Source: Macrostomum lignano (taxonomy: Eukaryota). From it: 64,000 nucleotides of DNA. The first letter of the stretch is position 1. Each line of letters begins with the position of its first letter. The DNA is taken from positions 124,001-188,000 of the forward strand of contig NIVC01002158.1 of assembly GCA_002269645.1 (NCBI GenBank), in the 5' to 3' direction. This document shows, in pieces, positions 1 through 64,000 of this stretch. The position numbers and the translations under genes were made by a program. Under the pieces are notes generated by a model. The model had not been told where the DNA came from. It did no database searches and saw nothing but the letters and a program-made list of their open reading frames with translations.

Positions 1-402
1 TGTTATGTCAGTTATGACACTAATTGAGACAACCAGGCCAATATTCAATTCTGTGTTGGAAGTGGCCAAAAGTCTGAAAAATGCACAAATGCACTGTACT
101 AACAGTTTATTTAGTAAATATCTCAAATGAATAAAATTGCCAGGGCAAGACCAGTAATTTTCTGGATCTCTTGGCTGCCTCCTTCAGTTCCTCTTGGCGC
201 TGTCTCTTTATTCTTTTATCTGACGCCATTTTTAGTGCTTTTAGTTGCAGCGCCAGAAGCGGTTTAAGTCTTGGGATTTGCGGCGGACACGGAATTTGAT
301 CAGATATGCCAAAGTAAAAGGGATTGAGTCCTTTGAATCTTCACAATAGCAATCCGGCCCGCTCGATGTTCGTGTCTCTTCTCAGCTCTCTTCCCTCATC
401 TC

Positions 403-3250
403 TCTCTTCTCATATTCTCCTGTCCTCTCCTCTCCTCTCCTCTCCTCTCCTCTCCACTCCTCTCCTCTCCTCTCCTCTCCTCTCCTCTCCTCTCCTCTCC
501 CTTTTCCTCTCCTCTCCTCTCCTCTCCTCTCCCTTTTCCTCTCCTCTCCTCTCCTCTCCTCTCCTCTCCTCTCCTCTCCTCTCCTCTCCTCTCCTCTCCT
601 CTCCTCTCCTCTCCTCTCCTCTCCTCTCCTCTCCTCTCCTCTCCTCTCCCTTTTCCTCTCCTCTCCTCTCCTCTCCCTTTTCCTCTCCTCTCCTCTCCTC
701 TCCCTTTTCCTCTCCTCTCCTCTCCTCTCCTCTCCTCTCCTCTCCTCTCCTCTCCTCTCCTCTCCTCTCCTCTCCTCTCCTCTCCTCTCCTCTCATCTCC
801 TCTCCTCTCCTCTCCTCTCCCTTTTCCTCTCCTCTCCTCTCCTCTCCTCTCCCTTTCCTCTCCTCTCCTCTCCTCTCCTCTCCTCTCCTCTCCTCTCCTC
901 TCCTCTCCTCTCCTCTCCTCTCCTCTCCTCTCCTCTCCTCTCCTCTCCCTTTTCCTCTCCTCTCCTCTCCTCTCCTCTCCTCTCCTCTCCTCTCCTCTCC
1001 CTTTTCCTCTCCTCTCCTCTCCTCTCTCTTTTCCTCTCCTCTCCTCTCCCTTTTCCTCTCCTTTCCTCTCCTCTCCCTTTTCCTCTTCTCTCCTCTCCTC
1101 TCCTCTCCTCTCCTCTCCTCTCCCTTTTCCTCTCCTCTCCTCTCCTCTCCTCTCCCTTTTCCTCTCCTCTCCTCTCCTCTCTCCTCTCCTCTCCTCTCCT
1201 CTCCTCTCCTCTCCTCTCCTCTCCTCTCCTCTCCTCTCCTCTCCTCTCCTCTCCTCTCCTCTCCTCTCCCTTTTCCTCTCCTCTCCTCTCCTCTCCCTTT
1301 TCCTCTCCTCTCCTCTCCTCTCCTCTCTCTCTCCTCTCCTCTCCTCTCCTCTCCTCTCCTCTCCTCTCCTCTCTCTCCTCTCCTCTCTCTCCTCTCTCTC
1401 CTCTCCTCTCCTCTCCTCTCCTCTCCTCTCCTCTCCTCTCCTCTCCTCTCCTCTCCTCTCCTCTCCTTTCCTCTCCTCTCCTCTCCTCTCCCTTTTCCTC
1501 TCCTCTCCTCTCCTCCTCTCCTCTCCTCTCCTCTCCTCTCCTCTCCTCTCCTCTCCTTTCCTCTCCTCTCCTCTCCTCTCCTCTCCTCTCCTCTCATCTC
1601 CTCTCCTCTCCCTTTTCCTCTCCTTTCCTCTCCTCTCTCTTTTCCTCTCCTCTCCTCTCCTCTCCCTTTTCCTCTCCTCTCCTCTCCTCTCCCTTTTCCT
1701 CTCCTCTCCTCTCCTCTCCTCTCCACTTCTCTCCTCTCCTCTCCTCTCCTCTCCCTTTTCCTCTCCTCTCCTTTCCTCTCCTCTCCTCTCCTCTCCTCTC
1801 CTCTCCTCTCCTCTCCCTTTTCCTCTCCTCTCCTCTCCTCTCCCTTTTCCTCTCCTCTCCTCTCCTCTCCTCTCCTCTCCTCTCCTCTCCTCTCCTTTCC
1901 TCTCCTCTCCTCTCCTCTCCCTTTTCCTCTCCTCTCCTCTCCTCTCCCTTTTCCTCTCCTCTCCTCTCCTCTCCTCTCCTGTCCTCTCCCTTTTCCTCTT
2001 CTCTCCTCTCCTCTCCTCTCCTCTCCTCTCCTCTCCTCTCCTCTCCTCTCCTCTCCTCTCCTGTCCTCTCCCTTTTCCTCTCCTCTCCTCTCCTCTCCTC
2101 TCCTCTCCTCTCCTCTCCTCTCCTCTCCTCTCCTCTCCTCTCCTCTCCTGTCCTCTCCCTTTTCCTCTCCTCTCCTCTCCTCTCCTCTCCTCTCCTCTCC
2201 TCTCCCTTTTCCTCTCCTCTCCTCTCATCTCCCTATTCCTCTCCTCTCCTCTCCTCTCCTCTCCTCTCCTCTCCTCTCCTCTCATCTCCTCTCCTCTCCC
2301 TTTTCCTCTCCTCTCCTCTCCTCTCTCTTTTCCTCTCCTCTCCTCTCCTCTCCCTTTTCCTCTCCTCTCCTCTCCTCTCCCTTTTCCTCTCCTCTCCTCT
2401 CCTCTCTCTTTTCCTCTCCTCTCCTCTCCTCTCCCTTTTCCTCTCCTCTCCTCTCCTCTCCCTTTTCCTCTCCTCTCCTCTCCTCTCCTCTCCACTCCTC
2501 TCCTCTCCTCTCCTCTCCCTTTTCCTCTCCTCTCCTTTCCTCTCCTCTCCTCTCCTCTCCTCTCCTCTCCTCTCCTCTCCCTTTTCCTCTCCTCTCCTCT
2601 CCTCTCCCTTTTTCTCTCCTCTCCTCTCCTCTCCTCTCCTCTCCTCTCCTCTCCTCTCCTCTCCTCTCCTGTCCTCTCCCTTTTCCTCTCCTCTCCTCTC
2701 CTCTCCTCTCCTCTCCTCTCCTGTCCTCTCCCTTTTCCTCTCCTCTCCTCTCCTCTCCTCTCCTCTCCTCTCCTCTCCCTTTTCATCTCCTCTCCTCTCC
2801 TCTCCTCTCCTCTCCTGTCCTCTCCCTCCTCTCCTCTCCTCTCCTCTCTCCTCTCCTCTCCCTTTTCCTCTCCTCTCCTCTCCTCTCCTCTCCTCTCCTC
2901 TCCTCTCCTCTCCTCTCCTCTCCTCTCCTCTCCTCTCCTTTTCCTCTCCTCTCCTCTCCTCTCTCTTTTCCTCTCCTCTCCTCTCCTCTCCCTTTTCCTC
3001 TCCTCTCCTCTCCTCTCCCTTTTCCTCTCCTCTCCTCTCCTCTCCTCTCCACTCCTCTCCTCTCCTCTCCCTTTTCCTCTCCTCTCCTCTCCTCTCCCTT
3101 TTCCTCTCCTCTCCTCTCCTCTCCCTTTTTCTCTCCTCTCCTCTCCTCTCCTCTCCTCTCCTCTCCTCTCCCTTTTCCTCTCCTCTCCTCTCCTTTCCCC
3201 TCCTCTCCTCTCCTCTTATCTCCTTACTTCTATCCTCTCTTCTCATCTCC
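403..3250. repeat. (CTCTC)n polypyrimidine microsatellite, ~2.9 kb
   Basis: Pentamer with CCCTTTT interruptions, degenerating to ~3500. Confidence 0.98.
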
Positions 3251-3779
3251 TCCCCTTTTTCTCTCCTCTCTTCTCATCTCCTCACCTCTCTCCTTTTCTC
3301 TCTCTCATCACCTTTTATCACCTCACCTCTCTCCTCTCCTCTCCTCTGGTCTCCTCACCTCCTCACCTCTCTCCTCTCCTCTCATCTCCCGTTTCCTCTC
3401 CATTCTCTTCTCCCTTCTCTCCTCTCCTTTTTTATCTCTCTTCTCGTCTACTCTCTTCTCCTTTACTTCTTCGCCTCTCCTTTCTCCTGCGCTCGTATCT
3501 TCTCTATCTATCCTCTCTCCCTATAGCCCGCAGTCATCAGGGACTCCTGGGCACGCGTTTCGCTTAGGGGGGGGGGGGCAGCGAGGCGGACCCAGAAGGG
3601 CAGTCATGCGCTGTTCTCAATCTGGCCCTTGAGGTAAATGTTTGCTGACCCCTGGACTAAAAGCACAACGCTTAGGCACATCAGATAAAAACTGTAGTGG
3701 AATGGGATTGAGAACAACATGAACTATTATATCAGCCGGTACCCAAAGCTTCCAAGACTAAGAAAAGCCAAAGCCGAAA

Positions 3780-4500
3780 ACCGGCCGACACTTGCTTGAA
3801 ATTAAAAAAGGGCACTGCGGATCATGCTAAAAAGTGTGGGGGGGCGGTTCCGACACCCCTGGGTGCTGCACAAGTGGCACGGTCGCTAGATGACCGACTT
3901 TCGTCACAAAAACGGCCAACATCTGCTTTGTCACGCAGCGCTCTCGCTGCAGCTTAATATGGTGGGACGCCGCCAACTGGTGTCCACTAGGCCGACTGCT
4001 GCTCGTTCTTCAAGTCAAAACTGTACGTAGATCTAGGATTCGTCACCACTGACGATTTCTCAGACTGAGTTTGAGCGGCCACCATCGAATCTGTCGATCG
4101 AGCATGGCTTGGCACGAAGCCACCCGAGCCTTCTTAATTGTTCCTCTATCAGGTGATGAGGCACCTAGCGTTCAGAATTTTTTTCTTTTTCTTTTTCAGA
4201 AATCGTGCGAACATGGCTCCCGATGAGATGCCCACAATTCTGCCTCTACTGGGCACAGTTATACCTTCAGGCATCATCCTAATCATTTAGCTCGTATATG
4301 GTCCGAATAAATGGGTGCAACATTCACTTCGCTTACTGCGGAGGCATGGGCCCGCCCGCCGCTGCAGCGCTCTTTATCATCCAGCCTCCGTCCGCCACAT
4401 CGAGATTCGGCAAACCACTTAAAAACCGCGGAGTGGTCCAGCTGCACGGAAGGTCTGCATTCACTTACTGACGAAGCCGTTTAAAGTCGCTCAATGCTCA
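3780..4500 (-). pseudogene. Decayed mariner (Tc1/mariner) transposase
   Basis: Minus-strand frames give AVFKWFAE...DDKERCSGGR, R*VPHHL (WVPH motif), EIVSGDES*IY (IVTGDE-W motif), EQQSA*W and KQMLAVFVTKVGHLATVPL, broken by stops and frameshifts. Confidence 0.75.
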
Positions 4501-5031
4501 CCTGCTGCCTTCCCAGAAATTGTTATTGCTTTTTGATAGGAGGCAGCTAGATCTGCAGTGTTTGTTCATCTTTTGATATGCTGTGTCTTTCTCATAGCTC
4601 TATCGATATTCATAACGCTTTTCGTTCAGAAAAATAGCATTCAATGTTAATTTTTTGTTCTTACGTCTTTTCTTCTATTTTTTATTCTTATATGCAACTA
4701 GAACAAATTGAATGGGAAACTTCAGGTAGTTAAAAAAATACAATTTTTGCTTTTAATGCAAAACAGTTGTATTTGATTCTTTTTAAATTTAATCTGTTGT
4801 GTCAGTTTTCAGAAGTATTCCCTAAATAAAACAAGTTGTCTTAACTTGTTTTAGTTATAATCAACTACGCCAGATCGCTTTGATCGCTTTAAAATTGAGC
4901 AGAAACTTAATCCGCAGTGATTCACTCTTCAAAATAATTAAAGTAATCCTTTGCAATTTCTTTTACATTATTTCTAAGGCCTTTGGCTTACCCGCTTGAC
5001 TAGCTCTAAATTAAGCAGTTTAAAAGTAGAG

Positions 5032-8000
5032 ATGGCAGACCAGGCCGAAGCTAGCCTGGATCAGCCGCCTACAGCTGATGTGACTATTGCCGACCCTGAA
5101 AAGTTTAAGAAGTATCTTCTTCGGGTTGCTCAATGTCACTTTGAGGACGACGACGCTCATTTAGATAAGAAAATTGTTGCAGCGCTGAATGAGAAACAAA
5201 CAGCAGACAGCATCAAAAAGTTTCTGTCTGATCAGCAGGTTCCAACCCTTATTATCCAACGACAATCCATCAAAGGTGATAATGATACTTTTTCTTAAAT
5301 ATTTATCATTGAAATGCACCAATGCCAATGGCCTAGGCCTATGTCACTCTAAATTGATGGTAGCAATACCAAATTTCTATTTTAATAATAGCAATAATGA
5401 AAAATTGATTCATTTATAAAATTATGACAAATGTTATTAAGACTAACCTAGACTAAGAGTTATTTTAAGTAGACTTAGCTCTCTGCCTCTCTGGCTTTAA
5501 ATCTAAGTTAATTTTTCAATTTTTGTCTAAGAGTTAAGGCAATATAATAAGAATATTATACCATAATGACTTTCAAAAGTGCATTTTCTAGTTAGACTTA
5601 CAATGCAAATTAAAATTGTATTTATAATACTAGCAAAAACCCTAGCCTAGATATTTTCAGAGCTTTAGCTTAGCTAATTTAACTAGTTTATAAAATTTCT
5701 TTTGTTGTCAAGTAATTTTAAAGCATCTGTTTTGTACAAAAAATTAAATATATGCTTATTTTTCTTTATGGCCTATAGCTGTATAGTCCTATACTATATG
5801 ATAAAATATTTTGGAAATGTAGAAATAGAAATTATATAATATTCTAAAAGTAGCAAGTCAATTTGCCAAAAGTCATTATATTTTCTTTCTCTAATGTTCT
5901 GCTATAGCTATAGCTATGGCTATGGGATCTTATGGCAAATATGGCCAAATAGATACCTATGGCTATAGCAGCTATGGATACACCTATAGTATAGATAGCT
6001 GCTCTTACTTATGGTTTAGAACTATAGAAATATGATAGTTGCTGTCACATTTTATAGATTCCTATAGCCATAATTATTAATTGCTGTCACATTTTATAGA
6101 TTCCTATAGCCATAGTCATTAATGTTAAAAAATTGAAAAAAAACAGATAGAATAAAATTAAAAAAGATACTTTTAATAAATTATATTATCAACTTAGAAA
6201 CTTTTAAAATATATCTAAAAAAAGTACAATAAAACACTAGCAAACTCTAGTTTTTCTTTATGAAAAAGTTCAGCATTAGTACTTTCAGTAACAATTATCA
6301 TTGTTGCTTTAAAAAAAACAAAATATAATCTTACAAGGGCAATCAATTGTTATTTCAATATCATTTCTTTTAAGTAGAAATCTATCAATATAATAAACAA
6401 ACTCTAGTAAATTAAAGTGCATAAAAAGATGTTTTTTAATTATATAGCCTAAATATATGCAAAATAGAAGATTCAATATTTAGGATTATAGTTAGAGTTA
6501 GAGCTGCACAAAGCTACCTATTAAAAGGCAACAACAATAAAAAATTAACCAATTGATAGTGCAATTGATTTTCTAGTTAGTCAATACCAGTCTCAGTTAA
6601 ATTTATATTTATAATGATTGTATAATCTAAACCAACCTCTATATATATAACAACCAATCTCTCAAGTTTATTATAATTTACTGATTGCAAAAATGAGTAA
6701 TATAATTTTTGGTATATGGCAAGAGTAACTATGGTCATATTAGGGCAAAATGCCTTGCTATCTAATTAGTACTATATCTTTCAAGTTGGAATTTTCATAA
6801 CTTTTTTTGGCTAGGCCCCTTGCTAGATCAGTTAGCATAGTTGAGTGTTGTTTATATATTTTCCTGACTAAAGTGCATGCAAAAAATCTGCACTAGCAAT
6901 AATAAATGTTTTGCAATTGTTTACATAGTTAAAATAATTCTGATTGCTAATTCAAACTGAAAAAAATAAACTTTAAAACTTTCAAATTTTAGACTTCAAA
7001 CTATTGCCCAATATTCCTTAGTGTTGATGCTAGAATTGTTATTTAAATTGACTTTTAGCATAACATTTTTAGCAAATTGATTTTCAAACAAGTTTTTAGT
7101 AAATCAATGTTTAGCAAAAAGTTTCTTGGCAAAACATTTAATATTTAGAAAAATGTATCAGTGGTTTCCTTTCCAAGGTTTAAGAATTATGTATGGAAAC
7201 TATAAATATGTTAGGAAAAATCCAATAAATAAAAGACTTATTGCCTACCTATTGCTCTTGGACTGCATATTAAATTCATTAAGGGTTAGACAATATCAAT
7301 TTTTAAAGATTTTTGTAAGACTTAAGATCTATGCTTTTAAGATAATCAAGATTTAAGGCTAAAGTTATGATCTATTAGGATCAAACTGCAACTAAATCAT
7401 CAACCTAAACTGAATTATAGAATTTTAATTACCTTTAAAATTCTTAAACTATTTTATAATTAAAAATGAAATAGATAAAAATGCTTACTTTTGGAATATA
7501 AAGATATTTATAAATTTTCAACTTTCAGTAATCTGTATTCAGTTTAGACCAATGATGATGCCAAATGTCACTGATTATTGATGGTTAAAAATGCATGCTT
7601 TTCAAAGTACTAATGTATGGAAATTTTGATCTGATAAATATTTTTCTTAAACAGATGAGGAAGGCGAAGATGATGCCATTGGTGGTGAAGCTTCCTACAA
7701 CATCAGTGCTGAAGTGCAGTATGTCAGCTCAAAGATGCAGAGGTATGCAGTGTCAATTGTATCAGATTTAGTTTAATACAAAAGCTACTGTCTTAAAACT
7801 AAGAAATAAGCACCGAAATTGTCTCCACACAGTGTTGTCCTCATCAAACGCGGCCCGTTTGTTGAAGCTGACAAAGGCTTCTCTGCTCAACTGCGCGTGT
7901 TCAGCTTTGGCGATGGTTCACCCTACGAGACTCTGCACTCGTTCATTAGCCACGCTGTTGGACCCTACTACAAATCCTACATGCGAGAGAGCGGCAAGTC

Positions 8001-11000
8001 TGATCGGTGAGCTCATGATAAAGTCATCAAAATATTGTCAAATGCGATTATCTAGTAGCTAAACTGATATAAGCTGACCCGTTTATAATTGGGATGGTCA
8101 CATTTTGACTGCGTGACCGTTACATACATGCGCAACCTCCAAAATTCGGTCGGCCGTGCGACTTAGTTTTAACAAAAAATGCGACGTAGTTCTTGGCTAA
8201 AAATGCGACTAACATGAAAAAAAACCCTAAAGCAAAATTACCGCAACTTTGGGTAAACGGCAGGAGTAACTATGATTGTCTTATTAAGCTAAAATGCCTC
8301 GTCATCTACTTAGTACTACTGCTTAGGTGTTTTTTCGGGTGGGCATTTTTGCGACTTCTTTGGTTGGCCGCCAAATCGGTCGGCCGGATCGGCCGACTCG
8401 GCCGACTGTTGCGCATGTATGGACCGTTATGTCGCACTCAAACAACAGCATCACATGTGACCCTTAATTGTGACCCCTCAGATCTGACAGTTTTAATTTT
8501 CACATTGGATGGTCACATCGACAGTCACATGACTGTCACATTTGAGGGTCACATTGATGGTCACATTAATGTCACATTTGAGGGTCATATTGATATTGAC
8601 GGTCACATGACTGTCACATTTGAGGGTCATATTGATATTGACAGTCACATGACTGTCACATTTGAGCGTCACATGACTGTCACATTTGAGGGTCATATTG
8701 ATATTGACGGTCACATGACAGTCACATTTGAGGGTCATATTGATATTGACGGTCACATGACTGTCACATTTGAGGGTCATATTGATATTGACAGTCACAT
8801 TACTGTCACATTTGAGGGTCACATTGACGGTCACATGACTAACTTTTGAGGGTCATATTGACGGTCCATGACTGTAACTTTTAACGGTCACATGACTGTA
8901 ACATTTGAGGGTCACATTGACGGTCGCATGAGGGAATCTTTATTTGAATGTCACATTGACGGTCACGATATTAACTGACAGTCACGTCACGGTCACACTT
9001 GACTATCACAAGCGTGACAGGCAGTGTCAAATTTTTGACTGTCGCAAAAAATGTGACCATCCCACTTTCAGATTTTTAAATGATATTTGGTGTCTTATAT
9101 GGGTAGAATCAAATTTAGTGCCCGGTTTTGGTACGATGTTTTCAGAAAATTGTTAGTGCCCCTGATTTTTATATTGTTTATACTATTATTGTTTTCACAC
9201 TAAATAGTTATGGTTAGTAGCCAACTTAATTATCATAAAATAATAATAATAAATTGCATTTTTACTTACAATCACTTTGACACCTTACTCACCCCAACCA
9301 TTTCATAGGCATGGCATTGGCAGGTATTATAATTGCTGTCTAGTTATATCATTATGTCAGATTAGTAATGAACACTTATATATGTTTTCCTTCTTATCCA
9401 TCGATGTGAGATGTGACTCATTTTCTATTTGCATGCTGAATTTTCATTGACTTGAAGAAGATTCTGCAGTTGAAATTGAAATTTACAAACTTTTTAACAT
9501 AAAATTTGTGCTGAAGCTTTGAATTGCTCTTCTTTCATTACTTTCTAGTGTTGTCTGCTTCTTTAATAATTATTAATATGAAATAGCAATAAAATTAATC
9601 CTGCTTTTTTGATTTCAATTTTATTAATTGATTGTCTGTCTGTGCAGAATTCACCTGCTAGTTTTAGCTGATTAGAGAGCCGAATTTTATAGGCATAAAA
9701 TTTGGCTTCGTTTGATCTAAGATTTGATTTAAGTGTCTCTTGCACTTGAACAATATCCATTATCAATTGCATTATGACTGCATTTGCATGCAAACCCATT
9801 TGCATAATGCCTGATAACCTTTTCTCACCACCAGTATTCTCACCTAGATGCATCGCTTCTAGCTGTAGTGCCTTAATTTTTTTTAATATATCTGCAATGT
9901 GAGAAGTGAGACTGAGAAATTTCCAGTTTCAGTGTGCCCAGCGGCCCAGGCTCGATTCCTGGTTCAGTTCAGTCACATTAATTTGGGGCTAAATTGGAGT
10001 CTCGGCTTGGCTCTGGTCGTGCGATTTTTGTGTACATGTCTAACGATAAATAAAGTTAGGGCCGCTTTATACTGCTTTGTGATTGTGTGTCTGCGCGTAT
10101 GACTGCTGAATGGGCAGAGTAATGCCTCTTGCCGGTTGTGACATGGTCGCTAAACGTAAAACTCCATTAAGCTTCAACTGTGGTTTAAACATATATTTAT
10201 TAATTTGAATCATGCAGAGACGGCGACAAACTCGCACCGGCTGTTGAGAAGAAGATTGCGGACTTGGAGATCAACCTGCTTCACCTGCAGCAGAATATTG
10301 ACATACCTGAGATCACCCTCACTCCGCATCCGATTGTTGCCGCAATCATTAAAAAGTGCAACGAAGAAGGCCGCCGGCCCAAGGTGACGGATTTTGAAGA
10401 TAAAATTGAGGACTCGCAGTTTCTTAACGCGTTGCAATCTGGCGTTACCAGGTGGATTAAAGAGATACAGAAGGTGAGAGTAGTGTCTGATCGACTATAT
10501 GATTTATTGGGTTACTGAATTTGAACATTGTATGTCATTAAGCGGGGGCGTCTCCATGAGTTTTATGGTGGGGAGGGGACAGAGCCAAGGAGTTTGCACA
10601 TTTTTTACATTTTTTGAGAATTGGTATTGTTAGCACTCATTTTAGCGCCGCAGGGACTCATTTTGGCTGTGCAGCCACTCATTCTAGCTCCGCAGGCACT
10701 CATTCTAGCTCCGCAGGCACTAATTCTAGCTCCACAGGCACTCATTTTAGCGCCGCAGGCACTCATTCTAGCTCCGCAGGCACTAATTCTAGCTCCGCAG
10801 GCACTAATTCTAGCTCCGCAGGCACTCATTTTAGCGCCGCAGGCACTCATTCTAGCTCCGCAGGCACTAATTCTAGCTCCGCAGGCACTAATTTTAGCGC
10901 CGCAGGCACTCATTTTAGCTCCGCAGGCACTAATTTTAGCGCCGCAGGCACTCATTTTAGCTCCGCAGGCACTAATTCTAGCTCCGCAGGCACTCATTTT

Positions 11001-14000
11001 AGCGCCGCAGGCACTCATTCTAGCTCCGCAGGCACTAATTCTAGCTCCGCAGGCACTAATTCTAGCTCCGCAGGCACTCATTTTAGCGCCGCAGGCACTC
11101 ATTCTAGCTCCGCAGGCACTAATTCTAGCTCCGCAGGCACTAATTTTAGCGCCGCAGGCACTCATTTTAGCTCCGCAGGCACTAATTTTAGCGCCGCAGG
11201 CACTCATTTTAGCTCCGCAGGCACTCATTTTAGCTCCGCAGGCACTCATTTTAGCTCCGCAGGCACTCATTTTAGCTCCGCAGGCACTCATTCTAGCGCC
11301 GCAGGCACTCATTCTAGCGCCGCAGGCACTCATTTTAGCGCCGCAGGCACTCATTTTAGCGCCACAGGCACTCATTCTAGCGCCACAGGCACTCATTCTA
11401 GCGCCGCAGGCACTCATTCTAGCTCCGCAGGCACTCATTTTAGCGCCGCAGGCACTCATTCTAGCTCCGCAGGCACTCATTTTAGCGCCGCAGGCACTCA
11501 TTCTAGCGCCGCAGGCACTCATTCTAGCTCCGCAGGCACTCATTTTAGCGCCGCAGGCACTCATTCTAGCTCCGCAGGCACTCATTTTAGCGCCGCAGGC
11601 ACTCATTCTAGCTCCGCAGGCACTCATTTTAGCGCCGCAGGCACTCATTCTAGCTCCGCAGGCACTCATTTTAGCGCCGCAGGCACTCATTTTAGCGCCG
11701 CAGGCACTCATTCTAGCGCCGCAGGCACTCATTCTAGCGCCGCAGGCACTCATTCTAGCTCCGCAGGCACTCATTCTAGCGCCGCAGGCACTCATTTTAG
11801 CGCCACAGGCACTCATTTTAGCGCCGCAGGCACTCATTTTAGCGCCGCAGGCACTTATTTTAGCTCCGCAGGCACTCATTTTAGCGCCGCAGGCACTCAT
11901 TTTAGCGCCGCAGGTGCTATATTTTAGCGCCCTGAAACAAAATTATTTATTTCAACTACGAGTCACATGGTAGGGTGGGAGGGAGACTTAGCATTGTCAT
12001 GCCTCCTCCCATTGCTTTTTAGCGACGCCCCTGCTACTTAATTTCTATTTTTGTCTTTCGTAATTTGTATCTTATGTACAGTATCAAATATTTCTTTATC
12101 AATTGTCAAAAATTGAGTAATCTATAACTCCAGTTTAAGGTATGAGGTTCATGCAAAATAATTTGCTCTGGTACTGTTAGCTCTGACTTTTGCCATTCAA
12201 TAGTGTAGTCATGCCAATGCAATATTTGCATTGATCTCCGCTCAACCCCCACTTAGTCCTGTAGCTTAGTCCACGCAAATCCCCGTGCGCGCAGGTGTTT
12301 AAAGTTTTCTGCCACTCAGGTCCTCGGGTAGCCCCTTACCCTTACCCTGGATTTCTGAGTAGAAAGGAAATCGAAACAGAAAGAAAAACGATTGCAGACG
12401 GCACCCAATATCGATTATTAACTACAGCTAGGCTGAGCAAAGCTGTGCACAGGGCATATTGTGTGCTGCAAGCGGAATGGCGCCATGTAATACTTTAGCG
12501 TCCCAAGTGCGCGTCTGCAGTCTGCTAACTGTGTACTTTTATGCATATGCAGTCACTTGTAATACTACGTGCTATATTTTTATATGGTACATATTTTGTT
12601 CGTTGTTTTAAGCATTTGTATCTGATATGATTACCAAATATGAACTATGAAAACTATGAAAAATAACATGGAAATCAACATACAAAGAAACCAGGATTGC
12701 CCCTAACTGTACAAAACTGTACAAAAGTTAAAATTTCTTGAAATTTTGGTCATTCAGAATTTTTTCAAACTTCAGCAAAGTTGAATATATTTTTGTGTTT
12801 TGTGTTTTTTCTGTGTTTTTTCTGTATGAGTTCAAAATTACGCCCACATACTTGTATTTTCAACTCATACAAAAGCAATGCTTCTATAAAAAATAGTTTT
12901 TCTACCTAGATATGCGTCTATCCTACTTTTAGTAAGCATTCTAGTTTTTTACGTTTTTTGTTAAATTTGCATTCAAATCTTATTAGTTATATTTTAAATC
13001 AATCGATCTATCATCAACAGGTGACCAAGCTGGACCGCGACCCAGCCTCCGGCAATGCCCTGCAGGAGATCAGCTTCTGGCTCAATCTGGAGCGTGCCCT
13101 ATTTAAAATCCAAGAGAAACGGGAGAGCATCGAGGTGACGCTCACGCTTGACATTCTCAAGCATGCCAAGCGATTCCATGCCACCGTGTCGTTTGACTCC
13201 GACACCGGCCTGAAGTCGGCTCTGGGCGTTGTCAACGATTACAATCCGCTGATGAAGGATTTCCCGTTAAATGAGCTGCTGTCAGCTACTGAACTGGACA
13301 AGATCAAGCAGGCTGTGGTTGCCATCTTTGGCCACCTGAAGAAGATCCGATCAACCAAGTATCCGATACAGCGCGCTCTCCGTCTCATCGAAGCCATCTC
13401 GCGCGATCTGAGCAACCAGCTGCTCAAAGTGCTCGGCACGCGACGTCTGATGCACATTCAACATGACGAATTCGAAGAGATCATGACCGCCTGCTTCGAC
13501 GTGTTCACGTCTTGGGATGACGAATACGACAAGCTGCAAGGCCTGCTGCGAGATTTGGTTAAGAAGAAGCGCGAAGAGATGATGAAGACTGTGTGGCGTA
13601 TTAATCCTGCGCATAAGCGGCTGCAGACTAGGTTGGATCAGATGCGCAAGTTCCGGCATCAGCATGAACAGCTGAGACAGGTGTGTTTGATTATATATCT
13701 TATGATGCTTTATTTAGGCAATGACTCATATCTCATTGAGTAAGGTTACTGTGACAAGAATTGCTAAAGAGTCATTGCACACCAAGCACTACCGACTCTG
13801 GGGCGACTGTGGAGTCACGACAGCATCACGTGAGCTGTGGAGTCATAAAAGAATTGCGAAAAAGGTGGCACAAGAGTTAGCGCTTAACTTTCTACTAACT
13901 CAAGTAGACCAAATAAACAAATCGGTTAGCAACTCGGTGATTCTTCAGCGACTCTAGCGGGCCTTATCAGATACTCGTACAACTATACGGCCCCAGGGTC

Positions 14001-17000
14001 ATTATAGAAGCACCCCTGCTAGAGTAGTTTCACAGTCGCAGACAATACACATGTTCCAAATTGACAACTAGGTAACTGTTACAGGCGATTTGTAACCTGA
14101 CATCTCGTTTTATTGGGTAGACTAGAGTCATTTTCTATACTTAGCCTGTGATACTTGCAACGACTCCAGGGCGACACCTTCTTGGTCTAGGTACCGTTTT
14201 TTTAATTAGAGCTGTTCACCGATATTACAGAGATTTGGAGACGCGCCTTAAAGTGACAGTCGACCTCGACCAAAAAATTCTTCGAATTTGTCTATCTCTG
14301 TGCAATTCTAATAACTTTAGGCTAATTTCTGTGAAATACTAACTATTTTCACTACCCCCAACCTCTAGGTTATCGTTCGCGTGCTTCGCCCGCGCGGCCC
14401 ATCGAAACTCGAAGCGGCCGCCGCTGCCGCTGGTGCCGGAGCCGAAGATGCCGGAGGCGACGCGAGCCCCGTGCAAGACGGCGCCATTCCCGAGACGGCC
14501 GATTCCAACGCATTCGAAGAGGTCAATCTAGCCTACGAGATTGTGAAAGAGGTCGACTGCTTGGACGTGTCCAAGGAGGGCACGACGCTGTGGGACGCGG
14601 CGATCAGGCGATACGAGGAGCGCATCGATCGGGTTGAGGCTCGAATCACCACCCGACTGCGCGATCTGCTCGGCACGGCCAAGAATGCCAACGAGATGTT
14701 CCGCATCTTCAGCCGATTCAACGCCCTGCTGGTGCGGCCGCACATTCGCGGCGCTATTCGCGAGTACCAGACCCAGCTGATTCAGCGCGTGAAAGACGAT
14801 ATTGAGAAATTGCACACCAAATTCAAGGAGCAGTACTCGGACACCACCGCCTGTAAGATGAGCAGGGTTAGAGACATCCCGCCTGTTGCCGGCTCCATCA
14901 TCTGGGCTAGGCAGATTGAGCGCCAGTTGAATGCCTACTTGAAACGGGTTGAAGATGTGCTTGGCAAAGGCTGGGAGCATCATCTTGAAGGCCAGCAGTT
15001 GAAGAATGAAGGCGACAGTTTCAAAGCTAAGCTGAACACCACTGAGCTATTTGAGCAGTGGTCGCAGAACATCAACCAAAAGCAGCTGTCCATGACTGGC
15101 AAGATCTTCAGCGTTGAAAGCGTCAAGAAGCAGGCCGGTGGCGGCGGCACTCTGTATCGTCTGAGGGTGAACTTCCAGCCAGAGGTAATCACGCTGTCTA
15201 AGGAGGCCAGGAACATGCGCTGGCTCGGATTCCGAGTGCCGCTTGGCATTGTGAACAAGGCGCATCAGGCTAACCAGCTCTATCCTTATGCCGTCTCCCT
15301 GTGCGAGTCCGTCAAGTCCTACCAGAGCACCTGCGCTCGAATCGACTCCGAGCACGGCCAGGACGTCAATCTGCTGTGCGCCGGTCTCAGGCGTGAAGTC
15401 CAGTTGATCATCATGGAAGGCGCCACATTGGTGTGGGAGTCCTACCGACTCGATCCATTCGTTCACAAACTGGCCGATTCCGTTAACAATTACCAGGAGA
15501 AAACTGACGATCTGTTGGCCATTACTCGCCAGATTGATGCTGAGATGGTTTCCCTAGACACTTGTGGCTTCTCCAAGCAGAACTTTACTGAAGTGATCAA
15601 TAAGATTCAGAAGCAGATCGACGCTCTGAGTCTGCACGAATATGCCAATTTGTCGCTGTGGGTATCCAAGCTGGACAAAGCTGTTGAGACCAAGTTAGCC
15701 GTTCGGCTGGAGTCCGCGCTAAAGGCCTGGATTAGGATTCTGAAGGGCAACGTGAATCCAGAAGATGACGAAGTGGACGCTACAGTTGGCAAGCCTCAGA
15801 TTAAGAAAATTGTGCACGAATTGCGCATCACTAATCAGCAGATGCACCTGCACCCGAGTCTGGAAGCTGCTCAGCAGGAGCTCATGCATCAGCTGACACT
15901 GTGGCAAGAGAACGTGTCCAGCTTGCCTCGCCTGAGCCACCAGCGCTACCAGGTCGGCCCAGCCCAGGTTGTACAGCAGGAACGCGATCGGACCTACGCC
16001 TCGGTGTTCAGCCGCCTGTCCAATGCCGGCGAAGTGCTTGAGACTGCTCACGCTGAGATACAGAAAATTGTCCAAGAGGCCGAGGTGTACGTCACTACGT
16101 GGACTCGTTACCAGGCTCTCTGGGATCTGCAGCCGGATCAGGTGTATCCTAAACTGGGCAACAATCCTGGCGTTTGGATGAACGTGCTCGACGAGATCAA
16201 AGCCATGCGCAAGACTTTCGACGTTGCGGAGACGCAGAAAGAATTCGGACCGTTAGTGATCCTATTCGGCAAGGTGCAGGGCAAGGTGTCCATGAAATAC
16301 GACACCTGGCACAAGGATGTGCTGGGTAAGTTCGGTAACCTGATGGCTACTCAGATGAACACGCTGTTTAGCGACATCTCCAAGGCGCGCAACAATCTGG
16401 AGCAGCAGCCTGGCGCCTCGCCCGGCGCCAGCACCCAGGACGCTGTGGCGCTGATCACCTATTCGCAGAGTCTCAAGCGCAAAATGAAAACCTGGGAGAA
16501 GACGGTAGAGCAGTGCCAGGCTGGGCAAGCTCTGCTATTCCGCGATCGATTCCAGTTCCCGTCTGGCTGGCTTGACAGCGACCAGGTCACTGGCGAGTGG
16601 TCCGCGCTCACCGACATTCTCAACCGCAAGACTCAGGCCATATCTGGCCAGGTGGCTTCTCTTCAGGTCAAGATTGTAGCCGAGGACCGGCTTATTGAAG
16701 CTAAGACTTCGGACCTGCTTGCTGAATGGGAAAAGCAGAAGCCTGTGGAAGGCGACTGCAAGCCGGATGAAGCGTTGCAGACTCTCGCTATTCTGGAAGG
16801 CAAGCTAGGCCGACTGCAGGAGGAACGCCGCAACGTCCAGACAGCCAAGGAGGCGCTCGAACTGTCCGAGGGAGGCCCGCCGCCAAGCGAAGAGCGCGTG
16901 AAAGTGGCCACAGAGGAGCTGGCCGATCTCAAGGCCGTGTGGACCTCGCTGGGCAGTGTGCACGATGATTTGAGCGGCCTGCGCGACTCGCCATGGCAGA

Positions 17001-20000
17001 CTGTGCAGCCAAGGAAGCTGCGCCAGGACTTGGACGCTCTGGGCGCCCGGCTGAAGGAGCTGCCGGCCAGATTCCGCCAATACGCCGCCTACACTCACTT
17101 GAAAGGTCGCCTTAGCAGTCTAACCAAGGCTAACATGCTGGTTACCGAGCTCAAATCTGAGGCTTTGAAGGAGCGTCATTGGAAAACTCTGCAGAAGCAG
17201 CTTGGCGTCTCTTGGAACATGAATGACCTGTCACTCGGCCAGCTGTGGGATCTTGACCTGCAGAGGAATGAGACTGTCATTCGCGATGTACTAGCCGTTG
17301 CTCAGGGCGAGAAGGCCCTCGAAGAATTCCTGCGCCAGGTAACCGAACTTTGGAAAGGCTACGAGCTCGAGCTGGTCAGCTTCCAGAACAAGTGCCGCCT
17401 CATCCGCGGCTGGGACGATCTGTTCAGCAAGGTCAAGGAGCACATGGCCAGTCTGAACGCTATGAAACTGTCGCCATACTTTAAACAGTTCGAAGAGGAA
17501 GCCCTAGCCTGGGAGGACCGATTGAACCGCATCAACGCTCTGTTCGACTGCTGGATCGATGTGCAGCGCCGCTGGGTGTACCTGGAGGGCATCTTCTCCG
17601 GCTCTGCCGATATCAAAACTCTGCTACCAGTTGAGTCGCAGCGCTTCGCCAGCGTCAGCTCAGAATTCTTAGGCCTAATGAAGAAGGTTGCCAAGTCGCC
17701 ATTGATTATGGATGTGCTCAACATACCGAATGCTCAGAAGCAGCTGGAGAGACTGGCCGATCTGCTGGCTAAAATCCAGAAATCCCTTGGCGAATACCTT
17801 GAGCGCCAGCGAGCCTCATTTGCCAGATTTTACTTCGTTGGCGACGAAGACCTGCTGGAGATTATCGGCAACAGCAAGAATGTCCACCGGCTGCAGAAGC
17901 ACTTCAAGAAGATGTTTGCCGGAGTGCACACGCTCAAGCTTGACGAGGAAGCCACCACAGTGTTTGGCTTGTGCTCCAAAGAGGGCGAAGAGGTGCCGTT
18001 TGTAACGCCGGTCTCAATCAAGGATAATCCACGGATTAACGATTGGCTAACAATGGTTGAGAAGGAGATGCGCGTAACCCTAGCTAAGCTGCTGGCTAAA
18101 GCCACTCTCGGACTCAAAGATGTAACCGCTAGTTCAGAGAATCGCGATGAAAAGTTCATGGAGTGGGCGGACACTTATCAGGCTCAGCTGGTGATCCTGG
18201 CTGCTCAGGTCATTTGGTCCGAGAGTGTCGAGGCTGCTCTTGCATCCATTGACAAGGCTGGCGGCAAAGGGGACCCAGATATGGCGCCGCTTGAGGATGT
18301 GCTCAAGTCTGTTGAAGGCACTCTCAATCTGCTAGCCGACTCCGTGCTCAAGGAGCAACCGCCTGTGCGTAGAAAGAAACTGGAACAGCTTATTATTGAG
18401 TACGTTCACCAGAGAGACGTCACCCGTCAGCTCATTACCGACAAGATTGGCTCCAACAAGTCGTTCGAATGGCTGGCCCAGATGCGATTCTACTTCGATC
18501 CTAAGCAGACTGATCCGCTCAAGCAGCTGATTATTCGCATTGCCAATGCCAGCTTCAACTACGGCTTCGAGTATCTGGGCGTGGCCGAGCGCCTGGTGCA
18601 GACGCCGCTCACCGATCGTTGCTACCTCACCATGACGCAGGCGCTCGAAGGCCGTCTCGGCGGCTCGCCATTCGGTCCTGCCGGCACAGGAAAGACGGAA
18701 TCGGTCAAGGCGCTGGGCAATCAGCTGGGCCGTTTCGTGTTGGTCTTCAACTGCGATGAAACCTTCGACTTCCAGGCTATGGGCCGCATCTTTGTCGGCC
18801 TGTGCCAGGTGGGCGCCTGGGGCTGCTTCGACGAGTTCAACCGGCTGGAGGAGCGCATGCTGTCGGCCGTGTCCCAGCAGATCCAGGGCATCCAGATGGC
18901 GCTGCGCGAATACCTTACAGGTGATAGCAGTGTGAAGCCTAAAGCTGAGCTCCTTGGCCGCGAAGTTCTGGTGCACCAGGACATGGCCGTGTTCATCACC
19001 ATGAATCCCGGCTACGCTGGCCGGTCGAATCTGCCGGACAATCTGAAGAAGCTGTTCCGCTCCCTGGCCATGACTCAGCCTGATAGGCAGCTCATTGCTC
19101 AGGTCATGCTGTACTCACAAGGCTTCCGCACCGCAGAGAAGCTGGCCGCCAAGGTGGTGCCATTTTTCAAACTGTGCGCCGAGCAGCTCTCCGCCCAGAG
19201 TCACTACGACTTCGGTCTGCGCGCATTAAAGAGCGTGCTCACTAGCGCTGGCAATGTGAAGCGCGACCGAATCCAGCAGATCAAAGCCTCCGCAGGCGAC
19301 GATTATAACGAAGCGGATGTGGCCTCGCGACTGCCCGAACAGGAGATTCTTATCCAATCGCTGATGGAGACAATGGTGCCCAAGCTGGTTGCCGAGGACA
19401 TTCCCCTGCTGTTCTCCTTGCTATCTGACGTGTTCCCTGGCATCGAGTACGTGCCAGCCGAGATGTCCGCTCTGCGTGCCGAAATTCGCAAGGTGTGCGA
19501 AGAGATGCACCTGGTCTACGGCGAGTCCGGGGACGAAGGCGAACGCTGGGTAGAGAAAGTGCTGCAGGTGTACCAGATCACCAATATCCAGCACGGCCTG
19601 ATGCTGGTTGGCCCCAGCGGCTCCGGCAAGACCATGGCCTGGCGAGTGCTGCTCAAAGCGCTCGAACGTCTGGAAGGCATCGAAGGCGTTGCTCACGTCA
19701 TCGATCCGAAATCCATCAGCAAGGACAACCTGTACGGCTTCATGGACCCCAACACGCGCGAATGGTTCGACGGTATCTTCACCCACACTCTCCGCAAGAT
19801 TGTTGACAGCCTTCGCGGCGAGGCCGGCAAGCGTCAGTGGATCATCTTCGACGGCGATGTGGATCCCGAATGGGTGGAGAATCTCAACTCGGTGCTGGAC
19901 GACAACAAGCTGCTCACCCTGCCCAATGGTGAGCGTCTGGGCATTCCACCGAATGTTCGAATCATGTTCGAAGTACAGGACCTGAAGTACGCCACCCTGG

Positions 20001-23000
20001 CCACCGTGTCCCGCTGTGGCATGGTCTGGTTCTCCGACGAAGTGCTCACCACCACCATGGTGATGCACAACTACCTGAGCTCGCTGCGCAATGTCCCGGT
20101 TGACGAGTCCGACGAAGGCTCCGTGCTGGACGTGCAGCGAAAGCTGGCGGCCGTCTGGGAGGCGCAGCTGCAGTCGGACGGCATCGTGATCCGCTGCCTT
20201 GACGAGGCCGCCAAGCTGGACCACATCATGGACTTCAGCCGGATGCGCGCCCTGGCCTCTCTGTTCTCCATGCTCAACCAGAGCGCCAGGAATGTCATCG
20301 CTTACAATGCCTCGCATCCGGACTTCCCCATGTCTGACGAGCAGATCGAGCTGTACGCCAGCAAGACTATCGTTGTGTCAGTGCTGTGGGCCATGTCCGG
20401 CGATGGCAAGCTGAAAATCCGCGAACAGCTTGGCGAATTCATTCGCGGAGTGAGCACCATCCCGCTGCCGCCCGGCAACTCGCCAATTATCGACTATGAG
20501 GTCACCATCCAGGGCGAATGGGCGCCTTGGGGTAACAAGGTGCCGCAGATGGAGGTTGAATCGCACAAGATCACGGCTACTGATGTGGTCATACCGACTC
20601 TGGACACTGTTAGACACGAGTGCCTGCTGAGCGGCTGGCTGGCCGAGCACCGGCCTGTGTTGCTGTGCGGCCCGCCCGGCTCCGGCAAGACCATGACCCT
20701 GTTCGCCGCTCTGCGCTCTCTGCCCGACATGGAAGTTGTCGGTCTGAACTTCTCCAGCGCTACCACGCCAGAGCTGCTGTTGAAATCGTTCGATCAGTAC
20801 TGCGAGTACAAGAAGACGCCCAACGGTTTGGTGCTGGCTCCGCAGCAGCTCAACAAATGGCTCGTGTTCTTCTGCGACGAGATCAACCTGCCTGACGAGG
20901 ACTCATACGGTACTCAACGCGTCATTTCTTTCATCCGCCAGATGGTTGAGCACGGCGGCTTTCATCGGTGCACTCCCGGCGATCTGCAGTGGGTGACGCT
21001 CGAACGGGTGCAGTTTGTCGGCGCCTGCAACCCGCCAACCGACCCGGGCCGCAAGCCGCTGTCAGCTCGGTTCATGCGCCACGTGCCGCTAGTCTACGTT
21101 GACTATCCCGGACGCACTTCGCTGACTCAGATCTACGGCTCATTCAACCGGGCCATGCTGCGCCAGCTGCCTCCGCTGCGCCCCTACGCCGATCCCATCA
21201 CCAACGCCATGGTTGACTTCTTCCTGATGTCGCAGGAGCAATTCACAGTGGACCAGCAGCCGCACTATGTGTACAGTCCGCGCGAGATGACTCGCTGGGT
21301 GCGCGGAATTCACGAGGCCCTGACTCAGGTGGACTCGCTACCAATTGAAGGCCTGGTTAGAATCTGGGCGCACGAGGCATTGCGACTGTTCCAAGATCGT
21401 CTGGTGGAAGATGGCGAAAGGAAATGGACCGATGACACTATTGACCAGGTGGGCTTGCGTGCTGGAGTATGATTGAGTCTGTGAAACATTGCGTTTAGGT
21501 GATGGCAGTCTAGTTACTTTAGAGTATGTTGTCACATTATCTTGGTCGCTTTTGATTCGTGATTGTTATGTGATAGTTGCTTTAGATAGTCACATGATAG
21601 AATCACTTTAGATGGTCACGTGATAGGGTCACTTTTGGATAGTCACGTGACAGTTACTTTAAATGGTCACGAGATAGGCACTTTAGATAGTCACGTGATA
21701 GCCACTTTAGATGGTCACGTGATATGCTTTAAATGGTCACGTGATAGGGTCACTTTTGGATAGTCACATGACAGTTACTTTAAATGGTCACGAGATAGGC
21801 ACTTTAGATAGTCACGTGATAGCCACTTTAGATGGTCACGTGATAGCCACTTTAGATGGTCACGTGATAGGCTTTAAATGGTCACGTGATAGGGTCACTT
21901 TTGGATAGTCACGTGACAGTTACTTTAAATGGTCACGAGATAGGCACTTTAGATAGTCACGTGATAGCCACTTTAGATGGTCACGTGATAGCCACTTTAG
22001 ATGGTCACGTGATAGGCTTTAAATGGTCACGTGATAGGGTCACTTTTGGATAGTCACGTGACAGTTACTTTAAATGGTCACGAGATAGGCACTTTAGATA
22101 GTCACTTGATAGGCAGTTTAGATGGTCACGTGATAGGCACTCTAGATGGTCACGTGATATGCACTGTAAGTTGCCCTTAATGATCGCATCAATGGCCAGA
22201 ATTTCGAATGTAAATGTCTTTTCAAACCCCCCCCCCCCCAGGTGGCCGACAAGCACTTCCCGGGCATCAACAAGCAAGAGGCCCTCCGCCGTCCAATCCT
22301 ATTCAGCAATTGGCTCACCAAAGAGTACGGACCCGTTGAACGGGAGCCTCTGCGCGACTATGTCCGCGCCAGACTGAAGGTCTTCTACGAGGAGGAGCTC
22401 GACGTGCCGCTGGTGCTGTTCAACCAGGTGCTTGAGCACGTGCTGCGCATTGACCGGGTATTCCGCCAGCCGCAGGGTCACCTGCTGCTGATTGGAGTTA
22501 GCGGTGCTGGCAAGACCACCCTGTCCCGCTTTGTCAGCTGGATTAACGGGCTGTCCGTGTTCCAGGTGAGAGGTCTGCTCACTGCTGTGGGGGAATTTCT
22601 CTAGTGTTGATAAATAGGGGAATTACTATGTAGTGCTGATGGATCGGGGAATTACTATATAGTGCTGATGGATCGGGGAATTACTATATAGTGCTGATGG
22701 ATCAGGGAATTACTATATTGTGCTGATGGATCAGGGAATTACTATATAGTGCTGATGGATCAGGGAATTACTATATAGTGCTGATGGATCAGGGAATTAC
22801 TATATTGTGCTGATGGATCAGGGAATTACTATATAGTGCTGATGGATCAGGGAATTACTATATAGTGCTGATGGATCAGGGAATTACTATATAGTGCTGA
22901 TGGATGGGGGAATTACTATATTGCTTATACTAAGGGGATTCCCTATGGGCTATGGTGCTAATTAACGAGAGGAATTACTATAGTGATGATAATCCTATAA

Positions 23001-26000
23001 AATACTTCACCTGTCAATCCCCAGGTGAAAGTGCACAACAAATACACCGGCGAAGATTTCGACGAAGATCTGCGCTCAGTGCTGCGCCGTACCGGCTGCA
23101 AAGGCGAGAAAGTCACCTTCATCATGGACGAGTCCAATGTGAAGGACAGCAGCTTCTTGGAGCGGATGAACACCTTGCTGGCTAATGGCGAGGTGCCCGG
23201 TCTGTTCGAAGGTGACGAGTTCCAGACGCTCATGACTCAGTGCAAAGAGGGCGCCGCCCGCGACGGCCTGATGCTGGACTCGCACGAGGAGCTGTACCGC
23301 TGGTTCACTCAGCAGATTTGCCGCAATCTGCACGTTGTGTTCACTATGAATCCCAGCTCTGACGGCCTGAAGGACAGGGCGTCCACGTCTCCTGCTCTGT
23401 TCAATCGGTGTGTGCTCAACTGGTTTGGCGACTGGTCGCTTGAGGCCTACTTCCAGGTGATTGATTTTGTCTTGTTCATCACTTCTGTACCAGAATACCT
23501 AGTGATCTAGTGATCCTAGATTATCGTTTGAGTGATCAGATCCCTGTCAGTGACAAGATCCCCATTTCAGTGATCAGATCCCTGTCAGTGACAAGATCCC
23601 CATTTCAGTGATCAGATCCCTGTCAGTGACAAGATCCCCATTTCAGTGATCAGATCCCTGTCAGTGACAAGATCCCCATTTCAGTGATCAGATCCCTGTC
23701 AGTGACAAGATCCCCATTTCAGTGACCAGATCCCTATTTCAGTGTGACCAGATCCCCATTTCAGTGTGACCAGATCCCCATTTCAGTGTGACCAGATCCC
23801 CATTTCAGTGTGACCAGATCCCCATTTCAGTGTGACCAGATCCCCATTTCAGTGTGACCAGATCCCCATTTCAGTGTGACCAGATCCCCATTTCAGTGTG
23901 ACCAGATCCCCATTTCAGTGTGACCAGATCCCCATTTCAGTGTGACCAGATCCCCATTTCAGTGTGACCAGATCCCTAGTTCTAGGGACCATCCCGCTCT
24001 AGTGACCCTTTATTCATAAATCACGCAATGCGTTTCGCTGACCCTCGCACAGGTTGGCAAGGAGTTCACCGAGAGGGTGGACCTGGACAAAGCGGACTAC
24101 TCTGTGCCGGACTACCCGCCGATGGCCCTGGAAGGCCTCCCATCGCGGCCCAACCACCGAGAGATGGTCAACAACGCCTTCGTGTTCGTGCACCAGACCC
24201 TGCACCAGGCCAACCAGCGGGTCGCCAAGCGCGGCGGCAGAGTGGCAGCCATCACGCCGCGGCACTTTTTGGACTTCATTCATCACTACGTGAAGCTGAC
24301 CAATGAGAAGCGGGCCGACCTTGAAGAGCAGCAGCTGCATCTGAACAAGGGTCTGACTAAAATACGCGAGACAGTGGAACAGGTGGAGGTGATGCAGTCG
24401 TCTCTCAGTCAGAAGCGCAGCGAACTGGAGCGAATGAACGAGCAGGCCAATCAGAAGCTGAAACAGATGGTGCAGGATCAACAGGTGGCCGAGGAGAGCA
24501 AGAAGAAGGGCGAGATGCTGCAGAAGAGTCTGGCCGAGAAAGAGATCTTCATCGCTGAGAAGACCAAGGAGGTCACGGCCGAGCTTAGTCAGGTGGAGCC
24601 AGCCGTGTCAGAGGCCAAGCAGGGTGAGTTGCTTTGTTTTAGTTTTTGCTTGCTCAAATATTCGACTGTTTCATATCAGTTATGATTATGAGATCTCTAG
24701 TTCGGAATGTGGGATGTGTGGTTCGGGATGTGGGATGTGCTGTTCGGGACTTGGGATGTGCGGTTTAGGATTGAGGATGTGTTGTTTGGAATTTGGAATA
24801 TGGGGTTTGGGATGTGGGATGTGCAGTTTGGGATGTGGGATGTGCGGTTTTGGATTGAGGATGTGTTGTTTGGAATTTGGAATATGGGGTTTGGGATGTG
24901 GGATGTGCGGTTTTGGATTTGGGATGAGCGGTTTGGGATGTGGGATGTGCAGTTTGGGATTTGGGATGAGCGGTTTGGGATTTGGGATGAGTGGTTTGGG
25001 GTTTGGGATGTGGGATGTGCGGTTTTGGATTTGGGATGAGCGATTTGGGATTTAGAGTGTGCGGTTTTGGATTTGGGATGTGCGCTTTGGGGTTTGGGAT
25101 GTGGGATGTGCAGTTTGGGATTTGGGATATGCGGTTTGGGATGTGGGATGTGCGGTTTGGGATTTAGTATGTGCAGTTTGGGGATGTGGGATGTAATTAG
25201 AATCTGTAGTGTACAACTAGAAACAGGTGTTGGATTTTACTCACCATACTACTTAAGTCTTGGTATTCTGGCTCACTTAATTTAATTTTATAATTATAAA
25301 ACTCGATGGCTGAATCGACCGCTGCCAAGCTCCATGCATACCACTGGCATTACCGCAACTTCCCCATCCGCTATGCACTACTTTCGCTGCTATCTAGCTG
25401 TGAACGCGGTGACCCGTCAGCAGCTGGTGGAAGTCCGCAGCCTGCCAAACCCGCCACCGCTAGTGAAGCTGGCCCTGGAGTCAGTGTGCACCATGCTAGG
25501 CGAGCCTACTCAAGACTGGAAGTCCATCCGAACCATTCTAATGCGAGACAATTTCATATCTCAGCTGCTCAATTATCAGACTGAAGATCTCAGGTGAGTC
25601 AGCGGCTCAATTCGTTGCTTTGCTAATCCGATTCGCCCCCTCCCCCTCCCCATACTTTCCTTAAATCCGCCGCTATCCAGCCGTTGAGGGCATCAAGCGG
25701 AAGGATATTCAGGAGATCAAAGCGATGAAGAACCCGCCGCCGGCGGTGAAAATGGCCGTGGAATCCATCTGCCTACTGTTGGGAGAGAAGTCCTCAGATT
25801 GGAAGCAGATTCAAGGTGTAATTGTTAAAGACACCTTTGTGCCAAGTATTGTTAATTATAAGACACTGGAGATGCCGTAAGTTCAATCAGAGAGCGAACT
25901 CCTCTATACAGTTAAACAGGTGGCCGAGTTTCCTTATCCTATTTATTATGGGTCAATAAGTGACGCACTTCGATTTTTTCGATTTCAAAAACCGCTTCAA

Positions 26001-29000
26001 AGATTCAAAATATTTATTAAAAACCTGAAAACTACTTAACTTGTTAAGTAGTATATTTGCGTTCAAGATACTGGTATTCTCGACAGTTATCTCGTAATTG
26101 TATTCAGCTGGATTTTTGCATCTCAAGCAGTACGAAGCTACTAAAAGTAGTATAAGTTGAGTAGGCTATAAATTATTTATAATTTCGTAAAGAAAAAATA
26201 TTTGCTAGCCGCCAAATTCGCAATATCAATCAGTAGTATTCCAATCAGTAGTACGATCGCATATAATCTTTCCTACACCTGGCATTGTCTTTATTATTAA
26301 GCTGGTTAGCTTAATTAATTACCTCCATCTTTATATTGGTGATCAAGGATCAACATGCTTTTGCTTTCACATTTTCTCAAGTTATCAAATACAAATCGCT
26401 TTAACAAAAAAACTCCAAAAATTAATTACAAAATGCAGCGACTCCATCCGCGAGACCATGAAGAAGAAGTACCTGTCCAATCCCGACTACAACTTCGAGA
26501 AAGTCAACCGGGCCAGCATAGCCTGCGGCCCCATGGTGAAGTGGGCCATCGCCCAGATCAGCTACGCCGAGATGCTGCAGAAGGTTGAGCCGCTCCGTGC
26601 CGAGCTCAAAGCCCTGGAGGTTGAGGCCGGATCCAACAGGCGGAATGCTGAGGAATGCCAAGCCGAGATCAGCCGCCTGGAGAAGAGCATCGCCAAGTAC
26701 AAGGAGGAATACGCGGCACTGATTAGCCAGGCTCAGGCTATCAAATCCGATCTGGCCTCGGTTGAAGCCAAGGTCAGCCGGTCCGTTGCTCTGCTGTCCT
26801 CGCTTAGCAACGAGAAGAAGCGCTGGGAGAGTGGCTCAGATGCTTTCAAAGCTCAGATGGAGACTATTGTTGGCGACTGCCTGCTCAGCTCCGCTTTCAT
26901 GGCCTATGCTGGCTACTTTGATCAGCACATGAGAACTACTCTGTTCACCACTTGGTCGCATCATCTGCAGCAGGCTAATATCAAGTACAGGAGCGACCTG
27001 GCTAGGGTTGAGGTGAGCACCTTGTTATTGATTCTCCTCAACAACTTACTTTCTTCCCAATTCCCAGATCTGCAGCTTCTCCCAGATCCCAGATCCCCAT
27101 AGACTGGGCAGCTACTCCCAGATCCCAGATCCCCATAGACTGGGCAGCTTCTCCCAGATCCCCATAGACTGGGCAGCTTCTCCCAGATCCCCATAGACTG
27201 GGCAGCTTCTTCCAGATCCCCATAGACTGGGCAGCTTCTCCCAGATCCCCATAGACTGGGCAGCTTCTCCCAGATCCCCATAGACTGGGCAGCTTCTCCC
27301 AGATCCCCATAGACTGGGCAGCTTCTCCCAGATCCCCATAGACTGGGCAGCTTCTCCCAGATCCCCATAGACTGGGCAGCTTCTTCCAGATCTCCATAGA
27401 CTGGGCAGCTTCTCCCAGATCCCCATAGACTGGGCAGCTTCTCCCAGATCCCCATAGACTGGGCAGCTTCTCCCAGATCCCAGATCCCCATAGACTGGGC
27501 AGCTTCTCCCAGATCCCCATAGACTGGGCAGCTTCTCCCAGATCCCCATAGACTGGGCAGCTTCTCCCAGATCCCCATAGACTGGGCAGCTTCTCCCAGA
27601 TCCCAGATCCCCATAGACTGGGCAGCTTCTCCCAGATCCCAGATCCCCATAGACTGGGCAGCTTCTCCCAGATCCCCATAGACGGGCAGCTTCTCCCAGA
27701 TCCCAGATCCCCATAGACTGGGCACCCCTAGTGCCTTTTACGTTGCAGTAATGTTGACATTCAACCCTTGTGAAATGTTGCCTGAAGCTCCCAAATGACG
27801 CGCCTGGCAATGTTGCACAACATTGACATGTCAGCATTGCAAAATCAAATTGAAATCAACGTTCTTGCAACCTTGAAGCATATCCCAATCCCAGACGGGT
27901 CCTTTTATATGCTAACCCCTAGTGCCATTTATGTTGCGGGAATGTTGTACAAATGTTGACGCGCAACAAGTGGTAAACGTTGCTAGAAGCGACCGTTTGT
28001 CGCGCAAAACAACGTTGCAGAATGGTTGACGCATCAACATTGCAAAATCAACATACATCAACATCTGTGCAACATGTAGTCGTCGTGTCTACTATTAGTA
28101 GTATCTAATGTATGTGTATTATTCTATATACTACATATATTTCGTATCACTTTCATTCTATAATATACGACGACTCTACTATTACACTTGCTTATGTCTT
28201 TCTTTCGCATGCCATGCATTAATTTTGGATTGTTGTTAAGGAACTTCTACCGGTAGTAACACTGACTACATAGTAAAAAATCTGTAGCTTGCACACAGGT
28301 TCAAAAATCGAGACTCCTACATCTTGAAATAATACGAAAATACGGCCATGACTTAGCATTTGCTAAAAAGAATAAGTAAAATAGCAAAAAACGTTTCGAT
28401 TTAAAGGTCTGCGAAGATTAGCTAATGAGCACCATTAATTTTTTTTGTTTTATCGTAAACACATCAGATCAGACGGTTACCATTATAGTAGGTCAAGAAA
28501 GCAATAAAAATATTTACTACATTAGATGCGCATGATGTGTATCTTTGTGTGTGACTGCAAGCTGCAACCTGCAGTGTTTCTTTTAATGAATAAAAAAGTT
28601 AGCAGGAAAATAAGAGATTCGCAAAACTATTATTAATGGCAACTGCTATTTGCATGCTGGCAAAACAGACATGTCGTTCAGAAAAGATGCAAAGATAACT
28701 AGAGATCTGATGGCGATGATTAAAAACAGCTATAGCCTCCAAAGAGATTCACCTAACCTAGAGCGAGTCTATACTGATCTTTGTTCTTAGAACTTAGAAC
28801 AACTAGTTTTATTAAGCCACCAATCCCGTGAAGTCTGAACTCCTATTTACTCAAAGTTGAGTAAGTGTACAACCGTCAACGTTGATGACTTCAAATCGTT
28901 GGCCGCCATTGTCATTATCTTCGCTGCTGTCGTGAGCGCCCTCGTCGTCAGAACTGCTGTCGCTCTCGCCACTTGCATCGCCGTCAGTGTTCATGTCTGC

Positions 29001-32000
29001 GCCGTCACCTCCGCTTTGCCGAGTGCTCCTTGGGCCTGCAGCCGAGTTCCGAAGTTCTCCAGTCGGACGCTGTGCGGACTGCTGTGAGCACCTTTTTCGG
29101 CGGAACCGAGTGCCTGAGTGGCGCAGATGTTCGCCCACCGCGGATTCAATGGCCTCGCCTTTGGCGTCTTTGTGAACACTCCACACGACGTCTAAAAGTA
29201 GGTAAATACTGCCCATTAGTTTTGCTTACCCAAAGTAGATTAGTATCTAGATATGGACGTACAGAATTGATATATATTTAACTAAGCAGCTTAAATACAC
29301 ATTTTATCATAGAAGAGACAAAATCCTAAGCACCATTATGTTGCTTACTTTTGATAAAAGGCAGCAGGCCAGTTGACTCAAAGCAATACTTGGAAACGCC
29401 AGAACGCTTGGCACCACGGAGACTGAACTGATGAGCAAGCTTGTCATCCATGATGTGGTATAAGATATTAGCGACGGACTTCATTAGAGTTTTGCTGGTA
29501 AGCCGCTTGAAGAACAGAAACTGAAATGTGTGGAATGAATTCGAATGGTAGACTAGAAATTGAATTAATAAACTACAAGACATTACACATTAATAGTCAT
29601 GTCTTGTAATGTGTTATATTCTCTCATAAAATACATGCGGCAGTTAAGCGGCATCCAGTCGCTTTTGTAAATCGTGCAATGATAAAAATCATACAAAATA
29701 CTAGCACTCACTGCATCATTTAAGCAGCCTCGATCACTTGTTAGTCGTGTGGCCCACTCAGTCAGTTTATCGACTTCGGTAAATGGCAGATCTTGAAGTA
29801 TAGGCCTGTCGGTTGGCTGTTGGCCGTGCTGGGCATTGCTGGAGTTTGCACCTGTACTACGAGACGAAGAGTTCTGCAGAGCAAGAAACTGCAGGTGAAA
29901 GTCTTTCACCTCTGTAGCCAGGCCACAAATCGCACCATGCATCGCGCGCTGGGTTGCTAAAATGAAGAAAATTATCGAGAAGATGTATCAGCCAGTCAGG
30001 GATAATAGTCAGTTAGTGACTCAAATAGATTATTCTCTATACAAACCAGATGAACCTCCGAAACGTTAAGTACAAATTAAAAAGTGTAAATCGCAGCAAA
30101 ACTCAGAATCATGCGGAGCTGAATGTTTAATAGTGCATTACGCCATTTTAATTTAAATCGTAACTTTACTTAATTCTGGAAATGAAGAGCTCGGATTAGA
30201 ACTTCTAAATTTTCTTATATCAGCGCCTCAGTAGCGAAAGAAATTTTTTTAGCTGGCTTACTTTCAATCCGCCGCACGGCTGTCACTAGAAAGTCCAATA
30301 TGTCTGCACGGCTCGCGTCGTAAACGCCAATCGCAGAGGCCGCGGCAGCTGCAGCAGAAGCAGGATGGTGCTGGATTCCATGCCCCATCGGAGAGGCCGC
30401 GGCAGATGCAGCAGAAGCAGGATGGTGCTGGATTCCATGCCCCATCGGAGAGGCCGCGGCAGATGCAGCAGAAGCAGGATGGTGCTGGATTCCATGCCCC
30501 ATCGGAGAGGCCGCGGCAGATGCAGCAGAAGCAGGATGGTGCTGGATTCCATGCCCCATCGGAGAGGCCGCGGCAGATGCAGCAGAAGCAGGATGGTGCT
30601 GGATTCCATGCCCCATCGGAGAGGCCGCGGCAGATGCAGCAGAAGCAGGATGGTGCTGGATTCCATGCCCCATCGGAGAGGCCGCGGCAGATGCAGCAGA
30701 AGCAGGATGGTGCTGGATTCCATGCCCCATCGGAGAGGCCGCGGCAGATGCAGCAGAAGCAGGATGGTGCTGGATTCCATGCCCCATCGGAGAGGCCGCG
30801 GCAGCTGCAGCAGAAGCAGGATGGTGCTGGATTCCATGCCCCATCGGAGAGGCCGCGGCAGCTGCAGCTAAATTGGTGCTGGTGCTGAAGCTGCCACAAG
30901 AAGACTGTGAAAACGGGCTCAGACTCGATGTAGTAGCATGAACTGCGCTTGCCAAGATGGCTTCATGTTGGATGGAAGCCAAATTCGAACTGCTGCTTAT
31001 TGTCAAAGGTGGCCTCGTGCCATCAGGTTGAAACTTTGGTGGCGCTGACGACTGTCCAGCACTCCGGCTGTTACCCAGTGTAGAGGATTTGCTCTTTGTC
31101 GTTCTCTTTCGGCCGGTTTTTCGAGTCTCAATGTCGAAATTCTCATTGTAATAGTGGTCGACAACTTGAATTCTTCGTGGAGCATCTATATCAGTAGAAT
31201 CAACTTCTCCCCGACTCTCGTACCGCTTCCGCAGGTTGACAGCAGCGGGAAATTGATCTGCATGAAGGGGAATAGACACATGTACATGTACACTATATAA
31301 AATTACATCCTTTATTATTAGCTATGAAAATTCGCTTTCACGTGGGACTTAGTCATCCCACATCTAATTAAACAAGAAAAAATATCAACCCCCCGATGTA
31401 GATAATAGGAGCCACATTGAAGTACTTTTTTCTAATGTATACAAGAAAATAGTACAATAATTGCACTTAAGACTGGCTTCATATGTAATCATAGGCATAT
31501 CATATATAATCTACCTATTTGAAAATAATTCTGCATTAGCACATAAACTCACCTCTCGATCCAATGATGTCGACTTTGTAAGGCAACCAACTATCGTCTG
31601 GGACTGACTTCGACTGGTTTGTCAAGCAAGCCTTGAACTTTTTCAGGGGAGGGCACAAGACGCTGTCGCTGCCCTGAAGCCAGGAACGACGAACGATTTC
31701 AATTTCTTCAGTTTCATTGAAGCGAACAACAACAAATGCATTCAGGTCGTTTAGACTCATTCATAGACTTGGCCCGAATATGCTGAAATAAAAGTTGGAG
31801 GGAAACAAAGCAAAGTTAGAAAAGCTATCGGATCGGAACACATTTTCCTTTATTATTTTATAGTACTATGGGTGAAAACGCAACGCATATATTTCAGAAG
31901 CCTACCTTCACTAAAAATCTGTTAACAAACAGCAAAACCATTTTGCGAAGCAAAGAAAACCATCTAAAAAGGGACTGTCATATATTTCGCATGTCTATGC

Positions 32001-35000
32001 CTAATCATGTCTAGGTCTATATGCGATTGTTGGAAAGAATTTAATATGAAAGCATGAAATTAGTGACAGCGTGAAATGATAGTATGTTCTTCCCACAAAC
32101 ATTTATATTTTCTAATATTACCTGCTTACTCAGTGGGAGTGGCTAAAAATGAAACCAACATTTGCTGAATGAGAAAGCAGCTAGCTAGAAGAAGTCAGAC
32201 AGAGAGTTCATTCAGTTGCTTCCAAACATTTGCAGAGAAATGCTTGATGTGCGTAGAAGCTACGCACAGTCGACCAATGTATGTAAAATAGGGAGAATGC
32301 AGGAACGATTTTTGAGACTTACAAGCATCGCTTTACCATAGAAATCAGTCCATCGTACAGTTACGAGTGAGTTGCTTAAAGTATTGACAACGGAAATGTG
32401 CAGAGACATTGAGTCGAAAGTTTCGTCGTAGAGGGCGGTTTGCTGAATAAATTTCTTGCCAACGAAAATACAACCGACATCAGTAGAAATTATATGAGTG
32501 ACTACAACTGCAAATCCATCTCGAGTTAAAATATAGCAGTCTGGATTAGCAACAGATATATACGTTCCACGCAATACAAGACTAACTTTACGGTAAATAC
32601 CAAATGTCTGAACTCCTTGCAATGAGAAGTCTACATTCGAAGATGCAATTGGACCGGAATATTCAAAAGGCGACTGAATAGAACACATGTGCTTAGGAAA
32701 AAAACCGAGAGTCACATCTCTCTCCAGAATTCGCTTCACAGTCTGCTCGAGAGCAAAACGTGGACTGCGAACAAACTGGGTAATAAAGCGGATAAAATTT
32801 TCGCCCCAAAAGCAACTAAAACTATCCAACGGACCACGTCGACGAACTTCTGAAGGAATATGAATTATTGAATGCACAGTGTACACGATAAACTCGTCAC
32901 CCCAAATAATTGCACATTCATTAACAATGTGCTTTGCCAAATCTTCGGCATAAGAGCAGTACGTTTGACAAACCAAAGGATGCGACAATAGGAAAACAAA
33001 CGAATGCAGAGAAAGAAATAATTGATACACAGATTCAGGGACGTTTCCAGCTAAAACAATTGGCGCCAAGTACAAAATAAACAATCTAAACTCAGTTGCC
33101 TTCCAAAGACCCACGCACTCAATCGACCGTGGCTTTCGTGCAAAATCATGCGGAATGCAAGACGAAATAGAACACAGATCAGCACTTATCTGACGAATAT
33201 TAGGTCCAGATGCTCGATGGGGCAAGCGTCCCTTACCGAGGAATTTTAAACATTTAGGAACAATACCCTCGTATATTAAGTGCATTGGATCCAGAGGAAA
33301 ATCATGAACCATGTCGATGGGCAAACTTAAAAAAGGGCTTGGTAGAAGAACATGATTTGGGTATACATCACCTCTGAAGCCAAAGTCAGTTCGTAGTGCA
33401 GCACTTAGGTCAGAAAATGTCACTCTTCCATTACAAAAGTCCCCTTCAACAGTGCACTTGTCGCAACCAAAGTATCCCCAACATGCTTTTGTTCCTTTTA
33501 CAAAGCTGCGTGCTGGTGAATCGCAGGTAATCATTGAAAGTTTAAAAGGTAATATGAGATCTGACTCTGAAGTGACAGTAGAGACAAATCCATCAGCCAT
33601 CAAATCACGCAATTCAGTAATACAGTCGGCAAGAAAGTCCGAAGCAGAGAGGGGTTTGCCAGTTCCATAGTAAAGCCCGATTATAAAAACAGAATGAGAC
33701 AAATTCGAAACTCTACCCAACACAGGCCACAATGTATAGGTAGTGCTATTGTGCACTTTTGCACCATCAACAAAAAGGTGGAGGTTCAAGGAATCCAGAC
33801 GAGAGCGTGATCCAATATTGCTCAGGAGAAAGTCAAGACCAGCTTTAACGCCAAAATGATAATATCGCCCTGGGTTGACATAGCGAAAAGTAAGCTCCCT
33901 TGGTGTAGTCATTAGTCCACGATAGTCAGCAGCTAGACCAGGAAACTCGTCTTGTAGATTCTGAAGCAAGTAGTTCACGCACGGCACTTCTGGGCCTGTT
34001 GCTTTAACCCAGTCTCGAAGCATGGCCTCGAGTCTCGCACATTGGTTGTCATCAGAATGAAGGGCTGATTCAATCGTTGAAGAAGTCAGGTTTCCTAAAT
34101 GTAAGAAATAAATAGCTAGAGTATTATCAAAAACTATTAAAAAGATTATGCACATACTTGTTGATAAAATCACATTTTTACTCTAAATTTTTGTTTAACT
34201 TTCAAAGTTACAGAAAAAATTTAAGTTAATTTATTTGTAAAGCAGAAATGAATAATGGATGGTGTAAGGTTCATATTCAGTTTAGAGGATCAAGCACACT
34301 AAGATGTCAATAAAAAGTGTTGAAAGCAATTAGGGGTTATTATAAAAAATAGATACATTCAATCTTACCAACATCATCACTAGTCATCTCCTGGTATTCA
34401 AGTTCCATTTGAGACTCTTCTGTGGGCTCAGGAGCAGCATGAATTCCAAGCTCTGCCATAGGCTCAGTTGGCTGTTGACTTGGATCTTCAGTGTGACATG
34501 GGCAATGCAGCATAACTGCAGCTTCCTCGTAGCTTCTCTTAATATGTCGTTGGACTGTTCGCTTACTGGCTCCATGAACAGATGTTGAGGAAAAACCTAG
34601 ACAAATTATAGAGAAATGGATGAAATGAAAGCCTCATAATTACGCCAGCATAATGAAGCCTTCTATGCCTTCAATACCTTGAGCAAGACCTAGCAAGAAA
34701 CTGTCAGTATCAAGATCATACCCTTGATAATGAGTACTCAACATAAGTATATGCTTATTGCAACATATATATAATATAAATTATAGCAAAAAATATGTTT
34801 ATATTACAAATCTAATATACAATCCACAAATTTCCTAAAACTTGCATCTTGTGCTTTAAAGAAAATAATAATTGTTTAACAACATTGCAAGCTTTATTTT
34901 CTCCAAACAGAAGCATTATAGATAAAAAAATTTACTCAAAGTTTTGCCAAAAGCAAAAATAAATCAAGTTGACAATTATCATTATGAACAAATCCCAAAT

Positions 35001-36120
35001 ACACCAAATTCATCATTTAGCATAGCAAACATTTTTATAGGCAAGGTTTGATTTAGGGTCTAATATAGTAGAACTAAAACTAATAAATATAATAAATAAT
35101 AAAACTAATATAGGGTCTTTAGGAGCATATATAAAAATTAACAAATTAGGTTGAATACAAATAGCCAGCATTATATACTTTTAAGCTTGATACTCAAGTC
35201 TCTTGAATTTTGACTAGCACTTCATATCCAACAAATAACTTTTCAATAAATTTTGTTTTATTTAAATTAATTTAGCTATCATTAGCTAGTTATTAAATAT
35301 AACATTTCTTATGAAACAATCTTATACCATAGTCCAGAAGAAGGCATCTTGTACCCCAGAAATTTCTAGGGTACACTCAAGAAATTTAGCATACATTGGC
35401 ATACACAAAAAGTGATTTTCTAAGGCTTTTGGCATATATGTTTAATATTTTTGTGACACACAAAGAATGAAAAGTTATGTTATTAATAATTGTTACAATA
35501 GTTGTCCATGCATACATTACTATAAAATTTGATATAAAATTAATGCAAAACTGAATTCTGTTTTTTATAAGTTAAAAGTCATGATTTTTAACAAAAATGC
35601 ACAAAGTTTACTTTTGTTTTTTTAATATATATAACATTATATAAATATAACTATAACTGTTATTTTTAGTTTTTAGCTCATCTCATTTAAATTAAATATC
35701 TAAATCACCCATCATGTTCCATCACTTATTCCTAGCAATTTAGATGTTTTGTGTAAAGTATTATAAATGGTATATATTGGCATTAAAAGAATGTTGACAG
35801 TTTTTTTGTGGGGCACATATAGTGTTCTGAACTATAGATCTTATACAAAAAATCTATGATTTGCAACACTTTTTATTTATAGTTGAAATTTGCTCTTTAA
35901 TCATTTCTAAGTCTATTTTACATCCAAAATGCAAAAAAACTTATTGATATTTGCAATCTACACTTTAATCTTTATTTTGGCAGTCTTAGTCTTACTTCTT
36001 ATAATAAAGGAATGTTTAGACAAACATTTTATGATATAGAGCAATAGGCCTAATATAGATATATAAATAGACTATACCAAATGGTATATAATTGAGGCAA
36101 ACTTGAACTAAAAATAGTTA

Positions 36121-36159
<39 letters not shown>

Positions 36160-39100
36160 CATATTTATACCAACAACATGAGTTTGTATTATATTTATAT
36201 TATAGGGCCTAGCAACATATTATACTAACTAACCTTAAGTATTAGGCCTATACTAACAAATGTTTGGCCTAAATAAGGCTAAGCATAACATAATCAAAAT
36301 ACTTTATATATTAGATAAGCATAAAAAATATATATTAGAAACAGAGTTTCATTGCATTATTATTTACCTACAACAACTGTGTCTTCACTTAGAGTAGGTG
36401 CAGAAGCAGATGGCCCAGACAAAAATACAATATTAGATGCTAGACCACTAAGGGCCTGGTCCTGATTATTTGCAACTTCAGGTTCAACTTGATCTTTGTC
36501 TATCTCTTGGGTAGTTTTGCAAGTTACAATCAAGTAAACAAAAAAAGCTATGGTTGTAATCCCAGGAGCAAACAAAAAAACTGGCATTCCCAACTTAATA
36601 TAGTAGCCAGGCTAAGGCCTAGGCAATAATATTTTTATGTTCTTTAAGTTTAAATTCAAGGGCTAGTGTAGTAGGAAGAGCTTTGCAACAACAGATTTTT
36701 ATCTAATTAATTTTAGTTACGTTTTTGTATTCTAGGCCTTCGACTTATGCCAACTTTAAAGCTAAGCAAACATGCAATAAACCAAATAAAAAGCTAAACA
36801 AAAAGTCAAATAGAAAGTTAGGTAAACAGTAGGCCTAAATAGCAACGATTTTTTTTGCAGCTAGAAATCCGTGTCGATGTGCCTGACGGTAGAAATTAAA
36901 TCAAGTTGGTTAGTAAAAACTGTAGCAGCTACATTTAACAAATCTTTACGTATACATTAAAGAAACAGATTCTTCTGAATTAGAATTACATAAATGAATA
37001 ACTCCGTACAATTTTAATTTAAGGAGCTCCCGAATCTAAACGAGTTGCAATAATTCAATTGCCAGAAATTCACACATTTGAAATCTTTTTCTATATCAAT
37101 GTTCCTGCAACAATTCAGCAACATTTTTATGTCAACGTTGATGCCAAGCGCGCGCTGTCAACAACGTCAATGTTGCAGCAACTAAAGATGGCACTAGGGG
37201 TAAGCATGTGAAATTAAATAATTAAGGCGACATAATCAACTTTGAAGCAAAGTAAAAGTTCATTATCAGTAAAAGTATCAACTAAAAGATGGAATTCATT
37301 AATACATAATTATGATTTTATTTTATTGTTTACAATGATTGTATCAGTTAAATTTTAAACTTTATCCCCTCTTTACTTATATTTTGAGGTGTCAAAATAT
37401 TTTGAATTGTTACTAATCTCTACATATTAAAATGAAAATTTGTAGGTAAAGAATAAATAGACCTGCTAAGCTACTGATGAGCTGTTAGCAATTACAAAAA
37501 AATATTTTAGTTAATTAACTTTGCTGCTCTGTTACTTGAGTTGAATCATTACAATAAAAAAGCTGCAAAAATTAAGGTCCCGCCATAGGCCTCGTCCTCT
37601 GCCTCGACTTTATCCTCTGCCTCGACTTTATCCTCTGCCTCGACTTTATCCTCTGCCTCGACTTTATCCTCTGCCTCGACTTTATCCTCTGCCTCGACTT
37701 TATCCTCTGCCTCGACTTTATCCTCTGCCTCGACTTTATCCTCTGCCTCGACTTTATCCTCTGCCTCAACTTTATCCTCTGCCTCGACTTTATCCTCTGC
37801 CTCGACTTTGTCCTCTGCCTCGACTTTATCCTCTGCCTCGACTTTATCCTCTGCCTCGACTTTATCCTCTGCCTCGACTTTATCCTCTGCCTCGACTTTA
37901 TCCTCTGCCTCGACTTTATCCTCTGCCTCAACTTTATCCTCTGCCTCGACTTTATCCTCTGCCTCGACTTTGTCCTCTGCCTCGACTTTATCCTCTGCCT
38001 CGACTTTATCCTCTGCCTCGACTTTATCCTCTGCCTCGACTTTATCCTCTGCCTCGACTTTATCCTCTGCCTCAACTTTATCCTCTGCCTCGACTTTATC
38101 CTCTGCCTCGACTTTGTCCTCTGCCTCGACTTTATCCTCTGCCTCGACTTTATCCTCTGCCTCGACTTTATCCTCTGCCTTGACATCGTCTTCTGGCTTG
38201 GCTTTGTCTGTTGAAGGCGTAAACATAGGTCTCCCATTTCAATAGTTTCAAATGAATCGTCAGTTGGTTGACTTTCCGCACCTAAAATACAAATAAAAAG
38301 AGTATTTATTAAAAAAATTAATGTTTACTTTAATATTAGTCCTAATATTTCCTATTAGCTTAATATAAAAATGTATTATTTACTACATGACTTCTTAATT
38401 GTAATATATTGTTTACATATATTATTAACAGTTTCACACAAATAATTTTGCCATAAGTAAAATAAACAAATCACAAATCAGCCTTACCTTTAGAGAAACT
38501 TGAATTTGAAGACAGATTCAAAAGATCCTCTGCCTCGACTTTATCCTCTGCCTCGACCTTATCTTCTGCCTCGACTTTATCCTCTGCCTTGACTTTATCC
38601 TCTGCCTCGACTTTATCCTCTGCCTCGACTTTATCCTCTGCCTCGACTTTATCCTCTGCCTTGACATCGTCTTCTGGCTTGGCTTTGTCTGTTGAAGGCG
38701 TAAACATAGGTCTCCCATTTCAATAGTTTCAAATGAATCGTCAGTTGGTTGACTTTCCGCACCTAAAATACAAATAAAAAGAGTATTTATTAAAAAAATT
38801 AATGTTTACTTTAATATTAGTCCTAATATTTCCTATTAGCTTAATATAAAAATGTATTATTTACTACATGACTTCTTAATTGTAATATATTGTTTACATA
38901 TATTATTAACAGTTTCACACAAATAATTTTGCCATAAGTAAAATAAACAAATCACAAATCAGCCTTACCTTTAGAGAAACTTGAATTTGAAGACAGATTC
39001 AAAAGACAGTATCTTCTTGGATAGTCTTTTCTGAAAACAAAAATGGAAATAATATATAAATTAGCTTTTAAAACAAAGATTAATTTTGCTTATTTACTCG

Positions 39101-42100
39101 TCCTATCTAAAAAAACATTAAACCTGATCTAAATAATGATGGCCTACCTTTAATGGTAGGCCATTCCATTAATGGCCTACCCAAATTTTAACCTGCATAA
39201 AGTTAATAGAACTTAATAATAATGCATGGGCTAGGCCCTACTACTGCTAAATAAACATAGACCTATAGTTGGTTTAAATAAAAACCTTGGTCTATACTCT
39301 AGGCCTTACTATATAGGCCCCACTATTTAACTTAATGCATAAAGTTTGATGTTGCCATTTTAATGCCTCTAGGAGCCAAGTTTAGATTTGCACTTAATCA
39401 AAAGTTTTGGTCAATGTAAAGATATATTAATTTATTAAATTACGCCTAGGCTGGGCCTCATTATAGCCAAACTGATTATCTATCTGACTAGGGGGCCTAT
39501 CTCTAAAACATCACAAAATGAGCCATGAGTGTAAACTGAAAATAGTAGGCCCTAAACAAACTTACCGATGCCAATAAATAGACTGACTTGCCATAGCTGG
39601 GTTTGTTGAGTTTAACCTGACTATAGGAGCATAATCACCAACTGGTTCGTTTTCATTTCTAAGATCAGGAAATGAAGCCTGGGGCTGAGCTTGGTCTCTT
39701 TCCTCGTCTACTTGCTGGGTTGATTTAGCGGACTATAAACAAACAATGGCTAGAAAGCCAGGAGTTTCAAATGAGAAAATTGGCACTGGCATCTTTTTGC
39801 TATTACTAGTTTTTATATTGTTAAAATTAAAATTACCTCATATAGCTAGAGAGCTTTTAAGCGATGGTAGAGAGAACAGACCACGCACGAGTTTCAATCT
39901 ACACGTAGTTCATGATGAATATTGTTCAGGAAAAAACTATTATACCGTATCAAACAAATGTAGCATACATATTTACCAACACTATGTTACTTTAAAATCA
40001 AACTATTTTGAAGAATATAATTATTTCTATTGTTTGTAGAAGTAACTTTTACAAAAAAGCTGGAAAAGATAAACTATTTCTTACTTTTTAAATTAATTGT
40101 TGATTGATAACATCGAAGCAGCGTGACAGCAATATAACAACATCAACGTTGATAAGAATTTTACAAGCGTCAACATGCCAATGTTGCAGCAACCTAATAT
40201 GGCACTAGGGGCAGCTTCTCCCAGATCCCAGATCCCCATAGACAGCAGCTACTCCCAAATCCCAGATCCCCATAGACTGAGCAGCTTCTCCCAGATCCCA
40301 GATCCCCATAGACTAGGCAGCTTATCCCAGATCCCCATAAACTGAGCAAATTGTCTTTAATTAGTTTCAGTTCAAGTTCGCCGAACTCCAAATGATGCCA
40401 TAAAGTAGTGGACCAATTGTTGGCTCAACAGATGCCAATAAAATGCGGTCAAAATCTTTATTAGAAACTCTGAAAACCTTCATGGTTTCAAAACTCTGTT
40501 GATGTATGTATAATTTAAAATACTCATTTCATTCACCCAACCGCTCCCATTGCGCAGTACCTGTCCAACCCAGACGAACGGCTTCGCTGGACGTCAAACG
40601 CTCTGCCTTCCGACGACCTGTGCACAGAGAACGCAATCATTCTGAAGCGATTCAACCGCTACCCGCTCATCGTTGACCCGTCTGGCCAGGCCACCGAGTT
40701 CATCACCAACGAGTACAAGGGCAAGAAGATCACCCGGACCAGCTTCCTTGATGATTCGTTCCGCAAGACACTGGAATCCGCTCTGCGTTTCGGCACACCT
40801 CTGCTTGTGCAGGATGTGGAGAGCTACGATCCCATACTCAATCCTGTGCTCAATAGGGAGGTCCGGCGTACCGGCGGCCGCACCCTCATGACGCTTGGAG
40901 ACCAGGTATGATGCTCGGGTCATGTACACTATCCACCGGGACTCGCTGACCAATGTGACTACCTTGACCTCCCTGACCTATCAGCTTTGACTACATTGAT
41001 CCACTGACTTTGACCTCCTTGACCTATCAACTTTGACTACCTTGACCCACCGACTTTGACCTCCTTGACCTATCAGGTTTGACTACCTTGACCCACCGAC
41101 TTTGACCTCCTTGACCTATCAGGTTTGACTACCTTGACCCACCGACTTTGACCTCCTTGACCTATCAACTTTGACTACCTTGACCCACCGACTTTGACCT
41201 CCTTGACCTATCAGGTTTGACTACCTTGACCCACCGACTTTGACCTCCTTGACCTATCAGGTTTGACTACCTTGACCCACCGACTTTGACCTCCTTGACC
41301 TATCAGCTTCGACTACCTTGACCCACCGGCTTTGACATCCTTGACCTATCAGCTTTGACCTCCTTGACCTATCAGCTTTGACCCCCTTGACCCATCTACT
41401 TAAACCAACTTGACCCAGGCGAGTATTTAAAATTTCATTTCTAAATATTTCTGCAGCTGTCTAAATCAATGAATCGACCCAATTTCGCAGGACATCGACC
41501 TGTCGCCAACCTTCACTATTTTCCTATCAACCCGCGATCCGTCCGTGGACTTCTCGCCGGACCTGTGCTCTCGCGTCACATTCGTCAATTTCACAGTGAC
41601 GCGCAGTTCGCTGCAGAACCAGTGCCTCAATGCAGTGCTGCAGGCTGAGCGGCCGGATGTTGACAAGAAACGGGGCGACCTGCTGCGCATGCAGGGCGAG
41701 TTCCAGGCTAGGCTGCGCCAGCTCGAGCAGGAGCTGCTCAGGGCGCTCAGCGCCGCCCAGGGCAACATTCTTAACGATGACGCCATCATCACCCAGCTGG
41801 AGACGCTTAAGAAGGAGGCTGCCGAGGTGTCGGCCAAGGCTGCTGAGGCCGACCAGGTGAGGCCAATCGGCATTTCGAGCCCAGCAACTGGGGATCTGAG
41901 AGGCTGGCCCAGCAACTGGGGATCTGAGGGGCTGGTGGCCCAGCAACTGGGAATCTGAGAGGCTGGTGCCCCAGCAACTGGGGATCTGAGAGGCTGGTGG
42001 CCCAGCAACTGGGGATCTGAGAGGCTGGTGGCCCAGCAACTGAGAATCTGGGAGGCTGTCCCAGAAACTAAGGATGTGGGAGGCTGGCCCAGCAACTAAG

Positions 42101-45100
42101 GATCTGAGAGGCTGGTGGCCTAGCAACTGAGGATCTGGGAGGCTGTCCCAGAAATGAGGATCTGGGAGGCTATTGGTGCTACAGCAACAGAGTTAGTGCC
42201 TTTAATAAGTTCTTTTCTATAATTATACTCACAACATTTTTTGAATTTCACAGGTGATGGAGGAGGTGGAGAACGTCAGCCGGCAATACCAGCCCCTGGC
42301 CCAGAGCTGCTCAGCTATCTTCTTCACTCTGGAAGGACTCAGCCAGCTGCACTCACTGTACCACTACTCTCTGCAGTTCTTCCTGTCAATGTTTAACGCC
42401 GCTCTGCACACGCAGGACCTGTCTGGCCTGACGGAGCCTTCCAAACGACTGGAGGTCATCACCGGTGCGCTGTTCCGCGTCACCTTCACCCGGGTTGGCC
42501 GCGGCATGCTGCAGCAGGTGAGCTAGCAGTAGTAGTAGTAGTAGTAGTAGTAGTAGTTTTAGCAGTATCAGTAGTAGTAGTAGTAGTTTTAGCAGTATCA
42601 GTAGTAGTAGTAGTAGTTTTAGCAGTATCAGTAGTAGTAGTAGTAGTTTTAGCAGCATTAGTAGTAGTAGTAGTAGTTTTAGCAGCATCAGTAGTAGTAG
42701 TAGTAGTTTTAGCAGCATCAGTAGTAGTAGTAGTAGTTTTAGCAGTATCAGTAGTAGTAGTAGTAGTTTTAGCAGTATCAGTAGTAGTAGTAGTAGTTTT
42801 AGCAGTATCAGTAGTAGTAGTAGTAGTTTTAGCAGTATCAGTAGTAGTAGTAGTAGTTTTAGCAGTATCAGTAGTAGTAGTAGTAGTTTTAGCAGCATCA
42901 GTAGTAGTAGTAGTAGTTTTAGCAGCATCAGTAGTAGTAGTAGTAGTTTTAGCAGCATCAGTAGTAGTAGTAGTAGTTTTAGCAGTATCAGTAGTAGTAG
43001 TAGTTTTAGCAGTATCAGTAGTAGTAGTAGTAGTTTTAGCAGTATCAGTAGTAGTAGTAGTAGTTTTAGCAGTATCAGTAGTAGTAGTAGTTTTAGCATT
43101 ATCAGTAGTAGTAGTAGTAGTTTTAGCAGTATCAGTAGTAGTAGTAGTAGTTTTAGCAGTATCAGTAGTAGTAGTAGTAGTTTTAGCAGTATCAGTAGTA
43201 GTAGTAGTAGTTTTAGCAGTATCAGTAGTAGTAGTAGTTTTAGCAGTATCAGTAGTAGTAGTAGTAGTTTTAGCAGCATCAGTAGTAGTAGTAGTAGTTT
43301 TAGCAGCATCAGTAGTAGTAGTAGTAGTTTTAGCAGCATCAGTAGTAGTAGTAGTAGTTTTAGCAGTATCAGTAGTAGTAGTAGTTTTAGCAGTATCAGT
43401 AGTAGTAGTAGTAGTTTTAGCAGTATCAGTAGTAGTAGTAGTAGTTTTAGCAGTATCAGTAGTAGTAGTAGTTTTAGCAGTATCAGTAGTAGTAGTAGTT
43501 TTAGCAGTATCAGTAGTAGTAGTAGTAGTTTTAGCAGTATCAGTAGTAGTAGTAGTAGTTTTAGCAGTATCAGTAGTAGTAGTAGTAGTTTTAGCAGTAT
43601 CAGTAGTAGTAGTAGTTTTAGCATTATCAGTAGTAGTAGTAGTAGTAGTAGTACAATAGTAGCAGCAGTAACAGAGTATTAGTAGCAGAGCATACCGTGT
43701 TCAGCTATCAGCTCAATTGGCAGAACTCCTTCCCCTTTCGCTGGCAACTATTTATATATTAATCACCAAGTCATGATAAGTAGTAAAGAGCGAGCATGGT
43801 TTCACTCCCTCTCTCGCACAACCAGGACCAAATCTCCCTGGCGGTGCTGCTCGCCCGTATCTACCTGCGCTCTAGCAGCACTCCGTTCGATGCCGAGTTC
43901 CAGCACTTCCTCCGGTCCCAGATTGTCACCGGCGCCCAGGAGCTGGACACCGCCAAGGCGGCTAACAAACTGGCCGAGCTGGCCTGCTTCAAGAACCTGC
44001 CCGGTCTAGTGGCTAAGAATGACGAATTCTCAGCCTGGGTTAACCAGGTCAGCCCGGAGATCTCCGTGCCGAAACTCTGGCAGGCTCCGTCTGCTGCCGA
44101 GGAGGAGCGCGGCCAAGCCATCTACAGCCTGCTGCTTGTGCAGGCCTTCCGGCCAGATCGGCTGCTGGCTGCCGCACATCACTTCGTTGCCGCTCTGCTG
44201 TCCGAGGACTTCCTGCAGGTTTGGATTACGCTGAATTATAGCGTTTTCATTGATTGACACTCCACCATGTAGCAATACTTTTGTTTGACTTGAGTCTACG
44301 ACACTGGTATAATAGAGAAGCGACTAAAGCTCACGCGCAGTTGCGAGAGTCGTCTCTCACTGACTGACTCGATTGCGAAGCTATCACGCCTCAATCGTTA
44401 TAAAACAATCCGACTGACACTCAGTCGCCCCGGAGTCACCTGAGTCGCCCCTCACTCATTTGGGTCACAGTCTAAGATACTACTGAGCTGCAGTAGTGTG
44501 AGTAGCTAGTGTATTAAATGAGATTCCATGCAGTCCACAGACAGCTCCCAGTCAGCCTGCATTGTTAAATTGGCTGTCTGAGGCGTTCCCTAGCTGTGGC
44601 AGATAAAGCTTAAAGGAAGCTGGGCTGACTTTTTCTATGCTGCTCTGCGTATCACTGACCCCAGTGCGCCCTGCAGTACGCTGAGACAGCCACATGCACT
44701 GACTAATGCGACGCTATCACGCCTCAATCGTTATAGAACTATCCGATAGTCGCCGCAGAGTCGTTAGACCATTCCTTAGTCGTTAGACAGAGTTGGTTAA
44801 GTCGCATATGATCACTTGAGTCGCCTCAGAGTTTTGAGTCGCCTATGAGTCACTTGAGTCGCCTATGAGTCACTTGAGTCGCCTATGAGTCACTTGAGTC
44901 GCCTATGAGTCACTTGAGTCGCCTATGAGTCACTTGAGTCGCCTATGAGTCACTTGAGTCGCCCCAGAGTCACTTAAGTCGCCTCAGAGTCCCATCTTTC
45001 ATATTTATCCATAATTTTCTCCCCCAGAGCTGCCAAATCCTGGCCGGCGACTTGGCCAAATCCGTACTGGAGGAGGTGACCTCGGCCACTCCGCTGCTAA

Positions 45101-48100
45101 TCTGCTCACCGCCCGGCTACGACGCATCCGGCCGAGTTGAGGAGCTGGCCTCCGAGTGCGGAAAACAGCTCACTGGCATCGCCATCGGCTCCGCTGAAGG
45201 CTTTAGCGCGGCCGAGAAAGCCGTCAACTCCGGCGCCAAGACTGGCGGCTGGATCGCGCTCAAGAATGTACACCTGGCGCCGGCCTGGCTCGGCCAGCTG
45301 GAGAAACGCCTGCACACGCTGGCGCCGCATCCCAATTTCCGGCTGTTCCTCACCGCTGAGATCTCGCCTAAGCTGCCTACTAATATCATCCGCACCGCCA
45401 GGGTGTTCGTGTTCGAGCCGCCCGCTGGCCTGAAGGCGTCCCTGATGCGCACCCTCAGTGCCATACCGCCGCAGCGGATGTCCAAGGCACCCGCCGAGAG
45501 AAGTCGCCTGTACTTCCTGCTGGCCTGGTTCCACGCTGTTGTGCAGGTGAGTCGCTTTTGGTGTTTTTTCACTCTATCTGTTTCTTTGTTCTTCTGACTC
45601 TGACCACCTTGACCCACTGGATTCTGACTACCTGACCCACTGGACCCTGACCACCTGACCGAATGGACCCTGACCATCTGACCCACTGGACTCTGACCAC
45701 CTGACCCACTGGACTCTGACTACCGGACCCAATGGACCCTGACCACCTGACCGAATGGACCCTGACCACCTGACCCACTGGACTCTGACTACCGGACCCA
45801 ATGGACCCTGACCACCTGACCGAATGGACCCTGACCACCTGACCCACTGGACTCTGACTACCTGACCCAATAGACCCTGACTACCTGACCCACTGCACTC
45901 TGACCACATTGACCCATTGCACTCTGACCACCTTGACCCACATAAGTTAGCCCCCTTGACCCACGTAAGCTATCTCACCTTGACCCAGCAACTACGACAA
46001 CTTAAATCAATATCTATTCTAAAGCACCGACTTACAGTTTTACTATTAGCAGTAGTGTCATGAAAATGTTGAATTCGTTACAGCCCAATCTAAAAGAAGA
46101 TTTTGTTCCCGCCCTATCCAAACAGGAGCGCCTCCGCTACACTCCACTTGGCTGGGCCAAACGCTACGAGTTCAACGAGTCGGATTTGAAATGCGCCTGC
46201 GACACAATCGACACCTGGGTTGACGGAGCCGCCATGGGCCGCGCCAACCTGCCCCCAGACAAGATCCCGTGGGACGCGCTGCGCACCCTCATGTCGCAGT
46301 GCATCTACGGCGGCAAAATTGATAACGCCTTCGATGCCCGCCTGTTGCAGACGTTCCTTGAGTCTTTGTTCGACGCCGCTAGCTTTGACGGTGACAGGCC
46401 CATTGTAGAGCACGTCGACGGGGTCGAGGGCGGCCGCATCATGCCGCCTGAGGGCTCCAAGCGCAACGAGATTTTCGCCTGGATCAACAAGCTGCCAGAT
46501 ACGCAGACACCTTCCTGGCTTGGACTGCCGAATAATGCTGAGAAAGTGCTATTGAGGAACTTGGGTAAGCTGGCGTATGAGGTCTTTGTTTGTGATAGAG
46601 GCCTTGTTTGTACTAAATACCCATTAACGTGTTGTAGATCCCCGTACTCCCGTGTTCTAGACCCCCTTCCCCGTGCTCTAGCTCTTTTAGTTGTAATCTT
46701 GAAAAAAACAAAAGCTAGGCCACATTTTGCCCCTGGCCGGCACCGCGGCAGCTGCAGCTCCGCCCAGTGGCCGAGCGAGGCTTTCCTTCTGTGGCAGACG
46801 GTTGGCGGCCCTGTGCGGCATTTTTGCCTCAGAGACTCGCGGCCTGCGTGTCTGCGGCTGTCCGCTGCGGGGCTCACAGAGTCTCAGATACTACTGAGCT
46901 GCAGTAGTGTGAGTAGCTAGTGGGGCTGGGGCTCAGATCGCTCACAGAGTCTCAGATACTACTGAGCTGCAGTAGTGTGAGTAGCTAGTGGGGCTGGGGC
47001 TCAGATCGCTCACAGTCTCAGATACTACTGAGCTGCAGTAGTGTGAGTAGCTAGTGGGGCTGGGGCTCAGATCGCTCACAGTCTCAGATACTACTGAGCT
47101 GCAGTAGTGTGAGTAGCTAGTGGGGCTGGGGCTCAGATCGCTCACAGTCTCAGATACTACTGAGCTGCAGTAGTGTGAGTAGCTAGTGGGGCTGGGGCTC
47201 AGATCGCTCACAGAGTCTCATACTACTGAGCTGCAGTAATGTGAGTAACCAGTGCATAAAATTAGATTCAAATCCACAGACAGCTCCCAGTCAGCTTGCA
47301 TTGTTAAATTGGCTGTCTGAGGCGTTCCCTAGCTGTGGAAGATGAAGCTGAGGATGCTGGGCTGACTTTTTCTATGCTGCTCTGCGTATCACTGACCCCA
47401 GTGCGCTCTGCAGTACGCTGAGACAGCCACATTTTATTGTTTAATATGCGCCGTTTTTTGTATTTTAATTAAGTTTTGTCAAGATGCGCACTTACACTAA
47501 TTGAATTTTGTTCTGTACAGCGGCTCGACTTGTGAAAGACTTGCTGAAACTTGACCTGCTGGAGGAGGACGAGAAAGATGAAGGCGGTACAGTCACGCAT
47601 TCCTGTCTTATTCACAGTCTCTTTGGGATAATATGAAAACACCTTTATATATTTAAACTCAAGGTGGAGTTCGACTGGTTAAGCGGTTTTTCCTCTCATT
47701 ACCATATTTATACGATCCTATGTACTGTAGTTCTTAAGGAGTTTCATGGTAGGTAATGCAGTTTTTCTCCGTATGTTCCTTCTGAGGTGCGGTACAAGTT
47801 CTTTCGTCAAAAATCAATGCAATTGTACATACTATGTACACACTGGAAGGCAGTTTTTCCTCTGGTTTTAACATTGTTTTTCAAAAATTTGAATTCGCGC
47901 CAAAAAGTTTCTCAAGTAGTTTAACAAAAATTGTTTTAAATTTAAAACTTGATAAATCAATATTTGTTTTTTTCCTCTCTAAATAGCTATCACCTTTTTA
48001 TAATGTAAAACAAAAATCCAGACAGCGTAATTTTTGGCGCGAATTTGAATTACTGGTAAAAAAATTTGCGCCAATTTAAACTTTACTAACAAAAATAGTA

Positions 48101-49094
48101 AACCAAAAATCCATGTCAGTCTTGTGTTCTTCTTCCCCCTTTTAACTCAGGCCAAGAGATGCTGGGCAAGGTGATGCAGATGCAGCACGTTGAAGATGAC
48201 GAAGACCTGGTGGTCAGCGGTCGCCAGCGCACTATCAGCAACGCGGGCGACGCCAGGCCGGCCTGGATGCGGCAGCTGTGCAACCAGGCCAATGACTGGC
48301 TGGGCCAGCTGCCCAAGGATCTGCGCCGCATGGCCCGCACAGCCGAGAACATCAAGGATCCGCTGTTCCGCTGCTTCGAGCGCGAGGTCACCTCAGCTGC
48401 CAACCTGCTTGCCGCGGTGCGCAAAGATCTCAGCGAGGTGGCGGCAGTGTGCGCGGCGGAGCGCAAGCCGACAAATCATCACCGCAAGATGATGGCGGAC
48501 CTGCAGAAGAGCCTCATACCGGCTGGCTGGAAGAAGTACACAGTGCCAGCTGGGCTCACCGCCATCCAGTGGGTTGCCGACTTTGCCGAGCGGGTCCGGC
48601 AGATGGCTCGAATCTCTGATCTGGTTGCCAAGGGCGGCATTGAGTCGCTTCGCTTGGCTCCCGTGTGGCTTGGCGGCCTCTTCATGCCCGAGGCCTACAT
48701 CACCGCCACCAGGCAGACCGTTGCCCAGAGCAACCGCTGGGCCCTGGAGGAGCTCACTTTGGACGTGAAGGTCCGTCCAGCTGCTGACGGCCCGCCGCCC
48801 GATGCCAGCACCTTCGTGGTGCACGGCTTGCGTCTCATGGGAGCCGAGTGCGCCGACAACAAGCTCCGCCTGGTGAACAGCATCAGCAGCGAGCTGGCCC
48901 GCACCGAGATCTGCTGGGTGAGGCACGAGGCCTACAAGAAGCCGCCGCCGGAGAGCTCAGTCAGTCTGCCTGTGTACCTGAACTCCACCAGGGCTCAGCT
49001 GCTGTTCACCCTCACCTTCCCCACTGAGGAGCCGAACACGGCTACGCAGTTCTTTGAGCGGGGCGTGGCCGTCACCGCCTCTGTGCTGGGCTGA
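5032..49094 (+). CDS. DYNC1H1: Cytoplasmic dynein-1 heavy chain, complete spliced gene (~4623 aa)
   Basis: Exons read by hand, all GT-AG with consistent phases: 5032-5275, 7655-7742, 7833-8006, 10218-10473, 13021-13680, 14369-21448, 22242-22565, 23025-23456, 24053-24623, [25398-25593 or 25681-25876], 26439-27012, 40558-40905, 41491-41856, 42254-42517, 43826-44218, 45028-45546, 46126-46564, 48151-49094. Sum 13,872 nt. P-loops [24 protein letters not shown] and GVSGAGKT are present; the N-terminal tail ([25 protein letters not shown]) is of the cytoplasmic dynein-1 type. Confidence 0.98.
8123..8421. mobile_element. hAT-type MITE (299 bp)
   Basis: 14-bp perfect TIR CATACATGCGCAAC / GTTGCGCATGTATG. 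8-bp TSD GACCGTTA at 8115-8122 and 8422-8429. Confidence 0.85.
8505..8965. repeat. 42-bp minisatellite (GGTCACATGACTGTCACATTTGAGG core)
   Basis: Visible tandem units in intron 3. Confidence 0.9.
10541..12035. mobile_element. Possible non-autonomous DNA element enclosing the 21-bp array
   Basis: Near-inverted ends AGCGGGGGCGTC and GACGCCCCTGCT; no TSD found. Confidence 0.35.
10630..11930. repeat. 21-bp minisatellite (GCAGGCACTCATTTTAGCGCC)
   Basis: About 60 units in intron 4. Confidence 0.97.
14369..21448 (+). CDS. DYNC1H1: Dynein heavy chain exon 6 (7080 nt): tail, linker, AAA1-AAA3
   Basis: Acceptor ctctag|GTTATC and donor GACCAG|gtgggc bound the 2363-aa ORF, which contains three Walker A motifs. 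Confidence 0.97.
21570..22160. repeat. ~21-22-bp minisatellite with palindromic GTCACGTGA core
   Basis: Tandem units with higher-order repetition in intron 6. Confidence 0.92.
22615..22925. repeat. 29-bp minisatellite (GGGAATTACTATATAGTGCTGATGGATCA)
   Basis: About 10 units in intron 7. Confidence 0.95.
23530..23980. repeat. 38-bp then 22-bp minisatellite (CAGATCCCCATTTCAGTG core)
   Basis: Unit length switches mid-array in intron 8. Confidence 0.93.
24700..25190. repeat. Degenerate GT-rich repeat (TTTGGGA/TGTGGGA)
   Basis: Intron 9. Confidence 0.85.
25398..25593 (+). CDS. DYNC1H1: Dynein alternative exon 10A, microtubule-binding domain variant A
   Basis: tatctag|CT...CTCAG|gtgagt, 196 nt, phase 1 in and phase 2 out. 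Encodes [66 protein letters not shown]. Confidence 0.92.
25681..25876 (+). CDS. DYNC1H1: Dynein alternative exon 10B, microtubule-binding domain variant B (absent from the ORF track)
   Basis: tatccag|CC...ATGCC|gtaagt, 196 nt, phase 1 in and phase 2 out. Encodes [66 protein letters not shown], colinear with 10A. Confidence 0.88.
27050..27724. repeat. 29-bp minisatellite (GATCCCCATAGACTGGGCAGCTTCTCCCA), left part
   Basis: The array resumes at 40212-40345 after the transposon nest. Confidence 0.95.
28851..31760 (-). CDS. Transposon accessory protein, DUF4806-like (~653 aa, 5 exons)
   Basis: Exons 31760-31553, 31257-30262, 29956-29712, 29520-29349, 29191-28851. Phases are consistent, total 1962 nt. 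N-terminus [20 protein letters not shown] and C-terminal [13 protein letters not shown]...[16 protein letters not shown] resemble accessory ORFs of animal EnSpm elements. Confidence 0.72.
30330..30870 (-). repeat. 51-bp coding tandem repeat ([17 protein letters not shown]) in the transposon accessory gene
   Basis: About 10 near-identical in-frame units. Confidence 0.95.
32260..34596 (-). CDS. CMC/EnSpm-type DDE transposase (spliced)
   Basis: Main exon 34094-32260 is stop-free, with motifs [31 protein letters not shown] and FWGENF. Upstream phase-1 exon 34596-34369 ([13 protein letters not shown]). A further possible exon at 36505-36368; start codon not located. Confidence 0.88.
37572..39732 (-). 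CDS. Low-complexity spliced ORF remnant inside the outer element
   Basis: Phase-compatible exons 39732-39566, 39030-38969, then 38762-38518 or its duplicate 38281-37572 ((SRQRIK)n). No start codon or recognisable domain found. Confidence 0.35.
37596..38180. repeat. 18-bp minisatellite (CTCTGCCTCGACTTTATC)
   Basis: About 32 units; shorter second array at 38525-38660. Confidence 0.95.
38168..39005. repeat. ~481-bp direct duplication inside the outer element
   Basis: 38221 aaacataggtctcccatttc... recurs at 38702, including identical AT-rich intron sequence. Confidence 0.9.
40960..41395. repeat. 46-bp minisatellite (TTGACC-based)
   Basis: Intron 12. Confidence 0.92.
41875..42170. repeat. ~30-bp degenerate minisatellite (CCCAGCAACTGGGGATCTGAGAGGCTGG)
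   Basis: Intron 13. Confidence 0.85.
42525..43660. repeat. (AGT)n-based 27-30-bp minisatellite
   Basis: Intron 14. Confidence 0.96.
44535..44697 (+). ncRNA. H/ACA snoRNA-like family A, copy 1 (dynein intron 15)
   Basis: CCACAG/CTGTGG hairpin, pocket CAGCT + CGTTCCCTA, H box AGATAA, 3' hairpin, ACA+3 nt. Confidence 0.7.
44815..44990. repeat. 20-bp minisatellite (GAGTCGCCTATGAGTCACTT)
   Basis: Intron 15. Confidence 0.92.
45595..45965. repeat. ~20-bp CTGACC-based minisatellite
   Basis: Intron 16. Confidence 0.88.
46719..46881 (+). ncRNA. H/ACA snoRNA-like family B, copy 1
   Basis: GCCAC/GTGGC hairpin with pocket ATTTTGCC + CTTTCCTT; hinge AGACGG (imperfect H box); 3' hairpin GCCCTG...CGGGGC; ACA+3. 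Confidence 0.5.
46882..47250. repeat. 66/68-bp hairpin-forming tandem repeat between snoRNA-like B and A
   Basis: CTCAGATACTACTG-AGCTG-CAGTAGTGTGAG stem; about 5.5 units. Confidence 0.9.
47274..47434 (+). ncRNA. H/ACA snoRNA-like family A, copy 2 (dynein intron 17)
   Basis: Same fold; H box AGATGA; ACA. Confidence 0.7.
47521..47636 (+). CDS. Candidate alternative dynein exon at the start of the C-terminal cap (66-nt cassette, or terminal exon with stop at 47634-47636)
   Basis: ttctgtacag|CG acceptor in the phase 1 required after exon 17. Reads [22 protein letters not shown], resembling [20 protein letters not shown] at the start of exon 18. Weak donor G|gtacag at 47586; read-through gives [16 protein letters not shown]. 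Confidence 0.55.
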
Positions 49095-49884
49095 TTTTAA
49101 CTGACTAGTATGGATCACAATAATCATATTTATAACTCATCCTTATATATTAATAACAAAATACTAACTATTTAATCATAGATTCTTTAGCGCCATTTTC
49201 AAACCCAAAATTTCAAAATAATGGAAATTAAAAAAGCTGTTCGAAATTTTGTTTAAATTATACTCAAAATTTTATTTAACAAAAATCTATCAGCAATAAT
49301 CAGTTAATATAAATGAGATAGTATTAAACAAATTCGACTGCTTGATCCATTATTCTATTTATAATCAACTGTGTTGACCTATTTATTGCAATATTTATTA
49401 CTATATTTATTATCAATTTGGATATATTTATTTACCTACTAGTTTTGTTCGTTTGTGTTTTATTCTATCTAAGCACTCTCTCTAGAAGCGATGCTATTAA
49501 TCCCTCAATTTTTACGCTTATGGTCCTATTTCATAAACAGACAATTTATATTTAGATTAGACTACTATATCAAGCTACTTGAAGTAATATAGAACTGCAC
49601 CTGATTTTCTTGCGCGGTGTTGACTCGTATTTTTTATTATTCTCTCAAACTGAAAATACTTTATTGGAATTTTGGTTCTTTACTCTTACTACTTTACTAT
49701 ATTAATATCTATTGTCTACTGTTATTCAGGCTTTAACTAATAAAACTGTCATCAGTTTCTAGTAGATCTTCATCGCGGTGATTAGCGTCATTCAAGTCTG
49801 CGTTTGTCTTCAATATTATAATTCATTTTCTTGTATCTTGCACCTTAGCTAGCTGCATAGGTAGACTGAAACAACTAGAGCATA

Positions 49885-50043
49885 CCACGGACAGCTCCCA
49901 GTCAGCTTAATTTGCAAATAGCTGTCTGAGGCGTTCCCTAGCTGTGGCAGATGAAGCTGAGGAAGCTGGGCTGACTTTTTCTATGCTGCTCTGCGTCTCA
50001 CTGACCCCAGTGCGCCCTGCAGTACGCTGAGACAGCCACATGC
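49885..50043 (+). ncRNA. H/ACA snoRNA-like family A, copy 3 (intergenic)
   Basis: Same fold with a variant apical loop; AGATGA; ACA. Confidence 0.7.
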
Positions 50044-50279
50044 ACTCTAGTGTCTTCATATCAGTGTCCTAAAATCAAAAGTAATAAATATCATATCGTT
50101 ATGTTTAAGTAGGTTAAGCAAGCCTAATCGCGGTTAGTACGTAGTCAAATAGGGCCTTTTAATTTATGTGGCACCAACGATGGAATCGGTAGGCTTGCTG
50201 TAATTTTTTTATTCTACCGATATGTATAAAAAAATTAACCTAAAAGAATTACGGCTCTGTTTTTTAAATGATAATTTAA

Positions 50280-50441
50280 CCACAAACAGCTCCCAGTCAG
50301 CCTGCATTGTTAAATTGGCTCTCTGAGGCGTTCCCTAGCTGTGGCAGATGAAGCTTTAAGATGCTTGGCTGACTTTTTCTATGCTGCTCTGCGTATCACT
50401 GACCCCAGTGCGCCCTGCAGTACGCTGAGACAGCCACATGC
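50280..50441 (+). ncRNA. H/ACA snoRNA-like family A, copy 4 (intergenic)
   Basis: Same fold; AGATGA; ACA. Confidence 0.7.
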
Positions 50442-50626
50442 ACTTCTGTTTCTCACTACCAGTGCCCTAGAATCAAAGTAGTAATATCATATCGTTATTG
50501 TTTAAGTAGGTTAAGCAAGCTTAATCACGGTTAGTACGCAGTCAATTAGGGGCTTTTATTTTGTGTGGCACCAATGCTGTAATCAATAGCTTTCCTATGG
50601 TCTTTGTTTTTGCAAATCTCTTTTGT

Positions 50627-50790
50627 CCACAAACAGCTCCTAGTCAGCTTGTTAAATTCTCAAATAGCTGTCTGAGGCGTTCCCTAGCTGTGGCAGATGA
50701 AGCTGAGGATGCTGGGGCTGACTTTTTCTATGCTGCACTGCGTATCACTGACCCCAGTGCGCTCTGTAGTACGCTGAGACAGTCACATTC
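50627..50790 (+). ncRNA. H/ACA snoRNA-like family A, copy 5 (intergenic)
   Basis: Same fold; AGATGA; ACA. Confidence 0.7.
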
Positions 50791-50915
50791 AAATAAGACT
50801 ACTTTTATATTCTCAGTAGTATAAGTAGAGAATTAGTTTTTTTAAGCCGATATGTATCGAAAGTATATTTAACGAAGGGTATTTTACTACTAATATATTT
50901 ATGCTATCCAGCGCC

Positions 50916-51521
50916 ATGACTAAAGGCAGCAGCTCGGGTTCGCTTGCGGGAGGCGATGCTCAAAAGCAGAAGCAGCAACAGCAGCAGCCGGCCTGGCCCA
51001 TCGAGCAGGAGATGAACTTGTTCGTGGCACTCCGCGGCCACAAACCCGTAGGTGTTGACCGGCACTTCCAGATGCTGTACATCACCGAGAAGTTGAACGC
51101 TGCGCAGCGGGACCGCGGCCTCCCGCCGGTGTCCATCCGGTCCGTGTGGACCCTCCTGGACAGCCTGTACTCCATGCCGGCCCTGCACGACTCCGAGGTG
51201 CTGCCCTTCCCTAACAAGGACGTTGAATTTTCTCTGCCAATTGATTCGCCGGATTGGAAACCCGTGCTAGCCATGGACTTTCCAAGGGTGTTCGGCTTGT
51301 CCGCTGCCGGCTCCGCCCGCTCCGCGTCGCCTGCGGGCGCCCTCGCCGAGCCGTCGATTCAGCCGAGGAAGCGCGGCCGACCTCCCCGTGGCACTGCGTC
51401 GCCGCAGGCGGCCCCCTCTAGTCGAAGCCACTCACCGGCGCCCAGCAGCGACGCTGGCGACTCAGTGGCCGGTGGCAGCGCCGGCGGCAGCAGCCTGGCG
51501 TCTAAGAAAGCCAGGAGATGA
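50916..51521 (+). CDS. MRGBP: MRG/MORF4L-binding protein (Eaf7 family, NuA4/TIP60 subunit), intronless
   Basis: WPIEQEMNLFVALRGHKPVGVDRHFQMLYI...VWTLLDSLYSMPALHDSEVLPFPN matches the Eaf7/MRGBP domain. Start taken at ATG 50916 (an upstream in-frame ATG lies at 50901). Confidence 0.9.
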   Translation: MTKGSSSGSLAGGDAQKQKQQQQQPAWPIEQEMNLFVALRGHKPVGVDRHFQMLYITEKLNAAQRDRGLPPVSIRSVWTLLDSLYSMPALHDSEVLPFPNKDVEFSLPIDSPDWKPVLAMDFPRVFGLSAAGSARSASPAGALAEPSIQPRKRGRPPRGTASPQAAPSSRSHSPAPSSDAGDSVAGGSAGGSSLASKKARR

Positions 51522-51739
51522 GCTGCCTGATTGTGTCAGCTGTGCATTTCCAGCTTAAATGCATTCTGTCCAGTTTACTGTTGCTGTGTGCACAGTTTAA
51601 CATTCTTATATTGCTCTGTACTGAGCGTTTTATCAGTTATAATTACTGTATAGTTACTATCAACTGCAATTAAAGTAAATAAACGGGTTTCTATTTTTAT
51701 AGGCAATTCTTTGCTTGTTGATTGATCGATTTGAACAAG

Positions 51740-52525
51740 TCAGCAAGATAGCAATTCCCCCTTCACATCAGCAAGATAGTAATTCCCCCTTCACGTCAGC
51801 AAGGTAGCAATTCCCCCAAATCAGCAAGATAGCAATTCCCCCTTCACATCAGCAAGATAGTAATTCCCCCTTCACGTCAGCAAGGTAGCAATTCCCCCAG
51901 ATCAGCAAGATAGCAATTCACCCTTCACGTCAGCAAGATAGCAATTCCCTCTTCACGTCAGCAAGGTAGCAATTCCCCCAGATCAGCAAGATAGCAATTC
52001 ACCCTTCACATCAGCAAGATAGTAATTCCCCCTTCACGTCAGCAAGGTAGCAATTCCCCCAGATCAGCAAGATAGCAATTCACCCTTCACATCAGCAAGA
52101 TAGTAATTCCCCCTTCACGTCAGCAAGGTAGCAATTCCCCCAGATCAGCAAGATAGCAATTCACCCTTCACGTCAGCAAGATAGCAATTCCCCTTCACAT
52201 CAGCACGATAGCAATTCACCCTTCACGTCAGCAAGATAGCAATTCCCTCTTCACATCAGCACGATAGCAATTCACCCTTCACGTCAGCAAGATAGCAATT
52301 CCCTCTTCACATCAGCAAGATAGCAATTCCCCCTTCACATCAGCACGATAGCAATTCCCCCTTCACATCAGCAAGATAGCAATTCCCCCTTCACATCAGC
52401 AAGATGGCAATTCCCCCTTCACATCAGCACGATAGCAATTCCCCCAGATCAGCACGATAGCAATTCCCCCTTCACATCAGCAAGATAGCAATTCCCCCTT
52501 CACATCAGCACGATAGCAATTCCAT
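51740..52525. repeat. ~28-bp minisatellite (CAGCAAGATAGCAATTCCCCCTTCACAT)
   Basis: Intergenic tandem array. Confidence 0.94.
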
Positions 52526-52734
52526 TCAGTCTTGATCAGCGAACTTACCGCAACAATTTAAGTGACATTTTGTTAATCACTCCAGTGCATTCTGGTCACA
52601 TGCCTGCATCTGGCAGGTGTATTGTTGCAATAGTAAATAAAAAATCGCTAACATTAGCCTCGAGTGGCAGCTGAATTATAATTGTTCTGCTATCGCCGCT
52701 TCAAGGTACGCATAGTGAAACAGTGTTTAGAAAT

Positions 52735-55345
52735 GACTCCATAAACACATTTGATTAGAGCCCTGAAATAAACACTTTTAGTTAAAGTCCCATAAACACA
52801 CTTGATAAAAGCCCCATAAACACACTTAAGTAAAGCCCCATGCACACATTTGATTAAAGCCACAAACACACTTGAGTAAAGCCACATAAACACACTTGAT
52901 TAAAGCCCCATGCACACATTTGATTAAAGCCACATAAACACACTTGAGTAAAGCCCCATGCACACATTTGATTAAAGCCACAAACACACTTGAGTAAAGC
53001 CACATAAACACACTTGAGTAAAGCCCCATGCACACATTTGATTAAAGCCACAAACACACTTGAGTAAAGCCACATAAACACACTTGATTAAAGCCCCATG
53101 CACACATTTGATTAAAGCCACAAACACACTTGATTAAAGCCACATAAACACACTTGAGTAAAGCCCCATGCACACATTTGATTAAAGCCACAAACACACT
53201 TGAGTAAAGCCACATGCACACACTTGAGTAAAGCCCCATGCACACATTTGATTAAGGCCACATAAACACACTTGAGTAAAGCCCCATGCACACATTTGAT
53301 TAAAGCCACAAACACACTTGAGTAAAGCCCCATGCACACATTTGATTAAAGCCACATAAACACACTTGAGTAAAGCCCCATGCACACATTTGATTAAAGC
53401 CACATAAACACACTTGAGTAAAGCCCATGCACACATTTGATTAAAGCCACATAAACACACTTGAGTAAAGCCCCATGCACACATTTGATTAAAGCCACAT
53501 AAACACACTTGAGTAAAGCCCCATGCACACATTTGATTAAAGCCACATAAACACACTTGAGTAAAGCCCCATGCACACATTTGATTAAAGCCACATAAAC
53601 ACACTTGAGTAAAGCCCCATGCACACATTTGATTAAAGCCACATAAACACACTTGAGTAAAGCCCCATGCACACATTTGATTAAAGCCACATAAACACAC
53701 TTGATTAAAGCCCCATGCACACATTTGATTAAAGCCACATAAACACACTTGAGTAAAGCCCCATGCACACATTTGATTAAAGCCACATAAACACACTTGA
53801 GTAAAGCCCCATGCACACATTTGATTAAAGCCACATAAACACACTTGAGTAAAGCCCCATGCACACATTTGATTAAAGCCACATAAACACACTTGAGTAA
53901 AGCCCCATGCACACATTTGATTAAAGCCACATAAACACACTTGAGTAAAGCCCCATGCACACATTTGATTAAAGCCACATAAACACACTTGAGTAAAGCC
54001 CCATGCACACATTTGATTAAAGCCACATAAACACACTTGAGTAAAGCCCCATGCACACATTTGATTAAAGCCACATAAACACACTTGAGTAAAGCCCCAT
54101 GCACACATTTGATTAAAGCCACATAAACACACTTGAGTAAAGCCCCATGCACACATTTGATTAAAGCCACATAAACACACTTGATTAAAGCCCCATGCAC
54201 ACATTTGATTAAAGCCACATAAACACATTTGATTAAAGCCACATAAACACACTTGAGTAAAGCCACATAAACACACTTGAGTAAAGCCCCATGCACACAT
54301 TTGATTAAAGCCACATAAACACACTTGAGTAAAGCCCCATGCACACATTTGATTAAAGCCACATAAACACACTTGAGTAAAGCCCCATGCACACATTTGA
54401 TTAAAGCCACATAAACACACTTGAGTAAAGCCCCATGCACACATTTGATTAAAGCCACATAAACACACTTGAGTAAAGCCCCATGCACACATTTGATTAA
54501 AGCCACATAAACACACTTGAGTAAAGCCCCATGCACACATTTGATTAAAGCCACATAAACACACTTGAGTAAAGCCCCATGCACACATTTGATTAAAGCC
54601 ACATAAACACACTTGAGTAAAGCCCCATGCACACATTTGATTAAAGCCACATAAACACACTTGAGTAAAGCCCCATGCACACATTTGATTAAAGCCACAT
54701 AAACACACTTGAGTAAAGCCCCATGCACACATTTGATTAAAGCCACATAAACACACTTGAGTAAAGCCCCATGCACACATTTGATTAAAGCCACATAAAC
54801 ACACTTGAGTAAAGCCCCATGCACACATTTGATTAAAGCCACATAAACACACTTGAGTAAAGCCCCATGCACACATTTGATTAAAGCCACATAAACACAC
54901 TTGAGTAAAGCCCCATGCACACATTTGATTAAAGCCACATAAACACACTTGAGTAAAGCCCCATGCACACATTTGATTAAAGCCACATAAACACACTTGA
55001 GTAAAGCCACATAAACACACTTGATTAAAGCCCCATGCACACATTTGATTAAAGCCACATAAACACACTTGAGTAAAGCCCCATGCACACATTTGATTAA
55101 AGCCACATAAACACACTTGAGTAAAGCCACATAAACACACTTGATTAAAGCCCCATGCACACATTTGATTAAAGCCACATAAACACACTTGAGTAAAGCC
55201 CCATAAACACATTTGATTATACCCCCATAAACACATTTGATTATACCCCCATAAACACATTTAATTATCCCCCATAAACACATTTAATTATACCCCCATG
55301 AACACATTTAATTATACCCCCATAAACACATTTGATTATACCTCC
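52735..55345. repeat. 48-bp (2x24) satellite, ~2.6 kb
   Basis: AAAGCCCCATGCACACATTTGATT + AAAGCCACATAAACACACTTGAGT dimer. Confidence 0.97.
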
Positions 55346-55491
55346 ATAAACACATTTGATTCTCAAATTCCATCAAGAAAGTCGAACTCGTTACTTTTTG
55401 CTTTAATAAAAAATGCATCGTATTTCCGTGACGCACTACTTGCAGTAGGTCTGTATGTGAATTGCAATTTCGCTTCCCGCAGCCAGCCAGC

Positions 55492-58400
55492 ATGTCTGCC
55501 CGCACCCGCCTGCCGCCGCACCTGGTGCCAGCCAGACAGAAAACTACCAGACAGCCGCAGTTTATTCGACAGCAACAACTGGCCTCGCTTGAGTCTATGC
55601 TCAATAGAACTGCGCTCTCTGTTCAGCGGGCCACGCATCAAAACATTCTGGGTGAGCCAGCAGCTGGAAACCCATGTACTTGTTAGTAGCAGTTGCCCCT
55701 GGTTACAGAATTAGGAACAGTTGCAGTACAGCATGATGAGCCACATTTTGCCCCTGGCCGGCACCGCGGCAGCAGCAGCTCCGCCCAGTGGCCGAGCGAG
55801 GCTTTCCTTCTGTGGCAGACGGTTGGTGGCCCTGTGCGGCATTTTTGCCTCAGAGACTCGCTGCCTGCGTGTCTGCGGCTGTCCGCTGCAGGGCTCACAG
55901 AGTCTCAGATAACTAGTGTTTTAAATGCGATTCAAATCCACAGACAGCTCCCAGTCAGCTTGGATTGTTAAATTGGCTGTCTGAGGCGTTCCCTAGCTGT
56001 GGCAGATGAAGCTTTAGGATGCTGGGGCTGACTTTTTCTATGCTGCTCTGCGTATCACTGACCCCAGTGCGCTCTGTAGTACGCTGAGACAGCCACATGC
56101 ACTCTTGTTTCTCACTATAGTACCAGGGCCCTAGAAATTGATAGAAATAATAGAAATAATATCATATCCTTGTTTATGTAGGTTAAGCAAACCTAATCGC
56201 GGTTAGTAGGCCAGTCAAATAAGAACTTGTATTTTGTGTCACACCAGCGCTGGAATTGCTAGAAAAAAAATTATTTTTATTCATTTATTCTGCCGATATG
56301 TATCGAAAATGTAACTAAAATTAATTACAGCTCTTTGTTTTTGCAATCGTGAATTATTTGTCCACAGACAGCTCCTAGTCAGCTTGGAAAATTCTCAAAT
56401 AGCTGTCTGAGGCGTTCCCTAGCTGTGGCAGATGAAGCTGAAGAAGCTGGGCTGACTTTTTCTATGCTGCACTGCGTATCACTGACTCCAGTGCGCCCTG
56501 CAGTACGCTGAGACAGTCACATGCACTTTTGGATCAGTTTTCTGTGCATTCTTTTAAGCAATGGTCGACTTTGAAATCCGGTTTATTTAGTTAAGACCAG
56601 ACTAACGATATGTATCGAAATTATGCGTTATTCTAGAAGCAATGTTTAGTCAAGAGTAGTTTAAAGTCTATTTAAAATCCCAAGTCAATGCAGCTGAATC
56701 GCTCATCATCCTCATCCTCGCCTGCTCAGAGCTGGGCGATCGCTACGTGTCAGCCGATGACCGCCTGCCAGCAGTGGCGGAGCCAGTCGCCGGCTCCCGT
56801 GTAGACATTGACAGCCTGTTGCAGCAGGCCCAGGCCAAATTCGACCGGGACTTGCGCAACGCTCGCGAATCTCTGCGCAAAGAATTGGAGGCTGAACGGG
56901 AACGAGCCCTGGCTGAGCAGAAGGCCGAGTTTGAGAAGCACCTGGATCAGGTGAGCCGACTTAGTGAGATATTTTCCTAGTGTGGTTATAGTAGAAAAAT
57001 ATGGTGTGTGTAATGAAATTTTTGACGGGTACCTTATTACTTGTTTTGCGATTGAAAACTGGGGTATGTAAGCAATATTTTCTATTACTACTACTGAAAA
57101 GTCAGTGTGGCCTTCGGGTCCTTTGAAACTTTACAATAGCCTCTCTCTTCCCTCTTATCTCTTCTCGAATCCCATCTCTCGCCTCTCCTCTATTTTCATC
57201 TGGCTCTTGATGTGAAGATGTTTGCCTGACCCCTGCATTAAGGAACATACTGCAGGCATACCAATCCACAGACAGCTCCTAGTCAGCTTCTCAAATAGCT
57301 GTTCTGAGGCGTTCCCTAGCTGTGGCAGATGAAGCTTAAGGATGCTGGGCTGACTTTTTCTATGCTGCTCTGCGTATCACTGACCCCAGTGCGCTCTGCA
57401 GTACGCTGAGACAGCCACATGTACTCTTGTTTCTCACTACCAGTGCCCTAGAATCAAAGTAGTAATATCATATCGTTATTGTTTAAGTAGGTTAAGCAAG
57501 CTTAATCGCGGTTAGTACGCAGTCAATTAGGGGCTTTTATTTTGTGTGGCACCAATGCTGTAATCAATAGCTTTCCTAGGGTCTTTGTTTTTGCAAATAT
57601 TTTTGTCCACAGACAGCTCCTAGTCAGCTTGTTAAATTCTCAAATAGCTGTCTGAGGCGTTCCCTAGCTGTGGTAGATGAAGCTTTAGGATGCTGGGCTG
57701 ACTTTTTCTATGCTGCTCTGCGTATCACTGACCCCAGTGCGCCCTGCAGTACGCTGAGACAGCCACATGTAATAATATATAAATATATATATAATTGTAA
57801 TTTTCATACAAGTTAAGCAGCGCTGGGCGCGGTTAGTACTCAGATAAATAGCTATATTTATTAAATCTGTTAGTTAAATTATCAGATTCTGGAAGCAGCT
57901 CAGCGTTAAAAGTGTCTTCTGTCTTTCGCACAAACGATCCCCTAGTTCGATTCCATTCGTTTGGAGCTTGTGAATGTGCATTGCAACTGATTCAAATCAT
58001 ACTTGTCATCTTTTTGTACATGCCTGACGATCAGAGAGTCAAAGTGCCGCTGTACACCCTCTGTGAGCGTGTGTGTCGGTGCTGCCTTCGCACAGTATTG
58101 GCGTGCTTCTATTTGCTGTACTGTACATAGGGTTGTAGCCTAGTGGTTTGAGCGTCGGACTTACGACTTAAAGGTCGGGGGTTCGTTTCCCAATCCCACT
58201 AGGAACTGTTTGTGTCATTGAGCAAGACACTTAACTCTCTGCATTGTTTCACTTCACCCACCCAGCTGTAAAATGGGTGCCAGCATTAGCTGGGATAATT
58301 GAGGGTGTCTGTGGCGACACCCCCCTCAGTCCTATCCATGTACCTATGTACCTGTACCCAATGAACCGGAGAAGGTGCAATTTCTATTTCCCACTCCTGT

Positions 58401-61400
58401 CCCCAGGTGTGCTCCCTGCGCGATAAAGCCGAGGACATGGCCAAGCGGGATCTTCGGCGCGCCTGCGAGCTAGACAAACAGGCCGCCCTGAGACAGCAGC
58501 GCGAGTACCTGGACACTGTGCGGCTGGATGCCATTGAGCGGGCCAGGATGGAGGAGCGGCATCTGGCCAGACAGAACTCCGCTGCGGATCGGGCGGAGGC
58601 TGTGCAGAAGGCGCTCGATGAAGCTGAGGTGAGCGGCTGCTGGTGTGTGTCACTGTGTCCATCCTGGTACGGTATCCCTGTGTCCGTCTGTGGCATCTTT
58701 GTGTCCATCGGTGACATCCCTGTGTCCGTCCGTGACATCTCTGTGTCCATCTGTGGCATCCCTGTGTCCATTCTGGCATCCCTGTGTCCATTCTGGCATC
58801 CCTGTGTCCATTCTGGCATCCCTGTGTCCATTCTGACATCCCTGTGTCCATCTGTGGCATCCCTGTGTCCATTCTGGCATCCCTGTGTCCATTCTGGCAT
58901 CCCTGTGTCCATTCTGACATCCCTGTGTCCGTCCGTGACATCTCTGTGTCCATCTGTGGCATTCCTGTGTCCATCGGTGACATCCCTGTGTCCGTCCGTG
59001 ACATCTCTGTGTCCATCTGTGGCATTCCTGTGTCCATCGGTGACATCCATGTGTCCATCGATGACATCTGTGTCCACCCTGACATCCTTGTGTCCACCTG
59101 TGGCATCCCTTTGTCCACCTTAACATTTTAATATCTATCGTGGCCCATAGGTTTTGGTTGTGACTGATGATTTCTTTTTTAATATTCTGTTAGTCAGTCC
59201 ACAAACAGCTCCCAGTCAGCTTGCATTGTTAAATTGGCTGTCTGAGGCGTTCCCTAACTGTGGCAGATGAAGCTGTGGATGCTGGGCTGACTTTTTCTAT
59301 GCTGCTCTGCGTATCACAGACCCCAGTGCGCCCTGCAGTACGCTGAGACAGCCACATTACAGTGCAATTATTGAATATCTTGCATAAATTATCGCTATGT
59401 GTTAAAGCAGATTAAGCTAACTGGTCGTGGTTAGTACGCTAGCTATTTAAAGAGCCTTGTAGTGGAGCAGTGTTATTCACGTTACACCTAATAGCACACG
59501 TTTTAGTGCTATGACAACATGATCAATAACCTTATTTACTCTGCCGATATGTATCGAAAATCCAGTAAAAAGCTTTTCTCGATTTAAAAATTTACCCAGT
59601 CCACAGACAGCTCTCTGTCAGCTTCAACCCTCAATTCTCTGATAGCTTTCTGAGGTGTTCTCTATGTGTGGCAGATAAAGCAAGAGAAGCAACGCCCCAC
59701 TATGCTGCTCTGCGTTCTCCCCTCCCTCCTGTTCATTGCGCAATCTGCCATTACGGGAAGACATGTACAGTAAAATTTAATTGTTTTTTGCACTTGCTTT
59801 AACCCTCAGTTAGCTGGTGTATTGGGATCAGAAATAAAAACAGCTTCTGTTGAAAATTCATTACCATCTGTGTCCCTAGCATCTCCCTGTCTCCCCAGCA
59901 TCTCCCTGCCTCCCCAGCATCTCCCTGCCTCTCCATCATCTCCTTGCCTCCCCAGCATCTCCCTGTCTACACAGCATCTCCCTGTCTACCCAGCATCTCC
60001 CTGTCTACCCAGCATCTCACTGCCTCCCCAGCATCTCCCTGTCTACCCAGCATCTCCCTGCCTCCTCATTATCTCCCTGTCTCCCTAGCATCTCCCTGCC
60101 TCCCCATCATCTCACAGCTTCACCATCCACGCCACCCAGGTGGCCTTCGAGCGTCGCGAGCAGCACACGGTGGACAAGACCAAGAAGGAGTGTCGACAGC
60201 TGTTCAACGAAGAGCTGACAGCCATCAGGAAGCGGCATCGTGAAGAAGTTGAGTCCTGGATGATAAAGTGAGAAGCTGGAGTTTTTCTGTTTATCGATAT
60301 GAGTATATTGTGATATGATGTAATGGGCCACATTTTGCCCCTGGCCGGCACCGCGGCAGCAGCAGCTCCGCCCAGTGGCCGAGCGAGGCTTTCCTTCTGT
60401 GGCAGACGGTTGGTGGCCCTGTGCGGCATTTTTGCCTCAGAGACTCGCTGCCTGCGTGTCTGCGGCTGTCCGCTGCGGGGCTCACAGAGTCTCAGATACT
60501 ACTGAGCTGCAGTAGTGTGAGTAGCTAGTGGGGCTGGGGCTCAGATCGCTCACAGTCTCAGATACTACTGAGCTGCAGTAGTGTGAGTAGCTAGTGGGGC
60601 TGGGGCTAGGGCTCAAATCGCTCACAGTCTCAGATACTACTGAGCTGCAGTAGTGTGAGTAGCTAGTGGGGCTGGGGCTCAGATCGCTCACAGTCTCAGA
60701 TACTACTGAGCTGCAGTAGTGTGAGTAGCTAGTGGGGCTGGGGCTCAGATCGCTCACAGAGTCTCAGATACTACTGAGCTGCAGTAGTGTGAGTAGCTAG
60801 TGGGGCTGGGGCTCAGATCGCTCACAGAGTCTCAGATACTACTGAGCTGCAGTAGTGTGAGTAGCTAGTGGGGCTGGGGCTCAGATCGCTCACAGTCTCA
60901 GATACTACTGAGCTGCAGTAGTGTGAGTAGCTAGTGTATTGAATGAGATTCCATGCAGTCCACAGACAGCTCCCAGTCAGCCTGCATTGTTAAATTGGCT
61001 GTCTGAGGCGTTCCCTAGCTGTGGCAGATGAAGCTGAGGATGCTGGGCTGACTTTTTCTATGCTGCTCTGCGTATCACTGACCCCAGTGCGCCCTGCAGT
61101 ACGCTGAGACAGCCACATGCACTCTTGTGTGCCAATCTTTCTCTAACCGTTCAGTTTTCAACTTATGATATAAATCGGCCTTCAAAACGCGCCCCGCCCG
61201 CAGGTACAAAGACCTGTACAAAAACTTTGAGCGCCTGTTGGACTCGAGCCGCAACGTGGAGGGCGAATTCCAGAGCCTGCAGACGGACTACAAGCGGTTC
61301 CTGGACTACTCTGACGGCCACTTTCACTCTGACTACATGATGAAGCTCAAGCAGGCCTGTCTGGATGCTGCATCGGACATTGGCCGGTCGCTGGCTCCGT

Positions 61401-61618
61401 CGCCCGCTCCCGCCAGCGTGTCGGACTGGCCGCCCTCCTCAGCCAAGTCGCCAACCGGCATTTCGCCCAACCGCCAGCGTCTGTCGGTCCTGGCCGCCGC
61501 TCCTCCAGCCGTTAGGCGTCGTCGGGATCGACCTGCCACGGCGGTGTCGACAACGGAAAACCGACCACGGCTGACTAAAAATGTCGAAGTCTACACTGAA
61601 GAGGAGGATGTGTTTTGA
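55492..61618 (+). CDS. Uncharacterised coiled-coil protein, 5 exons (~393 aa)
   Basis: Exons 55492-55651, 56694-56950, 58407-58628, 60140-60267, 61204-61618. GT-AG with phases 1,0,0,2; total 1182 nt. E/R/K/A-rich helical sequence; family not confidently recognised. Confidence 0.8.
55740..55902 (+). ncRNA. H/ACA snoRNA-like family B, copy 2
   Basis: Near-identical to copy 1; the CAGGGC variant perfects the 3' stem. Confidence 0.5.
55938..56100 (+). ncRNA. H/ACA snoRNA-like family A, copy 6 (intronic)
   Basis: Same fold; AGATGA; ACA. Confidence 0.7.
56362..56524 (+). ncRNA. H/ACA snoRNA-like family A, copy 7 (intronic)
   Basis: Same fold; AGATGA; ACA. Confidence 0.7.
57266..57422 (+). ncRNA. 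H/ACA snoRNA-like family A, copy 8 (intronic)
   Basis: Same fold with a shortened apical loop; AGATGA; ACA. Confidence 0.7.
57607..57770 (+). ncRNA. H/ACA snoRNA-like family A, copy 9 (intronic)
   Basis: Same fold; AGATGA; ACA. Confidence 0.7.
58130..58340 (+). mobile_element. tRNA-derived SINE with a CORE-like central domain
   Basis: A-box TAGCCTAGTGG and B-box GGTTCGTTTCC, then TTGAGCAAGACACTTAACTC...CTGTAAAATGGG, which resembles the MIR/CORE consensus. Simple-repeat tail (atgtacct). Confidence 0.65.
58660..59115. repeat. ~20-bp minisatellite (CATCCCTGTGTCCATTCTGG)
   Basis: Intron 3 of the coiled-coil gene. Confidence 0.9.
59199..59359 (+). ncRNA. H/ACA snoRNA-like family A, copy 10 (intronic)
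   Basis: Same fold; AGATGA; ACA. Confidence 0.7.
59601..59766 (+). ncRNA. H/ACA snoRNA-like family A, divergent copy 11
   Basis: 5' hairpin retained with pocket TGTTCTCTA (wobble-compatible with the same target). H box AGATAA; 3' half largely different but still ends ACA+3. Confidence 0.55.
59865..60105. repeat. CAGCATCTCCCTG-based minisatellite
   Basis: Immediately upstream of exon 4 of the coiled-coil gene. Confidence 0.85.
60327..60489 (+). ncRNA. H/ACA snoRNA-like family B, copy 3
   Basis: Near-identical to copies 1 and 2. Confidence 0.5.
60490..60936. repeat. 66/68-bp hairpin-forming tandem repeat, second array
   Basis: Same unit as at 46882; about 6.5 units. Confidence 0.9.
60960..61120 (+). 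ncRNA. H/ACA snoRNA-like family A, copy 12 (intronic)
   Basis: Same fold; AGATGA; ACA. Confidence 0.7.
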
Positions 61619-62600
61619 TTGGTTTGATGTTGATTTTTTTGTTTTTCTTTATCTTTGGTCTTCCTACTTTAAGTAGCTTTGAGAAAATCCCTATCCTTAA
61701 TTACATTCGAACATCGCCTTTGTGTCGTATTTTTAGAAAACTTTTATATTTATAGTTTTTGCTCAGTGATAATAAACTCTGCAGCCATGTTTTTTGGCCT
61801 TTTGCCAGCAGCTGTTTCTTCTTTTTTCAAAACTTCAGTGCTGTGATAGCTCCAACAAATACTGTTTTTTTAGATTACCGCTGCCTACTATAAGTAGAGC
61901 TAGCTGTGCGATAACTGCAGCTTTTTAGTGTATAGCTGTAAATTGTGTAGCATTTTTCATTTTATCTAAGAAATCGATTGAGCGTTTATTTTAAAGCACT
62001 GCCATTCAGATTCAACCAGTGATTCTGCTTTTTTCTATGGCCAAAACACCCTCAATTATCTTGACCTCAAGGACACAGCCGTTAAGTCCGAGTTCAGCTG
62101 TTCTTCCCATACCCGGTTTTGGCCATAGACAATCTTCAAAGCATGGATTGAATTTATGGTTTGCCTCGTCAATTAAAGTGAGTGCTCGACTTCTTACATA
62201 AAATGATAAAAATGCTATTTTTAGACTCGCCTAGGGTGCACTCAGTTTTATTGCTTATTCTTCCCCTAGATTATATTTTCTAATTATTGTCTAACAAGAT
62301 TTTTTTTCCGAATATAAGCATGTAAATATATAGATATATGTCTGTCTGACTACTTGCTAAGTAGCTGATTTAGCGCCACATTTTTTCTACTATATAGCTT
62401 TTTGCTGAAAGATTAACTGTAAACCAGTCAGCAAGTGTTTTTTCTTGTGTTTTTTCACAATCTGGAAAAGTCGCCATCACAGAAGATTCTGTCACGTTAT
62501 TTGCGTAGTGGCTAGGACCCTTAAAAGGGTCGTTTAACGGGAATCGTCGTAAGTCGTTGTAGTCCCAAAATGAATCGAAGTCAATTCTTGTAAAGCGGAT

Positions 62601-64000
62601 TGTGTAGCGGAGCACTTGGCGTATAAGGGCAGGAAACTGCCGTAGTTAATTTATTGTTGAGATCAATATTAGAACTGGTTAATGTCAATACAAAACTTAT
62701 TGCGCTTTGGGACACTGGCGGCTGCAACAATGGTTTCAATGGTTTGGAAGGTAATTTCGAATGATGAAGTCGAGTAGCAGGCGAAGGATACAATGGCGAC
62801 GCAACGTAGTGAGTGATGGCGATGAGCACAGTGGAGGCAGTGAGTAGTAAGTAAACAGGCAGATAAGTAGCGGTGAGAGTGGCGTTAGCTGTGGCAGTAC
62901 ACTGGAGTACAGTGTGTAAACAGGCTGGCCCAGACAGAGGAGCCGTGGCGAGAGATAAGGAGACTCGAGGTAGCCAGGAGAGAGAGAAGGAAAACGAGAG
63001 CCAGACGCCGAAGCCAGAAGTGAGGAGGCCCCCAGCCCGCCGCCAGGCGGGGGTTAATAAAGAGCGCAGAAGGGTTAGCATAAAACACGGAGAGTTTTCA
63101 TTGGCTGGCGAGAGAACTTGAAATTATCGATCGTGCTAAAATTTACAGACGAACGCAAGGCCTACCAAATACACAGTGAATTAGCCATTGATACAGATTA
63201 TTTGCACGCTACTACAAGTAACCGTTAAAATAAACTATTGGAGAAATTAAAATGAGAAATTGCAAGGGAAACTACAGTCCAACGGCCCTTTTGCGGGACC
63301 ACCTTAAACTAGCAACGTCACAATTCCCTTTGTGGTGGTAAGGTCGTAGAGTGCAGCTAAAGTCTCTCAAGGCGGACTTGAGTTGAGGAATGAAGTGCGG
63401 AGCGGTGTGCGAGGTTTGGACGGATTAAAGCCGTCCCAATCAGTTTTGTCGCATCTTTTATTTCAAATTAGTCCCAGAGAAATTGCTCTGGCGCATAGAG
63501 GCGACTTTTCAGTTTTACTGAGTAGCTTGCATTGTGCTAATTAGATAGCAAGACATAATTAGCCGTAATAATAGCCAAAGTTACTCCTGCCGTTTACCCG
63601 AAGTTGCGTTAATTTTACTTAGTTTTCTTTCATAGGTAAGTGAGTCGCATTTTCGGTAAAAAAGGTAAGCGCCCTGACGAATCCGGCCTGAACCGGTGTA
63701 ATGCCAACCATTATCCTAGGCAGAGCCTAGCAACGCCATCAAGGATAAAAGCCATCCGACCGGGCGGGAGATCTAGCTTGGACAACTCCGCCTGCCACTC
63801 GGCCAGATTGAGATCAGAGGATAAAACAGGAGGAATAAAATTCGCGCTATGATCGAGTCAGTGTTGCGGTTTCTCCTCACCGCTCGATTCGTCGCGGTGG
63901 AAGGCTGCCTCAGAGTGCGCCAGGCCGCATCTTCGGCAGCGATGCAGGAACCGACAGCTCTTTCGTTCGCACCCGCGTATCCTGTTGTAGTCGAAGCAAA
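62601..64000 (+). mobile_element. Possible 5' LTR and leader of an LTR retrotransposon, truncated by the window end
   Basis: TG...CA block 62601-63100 with AATAAA near its end, followed by TTGGCTGGCG (PBS-like). No gag/pol or second LTR is visible. Confidence 0.25.

Follow-up and report, generated by a model that had tools for sequence, protein, structure and literature searches.

The cytoplasmic dynein-1 heavy chain gene of the flatworm Macrostomum lignano contains two tandem exons, A and B, whose sequences match the same core segment of the microtubule-binding domain (MTBD). We read them as a tandem-duplicated, mutually exclusive exon pair of the flatworm dynein-1 heavy chain gene and give this reading a probability of about 0.8. 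Cytoplasmic dynein-1 is generally viewed as having one heavy chain with one MTBD, and its functional diversity is ascribed to accessory chains and cargo adaptors. If the reading is true, a conserved splice switch of helices H1–H4 would mean that in a whole phylum the motor itself is also varied at the interface with its track.

Anatomy of the exon pair

The stretch of DNA that was analysed (the window) is 64,000 nucleotides long, and the features discussed here are collected in Table 1.

Table 1. Features of the dynein-1 heavy chain locus (positions counted from the first letter of the window)
Feature	Positions	Strand	Remarks
Cytoplasmic dynein-1 heavy chain gene	7810–49091	+	Open segments, tblastn to window, PDB matches to DYNC1H1
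Constitutive upstream exon, stalk CC1	24053–24623	+	Ends on 1 base of split codon; donor GTGAGT
21-nt minisatellite GTTTGGGATGTGGGATGTGCG, ~23 copies	24700–25194	.	In intron upstream of exon A
Exon A, 196 nt, A-type MTBD core (CC1 end, H1–H4)	25398–25593	+	Flanks (A)...(S), 64 whole codons
A–B intron, 87 nt	25594–25680	+	GTGAGT...CCAG
Exon B, 196 nt, B-type MTBD core	25681–25876	+	Flanks (A)...(P), 64 whole codons
Constitutive downstream exon, H5, H6, CC2	26439–27012	+	77% identical to ENA contig L002

At least 16 coding exons of the gene were seen in the window, its N-terminal start being left undefined; the gene has a 7.1-kb exon (14369–21469) and a 13.5-kb intron (27013–40554). When the concatenated 4499-aa product was compared back to the window by tblastn, A/B was the only duplicated exon of the gene, and the A-containing protein found exon B with E=1e-14. 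This value, together with the orthologues found elsewhere (see below), rules out a chance similarity of open reading frames. The window is rich in repeats; the minisatellite is listed as context and is given no role.

A and B lie in tandem between shared constitutive exons, the upstream one with the border CAGG/gtgagt at its end (24623) and the downstream one with atgcag/C at its start (26439). The borders of both alternative exons are of the AG/GT type, tatctag/CTGTGA...TCTCAG/gtgagt for A and tatccag/CCGTTG...GATGCC/gtaagt for B. Their phases are equal (1 in, 2 out): the first codon of either exon takes one base from the upstream exon, and its last two bases are completed by the first base of the downstream exon. 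An earlier note on this DNA had claimed two 196-nt exons with identical phases and canonical splice sites, and coordinates and borders bore this out in every point. The peptides were also as quoted there, ungapped but strongly diverged (39% identity, 25/64).

In translation, the upstream exon joined to the downstream exon through either A or B gave an open frame with zero stops. A and B together ran into a stop two codons into B (EDLSR-stop), and the skipping of both led to a stop after eight codons (AKQATPSARP-stop). As 196 cannot be divided by 3, the inclusion of both exons or of neither shifts the frame and immediately brings in a stop, and the claim of a pair whose exclusivity is enforced by the frame thus stands. 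The exon pair at 25398–25876 is real.

Match of both exons to the dynein-1 microtubule-binding domain

A and B encode the end of the stalk helix CC1 and H1–H4 of the MTBD (human DYNC1H1 3295–3360), and both align ungapped to this segment with 52–56% identity over the 64 whole codons (3296–3359). The best PDB match of the A isoform scored 198 bits (3J1T/DYNC1H1), compared with 69 bits at most for axonemal chains and 63 bits for dynein-2. The B isoform matched DYNC1H1 MTBDs best (184–192 bits); dynein-2 gave 58 bits and axonemal chains about 70 or less (at most 64 bits, apart from a chimera with parts of DYNC1H1, which scored 70.6). Judged by these sequence matches, both exons are of the dynein-1 type and not of the dynein-2 or axonemal type. 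The suggestion in the earlier note that B is closer to axonemal-type MTBDs fails on the same scores, and an axonemal-type B was rejected as B has no insertion (flap) and aligns to DYNC1H1 without gaps.

AlphaFold2 models of the two isoforms had mean confidences (pLDDT) of 89.4 for A and 90.8 for B and identical helix patterns: CC1 at model residues 2–42, H1 at 46–53, H2 at 60–72, H3 at 80–87, H4 at 92–97, H5 at 106–117 and then helices at 124–130 and 134–194 (H6/CC2). Both A and B are thus predicted to form a bundle of six helices that caps an antiparallel coiled coil. The DYNC1H1 matches and these models together uphold the assignment of the segment to the core of the cytoplasmic dynein MTBD.

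Conservation of the pair across flatworms

The order A-then-B, each exon of 196 nt and with AG/GT borders, was found in four other flatworm genomes (five including the window): Protopolystoma xenopodis (L001), the ENA contig L002, Logan contigs of the Schistosoma haematobium group (L005–7 and L012–14, assigned via neighbouring run accessions named in a preprint) and the Logan contig L008. Orthologues of exon A with 196 nt were present in L001, L002, L005 and L008 (53–66% identical to the A of the window) and those of exon B in the same four and in L004 and L009 (67–77% identical to its B). Identity was 53–75% among A exons, 67–83% among B exons and 36–47% between A and B. In neighbour-joining trees the A exons formed a clade with 95% bootstrap support and the B exons one with 99.8%, and the species order was largely shared between the two clades. 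In the upstream constitutive exon the window was 62–67% identical to other flatworm loci, while the parasitic flatworms were 73–77% identical among themselves; neither in the two exon trees nor in this constitutive flank did the window sequence fall within the parasitic classes that were sampled. Monogeneans, trematodes and cestodes separated after the duplication, which is probably also older than the Neodermata.

A decayed or absent exon B in relatives had been named earlier as a sign that the pair is spurious, and so had an assembly artefact. Both exons were intact, at 196 nt, in five independent genomes. An assembly artefact, or an inserted fragment of a paralogous dynein gene, is extremely unlikely as the origin of the pair: a repeat-rich window raises the general risk of misassembly, and nothing more specific was found in its favour, whereas the identical arrangement recurs in five assemblies that are independent and were produced with different technologies, both exons are of the dynein-1 type and of no other dynein class, and the flanks supply matching splice sites and phases. 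The dynein-1 locus of a non-flatworm (L016), taken as a control, has only one MTBD segment.

Exon B was found without any remnant of A in L003/L004 and L009–11, which are taeniid-like and other cestode contigs; L009–11 come from a parasitic-flatworm sequencing project and are near-identical to the Hydatigera protein P0161. A Dibothriocephalus contig (L015) begins downstream of the exon pair and gives no reading on A in that order. From the contig sequences, A has been lost in taeniid-like tapeworms, leaving B as the only MTBD. Since the taeniid-like contigs carry only B, this version is able to act as the one binding domain of the motor, and the loss of A amounts to a natural experiment that asks which version suffices.

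At the protein level, the searches returned genomic exon fragments and gene models only, and none of the searches turned up a transcript-derived contig across the exon junctions. A search of representatives with a two-row A/B profile retrieved mostly fungal, protist and other non-flatworm sequences and a single B-type flatworm model (P0153). The word-index protein search apparently returns sequences of ∼0.55–1.7 times the query length, with full-length Schistosoma, Clonorchis and Echinococcus proteins outside its scope. The Protopolystoma gene model fuses parts of both exons, and the exon pair is in this respect an annotation trap.

Selection on both exons

We compared non-synonymous (pN) and synonymous (pS) differences among the orthologues, a check that the earlier note had proposed. 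For exon A of the window pN was 0.25–0.32 and pS 0.73–0.96, and for exon B pN was 0.14–0.23 and pS 0.83–1.0; over all comparisons pN was 0.09–0.32 and pS 0.70–1.0, the latter being saturated. For both exons pN was far below pS. The low level of non-synonymous change at saturated synonymous sites indicates that purifying selection keeps both A and B. Together with the intact 196-nt orthologues, pN far below pS led us to reject the view that A or B is a pseudo-exon.

A was less conserved than B (pN 0.14–0.32 vs 0.09–0.25). We considered that one exon, more likely B, is the working, constitutive one and that its partner, seldom used or silent, is an undecayed relic of an old duplication. This would fit the lower conservation of A, also visible in the identities given above (53–75% vs 67–83%), its absence without trace in taeniid-like and other cestode contigs, where it is hence dispensable, and the WormBase-type gene model of a divergent flatworm (P0153), which uses B only. 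However, A is open, exactly 196 nt long, bounded by AG/GT and under pN far below pS in five lineages in which synonymous sites are saturated, and over such time a neutral relic would be expected to have been destroyed. In addition, R3339 and N3346 are among the canonical MTBD residues that A still has. A relic is therefore quite unlikely. Given its faster evolution compared with B and its loss in one lineage, A could nevertheless be of minor use in some species.

Residues that distinguish the two versions

The positions at which A and B differ by type (human numbering unless stated) are concentrated in H1, the H1–H2 loop and H3. A retains the canonical Q3302, V3305, R3339 and N3346 at microtubule-side positions and is canonical at 3302, 3311 and 3339. 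In B, 3302 and 3311 are K/R, 3303 is D, 3305 is Q and 3344 is K, and the canonical H3 arginine R3339 is replaced by Q or L. K3297 is missing from both A and B and was invariant in 10/10 canonical sequences compared. Redwine et al. 2012 and older mutagenesis work are reported to place R3337 and R3342 (mouse numbering) among the microtubule-contact residues. K3299 (mouse numbering) in H1 adjoins D427 of beta-tubulin, and H1/CC1 is the element that moves upon microtubule binding (PMC6629372).

From this residue comparison, the A and B motors may be unlike in their affinity for microtubules, their processivity or their preference among tubulins. Alternatively, both exons could be used and their MTBDs be equivalent, the pair being kept for the regulation of dynein output (e.g. 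by productive versus non-productive splicing) or by drift. Such equivalence would agree with the sufficiency of B in tapeworms without A, with the same predicted fold in both models and with a net charge that differs between A and B by only 1–3 units. Yet A and B have remained separate clades, 36–47% identical, across very deep divergences, while two copies of equal function should with time become alike or be reduced to one, and the fixed type-specific differences sit on H1 and H3, the microtubule-side helices. We regard equivalence as unlikely. The fixed A/B differences make up a short list (3302–3305, 3311, 3339, 3344 and 3346), and if the pair is what we propose, the two exons would offer two naturally selected MTBD variants for probing the residues that set affinity and processivity.

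A candidate splice switch in the motor

With a mutually exclusive pair, every mRNA would carry exactly one 196-nt exon, A or B. Transcripts with both or neither would be non-productive and would probably be cleared by nonsense-mediated decay. The chosen exon would supply the last turn of CC1 and H1–H4, with H5, H6 and CC2 constant, so that one gene would give two dynein-1 motors differing solely in the microtubule-facing tip. Conservation suggests that mRNAs with A and mRNAs with B are both made in this species. A wider proposal is that this is a flatworm splice switch which pre-dates the parasitic classes and provides two dynein-1 microtubule-binding surfaces, the choice between them being regulated by cell type or stage and changing affinity, processivity or how tubulin isotypes or modifications are read. 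We put this forward tentatively and rate its chances at somewhat below even. If true, it would be a natural tuning of dynein-1 at the track interface instead of via adaptors.

How exclusivity might be enforced was considered in two ways. In insect genes it is enforced by docking/selector pairings. A search for such intronic pairings gave 28 inverted repeats in 1.9 kb, none of them long or clearly above chance; one inverted-repeat arm, ACTCACC at 25239, is simply complementary to any GGTGAGT donor. The A–B intron measures 87 nt in the window, 69 nt in L002, 234 nt in L005, 291 nt in L008 and 558 nt in L001. Because it spans 69–558 nt across species, steric exclusion is unlikely as a general mechanism.

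Comparison with known systems

Mouse and human DYNC1H1 (PDB 3ERR, 3J1T and 6RZB) are like the flatworm pair in that A and B align to them ungapped and have the same predicted helices. They differ in having one MTBD version per gene and in the residues described above, as both flatworm versions are without K3297, and B is also without R3339 and has K/R at 3302 and 3311.

For how the pair could function, the best parallel is the gene for the heavy chain of muscle myosin in Drosophila (Mhc), in which one of several tandem homologous exons is chosen per cluster and the choice is known to tune motor kinetics. There too, alternative exons of one motor gene swap a defined piece of the motor. Mhc differs in that its track is actin and that it has several clusters with up to five alternatives; moreover, usage and function were shown experimentally for Mhc, whereas the dynein pair is known from sequence alone.

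Among helminths, COQ-2 has mutually exclusive exons (Tan et al. 2020, PMC7434440). This is likewise described as a conserved two-exon switch that alters the core function of an enzyme; it differs in that the gene and its chemistry are unrelated and that exon choice was experimentally tied to anaerobic metabolism.

The closest precedent is in dynein itself. A single mutually exclusive pair was predicted in SmDHC1 of Schistosoma mansoni, a WebScipio test case (Pillmann et al. 2011, PMC3228551), and the prediction was cited again by Kollmar 2016 (PMC5100056); the earlier note was correct in recalling such a prediction for the DHC1 gene of a parasitic flatworm. In the 2011 paper the exons are described as adjacent, equally long and clearly homologous, with a codon split at either end, and their exclusivity was judged from a dynein alignment. 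SmDHC1 shares gene family and phylum with the pair in the window, and A and B also occur in the Schistosoma haematobium-group contigs. From the matching description and the presence of the pair in Schistosoma contigs, we infer that the pair predicted in SmDHC1 is the A/B pair. The two reports differ in species, and the available portion of the 2011 text names no MTBD, phylogenetic spread, expression or function. The prediction of an exon pair in S. mansoni dates from 2011; the present analysis adds the domain that it encodes, its wider distribution in the phylogeny, the evidence of selection on both exons and the loss of one of them in a single lineage.

RESULTS

When the assembled cytoplasmic dynein-1 heavy chain was searched against the window, exon B alone came up as a repeat of another exon of the gene (E=1e-14), and the tandem pair is real and far beyond chance: the two 196-nt exons, phases and splice borders that the earlier note had read from the sequence were all recovered. 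The upstream exon supplies one base to the first codon of either exon, which reads GCT or GCC (Ala in each case), and the last two exon bases combine with the downstream exon's first base into AGC (Ser) or CCC (Pro). The two peptides aligned without gaps at 39% identity. When A or B alone was joined to its constitutive neighbours, the frame remained open; joining A to B placed a stop two codons into B, and omitting both exons placed one after eight codons. The exons are thus mutually exclusive by frame, as had been proposed.

Features in the window, with the exon pair of a monogenean contig
Feature	Position	Strand	Remarks
Cytoplasmic dynein-1 heavy-chain gene	about 7.8 kb to 49.1 kb	+	at least 16 exons
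Constitutive upstream exon	ends 24623	+	border CAGG/gtgagt
Exon A	25398-25593	+	196 nt; AG before, GTGAGT after
Exon B	25681-25876	+	196 nt; AG before, GTAAGT after
Constitutive downstream exon	starts 26439	+	
637-aa open frame	32260-34173	-	inside 13.5-kb dynein intron
Open frame with Eaf7 domain	50901-51521	+	Pfam PF07904, E=2e-10; downstream of dynein gene
Exon A, Protopolystoma xenopodis (L001)	5790-5985		Monogenea
Exon B, Protopolystoma xenopodis (L001)	6544-6739		Monogenea

This frame rule follows directly from the sequence; double-exon or skipped transcripts would probably be cleared by nonsense-mediated decay. A general steric block is unlikely because the A-B intron (87 nt in the window) spans 69-558 nt in the other loci. 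A scan for intronic pairings able to act as docking/selector sites gave nothing convincing. The 15 intron bases that immediately precede A (25383-25397, ttcgctgctatctag) and those that precede B (25666-25680, tccgccgctatccag) were identical at 12 of 15 positions; this likeness was weaker in other species and may just be pyrimidine-tract composition.

The spliced A and B versions matched the solved microtubule-binding domains (MTBDs) of DYNC1H1, the human/mouse dynein-1 heavy chain, over their full length without gaps (198 bits for A and 192 bits for B against 3J1T), both over human residues 3285-3420, confirming that the exons encode the MTBD core in cytoplasmic dynein-1. AlphaFold2 models (about 20 homologues each; mean pLDDT 89.4 for A and 90.8 for B) had identical helix patterns. 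In both, the alternative exon (human residues 3295-3360) contributes the last turn of stalk helix CC1, H1 (3301-3308), H2 (3315-3327), H3 (3335-3342) and H4 (3347-3352), and the constant downstream exon encodes H5, H6 and CC2. B had also been thought to resemble axonemal MTBDs, but axonemal dyneins and dynein-2 scored about 70 bits or less against both versions. Together with the DYNC1H1 matches and the shared helices, these scores do not support that likeness.

Fourteen positions split all A from all B exons, clustering at the CC1-H1 junction and in H1 (3297, 3298, 3302-3305), in the H1-H2 loop (3310, 3311), in H3 (3339) and in the H3-H4 loop (3344, 3346).

Residues separating A from B exons (human numbering; canonical, ten dynein-1 sequences)
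Position	Canonical	A	B
3297	K (10/10)	N/G	E/L/Q
3302	Q	Q/A	K/R
3303	H/N	Q	D
3304	L	L	I
3305	V	V	Q
3311	A/G	G/P/T	K/R
3339	R	R	Q/L
3344	R/K	R	K
3346	N	N	D/S/T

K3297, invariant in the ten canonical sequences, is replaced in every A and every B exon, a change that may be older than the duplication. We take mouse R3337 and R3342 to be microtubule contact residues. H1 with CC1 is the part that moves upon microtubule binding, and mouse K3299 (human 3301) adjoins beta-tubulin D427 (PMC6629372). Human position 3301 was basic in every A and B exon. The putative A and B motors would present distinct basic patterns to the microtubule and, given these patterns, may differ in affinity, processivity or tubulin-variant preference.

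Among the proteins searched, the best matches shared 54-67% identity, and none came from a near relative of the window's organism. Six of the loci listed here were reached with exon B as the sole query, which brought up six short open frames of genomic origin bearing the B signature. The order A then B, both exactly 196 nt with AG/GT borders, was found in the Protopolystoma contig, an ENA contig (L002), a Logan contig (L008) and Logan contigs of 32% GC (L005-7 and L012-14; runs ERR3012896-908 and ERR5919563). These last were assigned to the Schistosoma haematobium group because their runs sit among Schistosoma curassoni runs (ERR3012902 and ERR5919562 are so listed in a preprint). The Protopolystoma protein P0014 combines, head to tail, pieces of one A-like and one B-like segment. 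Its model (L001 611-6752) fuses partial exon A to partial exon B via non-homologous junctions and consequently has two partial MTBD cores; the exon pair has here led the annotation astray. As a control, the dynein-1 locus L016, which is not from a flatworm, has one MTBD segment.

Other loci, L003/L004 (ENA) and L009-11 (Logan SRR22558375/376/382), carried only B between the same constitutive exons, with no A remnant in the intervening introns of 222 and 370 nt. The L009-11 runs belong to a study of livestock parasitic flatworms (Taenia, Echinococcus, Dicrocoelium), and these loci were nearly identical to Hydatigera taeniaeformis protein P0161, whose gene model splices B onto the downstream exon. 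Judged by these loci, B must be the sole dynein-1 MTBD in the taeniid-like and the other, cestode-like lineage. Despite the loss of A, taeniid B exons retained the B-type states.

Identity was 53-75% among A exons, 67-83% among B exons and 36-47% between A and B; each type was 39-67% identical to canonical sequences. In neighbour-joining trees including the ten canonical sequences (1000 bootstraps), A exons (95%) and B exons (99.8%) formed separate clades with a largely matching species order; the duplication therefore predates the split of the sampled lineages. Between orthologues, synonymous differences were saturated (proportion 0.70-1.0), while non-synonymous proportions were far lower (0.14-0.32 for A, 0.09-0.25 for B; dN/dS about 0.09-0.13 where dS was estimable). 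Purifying selection thus acts on both exons, and neither is a pseudo-exon in decay.

Across the constitutive upstream exon, sequences from cestodes, monogeneans and schistosomes shared 73-77% identity among themselves (92% between the two cestode loci). Those of the window and L002 were 62-67% identical to this set and 67% to each other, and both branched outside the other loci in the exon trees. From these distances, the window sequence probably lies outside the sampled parasitic flatworm classes, in which case the exon pair would be older than Neodermata.

The gene contains one 7.1-kb exon and a 13.5-kb intron. Nearly every intron carries a minisatellite array with a unit unlike the others (18-66 nt per period, at most 62 copies), at 10633-11931, 21580-22165, 22618-22921, 23550-23976, 24700-25194, 27087-27704, 30330-30868, 37595-39006, 40964-41417, 41879-42171, 42540-43646, 44800-44984, 45596-45941 and 46880-47254, and these arrays give rise to numerous long but spurious frames on both strands. 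One 66-nt unit occurs at both 46880-47254 and 60488-60936, 13 kb apart, and its neighbouring sequence recurs three times (near 46.7, 55.7 and 60.3 kb); this looks like a dispersed repeat family bearing its own satellite. A 3.1-kb (TCTCC)n microsatellite (416-3481, about 590 copies) explains why GC and AT skew are so extreme in the first 4 kb. At 52782-55361 a 48-nt unit (x54) gives minus-strand frames of 629-692 aa, whose Tsp36_N Pfam match spans only about 14 residues and looks spurious. The Eaf7 frame is probably an MRG-binding protein/EAF7 homologue. The 637-aa frame, with no Pfam match, may have arisen by chance or from a mobile element now degraded.

DISCUSSION

The exon pair is genuine, and the earlier interpretation holds at its core; that both exons are used, and that putative A and B motors may behave differently, is what we infer from sequence. 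In full-text literature on dynein and mutually exclusive exons, on Schistosoma and on alternative splicing of MTBDs we found no study of expression or function. The flatworm prediction mentioned in the earlier note was borne out: Pillmann et al. 2011 (PMC3228551) tested their prediction of mutually exclusive exons on the Schistosoma mansoni cytoplasmic dynein heavy chain, among other cases, and describe a single pair of strongly homologous exons, equal in length and with a split codon at either end, judged mutually exclusive using an alignment of >2000 dyneins. Kollmar 2016 (PMC5100056) cites it as alternative splicing within a dynein motor domain. We take that pair to be the A/B pair because its description fits, the gene has no other such pair and Schistosoma contigs carry A and B. 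On this view the existence of the pair was already predicted for S. mansoni, and this kind of switch is not new; new here are the assignment to a domain, the finding that both exons are conserved across flatworm classes and probably more widely, the evidence for selection, the residues fixed differently in A and B, and the disappearance of A from taeniid-like tapeworms.

Follow-up and report, generated by a model that had tools for sequence, protein, structure and literature searches.

A cluster of paralogous genes for a putative box H/ACA snoRNA in Macrostomum lignano, predicted to guide a pseudouridine in LSU rRNA helix H90

What is encoded by a unit of about 160 nt that recurs along one strand of the Macrostomum lignano contig NIVC01002158.1, and how did it come to be repeated there? 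The window analysed, meaning the whole 64-kb stretch of DNA, contained 11 intact units (157-164 nt) and one degenerate unit of an unannotated H/ACA snoRNA gene, all on the + strand between positions 44535 and 61120 (Table 1). Unit limits were drawn from CCACAG to three nucleotides past the ACA, and the first start and last end so defined agreed exactly with the range proposed by an initial annotation of this DNA. A profile built from the copies (nhmmer) yielded 12 matches, all on the + strand and within 44528-61130, with E-values ranging from 1e-59 to 1e-65 for 11 units and of 2.5e-19 for the remaining one; no further unit was detected by this profile in the rest of the 64 kb. The sequence CGTTCCCTA occurred exactly 11 times in the window, in every case inside an intact unit. 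A match to it with one mismatch at 51205 lies inside coding sequence and was considered unrelated. Of the 12 copies of about 160 nt initially annotated on this strand, 11 are intact and the twelfth, c11, is an old pseudogene: its guide, TGTTCTCTA, carries two C-to-U changes, its 5' hairpin is still recognisable with stem mismatches, and its 3' hairpin and ACA are gone.

Gene and exon mapping placed the copies in introns of two genes and in intergenic DNA, as first annotated. Assignment of the first host as a dynein gene relied on the Pfam domains DHC_N1, Dynein_heavy, AAA_lid_11 and Dynein_C, a tblastn exon map and an NCBI gene call (L122/L123). Three further copies (c3-c5) are located within 1.8 kb upstream of MRGBP/Eaf7. 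In the FAM184-domain gene (exons 55483-55650, about 56727-56962, 58407-58628, 60141-60266 and 61205-61618) all four introns are occupied, with a maximum of two copies per intron; the pairs c6+c7, c8+c9 and c10+c11 each share one of the introns annotated for PAA60382.1, in sense orientation, unless mini-exons missing from the annotation lie between them. Two snoRNAs per intron are not the rule in vertebrates. Every copy is sense-oriented and lies inside or beside an expressed protein-coding gene. The region also harbours three copies of a GC-rich element, which is a candidate for a second H/ACA-like RNA, and two arrays of a 66-nt minisatellite, of which the c2-side array belongs to a 715-bp segment common to 60326-61118.

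Table 1. Positions of the snoRNA units, genes and neighbouring elements in the window.
Feature	Position	Strand	Remarks
Host gene 1, cytoplasmic dynein heavy chain	12958-49094	+	carries c1, c2
c1	44535-44697	+	type A apical loop; dynein heavy chain intron, flanked by dynein exons; nhmmer E=3.9e-63
GC-rich 176-nt element, copy 1	46719-46893	+	upstream of c2
66-nt minisatellite, 5.7 copies	46880-47254	+	between GC-rich element and c2
c2	47274-47434	+	type A; last dynein intron (about 46570-48145)
c3	49885-50043	+	spacer between dynein stop (49094) and MRGBP/Eaf7 start (50901)
c4	50280-50441	+	type A; dynein-MRGBP/Eaf7 spacer; A-B pair with c5
c5	50627-50790	+	type B loop; MRGBP/Eaf7 ATG 110 nt downstream
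MRGBP/Eaf7, single exon	50901-51521	+	Pfam Eaf7; animal MRGBP homologues; NCBI gene call of 205 aa
Host gene 2, FAM184-domain protein PAA60382.1	55483-61618	+	carries c6-c12
GC-rich 176-nt element, copy 2	55740-55915	+	immediately upstream of c6
c6	55938-56100	+	type A; FAM184-domain gene intron 1
c7	56362-56524	+	type B; FAM184-domain gene intron 1, alongside c6
c8	57266-57422	+	short loop; FAM184-domain gene intron 2
c9	57607-57770	+	type B; FAM184-domain gene intron 2, alongside c8
c10	59199-59359	+	type A; FAM184-domain gene intron 3
c11	59601 to about 59770	+	degenerate copy (pseudogene); FAM184-domain gene intron 3
GC-rich 176-nt element, copy 3	60327-60501	+	upstream of c12
66-nt minisatellite, 6.7 copies	60488-60936	+	between GC-rich element and c12
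c12	60960-61120	+	type A; FAM184-domain gene intron 4; 3' splice site 84 nt downstream

The order hairpin, AGAUGA, hairpin, ACA was found in 11/11 intact copies, and the minimum-free-energy fold, with a 5' hairpin, a small hinge hairpin and a 3' hairpin, reproduced the anatomy originally described for the unit (5' hairpin, H box, small hairpin, 3' hairpin, ACA). The hinge mini-hairpin, of 3-5 bp, is atypical for box H/ACA RNAs, and the stability of the fold did not exceed that of shuffled sequences (z about -1). Adding two paralogous loci gave 34 intact copies over three loci. The H box, which in the window reads AGAUGA (AGAUAA in c1), is AGAUGA, AGAUAA or AGACGA among these 34, and the ACA, which abuts the 3' stem, is invariant (34/34). 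In box H/ACA RNAs the canonical distance from the target uridine to the H or ACA box is 14-16 nt. From the upper stem of the 5' pocket to the H box there are 17 nt, one above this range and the same value as previously reported, and the 3' pocket has 13 nt before the ACA, so that the distance is 14, which is canonical. The unit appears to bear every hallmark of a box H/ACA guide RNA that can be read at the sequence level.

The pocket of the 5' hairpin can form 9+5 Watson-Crick bp with helix H90 of LSU rRNA, 5'-UAGGGAACG-[UG]-AGCUG-3', with UG left unpaired, and this was the sole such site in each of 14/14 complete rDNA units from other eukaryotes. A 40-mer holding the target site was present in at least 120 metagenome contigs, and none of 2000 shuffled pockets equalled the 9+5 bp match. 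The exact pairing with an unpaired UG claimed beforehand was upheld. The uridine selected, AACG-U-GAGCUG, is followed by G and A and has the sarcin-ricin loop motif 78 nt downstream, a context that fits U2944/A2946 in H90 when residues are numbered by our own alignment to yeast and E. coli. This matches the identity initially proposed for the site, that is, yeast 25S U2944 (guided by snR37) and human 28S U4491 (guided by SNORA10), to which it should be added that SNORA63 is assigned as well and that U4521 is an alternative numbering. Most likely, as the pairing predicts, the RNA directs one conserved pseudouridine adjoining the catalytic centre of the ribosome; if this reading is true, M. lignano 28S rRNA would carry UAGGGAACGUGAGCUG. 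No H/ACA family in Rfam matched, whether the cutoff was the gathering score or E<=10, and also when a single unit was run with lax filters; this result covers SNORA10, SNORA63 and snR37 only if they are modelled there.

The 3' pocket is well formed and invariant, and no conserved rRNA target was found for it by the rDNA search and the comparison with shuffled pockets; the 3' hairpin is an orphan guide or else serves chiefly in structure and assembly. We considered on this account that the RNA may form a true H/ACA RNP whose chief task lies partly or wholly outside this pseudouridine, acting as a scaffold or chaperone of pre-60S particles or guiding a non-rRNA target through its 3' pocket, in which case the high copy number would mean a demand for dosage. 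The 3' pocket strands are as invariant as the guide itself (3 substitutions in 252 sites between loci), the 3' domain of snR37, the guide for this site in yeast, serves separately as a scaffold (PMC13015370), and the vertebrate site is guided redundantly (PMC6984369). However, the flatworm RNA is of canonical size and has none of the extra branches of snR37, and the invariance of the pocket may just mean a short time span. We judge this possibility quite unlikely.

Among the window copies, variation was concentrated in loops, as noted from the outset: 12 of the 16 apical loop columns varied, compared to 1/34 in the pocket, 1/6 in the H box and 0/3 in the ACA. The snoRNA bodies were 87-97% identical, whereas 150-nt flanks were about 50% identical, which is the random level, for most pairs. 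The compensatory stem change that had been put forward (AGCC/GGCT vs AGCT/AGCT; C-G 3, U-G 3, U-A 4) is real, but no other pair changes on both sides within the 11 window copies, and covariation in these alone was not significant (103/500 shuffles). Significance was attained only with the paralogous loci added: across the 34 copies, four stem pairs showed double-sided changes, a result equalled by 3/500 shuffles, the covariation score was reached by 0/500 shuffles, and slid controls gave 0 double changes. Along these copies CGTTCCCTA was invariant in all three loci.

Substitution rates were then computed between positional homologues of the paralogous loci. Flanks had changed at 3.1%, the guide showed 0 substitutions in 196 sites, and guide plus boxes had changed at 0.6%, roughly a fifth of the flank rate (p = 0.006), or at 0.87% (p = 0.0008) when the 3' pocket was counted too. 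Loops evolved faster than flanks while guides remained frozen. Between loci, the rate of stems as a class (2.4%) was not significantly below that of flanks (3.1%), and the whole-body rate equalled the flank rate once non-orthologous pairs were included. Because stem and whole-body rates are near the flank rate, part of the body similarity may reflect gene conversion or recency and not selection. The degenerate copy c11 evolves at the flank rate and is found in the same decayed state in all three loci. These rates reveal a measurable purifying selection on guide and boxes.

The equality of whole-body and flank rates, the lack of significant constraint on stems and the minisatellite-rich, clearly unstable nature of the region would also suit non-functional relics of satellite or segmental duplication, with an H/ACA-like fold arisen by chance and a similarity due to recent duplication and gene conversion only. 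Such relics would hardly match a universally conserved and known pseudouridylation site perfectly over 14 bp, in two parts and in the right pocket geometry, nor would they show slowly evolving guide and boxes or covariation, and fast loops with frozen guides are the opposite of uniform homogenisation. Moreover, the sole copy with lost structure is the one that decays at the neutral rate. We regard this explanation as very unlikely.

The same loci inform about the mode of spread. Copies have been gained and lost between the three paralogous loci. L123 and L124 carry two copies each at the position of c2, and c2 combines a type A loop with the ACATTT tail of the second copy in the paralogous loci; it appears to have formed by recombination between two neighbouring copies, which L123 and L124 still have as separate units. 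Together, the copy differences and the putative recombinant resemble what unequal crossing-over would give. Recent duplicates carry their flanks with them, as seen in 511 bp spanning two snoRNAs, a 715-bp cassette and a 236-bp segment, and 50280-50788 is 93.5% identical to 57266-57768. None of the 11 intact copies had an A-rich tail (longest A run 2-4 nt within 40 nt downstream), and no target-site duplication was found in 11 copies, the longest k-mer common to the upstream 40 nt and downstream 60 nt being 0-7 nt, within the null. Shared flanks and the absence of both marks argue that the family grows through unequal recombination and through duplication at the DNA level, tandem or segmental, rather than by retroposition. 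Of the locally mobile or duplicating unit suggested by the initial annotation, the duplicating part is supported and the mobile, retroposon-like part is not supported.

A snoRNA-derived mobile element, either a retroposon or another copy-and-paste element inserting locally into introns, would explain why most copies have sharp homology edges with unrelated flanks on either side, and why they sit in sense orientation in introns of unrelated neighbour genes, as is often the case for mammalian snoRTs (PMC1687206). It does not account for copies clustered in 16.6 kb of one strand with the other 47 kb empty, for duplicates that bring flanks, or for inter-locus differences resembling unequal crossing-over, and neither mark of retroposition, tail or target-site duplication beyond chance level, was seen in any of the 11 copies; we consider it highly improbable. 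The cluster is a fairly ordinary tandemly duplicated snoRNA family and no new type of mobile element. A more elaborate version of DNA-level spread, in which the GC-rich H/ACA-like RNA, the 66-nt minisatellite and a type A snoRNA were copied as a cassette between introns of unrelated neighbours, with at least 34 intact copies kept at three homeologous loci for the dose of a peptidyl-transferase-centre guide or for a non-rRNA target of the 3' pocket, appears doubtful.

We therefore favour, with a probability of about 0.8, paralogous genes for one box H/ACA snoRNA, a guide for the H90 pseudouridine, that spread by DNA-level duplication. Each copy would be transcribed on the same strand within a host pre-mRNA (dynein, the region upstream of MRGBP/Eaf7, or the FAM184-domain gene), freed by exonucleolytic trimming once its intron has been excised, and presumably assembled with dyskerin, Nop10, Nhp2 and Gar1. 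Since pairing leaves the H90 uridine unpaired at the base of the upper stem, this residue would be isomerised to pseudouridine, as the flatworm counterpart of yeast psi2944 and human psi4491/4521, in the A-site part of the peptidyl-transferase centre. Past growth and ongoing turnover of the family would both be due to unequal crossing-over, to DNA-level duplication, in tandem or of whole segments, and probably to gene conversion, all in a region rich in minisatellites; selection would keep guide and boxes unchanged, and loops would be free to drift and to be exchanged.

Comparable systems are known. SNORD115 and SNORD116 comprise dozens of near-identical orphan snoRNAs of the box C/D class arrayed in tandem, each in an intron of a repeated unit, and their imprinted host is non-coding; the flatworm family likewise consists of near-identical tandem copies, mostly in introns, but is box H/ACA, has a clear predicted rRNA target and resides in protein-coding hosts. 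Mammalian snoRTs, which are dispersed and can be faithfully processed, are defined by target-site duplications of about 14 bp together with an A-rich tail (PMC1687206). They share with the flatworm copies the sense orientation of new copies in introns of other genes, whereas the latter are clustered, share flanks and have neither tail nor target-site duplication. Further parallels are the H/ACA isoform clusters of Drosophila, with several isoforms in the introns of one host gene. According to work cited in PMC2780460 (Liang 2002, Huang 2005), paralogous snoRNAs in introns of one host arose by tandem duplication in rice and Drosophila melanogaster. Like these, the flatworm snoRNAs are paralogous and intronic, sometimes with more than one per intron, but one locus contains 11 copies of a single guide specificity (34 intact copies over three loci), and instead of one host they occupy a stretch with three neighbouring protein-coding genes that are unrelated to one another.

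In yeast, snR37 is a single, independently transcribed gene. It has 386 nt, internal branches that bind Upa1-Upa2 and Rbp95 and a 3' hairpin without a pocket, and its 5' hairpin guides U2944, an experimentally confirmed pseudouridine (PMC13015370). Both RNAs target the H90 uridine of LSU domain V with the 5' hairpin and have a 3' hairpin without a known rRNA target; the flatworm RNA, in contrast, is canonical (about 160 nt), has an open 3' pocket, is intronic and is present in 11 or more copies, and the Rfam scan gave no covariance-model similarity between the two, provided that snR37 is modelled there. In vertebrates, SNORA10 and SNORA63 contain antisense elements for the site of human 28S-4491 (alias 4521) and also guide 18S-210 and 28S-4390, respectively (PMC6984369). 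They are intronic H/ACA RNAs of similar size with a common target site, but are single-copy, and no conserved rRNA site matching the flatworm 3' pocket was found; the resemblance may reflect homology or convergence. By its predicted target, the flatworm RNA would join snR37, SNORA10 and SNORA63 in the functional group of H90-uridine guides.

The 9-mer CGTTCCCTA occurred exactly 11 times in the window, on the + strand only (44584-61017), and a one-mismatch match to it at 51205 fell within an unrelated gene's coding sequence. Run against the whole 64-kb window, a profile made from the copies returned 12 matches, again on the + strand only and spanning 44528-61130: 11 with E values of 1e-59 to 1e-65, and a weaker twelfth at 59596-59769 (E = 2.5e-19). 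The intact units measure 157-164 nt, from CCACAG through ACA plus 3 nt; the earliest starts at 44535 and the latest ends at 61120, exactly the range given in the initial annotation. Its count of twelve copies (here c1-c12, in order along the window) holds for eleven intact ones. The remaining unit, c11, is degenerate: its 5' half is still recognisable, with stem mismatches and two C-to-U guide changes, and its 3' hairpin and ACA are gone.

In the MFE fold of one unit, the lower stem of the 5' hairpin has 6 bp (CCACAG/CUGUGG) and is separated by an internal loop from an upper stem of 10 bp, which is interrupted; the hinge, with C-AGAUGA and a mini-hairpin of 3-5 bp, leads to a 3' hairpin that likewise contains an internal loop, and ACA comes immediately after the stem of this 3' hairpin. 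The 5' internal loop is made up of ACAGCU on its 5' side and CGUUCCCUAG on its 3' side, both adjoining the upper stem. From this stem to the H box there are 17 nt, one above the canonical 14-16, as had been noted before, and the 13 nt intervening before ACA in the 3' hairpin are canonical. Fold stability was not above that of shuffled sequence (z ~ -1), so thermodynamics alone argues neither way. The Infernal/Rfam search that had been suggested as a check matched no H/ACA family, whether the whole window was scanned at gathering score, the 44-62 kb part at E<=10, or a single unit.

The two strands of the 5' pocket, CGUUCCCUA and CAGCU, are complementary to LSU rRNA 5'-UAGGGAACG-UG-AGCUG-3' and leave the target UG unpaired at the foot of the upper stem, as H/ACA geometry requires. 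A 40-mer bearing the target matched one contig of the viral collection and at least 120 metagenome contigs, and 14 complete SSU-to-LSU rDNA units were taken from the matched loci as a test set. In each of the 14, exactly one site had at least 12 of the 14 pocket positions paired, and this was the LSU UG site, which bears out the proposed pairing with a conserved LSU site. Of 2000 shuffled 5' pockets, none paired fully at a site in every unit, and just 2 did so in at least seven units. With the sarcin-ricin loop motif 78 nt downstream of it, and with G and then A after the target U, the site agrees with the literature on yeast U2944 and A2946: helix H90 contains U2944, which precedes the H95 crosslinking site by less than 100 nt and has the methylated A2946 close by. 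Pseudouridylation of U2944 by the 5' hairpin of snR37 was shown by CMC mapping (PMC13015370). Its human counterpart is U4521, assigned to SNORA10 (PMC13015370); in the older numbering, 28S-4491 is attributed to SNORA10 and also to SNORA63, via a highly conserved element (PMC6984369). We derived the residue-level equivalence ourselves, by aligning yeast numbering with that of E. coli (E. coli 2575 + 369). Given these sources and the position in H90, the site identity that had been put forward as established (yeast U2944/snR37, human 4491/SNORA10) is correct. The metagenome and viral collections held no match to a 23-mer from the guide region, searched for exactly, and so yielded no homologues from other organisms. 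At the level of sequence and evolution, the prediction that the unit is an H/ACA guide for a PTC-region uridine is well supported.

The 3' pocket strands (ACUUUUUCUA / CGCUGAGA) had no recurrent site with at least nine contiguous pairs in 121 rDNA loci and the 14 complete units. A relaxed scan pointed to 18S AAUAGCG-UA-UAUUAAAG, which was rejected as a poor match with two internal mismatches, and 46 of 2000 shuffled 3' pockets matched rRNA at least as well as the real one. Judged by pairing, the 3' pocket is an orphan as regards conserved rRNA.

The bodies of the snoRNA copies were 87-97% identical in every window pair (mean 91.6%), and their 150-nt flanks, except in a few recently duplicated pairs, were about 50% identical, compared with 48.6% for random 150-mers. 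Variation among the window copies was concentrated in loops, as had been described: 12 of 16 columns varied in the apical loop versus 1 of 34 in the pocket, with 6 of 15 in the hinge mini-hairpin, 1 of 6 in the H box and 0 of 3 in ACA. The compensatory stem changes also claimed were not significant in the window alone, where covariation among the 11 copies was weak (one pair, C-G/U-G/U-A, and several wobble-compatible transitions) and 103 of 500 shuffles reached the same; they became so with the paralogous loci. Three contigs of GCA_002269645.1 were reached via cluster members of the FAM184-domain protein: the window's own (L122, NIVC01002158.1, 100% identical to window 45483-64000, which makes the window M. 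lignano DNA) and two paralogous loci, L123 and L124, which are 91-96% identical to the window, keep its gene order and add 13 and 10 intact copies, respectively. In the 34-copy alignment of the intact copies from the window, L123 and L124, neither CGTTCCCTA nor ACA varied. Four pairs showed double-sided changes, equalled by 3 of 500 shuffles; neither the covariation score nor the changed-cell count was reached by any of 500, and all six slid controls gave 0 double-sided changes.

Recent duplication could by itself keep copies alike, and a crude comparison between loci found no difference between body (5.5%) and flank (5.7%), although some of its best matches were not positional homologues and loops vary by subtype. 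A constraint signal emerged only when the comparison was limited to 14 positional pairs, substitutions alone were counted and the body was divided into functional classes. Against a flank reference of 3.1% (214/6873), substitutions amounted to 0.6% in guide plus boxes (2/322; p = 0.006) and 0.87% in guide, boxes and 3' pocket (5/574; p = 0.0008); the guide nucleotides had none (0/196, 0%). Stems did not differ significantly from the flanks (19/795, 2.4%), and loops, hinge and tail evolved faster (34/480, 7.1%; p = 3e-5). The decayed c11 is in the same state in all three loci and changes at the flank rate. Frozen guide and boxes, exchanged loops and a drifting dead copy are to be expected of a functional guide RNA family, and the same pattern would be hard to obtain by homogenisation alone.

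The copies sit, as first reported, in introns of two genes (dynein heavy chain and FAM184-domain) and in the dynein-MRGBP spacer, all of them in sense orientation relative to their hosts. Intron assignments of c6-c12 follow from the exon limits of PAA60382.1, and a coiled-coil protein assembled from the downstream ORFs was 98% identical to an M. lignano FAM184-domain protein. No gene was recorded with the exact product of the 206-aa Eaf7 ORF; the NCBI call at the locus has 205 aa, and this one-residue gap probably accounts for the missing exact match.

Coordinates of host genes, snoRNA copies, duplicated segments and associated repeats (window positions unless a paralogous locus is named)
Feature	Position	Strand	Basis or remark
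Cytoplasmic dynein heavy chain gene	~12958-49094	+	Pfam, tblastn
c1	one dynein intron	+	dynein exon map
c2	last dynein intron, ~46570-48145	+	dynein exon map
c3-c5	1.8 kb spacer, dynein stop to MRGBP start	+	
MRGBP/Eaf7 gene, single exon	50901-51521		Pfam (Eaf7), animal homologues
PAA60382.1 (FAM184-domain) exons	55483-55650, ~56727-56962, 58407-58628, 60141-60266, 61205-61618		annotated gene
c6, c7	FAM184 intron 1	+	PAA60382.1 exon map
c8, c9	FAM184 intron 2	+	PAA60382.1 exon map
c10, c11	FAM184 intron 3	+	PAA60382.1 exon map
c12	FAM184 intron 4	+	PAA60382.1 exon map
Duplicated segment (c4+c5 / c8+c9)	50280-50788 / 57266-57768		93.5% identical, window self-comparison
Duplicated segment	49885-50445 / 55938-56528		82% identical, window self-comparison
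Duplicated segment	46718-47432 / 60326-61118		94-96.5% identical, window self-comparison
Duplicated segment	44465-44700 / 60890-61123		97% identical, window self-comparison
GC-rich 176-nt element, three copies	46719-46893, 55740-55915, 60327-60501		upstream of type A copies c2, c6, c12
GC-rich element, other loci	L123 2331, 10255, 15370; L124 2697, 14805		
66-nt minisatellite	46880-47254 (5.7 copies), 60488-60936 (6.7 copies)		unit repeats GC-rich element tail
Spacers between paired snoRNA copies	50044-50279, 50442-50626, 56101-56361, 57423-57606		common conserved blocks

The dynein gene includes one uninterrupted exon of 2363 codons (14381-21472), a length out of the ordinary for animal dynein genes, and the introns of the rest are packed with minisatellites of period 19-30 nt (e.g. 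43000-43646, 45596-45941). On the opposite strand, a large dynein intron holds a 637-aa ORF (32260-34173) with a faint match to DUF4218 (transposase-associated), and a 354-aa minus-strand ORF at 30215-31279 carries about ten copies of a 19-aa repeat; the former is probably a transposon insertion and the latter a repeat. The long arrays at 324-3632 and 10605-11973 (SSPLL-like; 21-24-nt units), in which several frames are open on both strands, are low-complexity tandem repeats and not genes.

As to the origin of the copies, the initial annotation had envisaged a mobile, retroposon-like unit. An A-rich tail and a target-site duplication are the defining features of snoRNA retroposons (PMC1687206), and none of the window copies had either above the null; retroposition was rejected on this ground. 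Self-comparison of the window revealed duplicated segments that carry the snoRNA flanks too, so that the duplicating unit under selection that had been proposed stands, and ordinary duplication, tandem or segmental, accompanied by recombination takes the place of mobility. The two apical-loop types, A and B, tend to alternate along the copies, which suggests an ancestral A-B pair later duplicated as one unit. The mosaic c12, with a near flank like that of c1 and a far flank like that of c2, has positional homologues of a different loop type in L123 and L124, which indicates gene conversion or recombination. The last dynein intron holds two copies in each of L123 and L124 versus c2 alone in the window; c2 combines the loop of the first with the ACATTT tail of the second, and we infer that it is the product of unequal crossing-over between two adjacent copies. 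The c6-c7 pair is missing from L124, and in L123 FAM184 intron 2 contains an additional copy. Overall, GCA_002269645.1 contains the dynein-MRGBP-FAM184 block at least three times, at 91-96% identity and with a different snoRNA number in each of the three, which fits the recent genome duplication that M. lignano has reportedly undergone. The repeated unit and its predicted H/ACA guide core are upheld by sequence and evolution, and its mobility is not.

A GC-rich 176-nt element accompanies some of the copies. Its copies are 97-99% identical, with 7 differing columns of ~172 among eight copies from three loci. Its + strand folds into two hairpins, with GCCACA at the start and ACA-GAG at the end; the first-hairpin loop, UUUGCC plus CUUUCCUU, lies 15 nt from the H-box position and would pair 8+6 with LSU AAGGGAAG-UC-GGCAAA, a sequence present in 11 of the 14 rDNA units (4 of 3000 shuffles pair as well). 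The would-be H box, AGACGG, violates ANANNA, and the second hairpin lacks a clear pocket. We know of no pseudouridine at the U of this site in yeast or human. The element is a candidate second H/ACA-like snoRNA, to be taken as a lead.

At c2 and c12 a 66-nt minisatellite separates this element from the snoRNA; one partial unit is found upstream of c1 (44466-44511) and none upstream of c6. The spacers between paired copies have conserved blocks in common, among them GGTTAAGCAAGCCTAATCGCGGTTAGTACG...GGCACCAA and the palindromic motif CGATATGTATCGAAA, which recurs after c3, c5, c6 and c7. After c3, c4 and c8, a mini-exon-like arrangement of polypyrimidine-CAG, TGCCCTAGAATCAAA and GTAGTA is conserved; one snoRNA per intron by way of mini-exons remains a weak idea, since the arrangement is missing after c6 and from the annotated FAM184 transcript. 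In the MRGBP-FAM184 gap, 52782-55361 is a tandem array of period 48 (two 24-nt half-units; 54 copies, 94% matches) in which several minus-strand frames are open and the paralogous loci differ; it is almost certainly a minisatellite. Directly past the MRGBP/Eaf7 stop, 51740-52523 holds about 29 copies of a 28-nt tandem repeat (81-nt higher-order), also present, and expanded, in L123 and L124. In FAM184 intron 2, 58130-58400 has a tRNA-like head, GGGTTGTAGCCTAGTGG...GGTTCGTTTCCCAATCCCAC, followed by a conserved-looking core (...GAGCAAGACACTTAAC...), and resembles a tRNA-derived SINE; ARAGORN found no tRNA in the window, this stretch included, and a weak Rfam match there was discarded as spurious.

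The literature searched contained no snoRNA annotation for flatworms, M. lignano included, and no Rfam model matched; the unit therefore provides a usable first flatworm entry, a predicted guide for one of the most conserved PTC pseudouridines together with the genes that likely host it. Between them, the three paralogous loci form a small natural experiment on the evolution of a multicopy snoRNA family, with frozen guides and boxes, exchanged loops, gain and loss by unequal recombination and one decayed copy. The family also warns annotators that in a very repeat-rich genome such units are genes and not transposon debris. What is known of how H/ACA RNAs work is left unchanged; the result is a sound annotation and a tidy small example of multicopy snoRNA evolution, with no new mechanism. 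Three aspects are somewhat unusual: how many copies share one predicted specificity (one locus has 11 intact ones, and the three loci at least 34), the extent of the cluster across three neighbouring but unrelated genes, and the presence of two snoRNAs per intron. In organisation the copies resemble the intronic multi-isoform snoRNA clusters of rice and Drosophila (PMC2780460). By predicted function the flatworm RNA groups with snR37, SNORA10 and SNORA63. Like snR37, it has its rRNA target in the 5' hairpin only; unlike snR37, it is canonical in size and its 3' hairpin has an open, invariant pocket.
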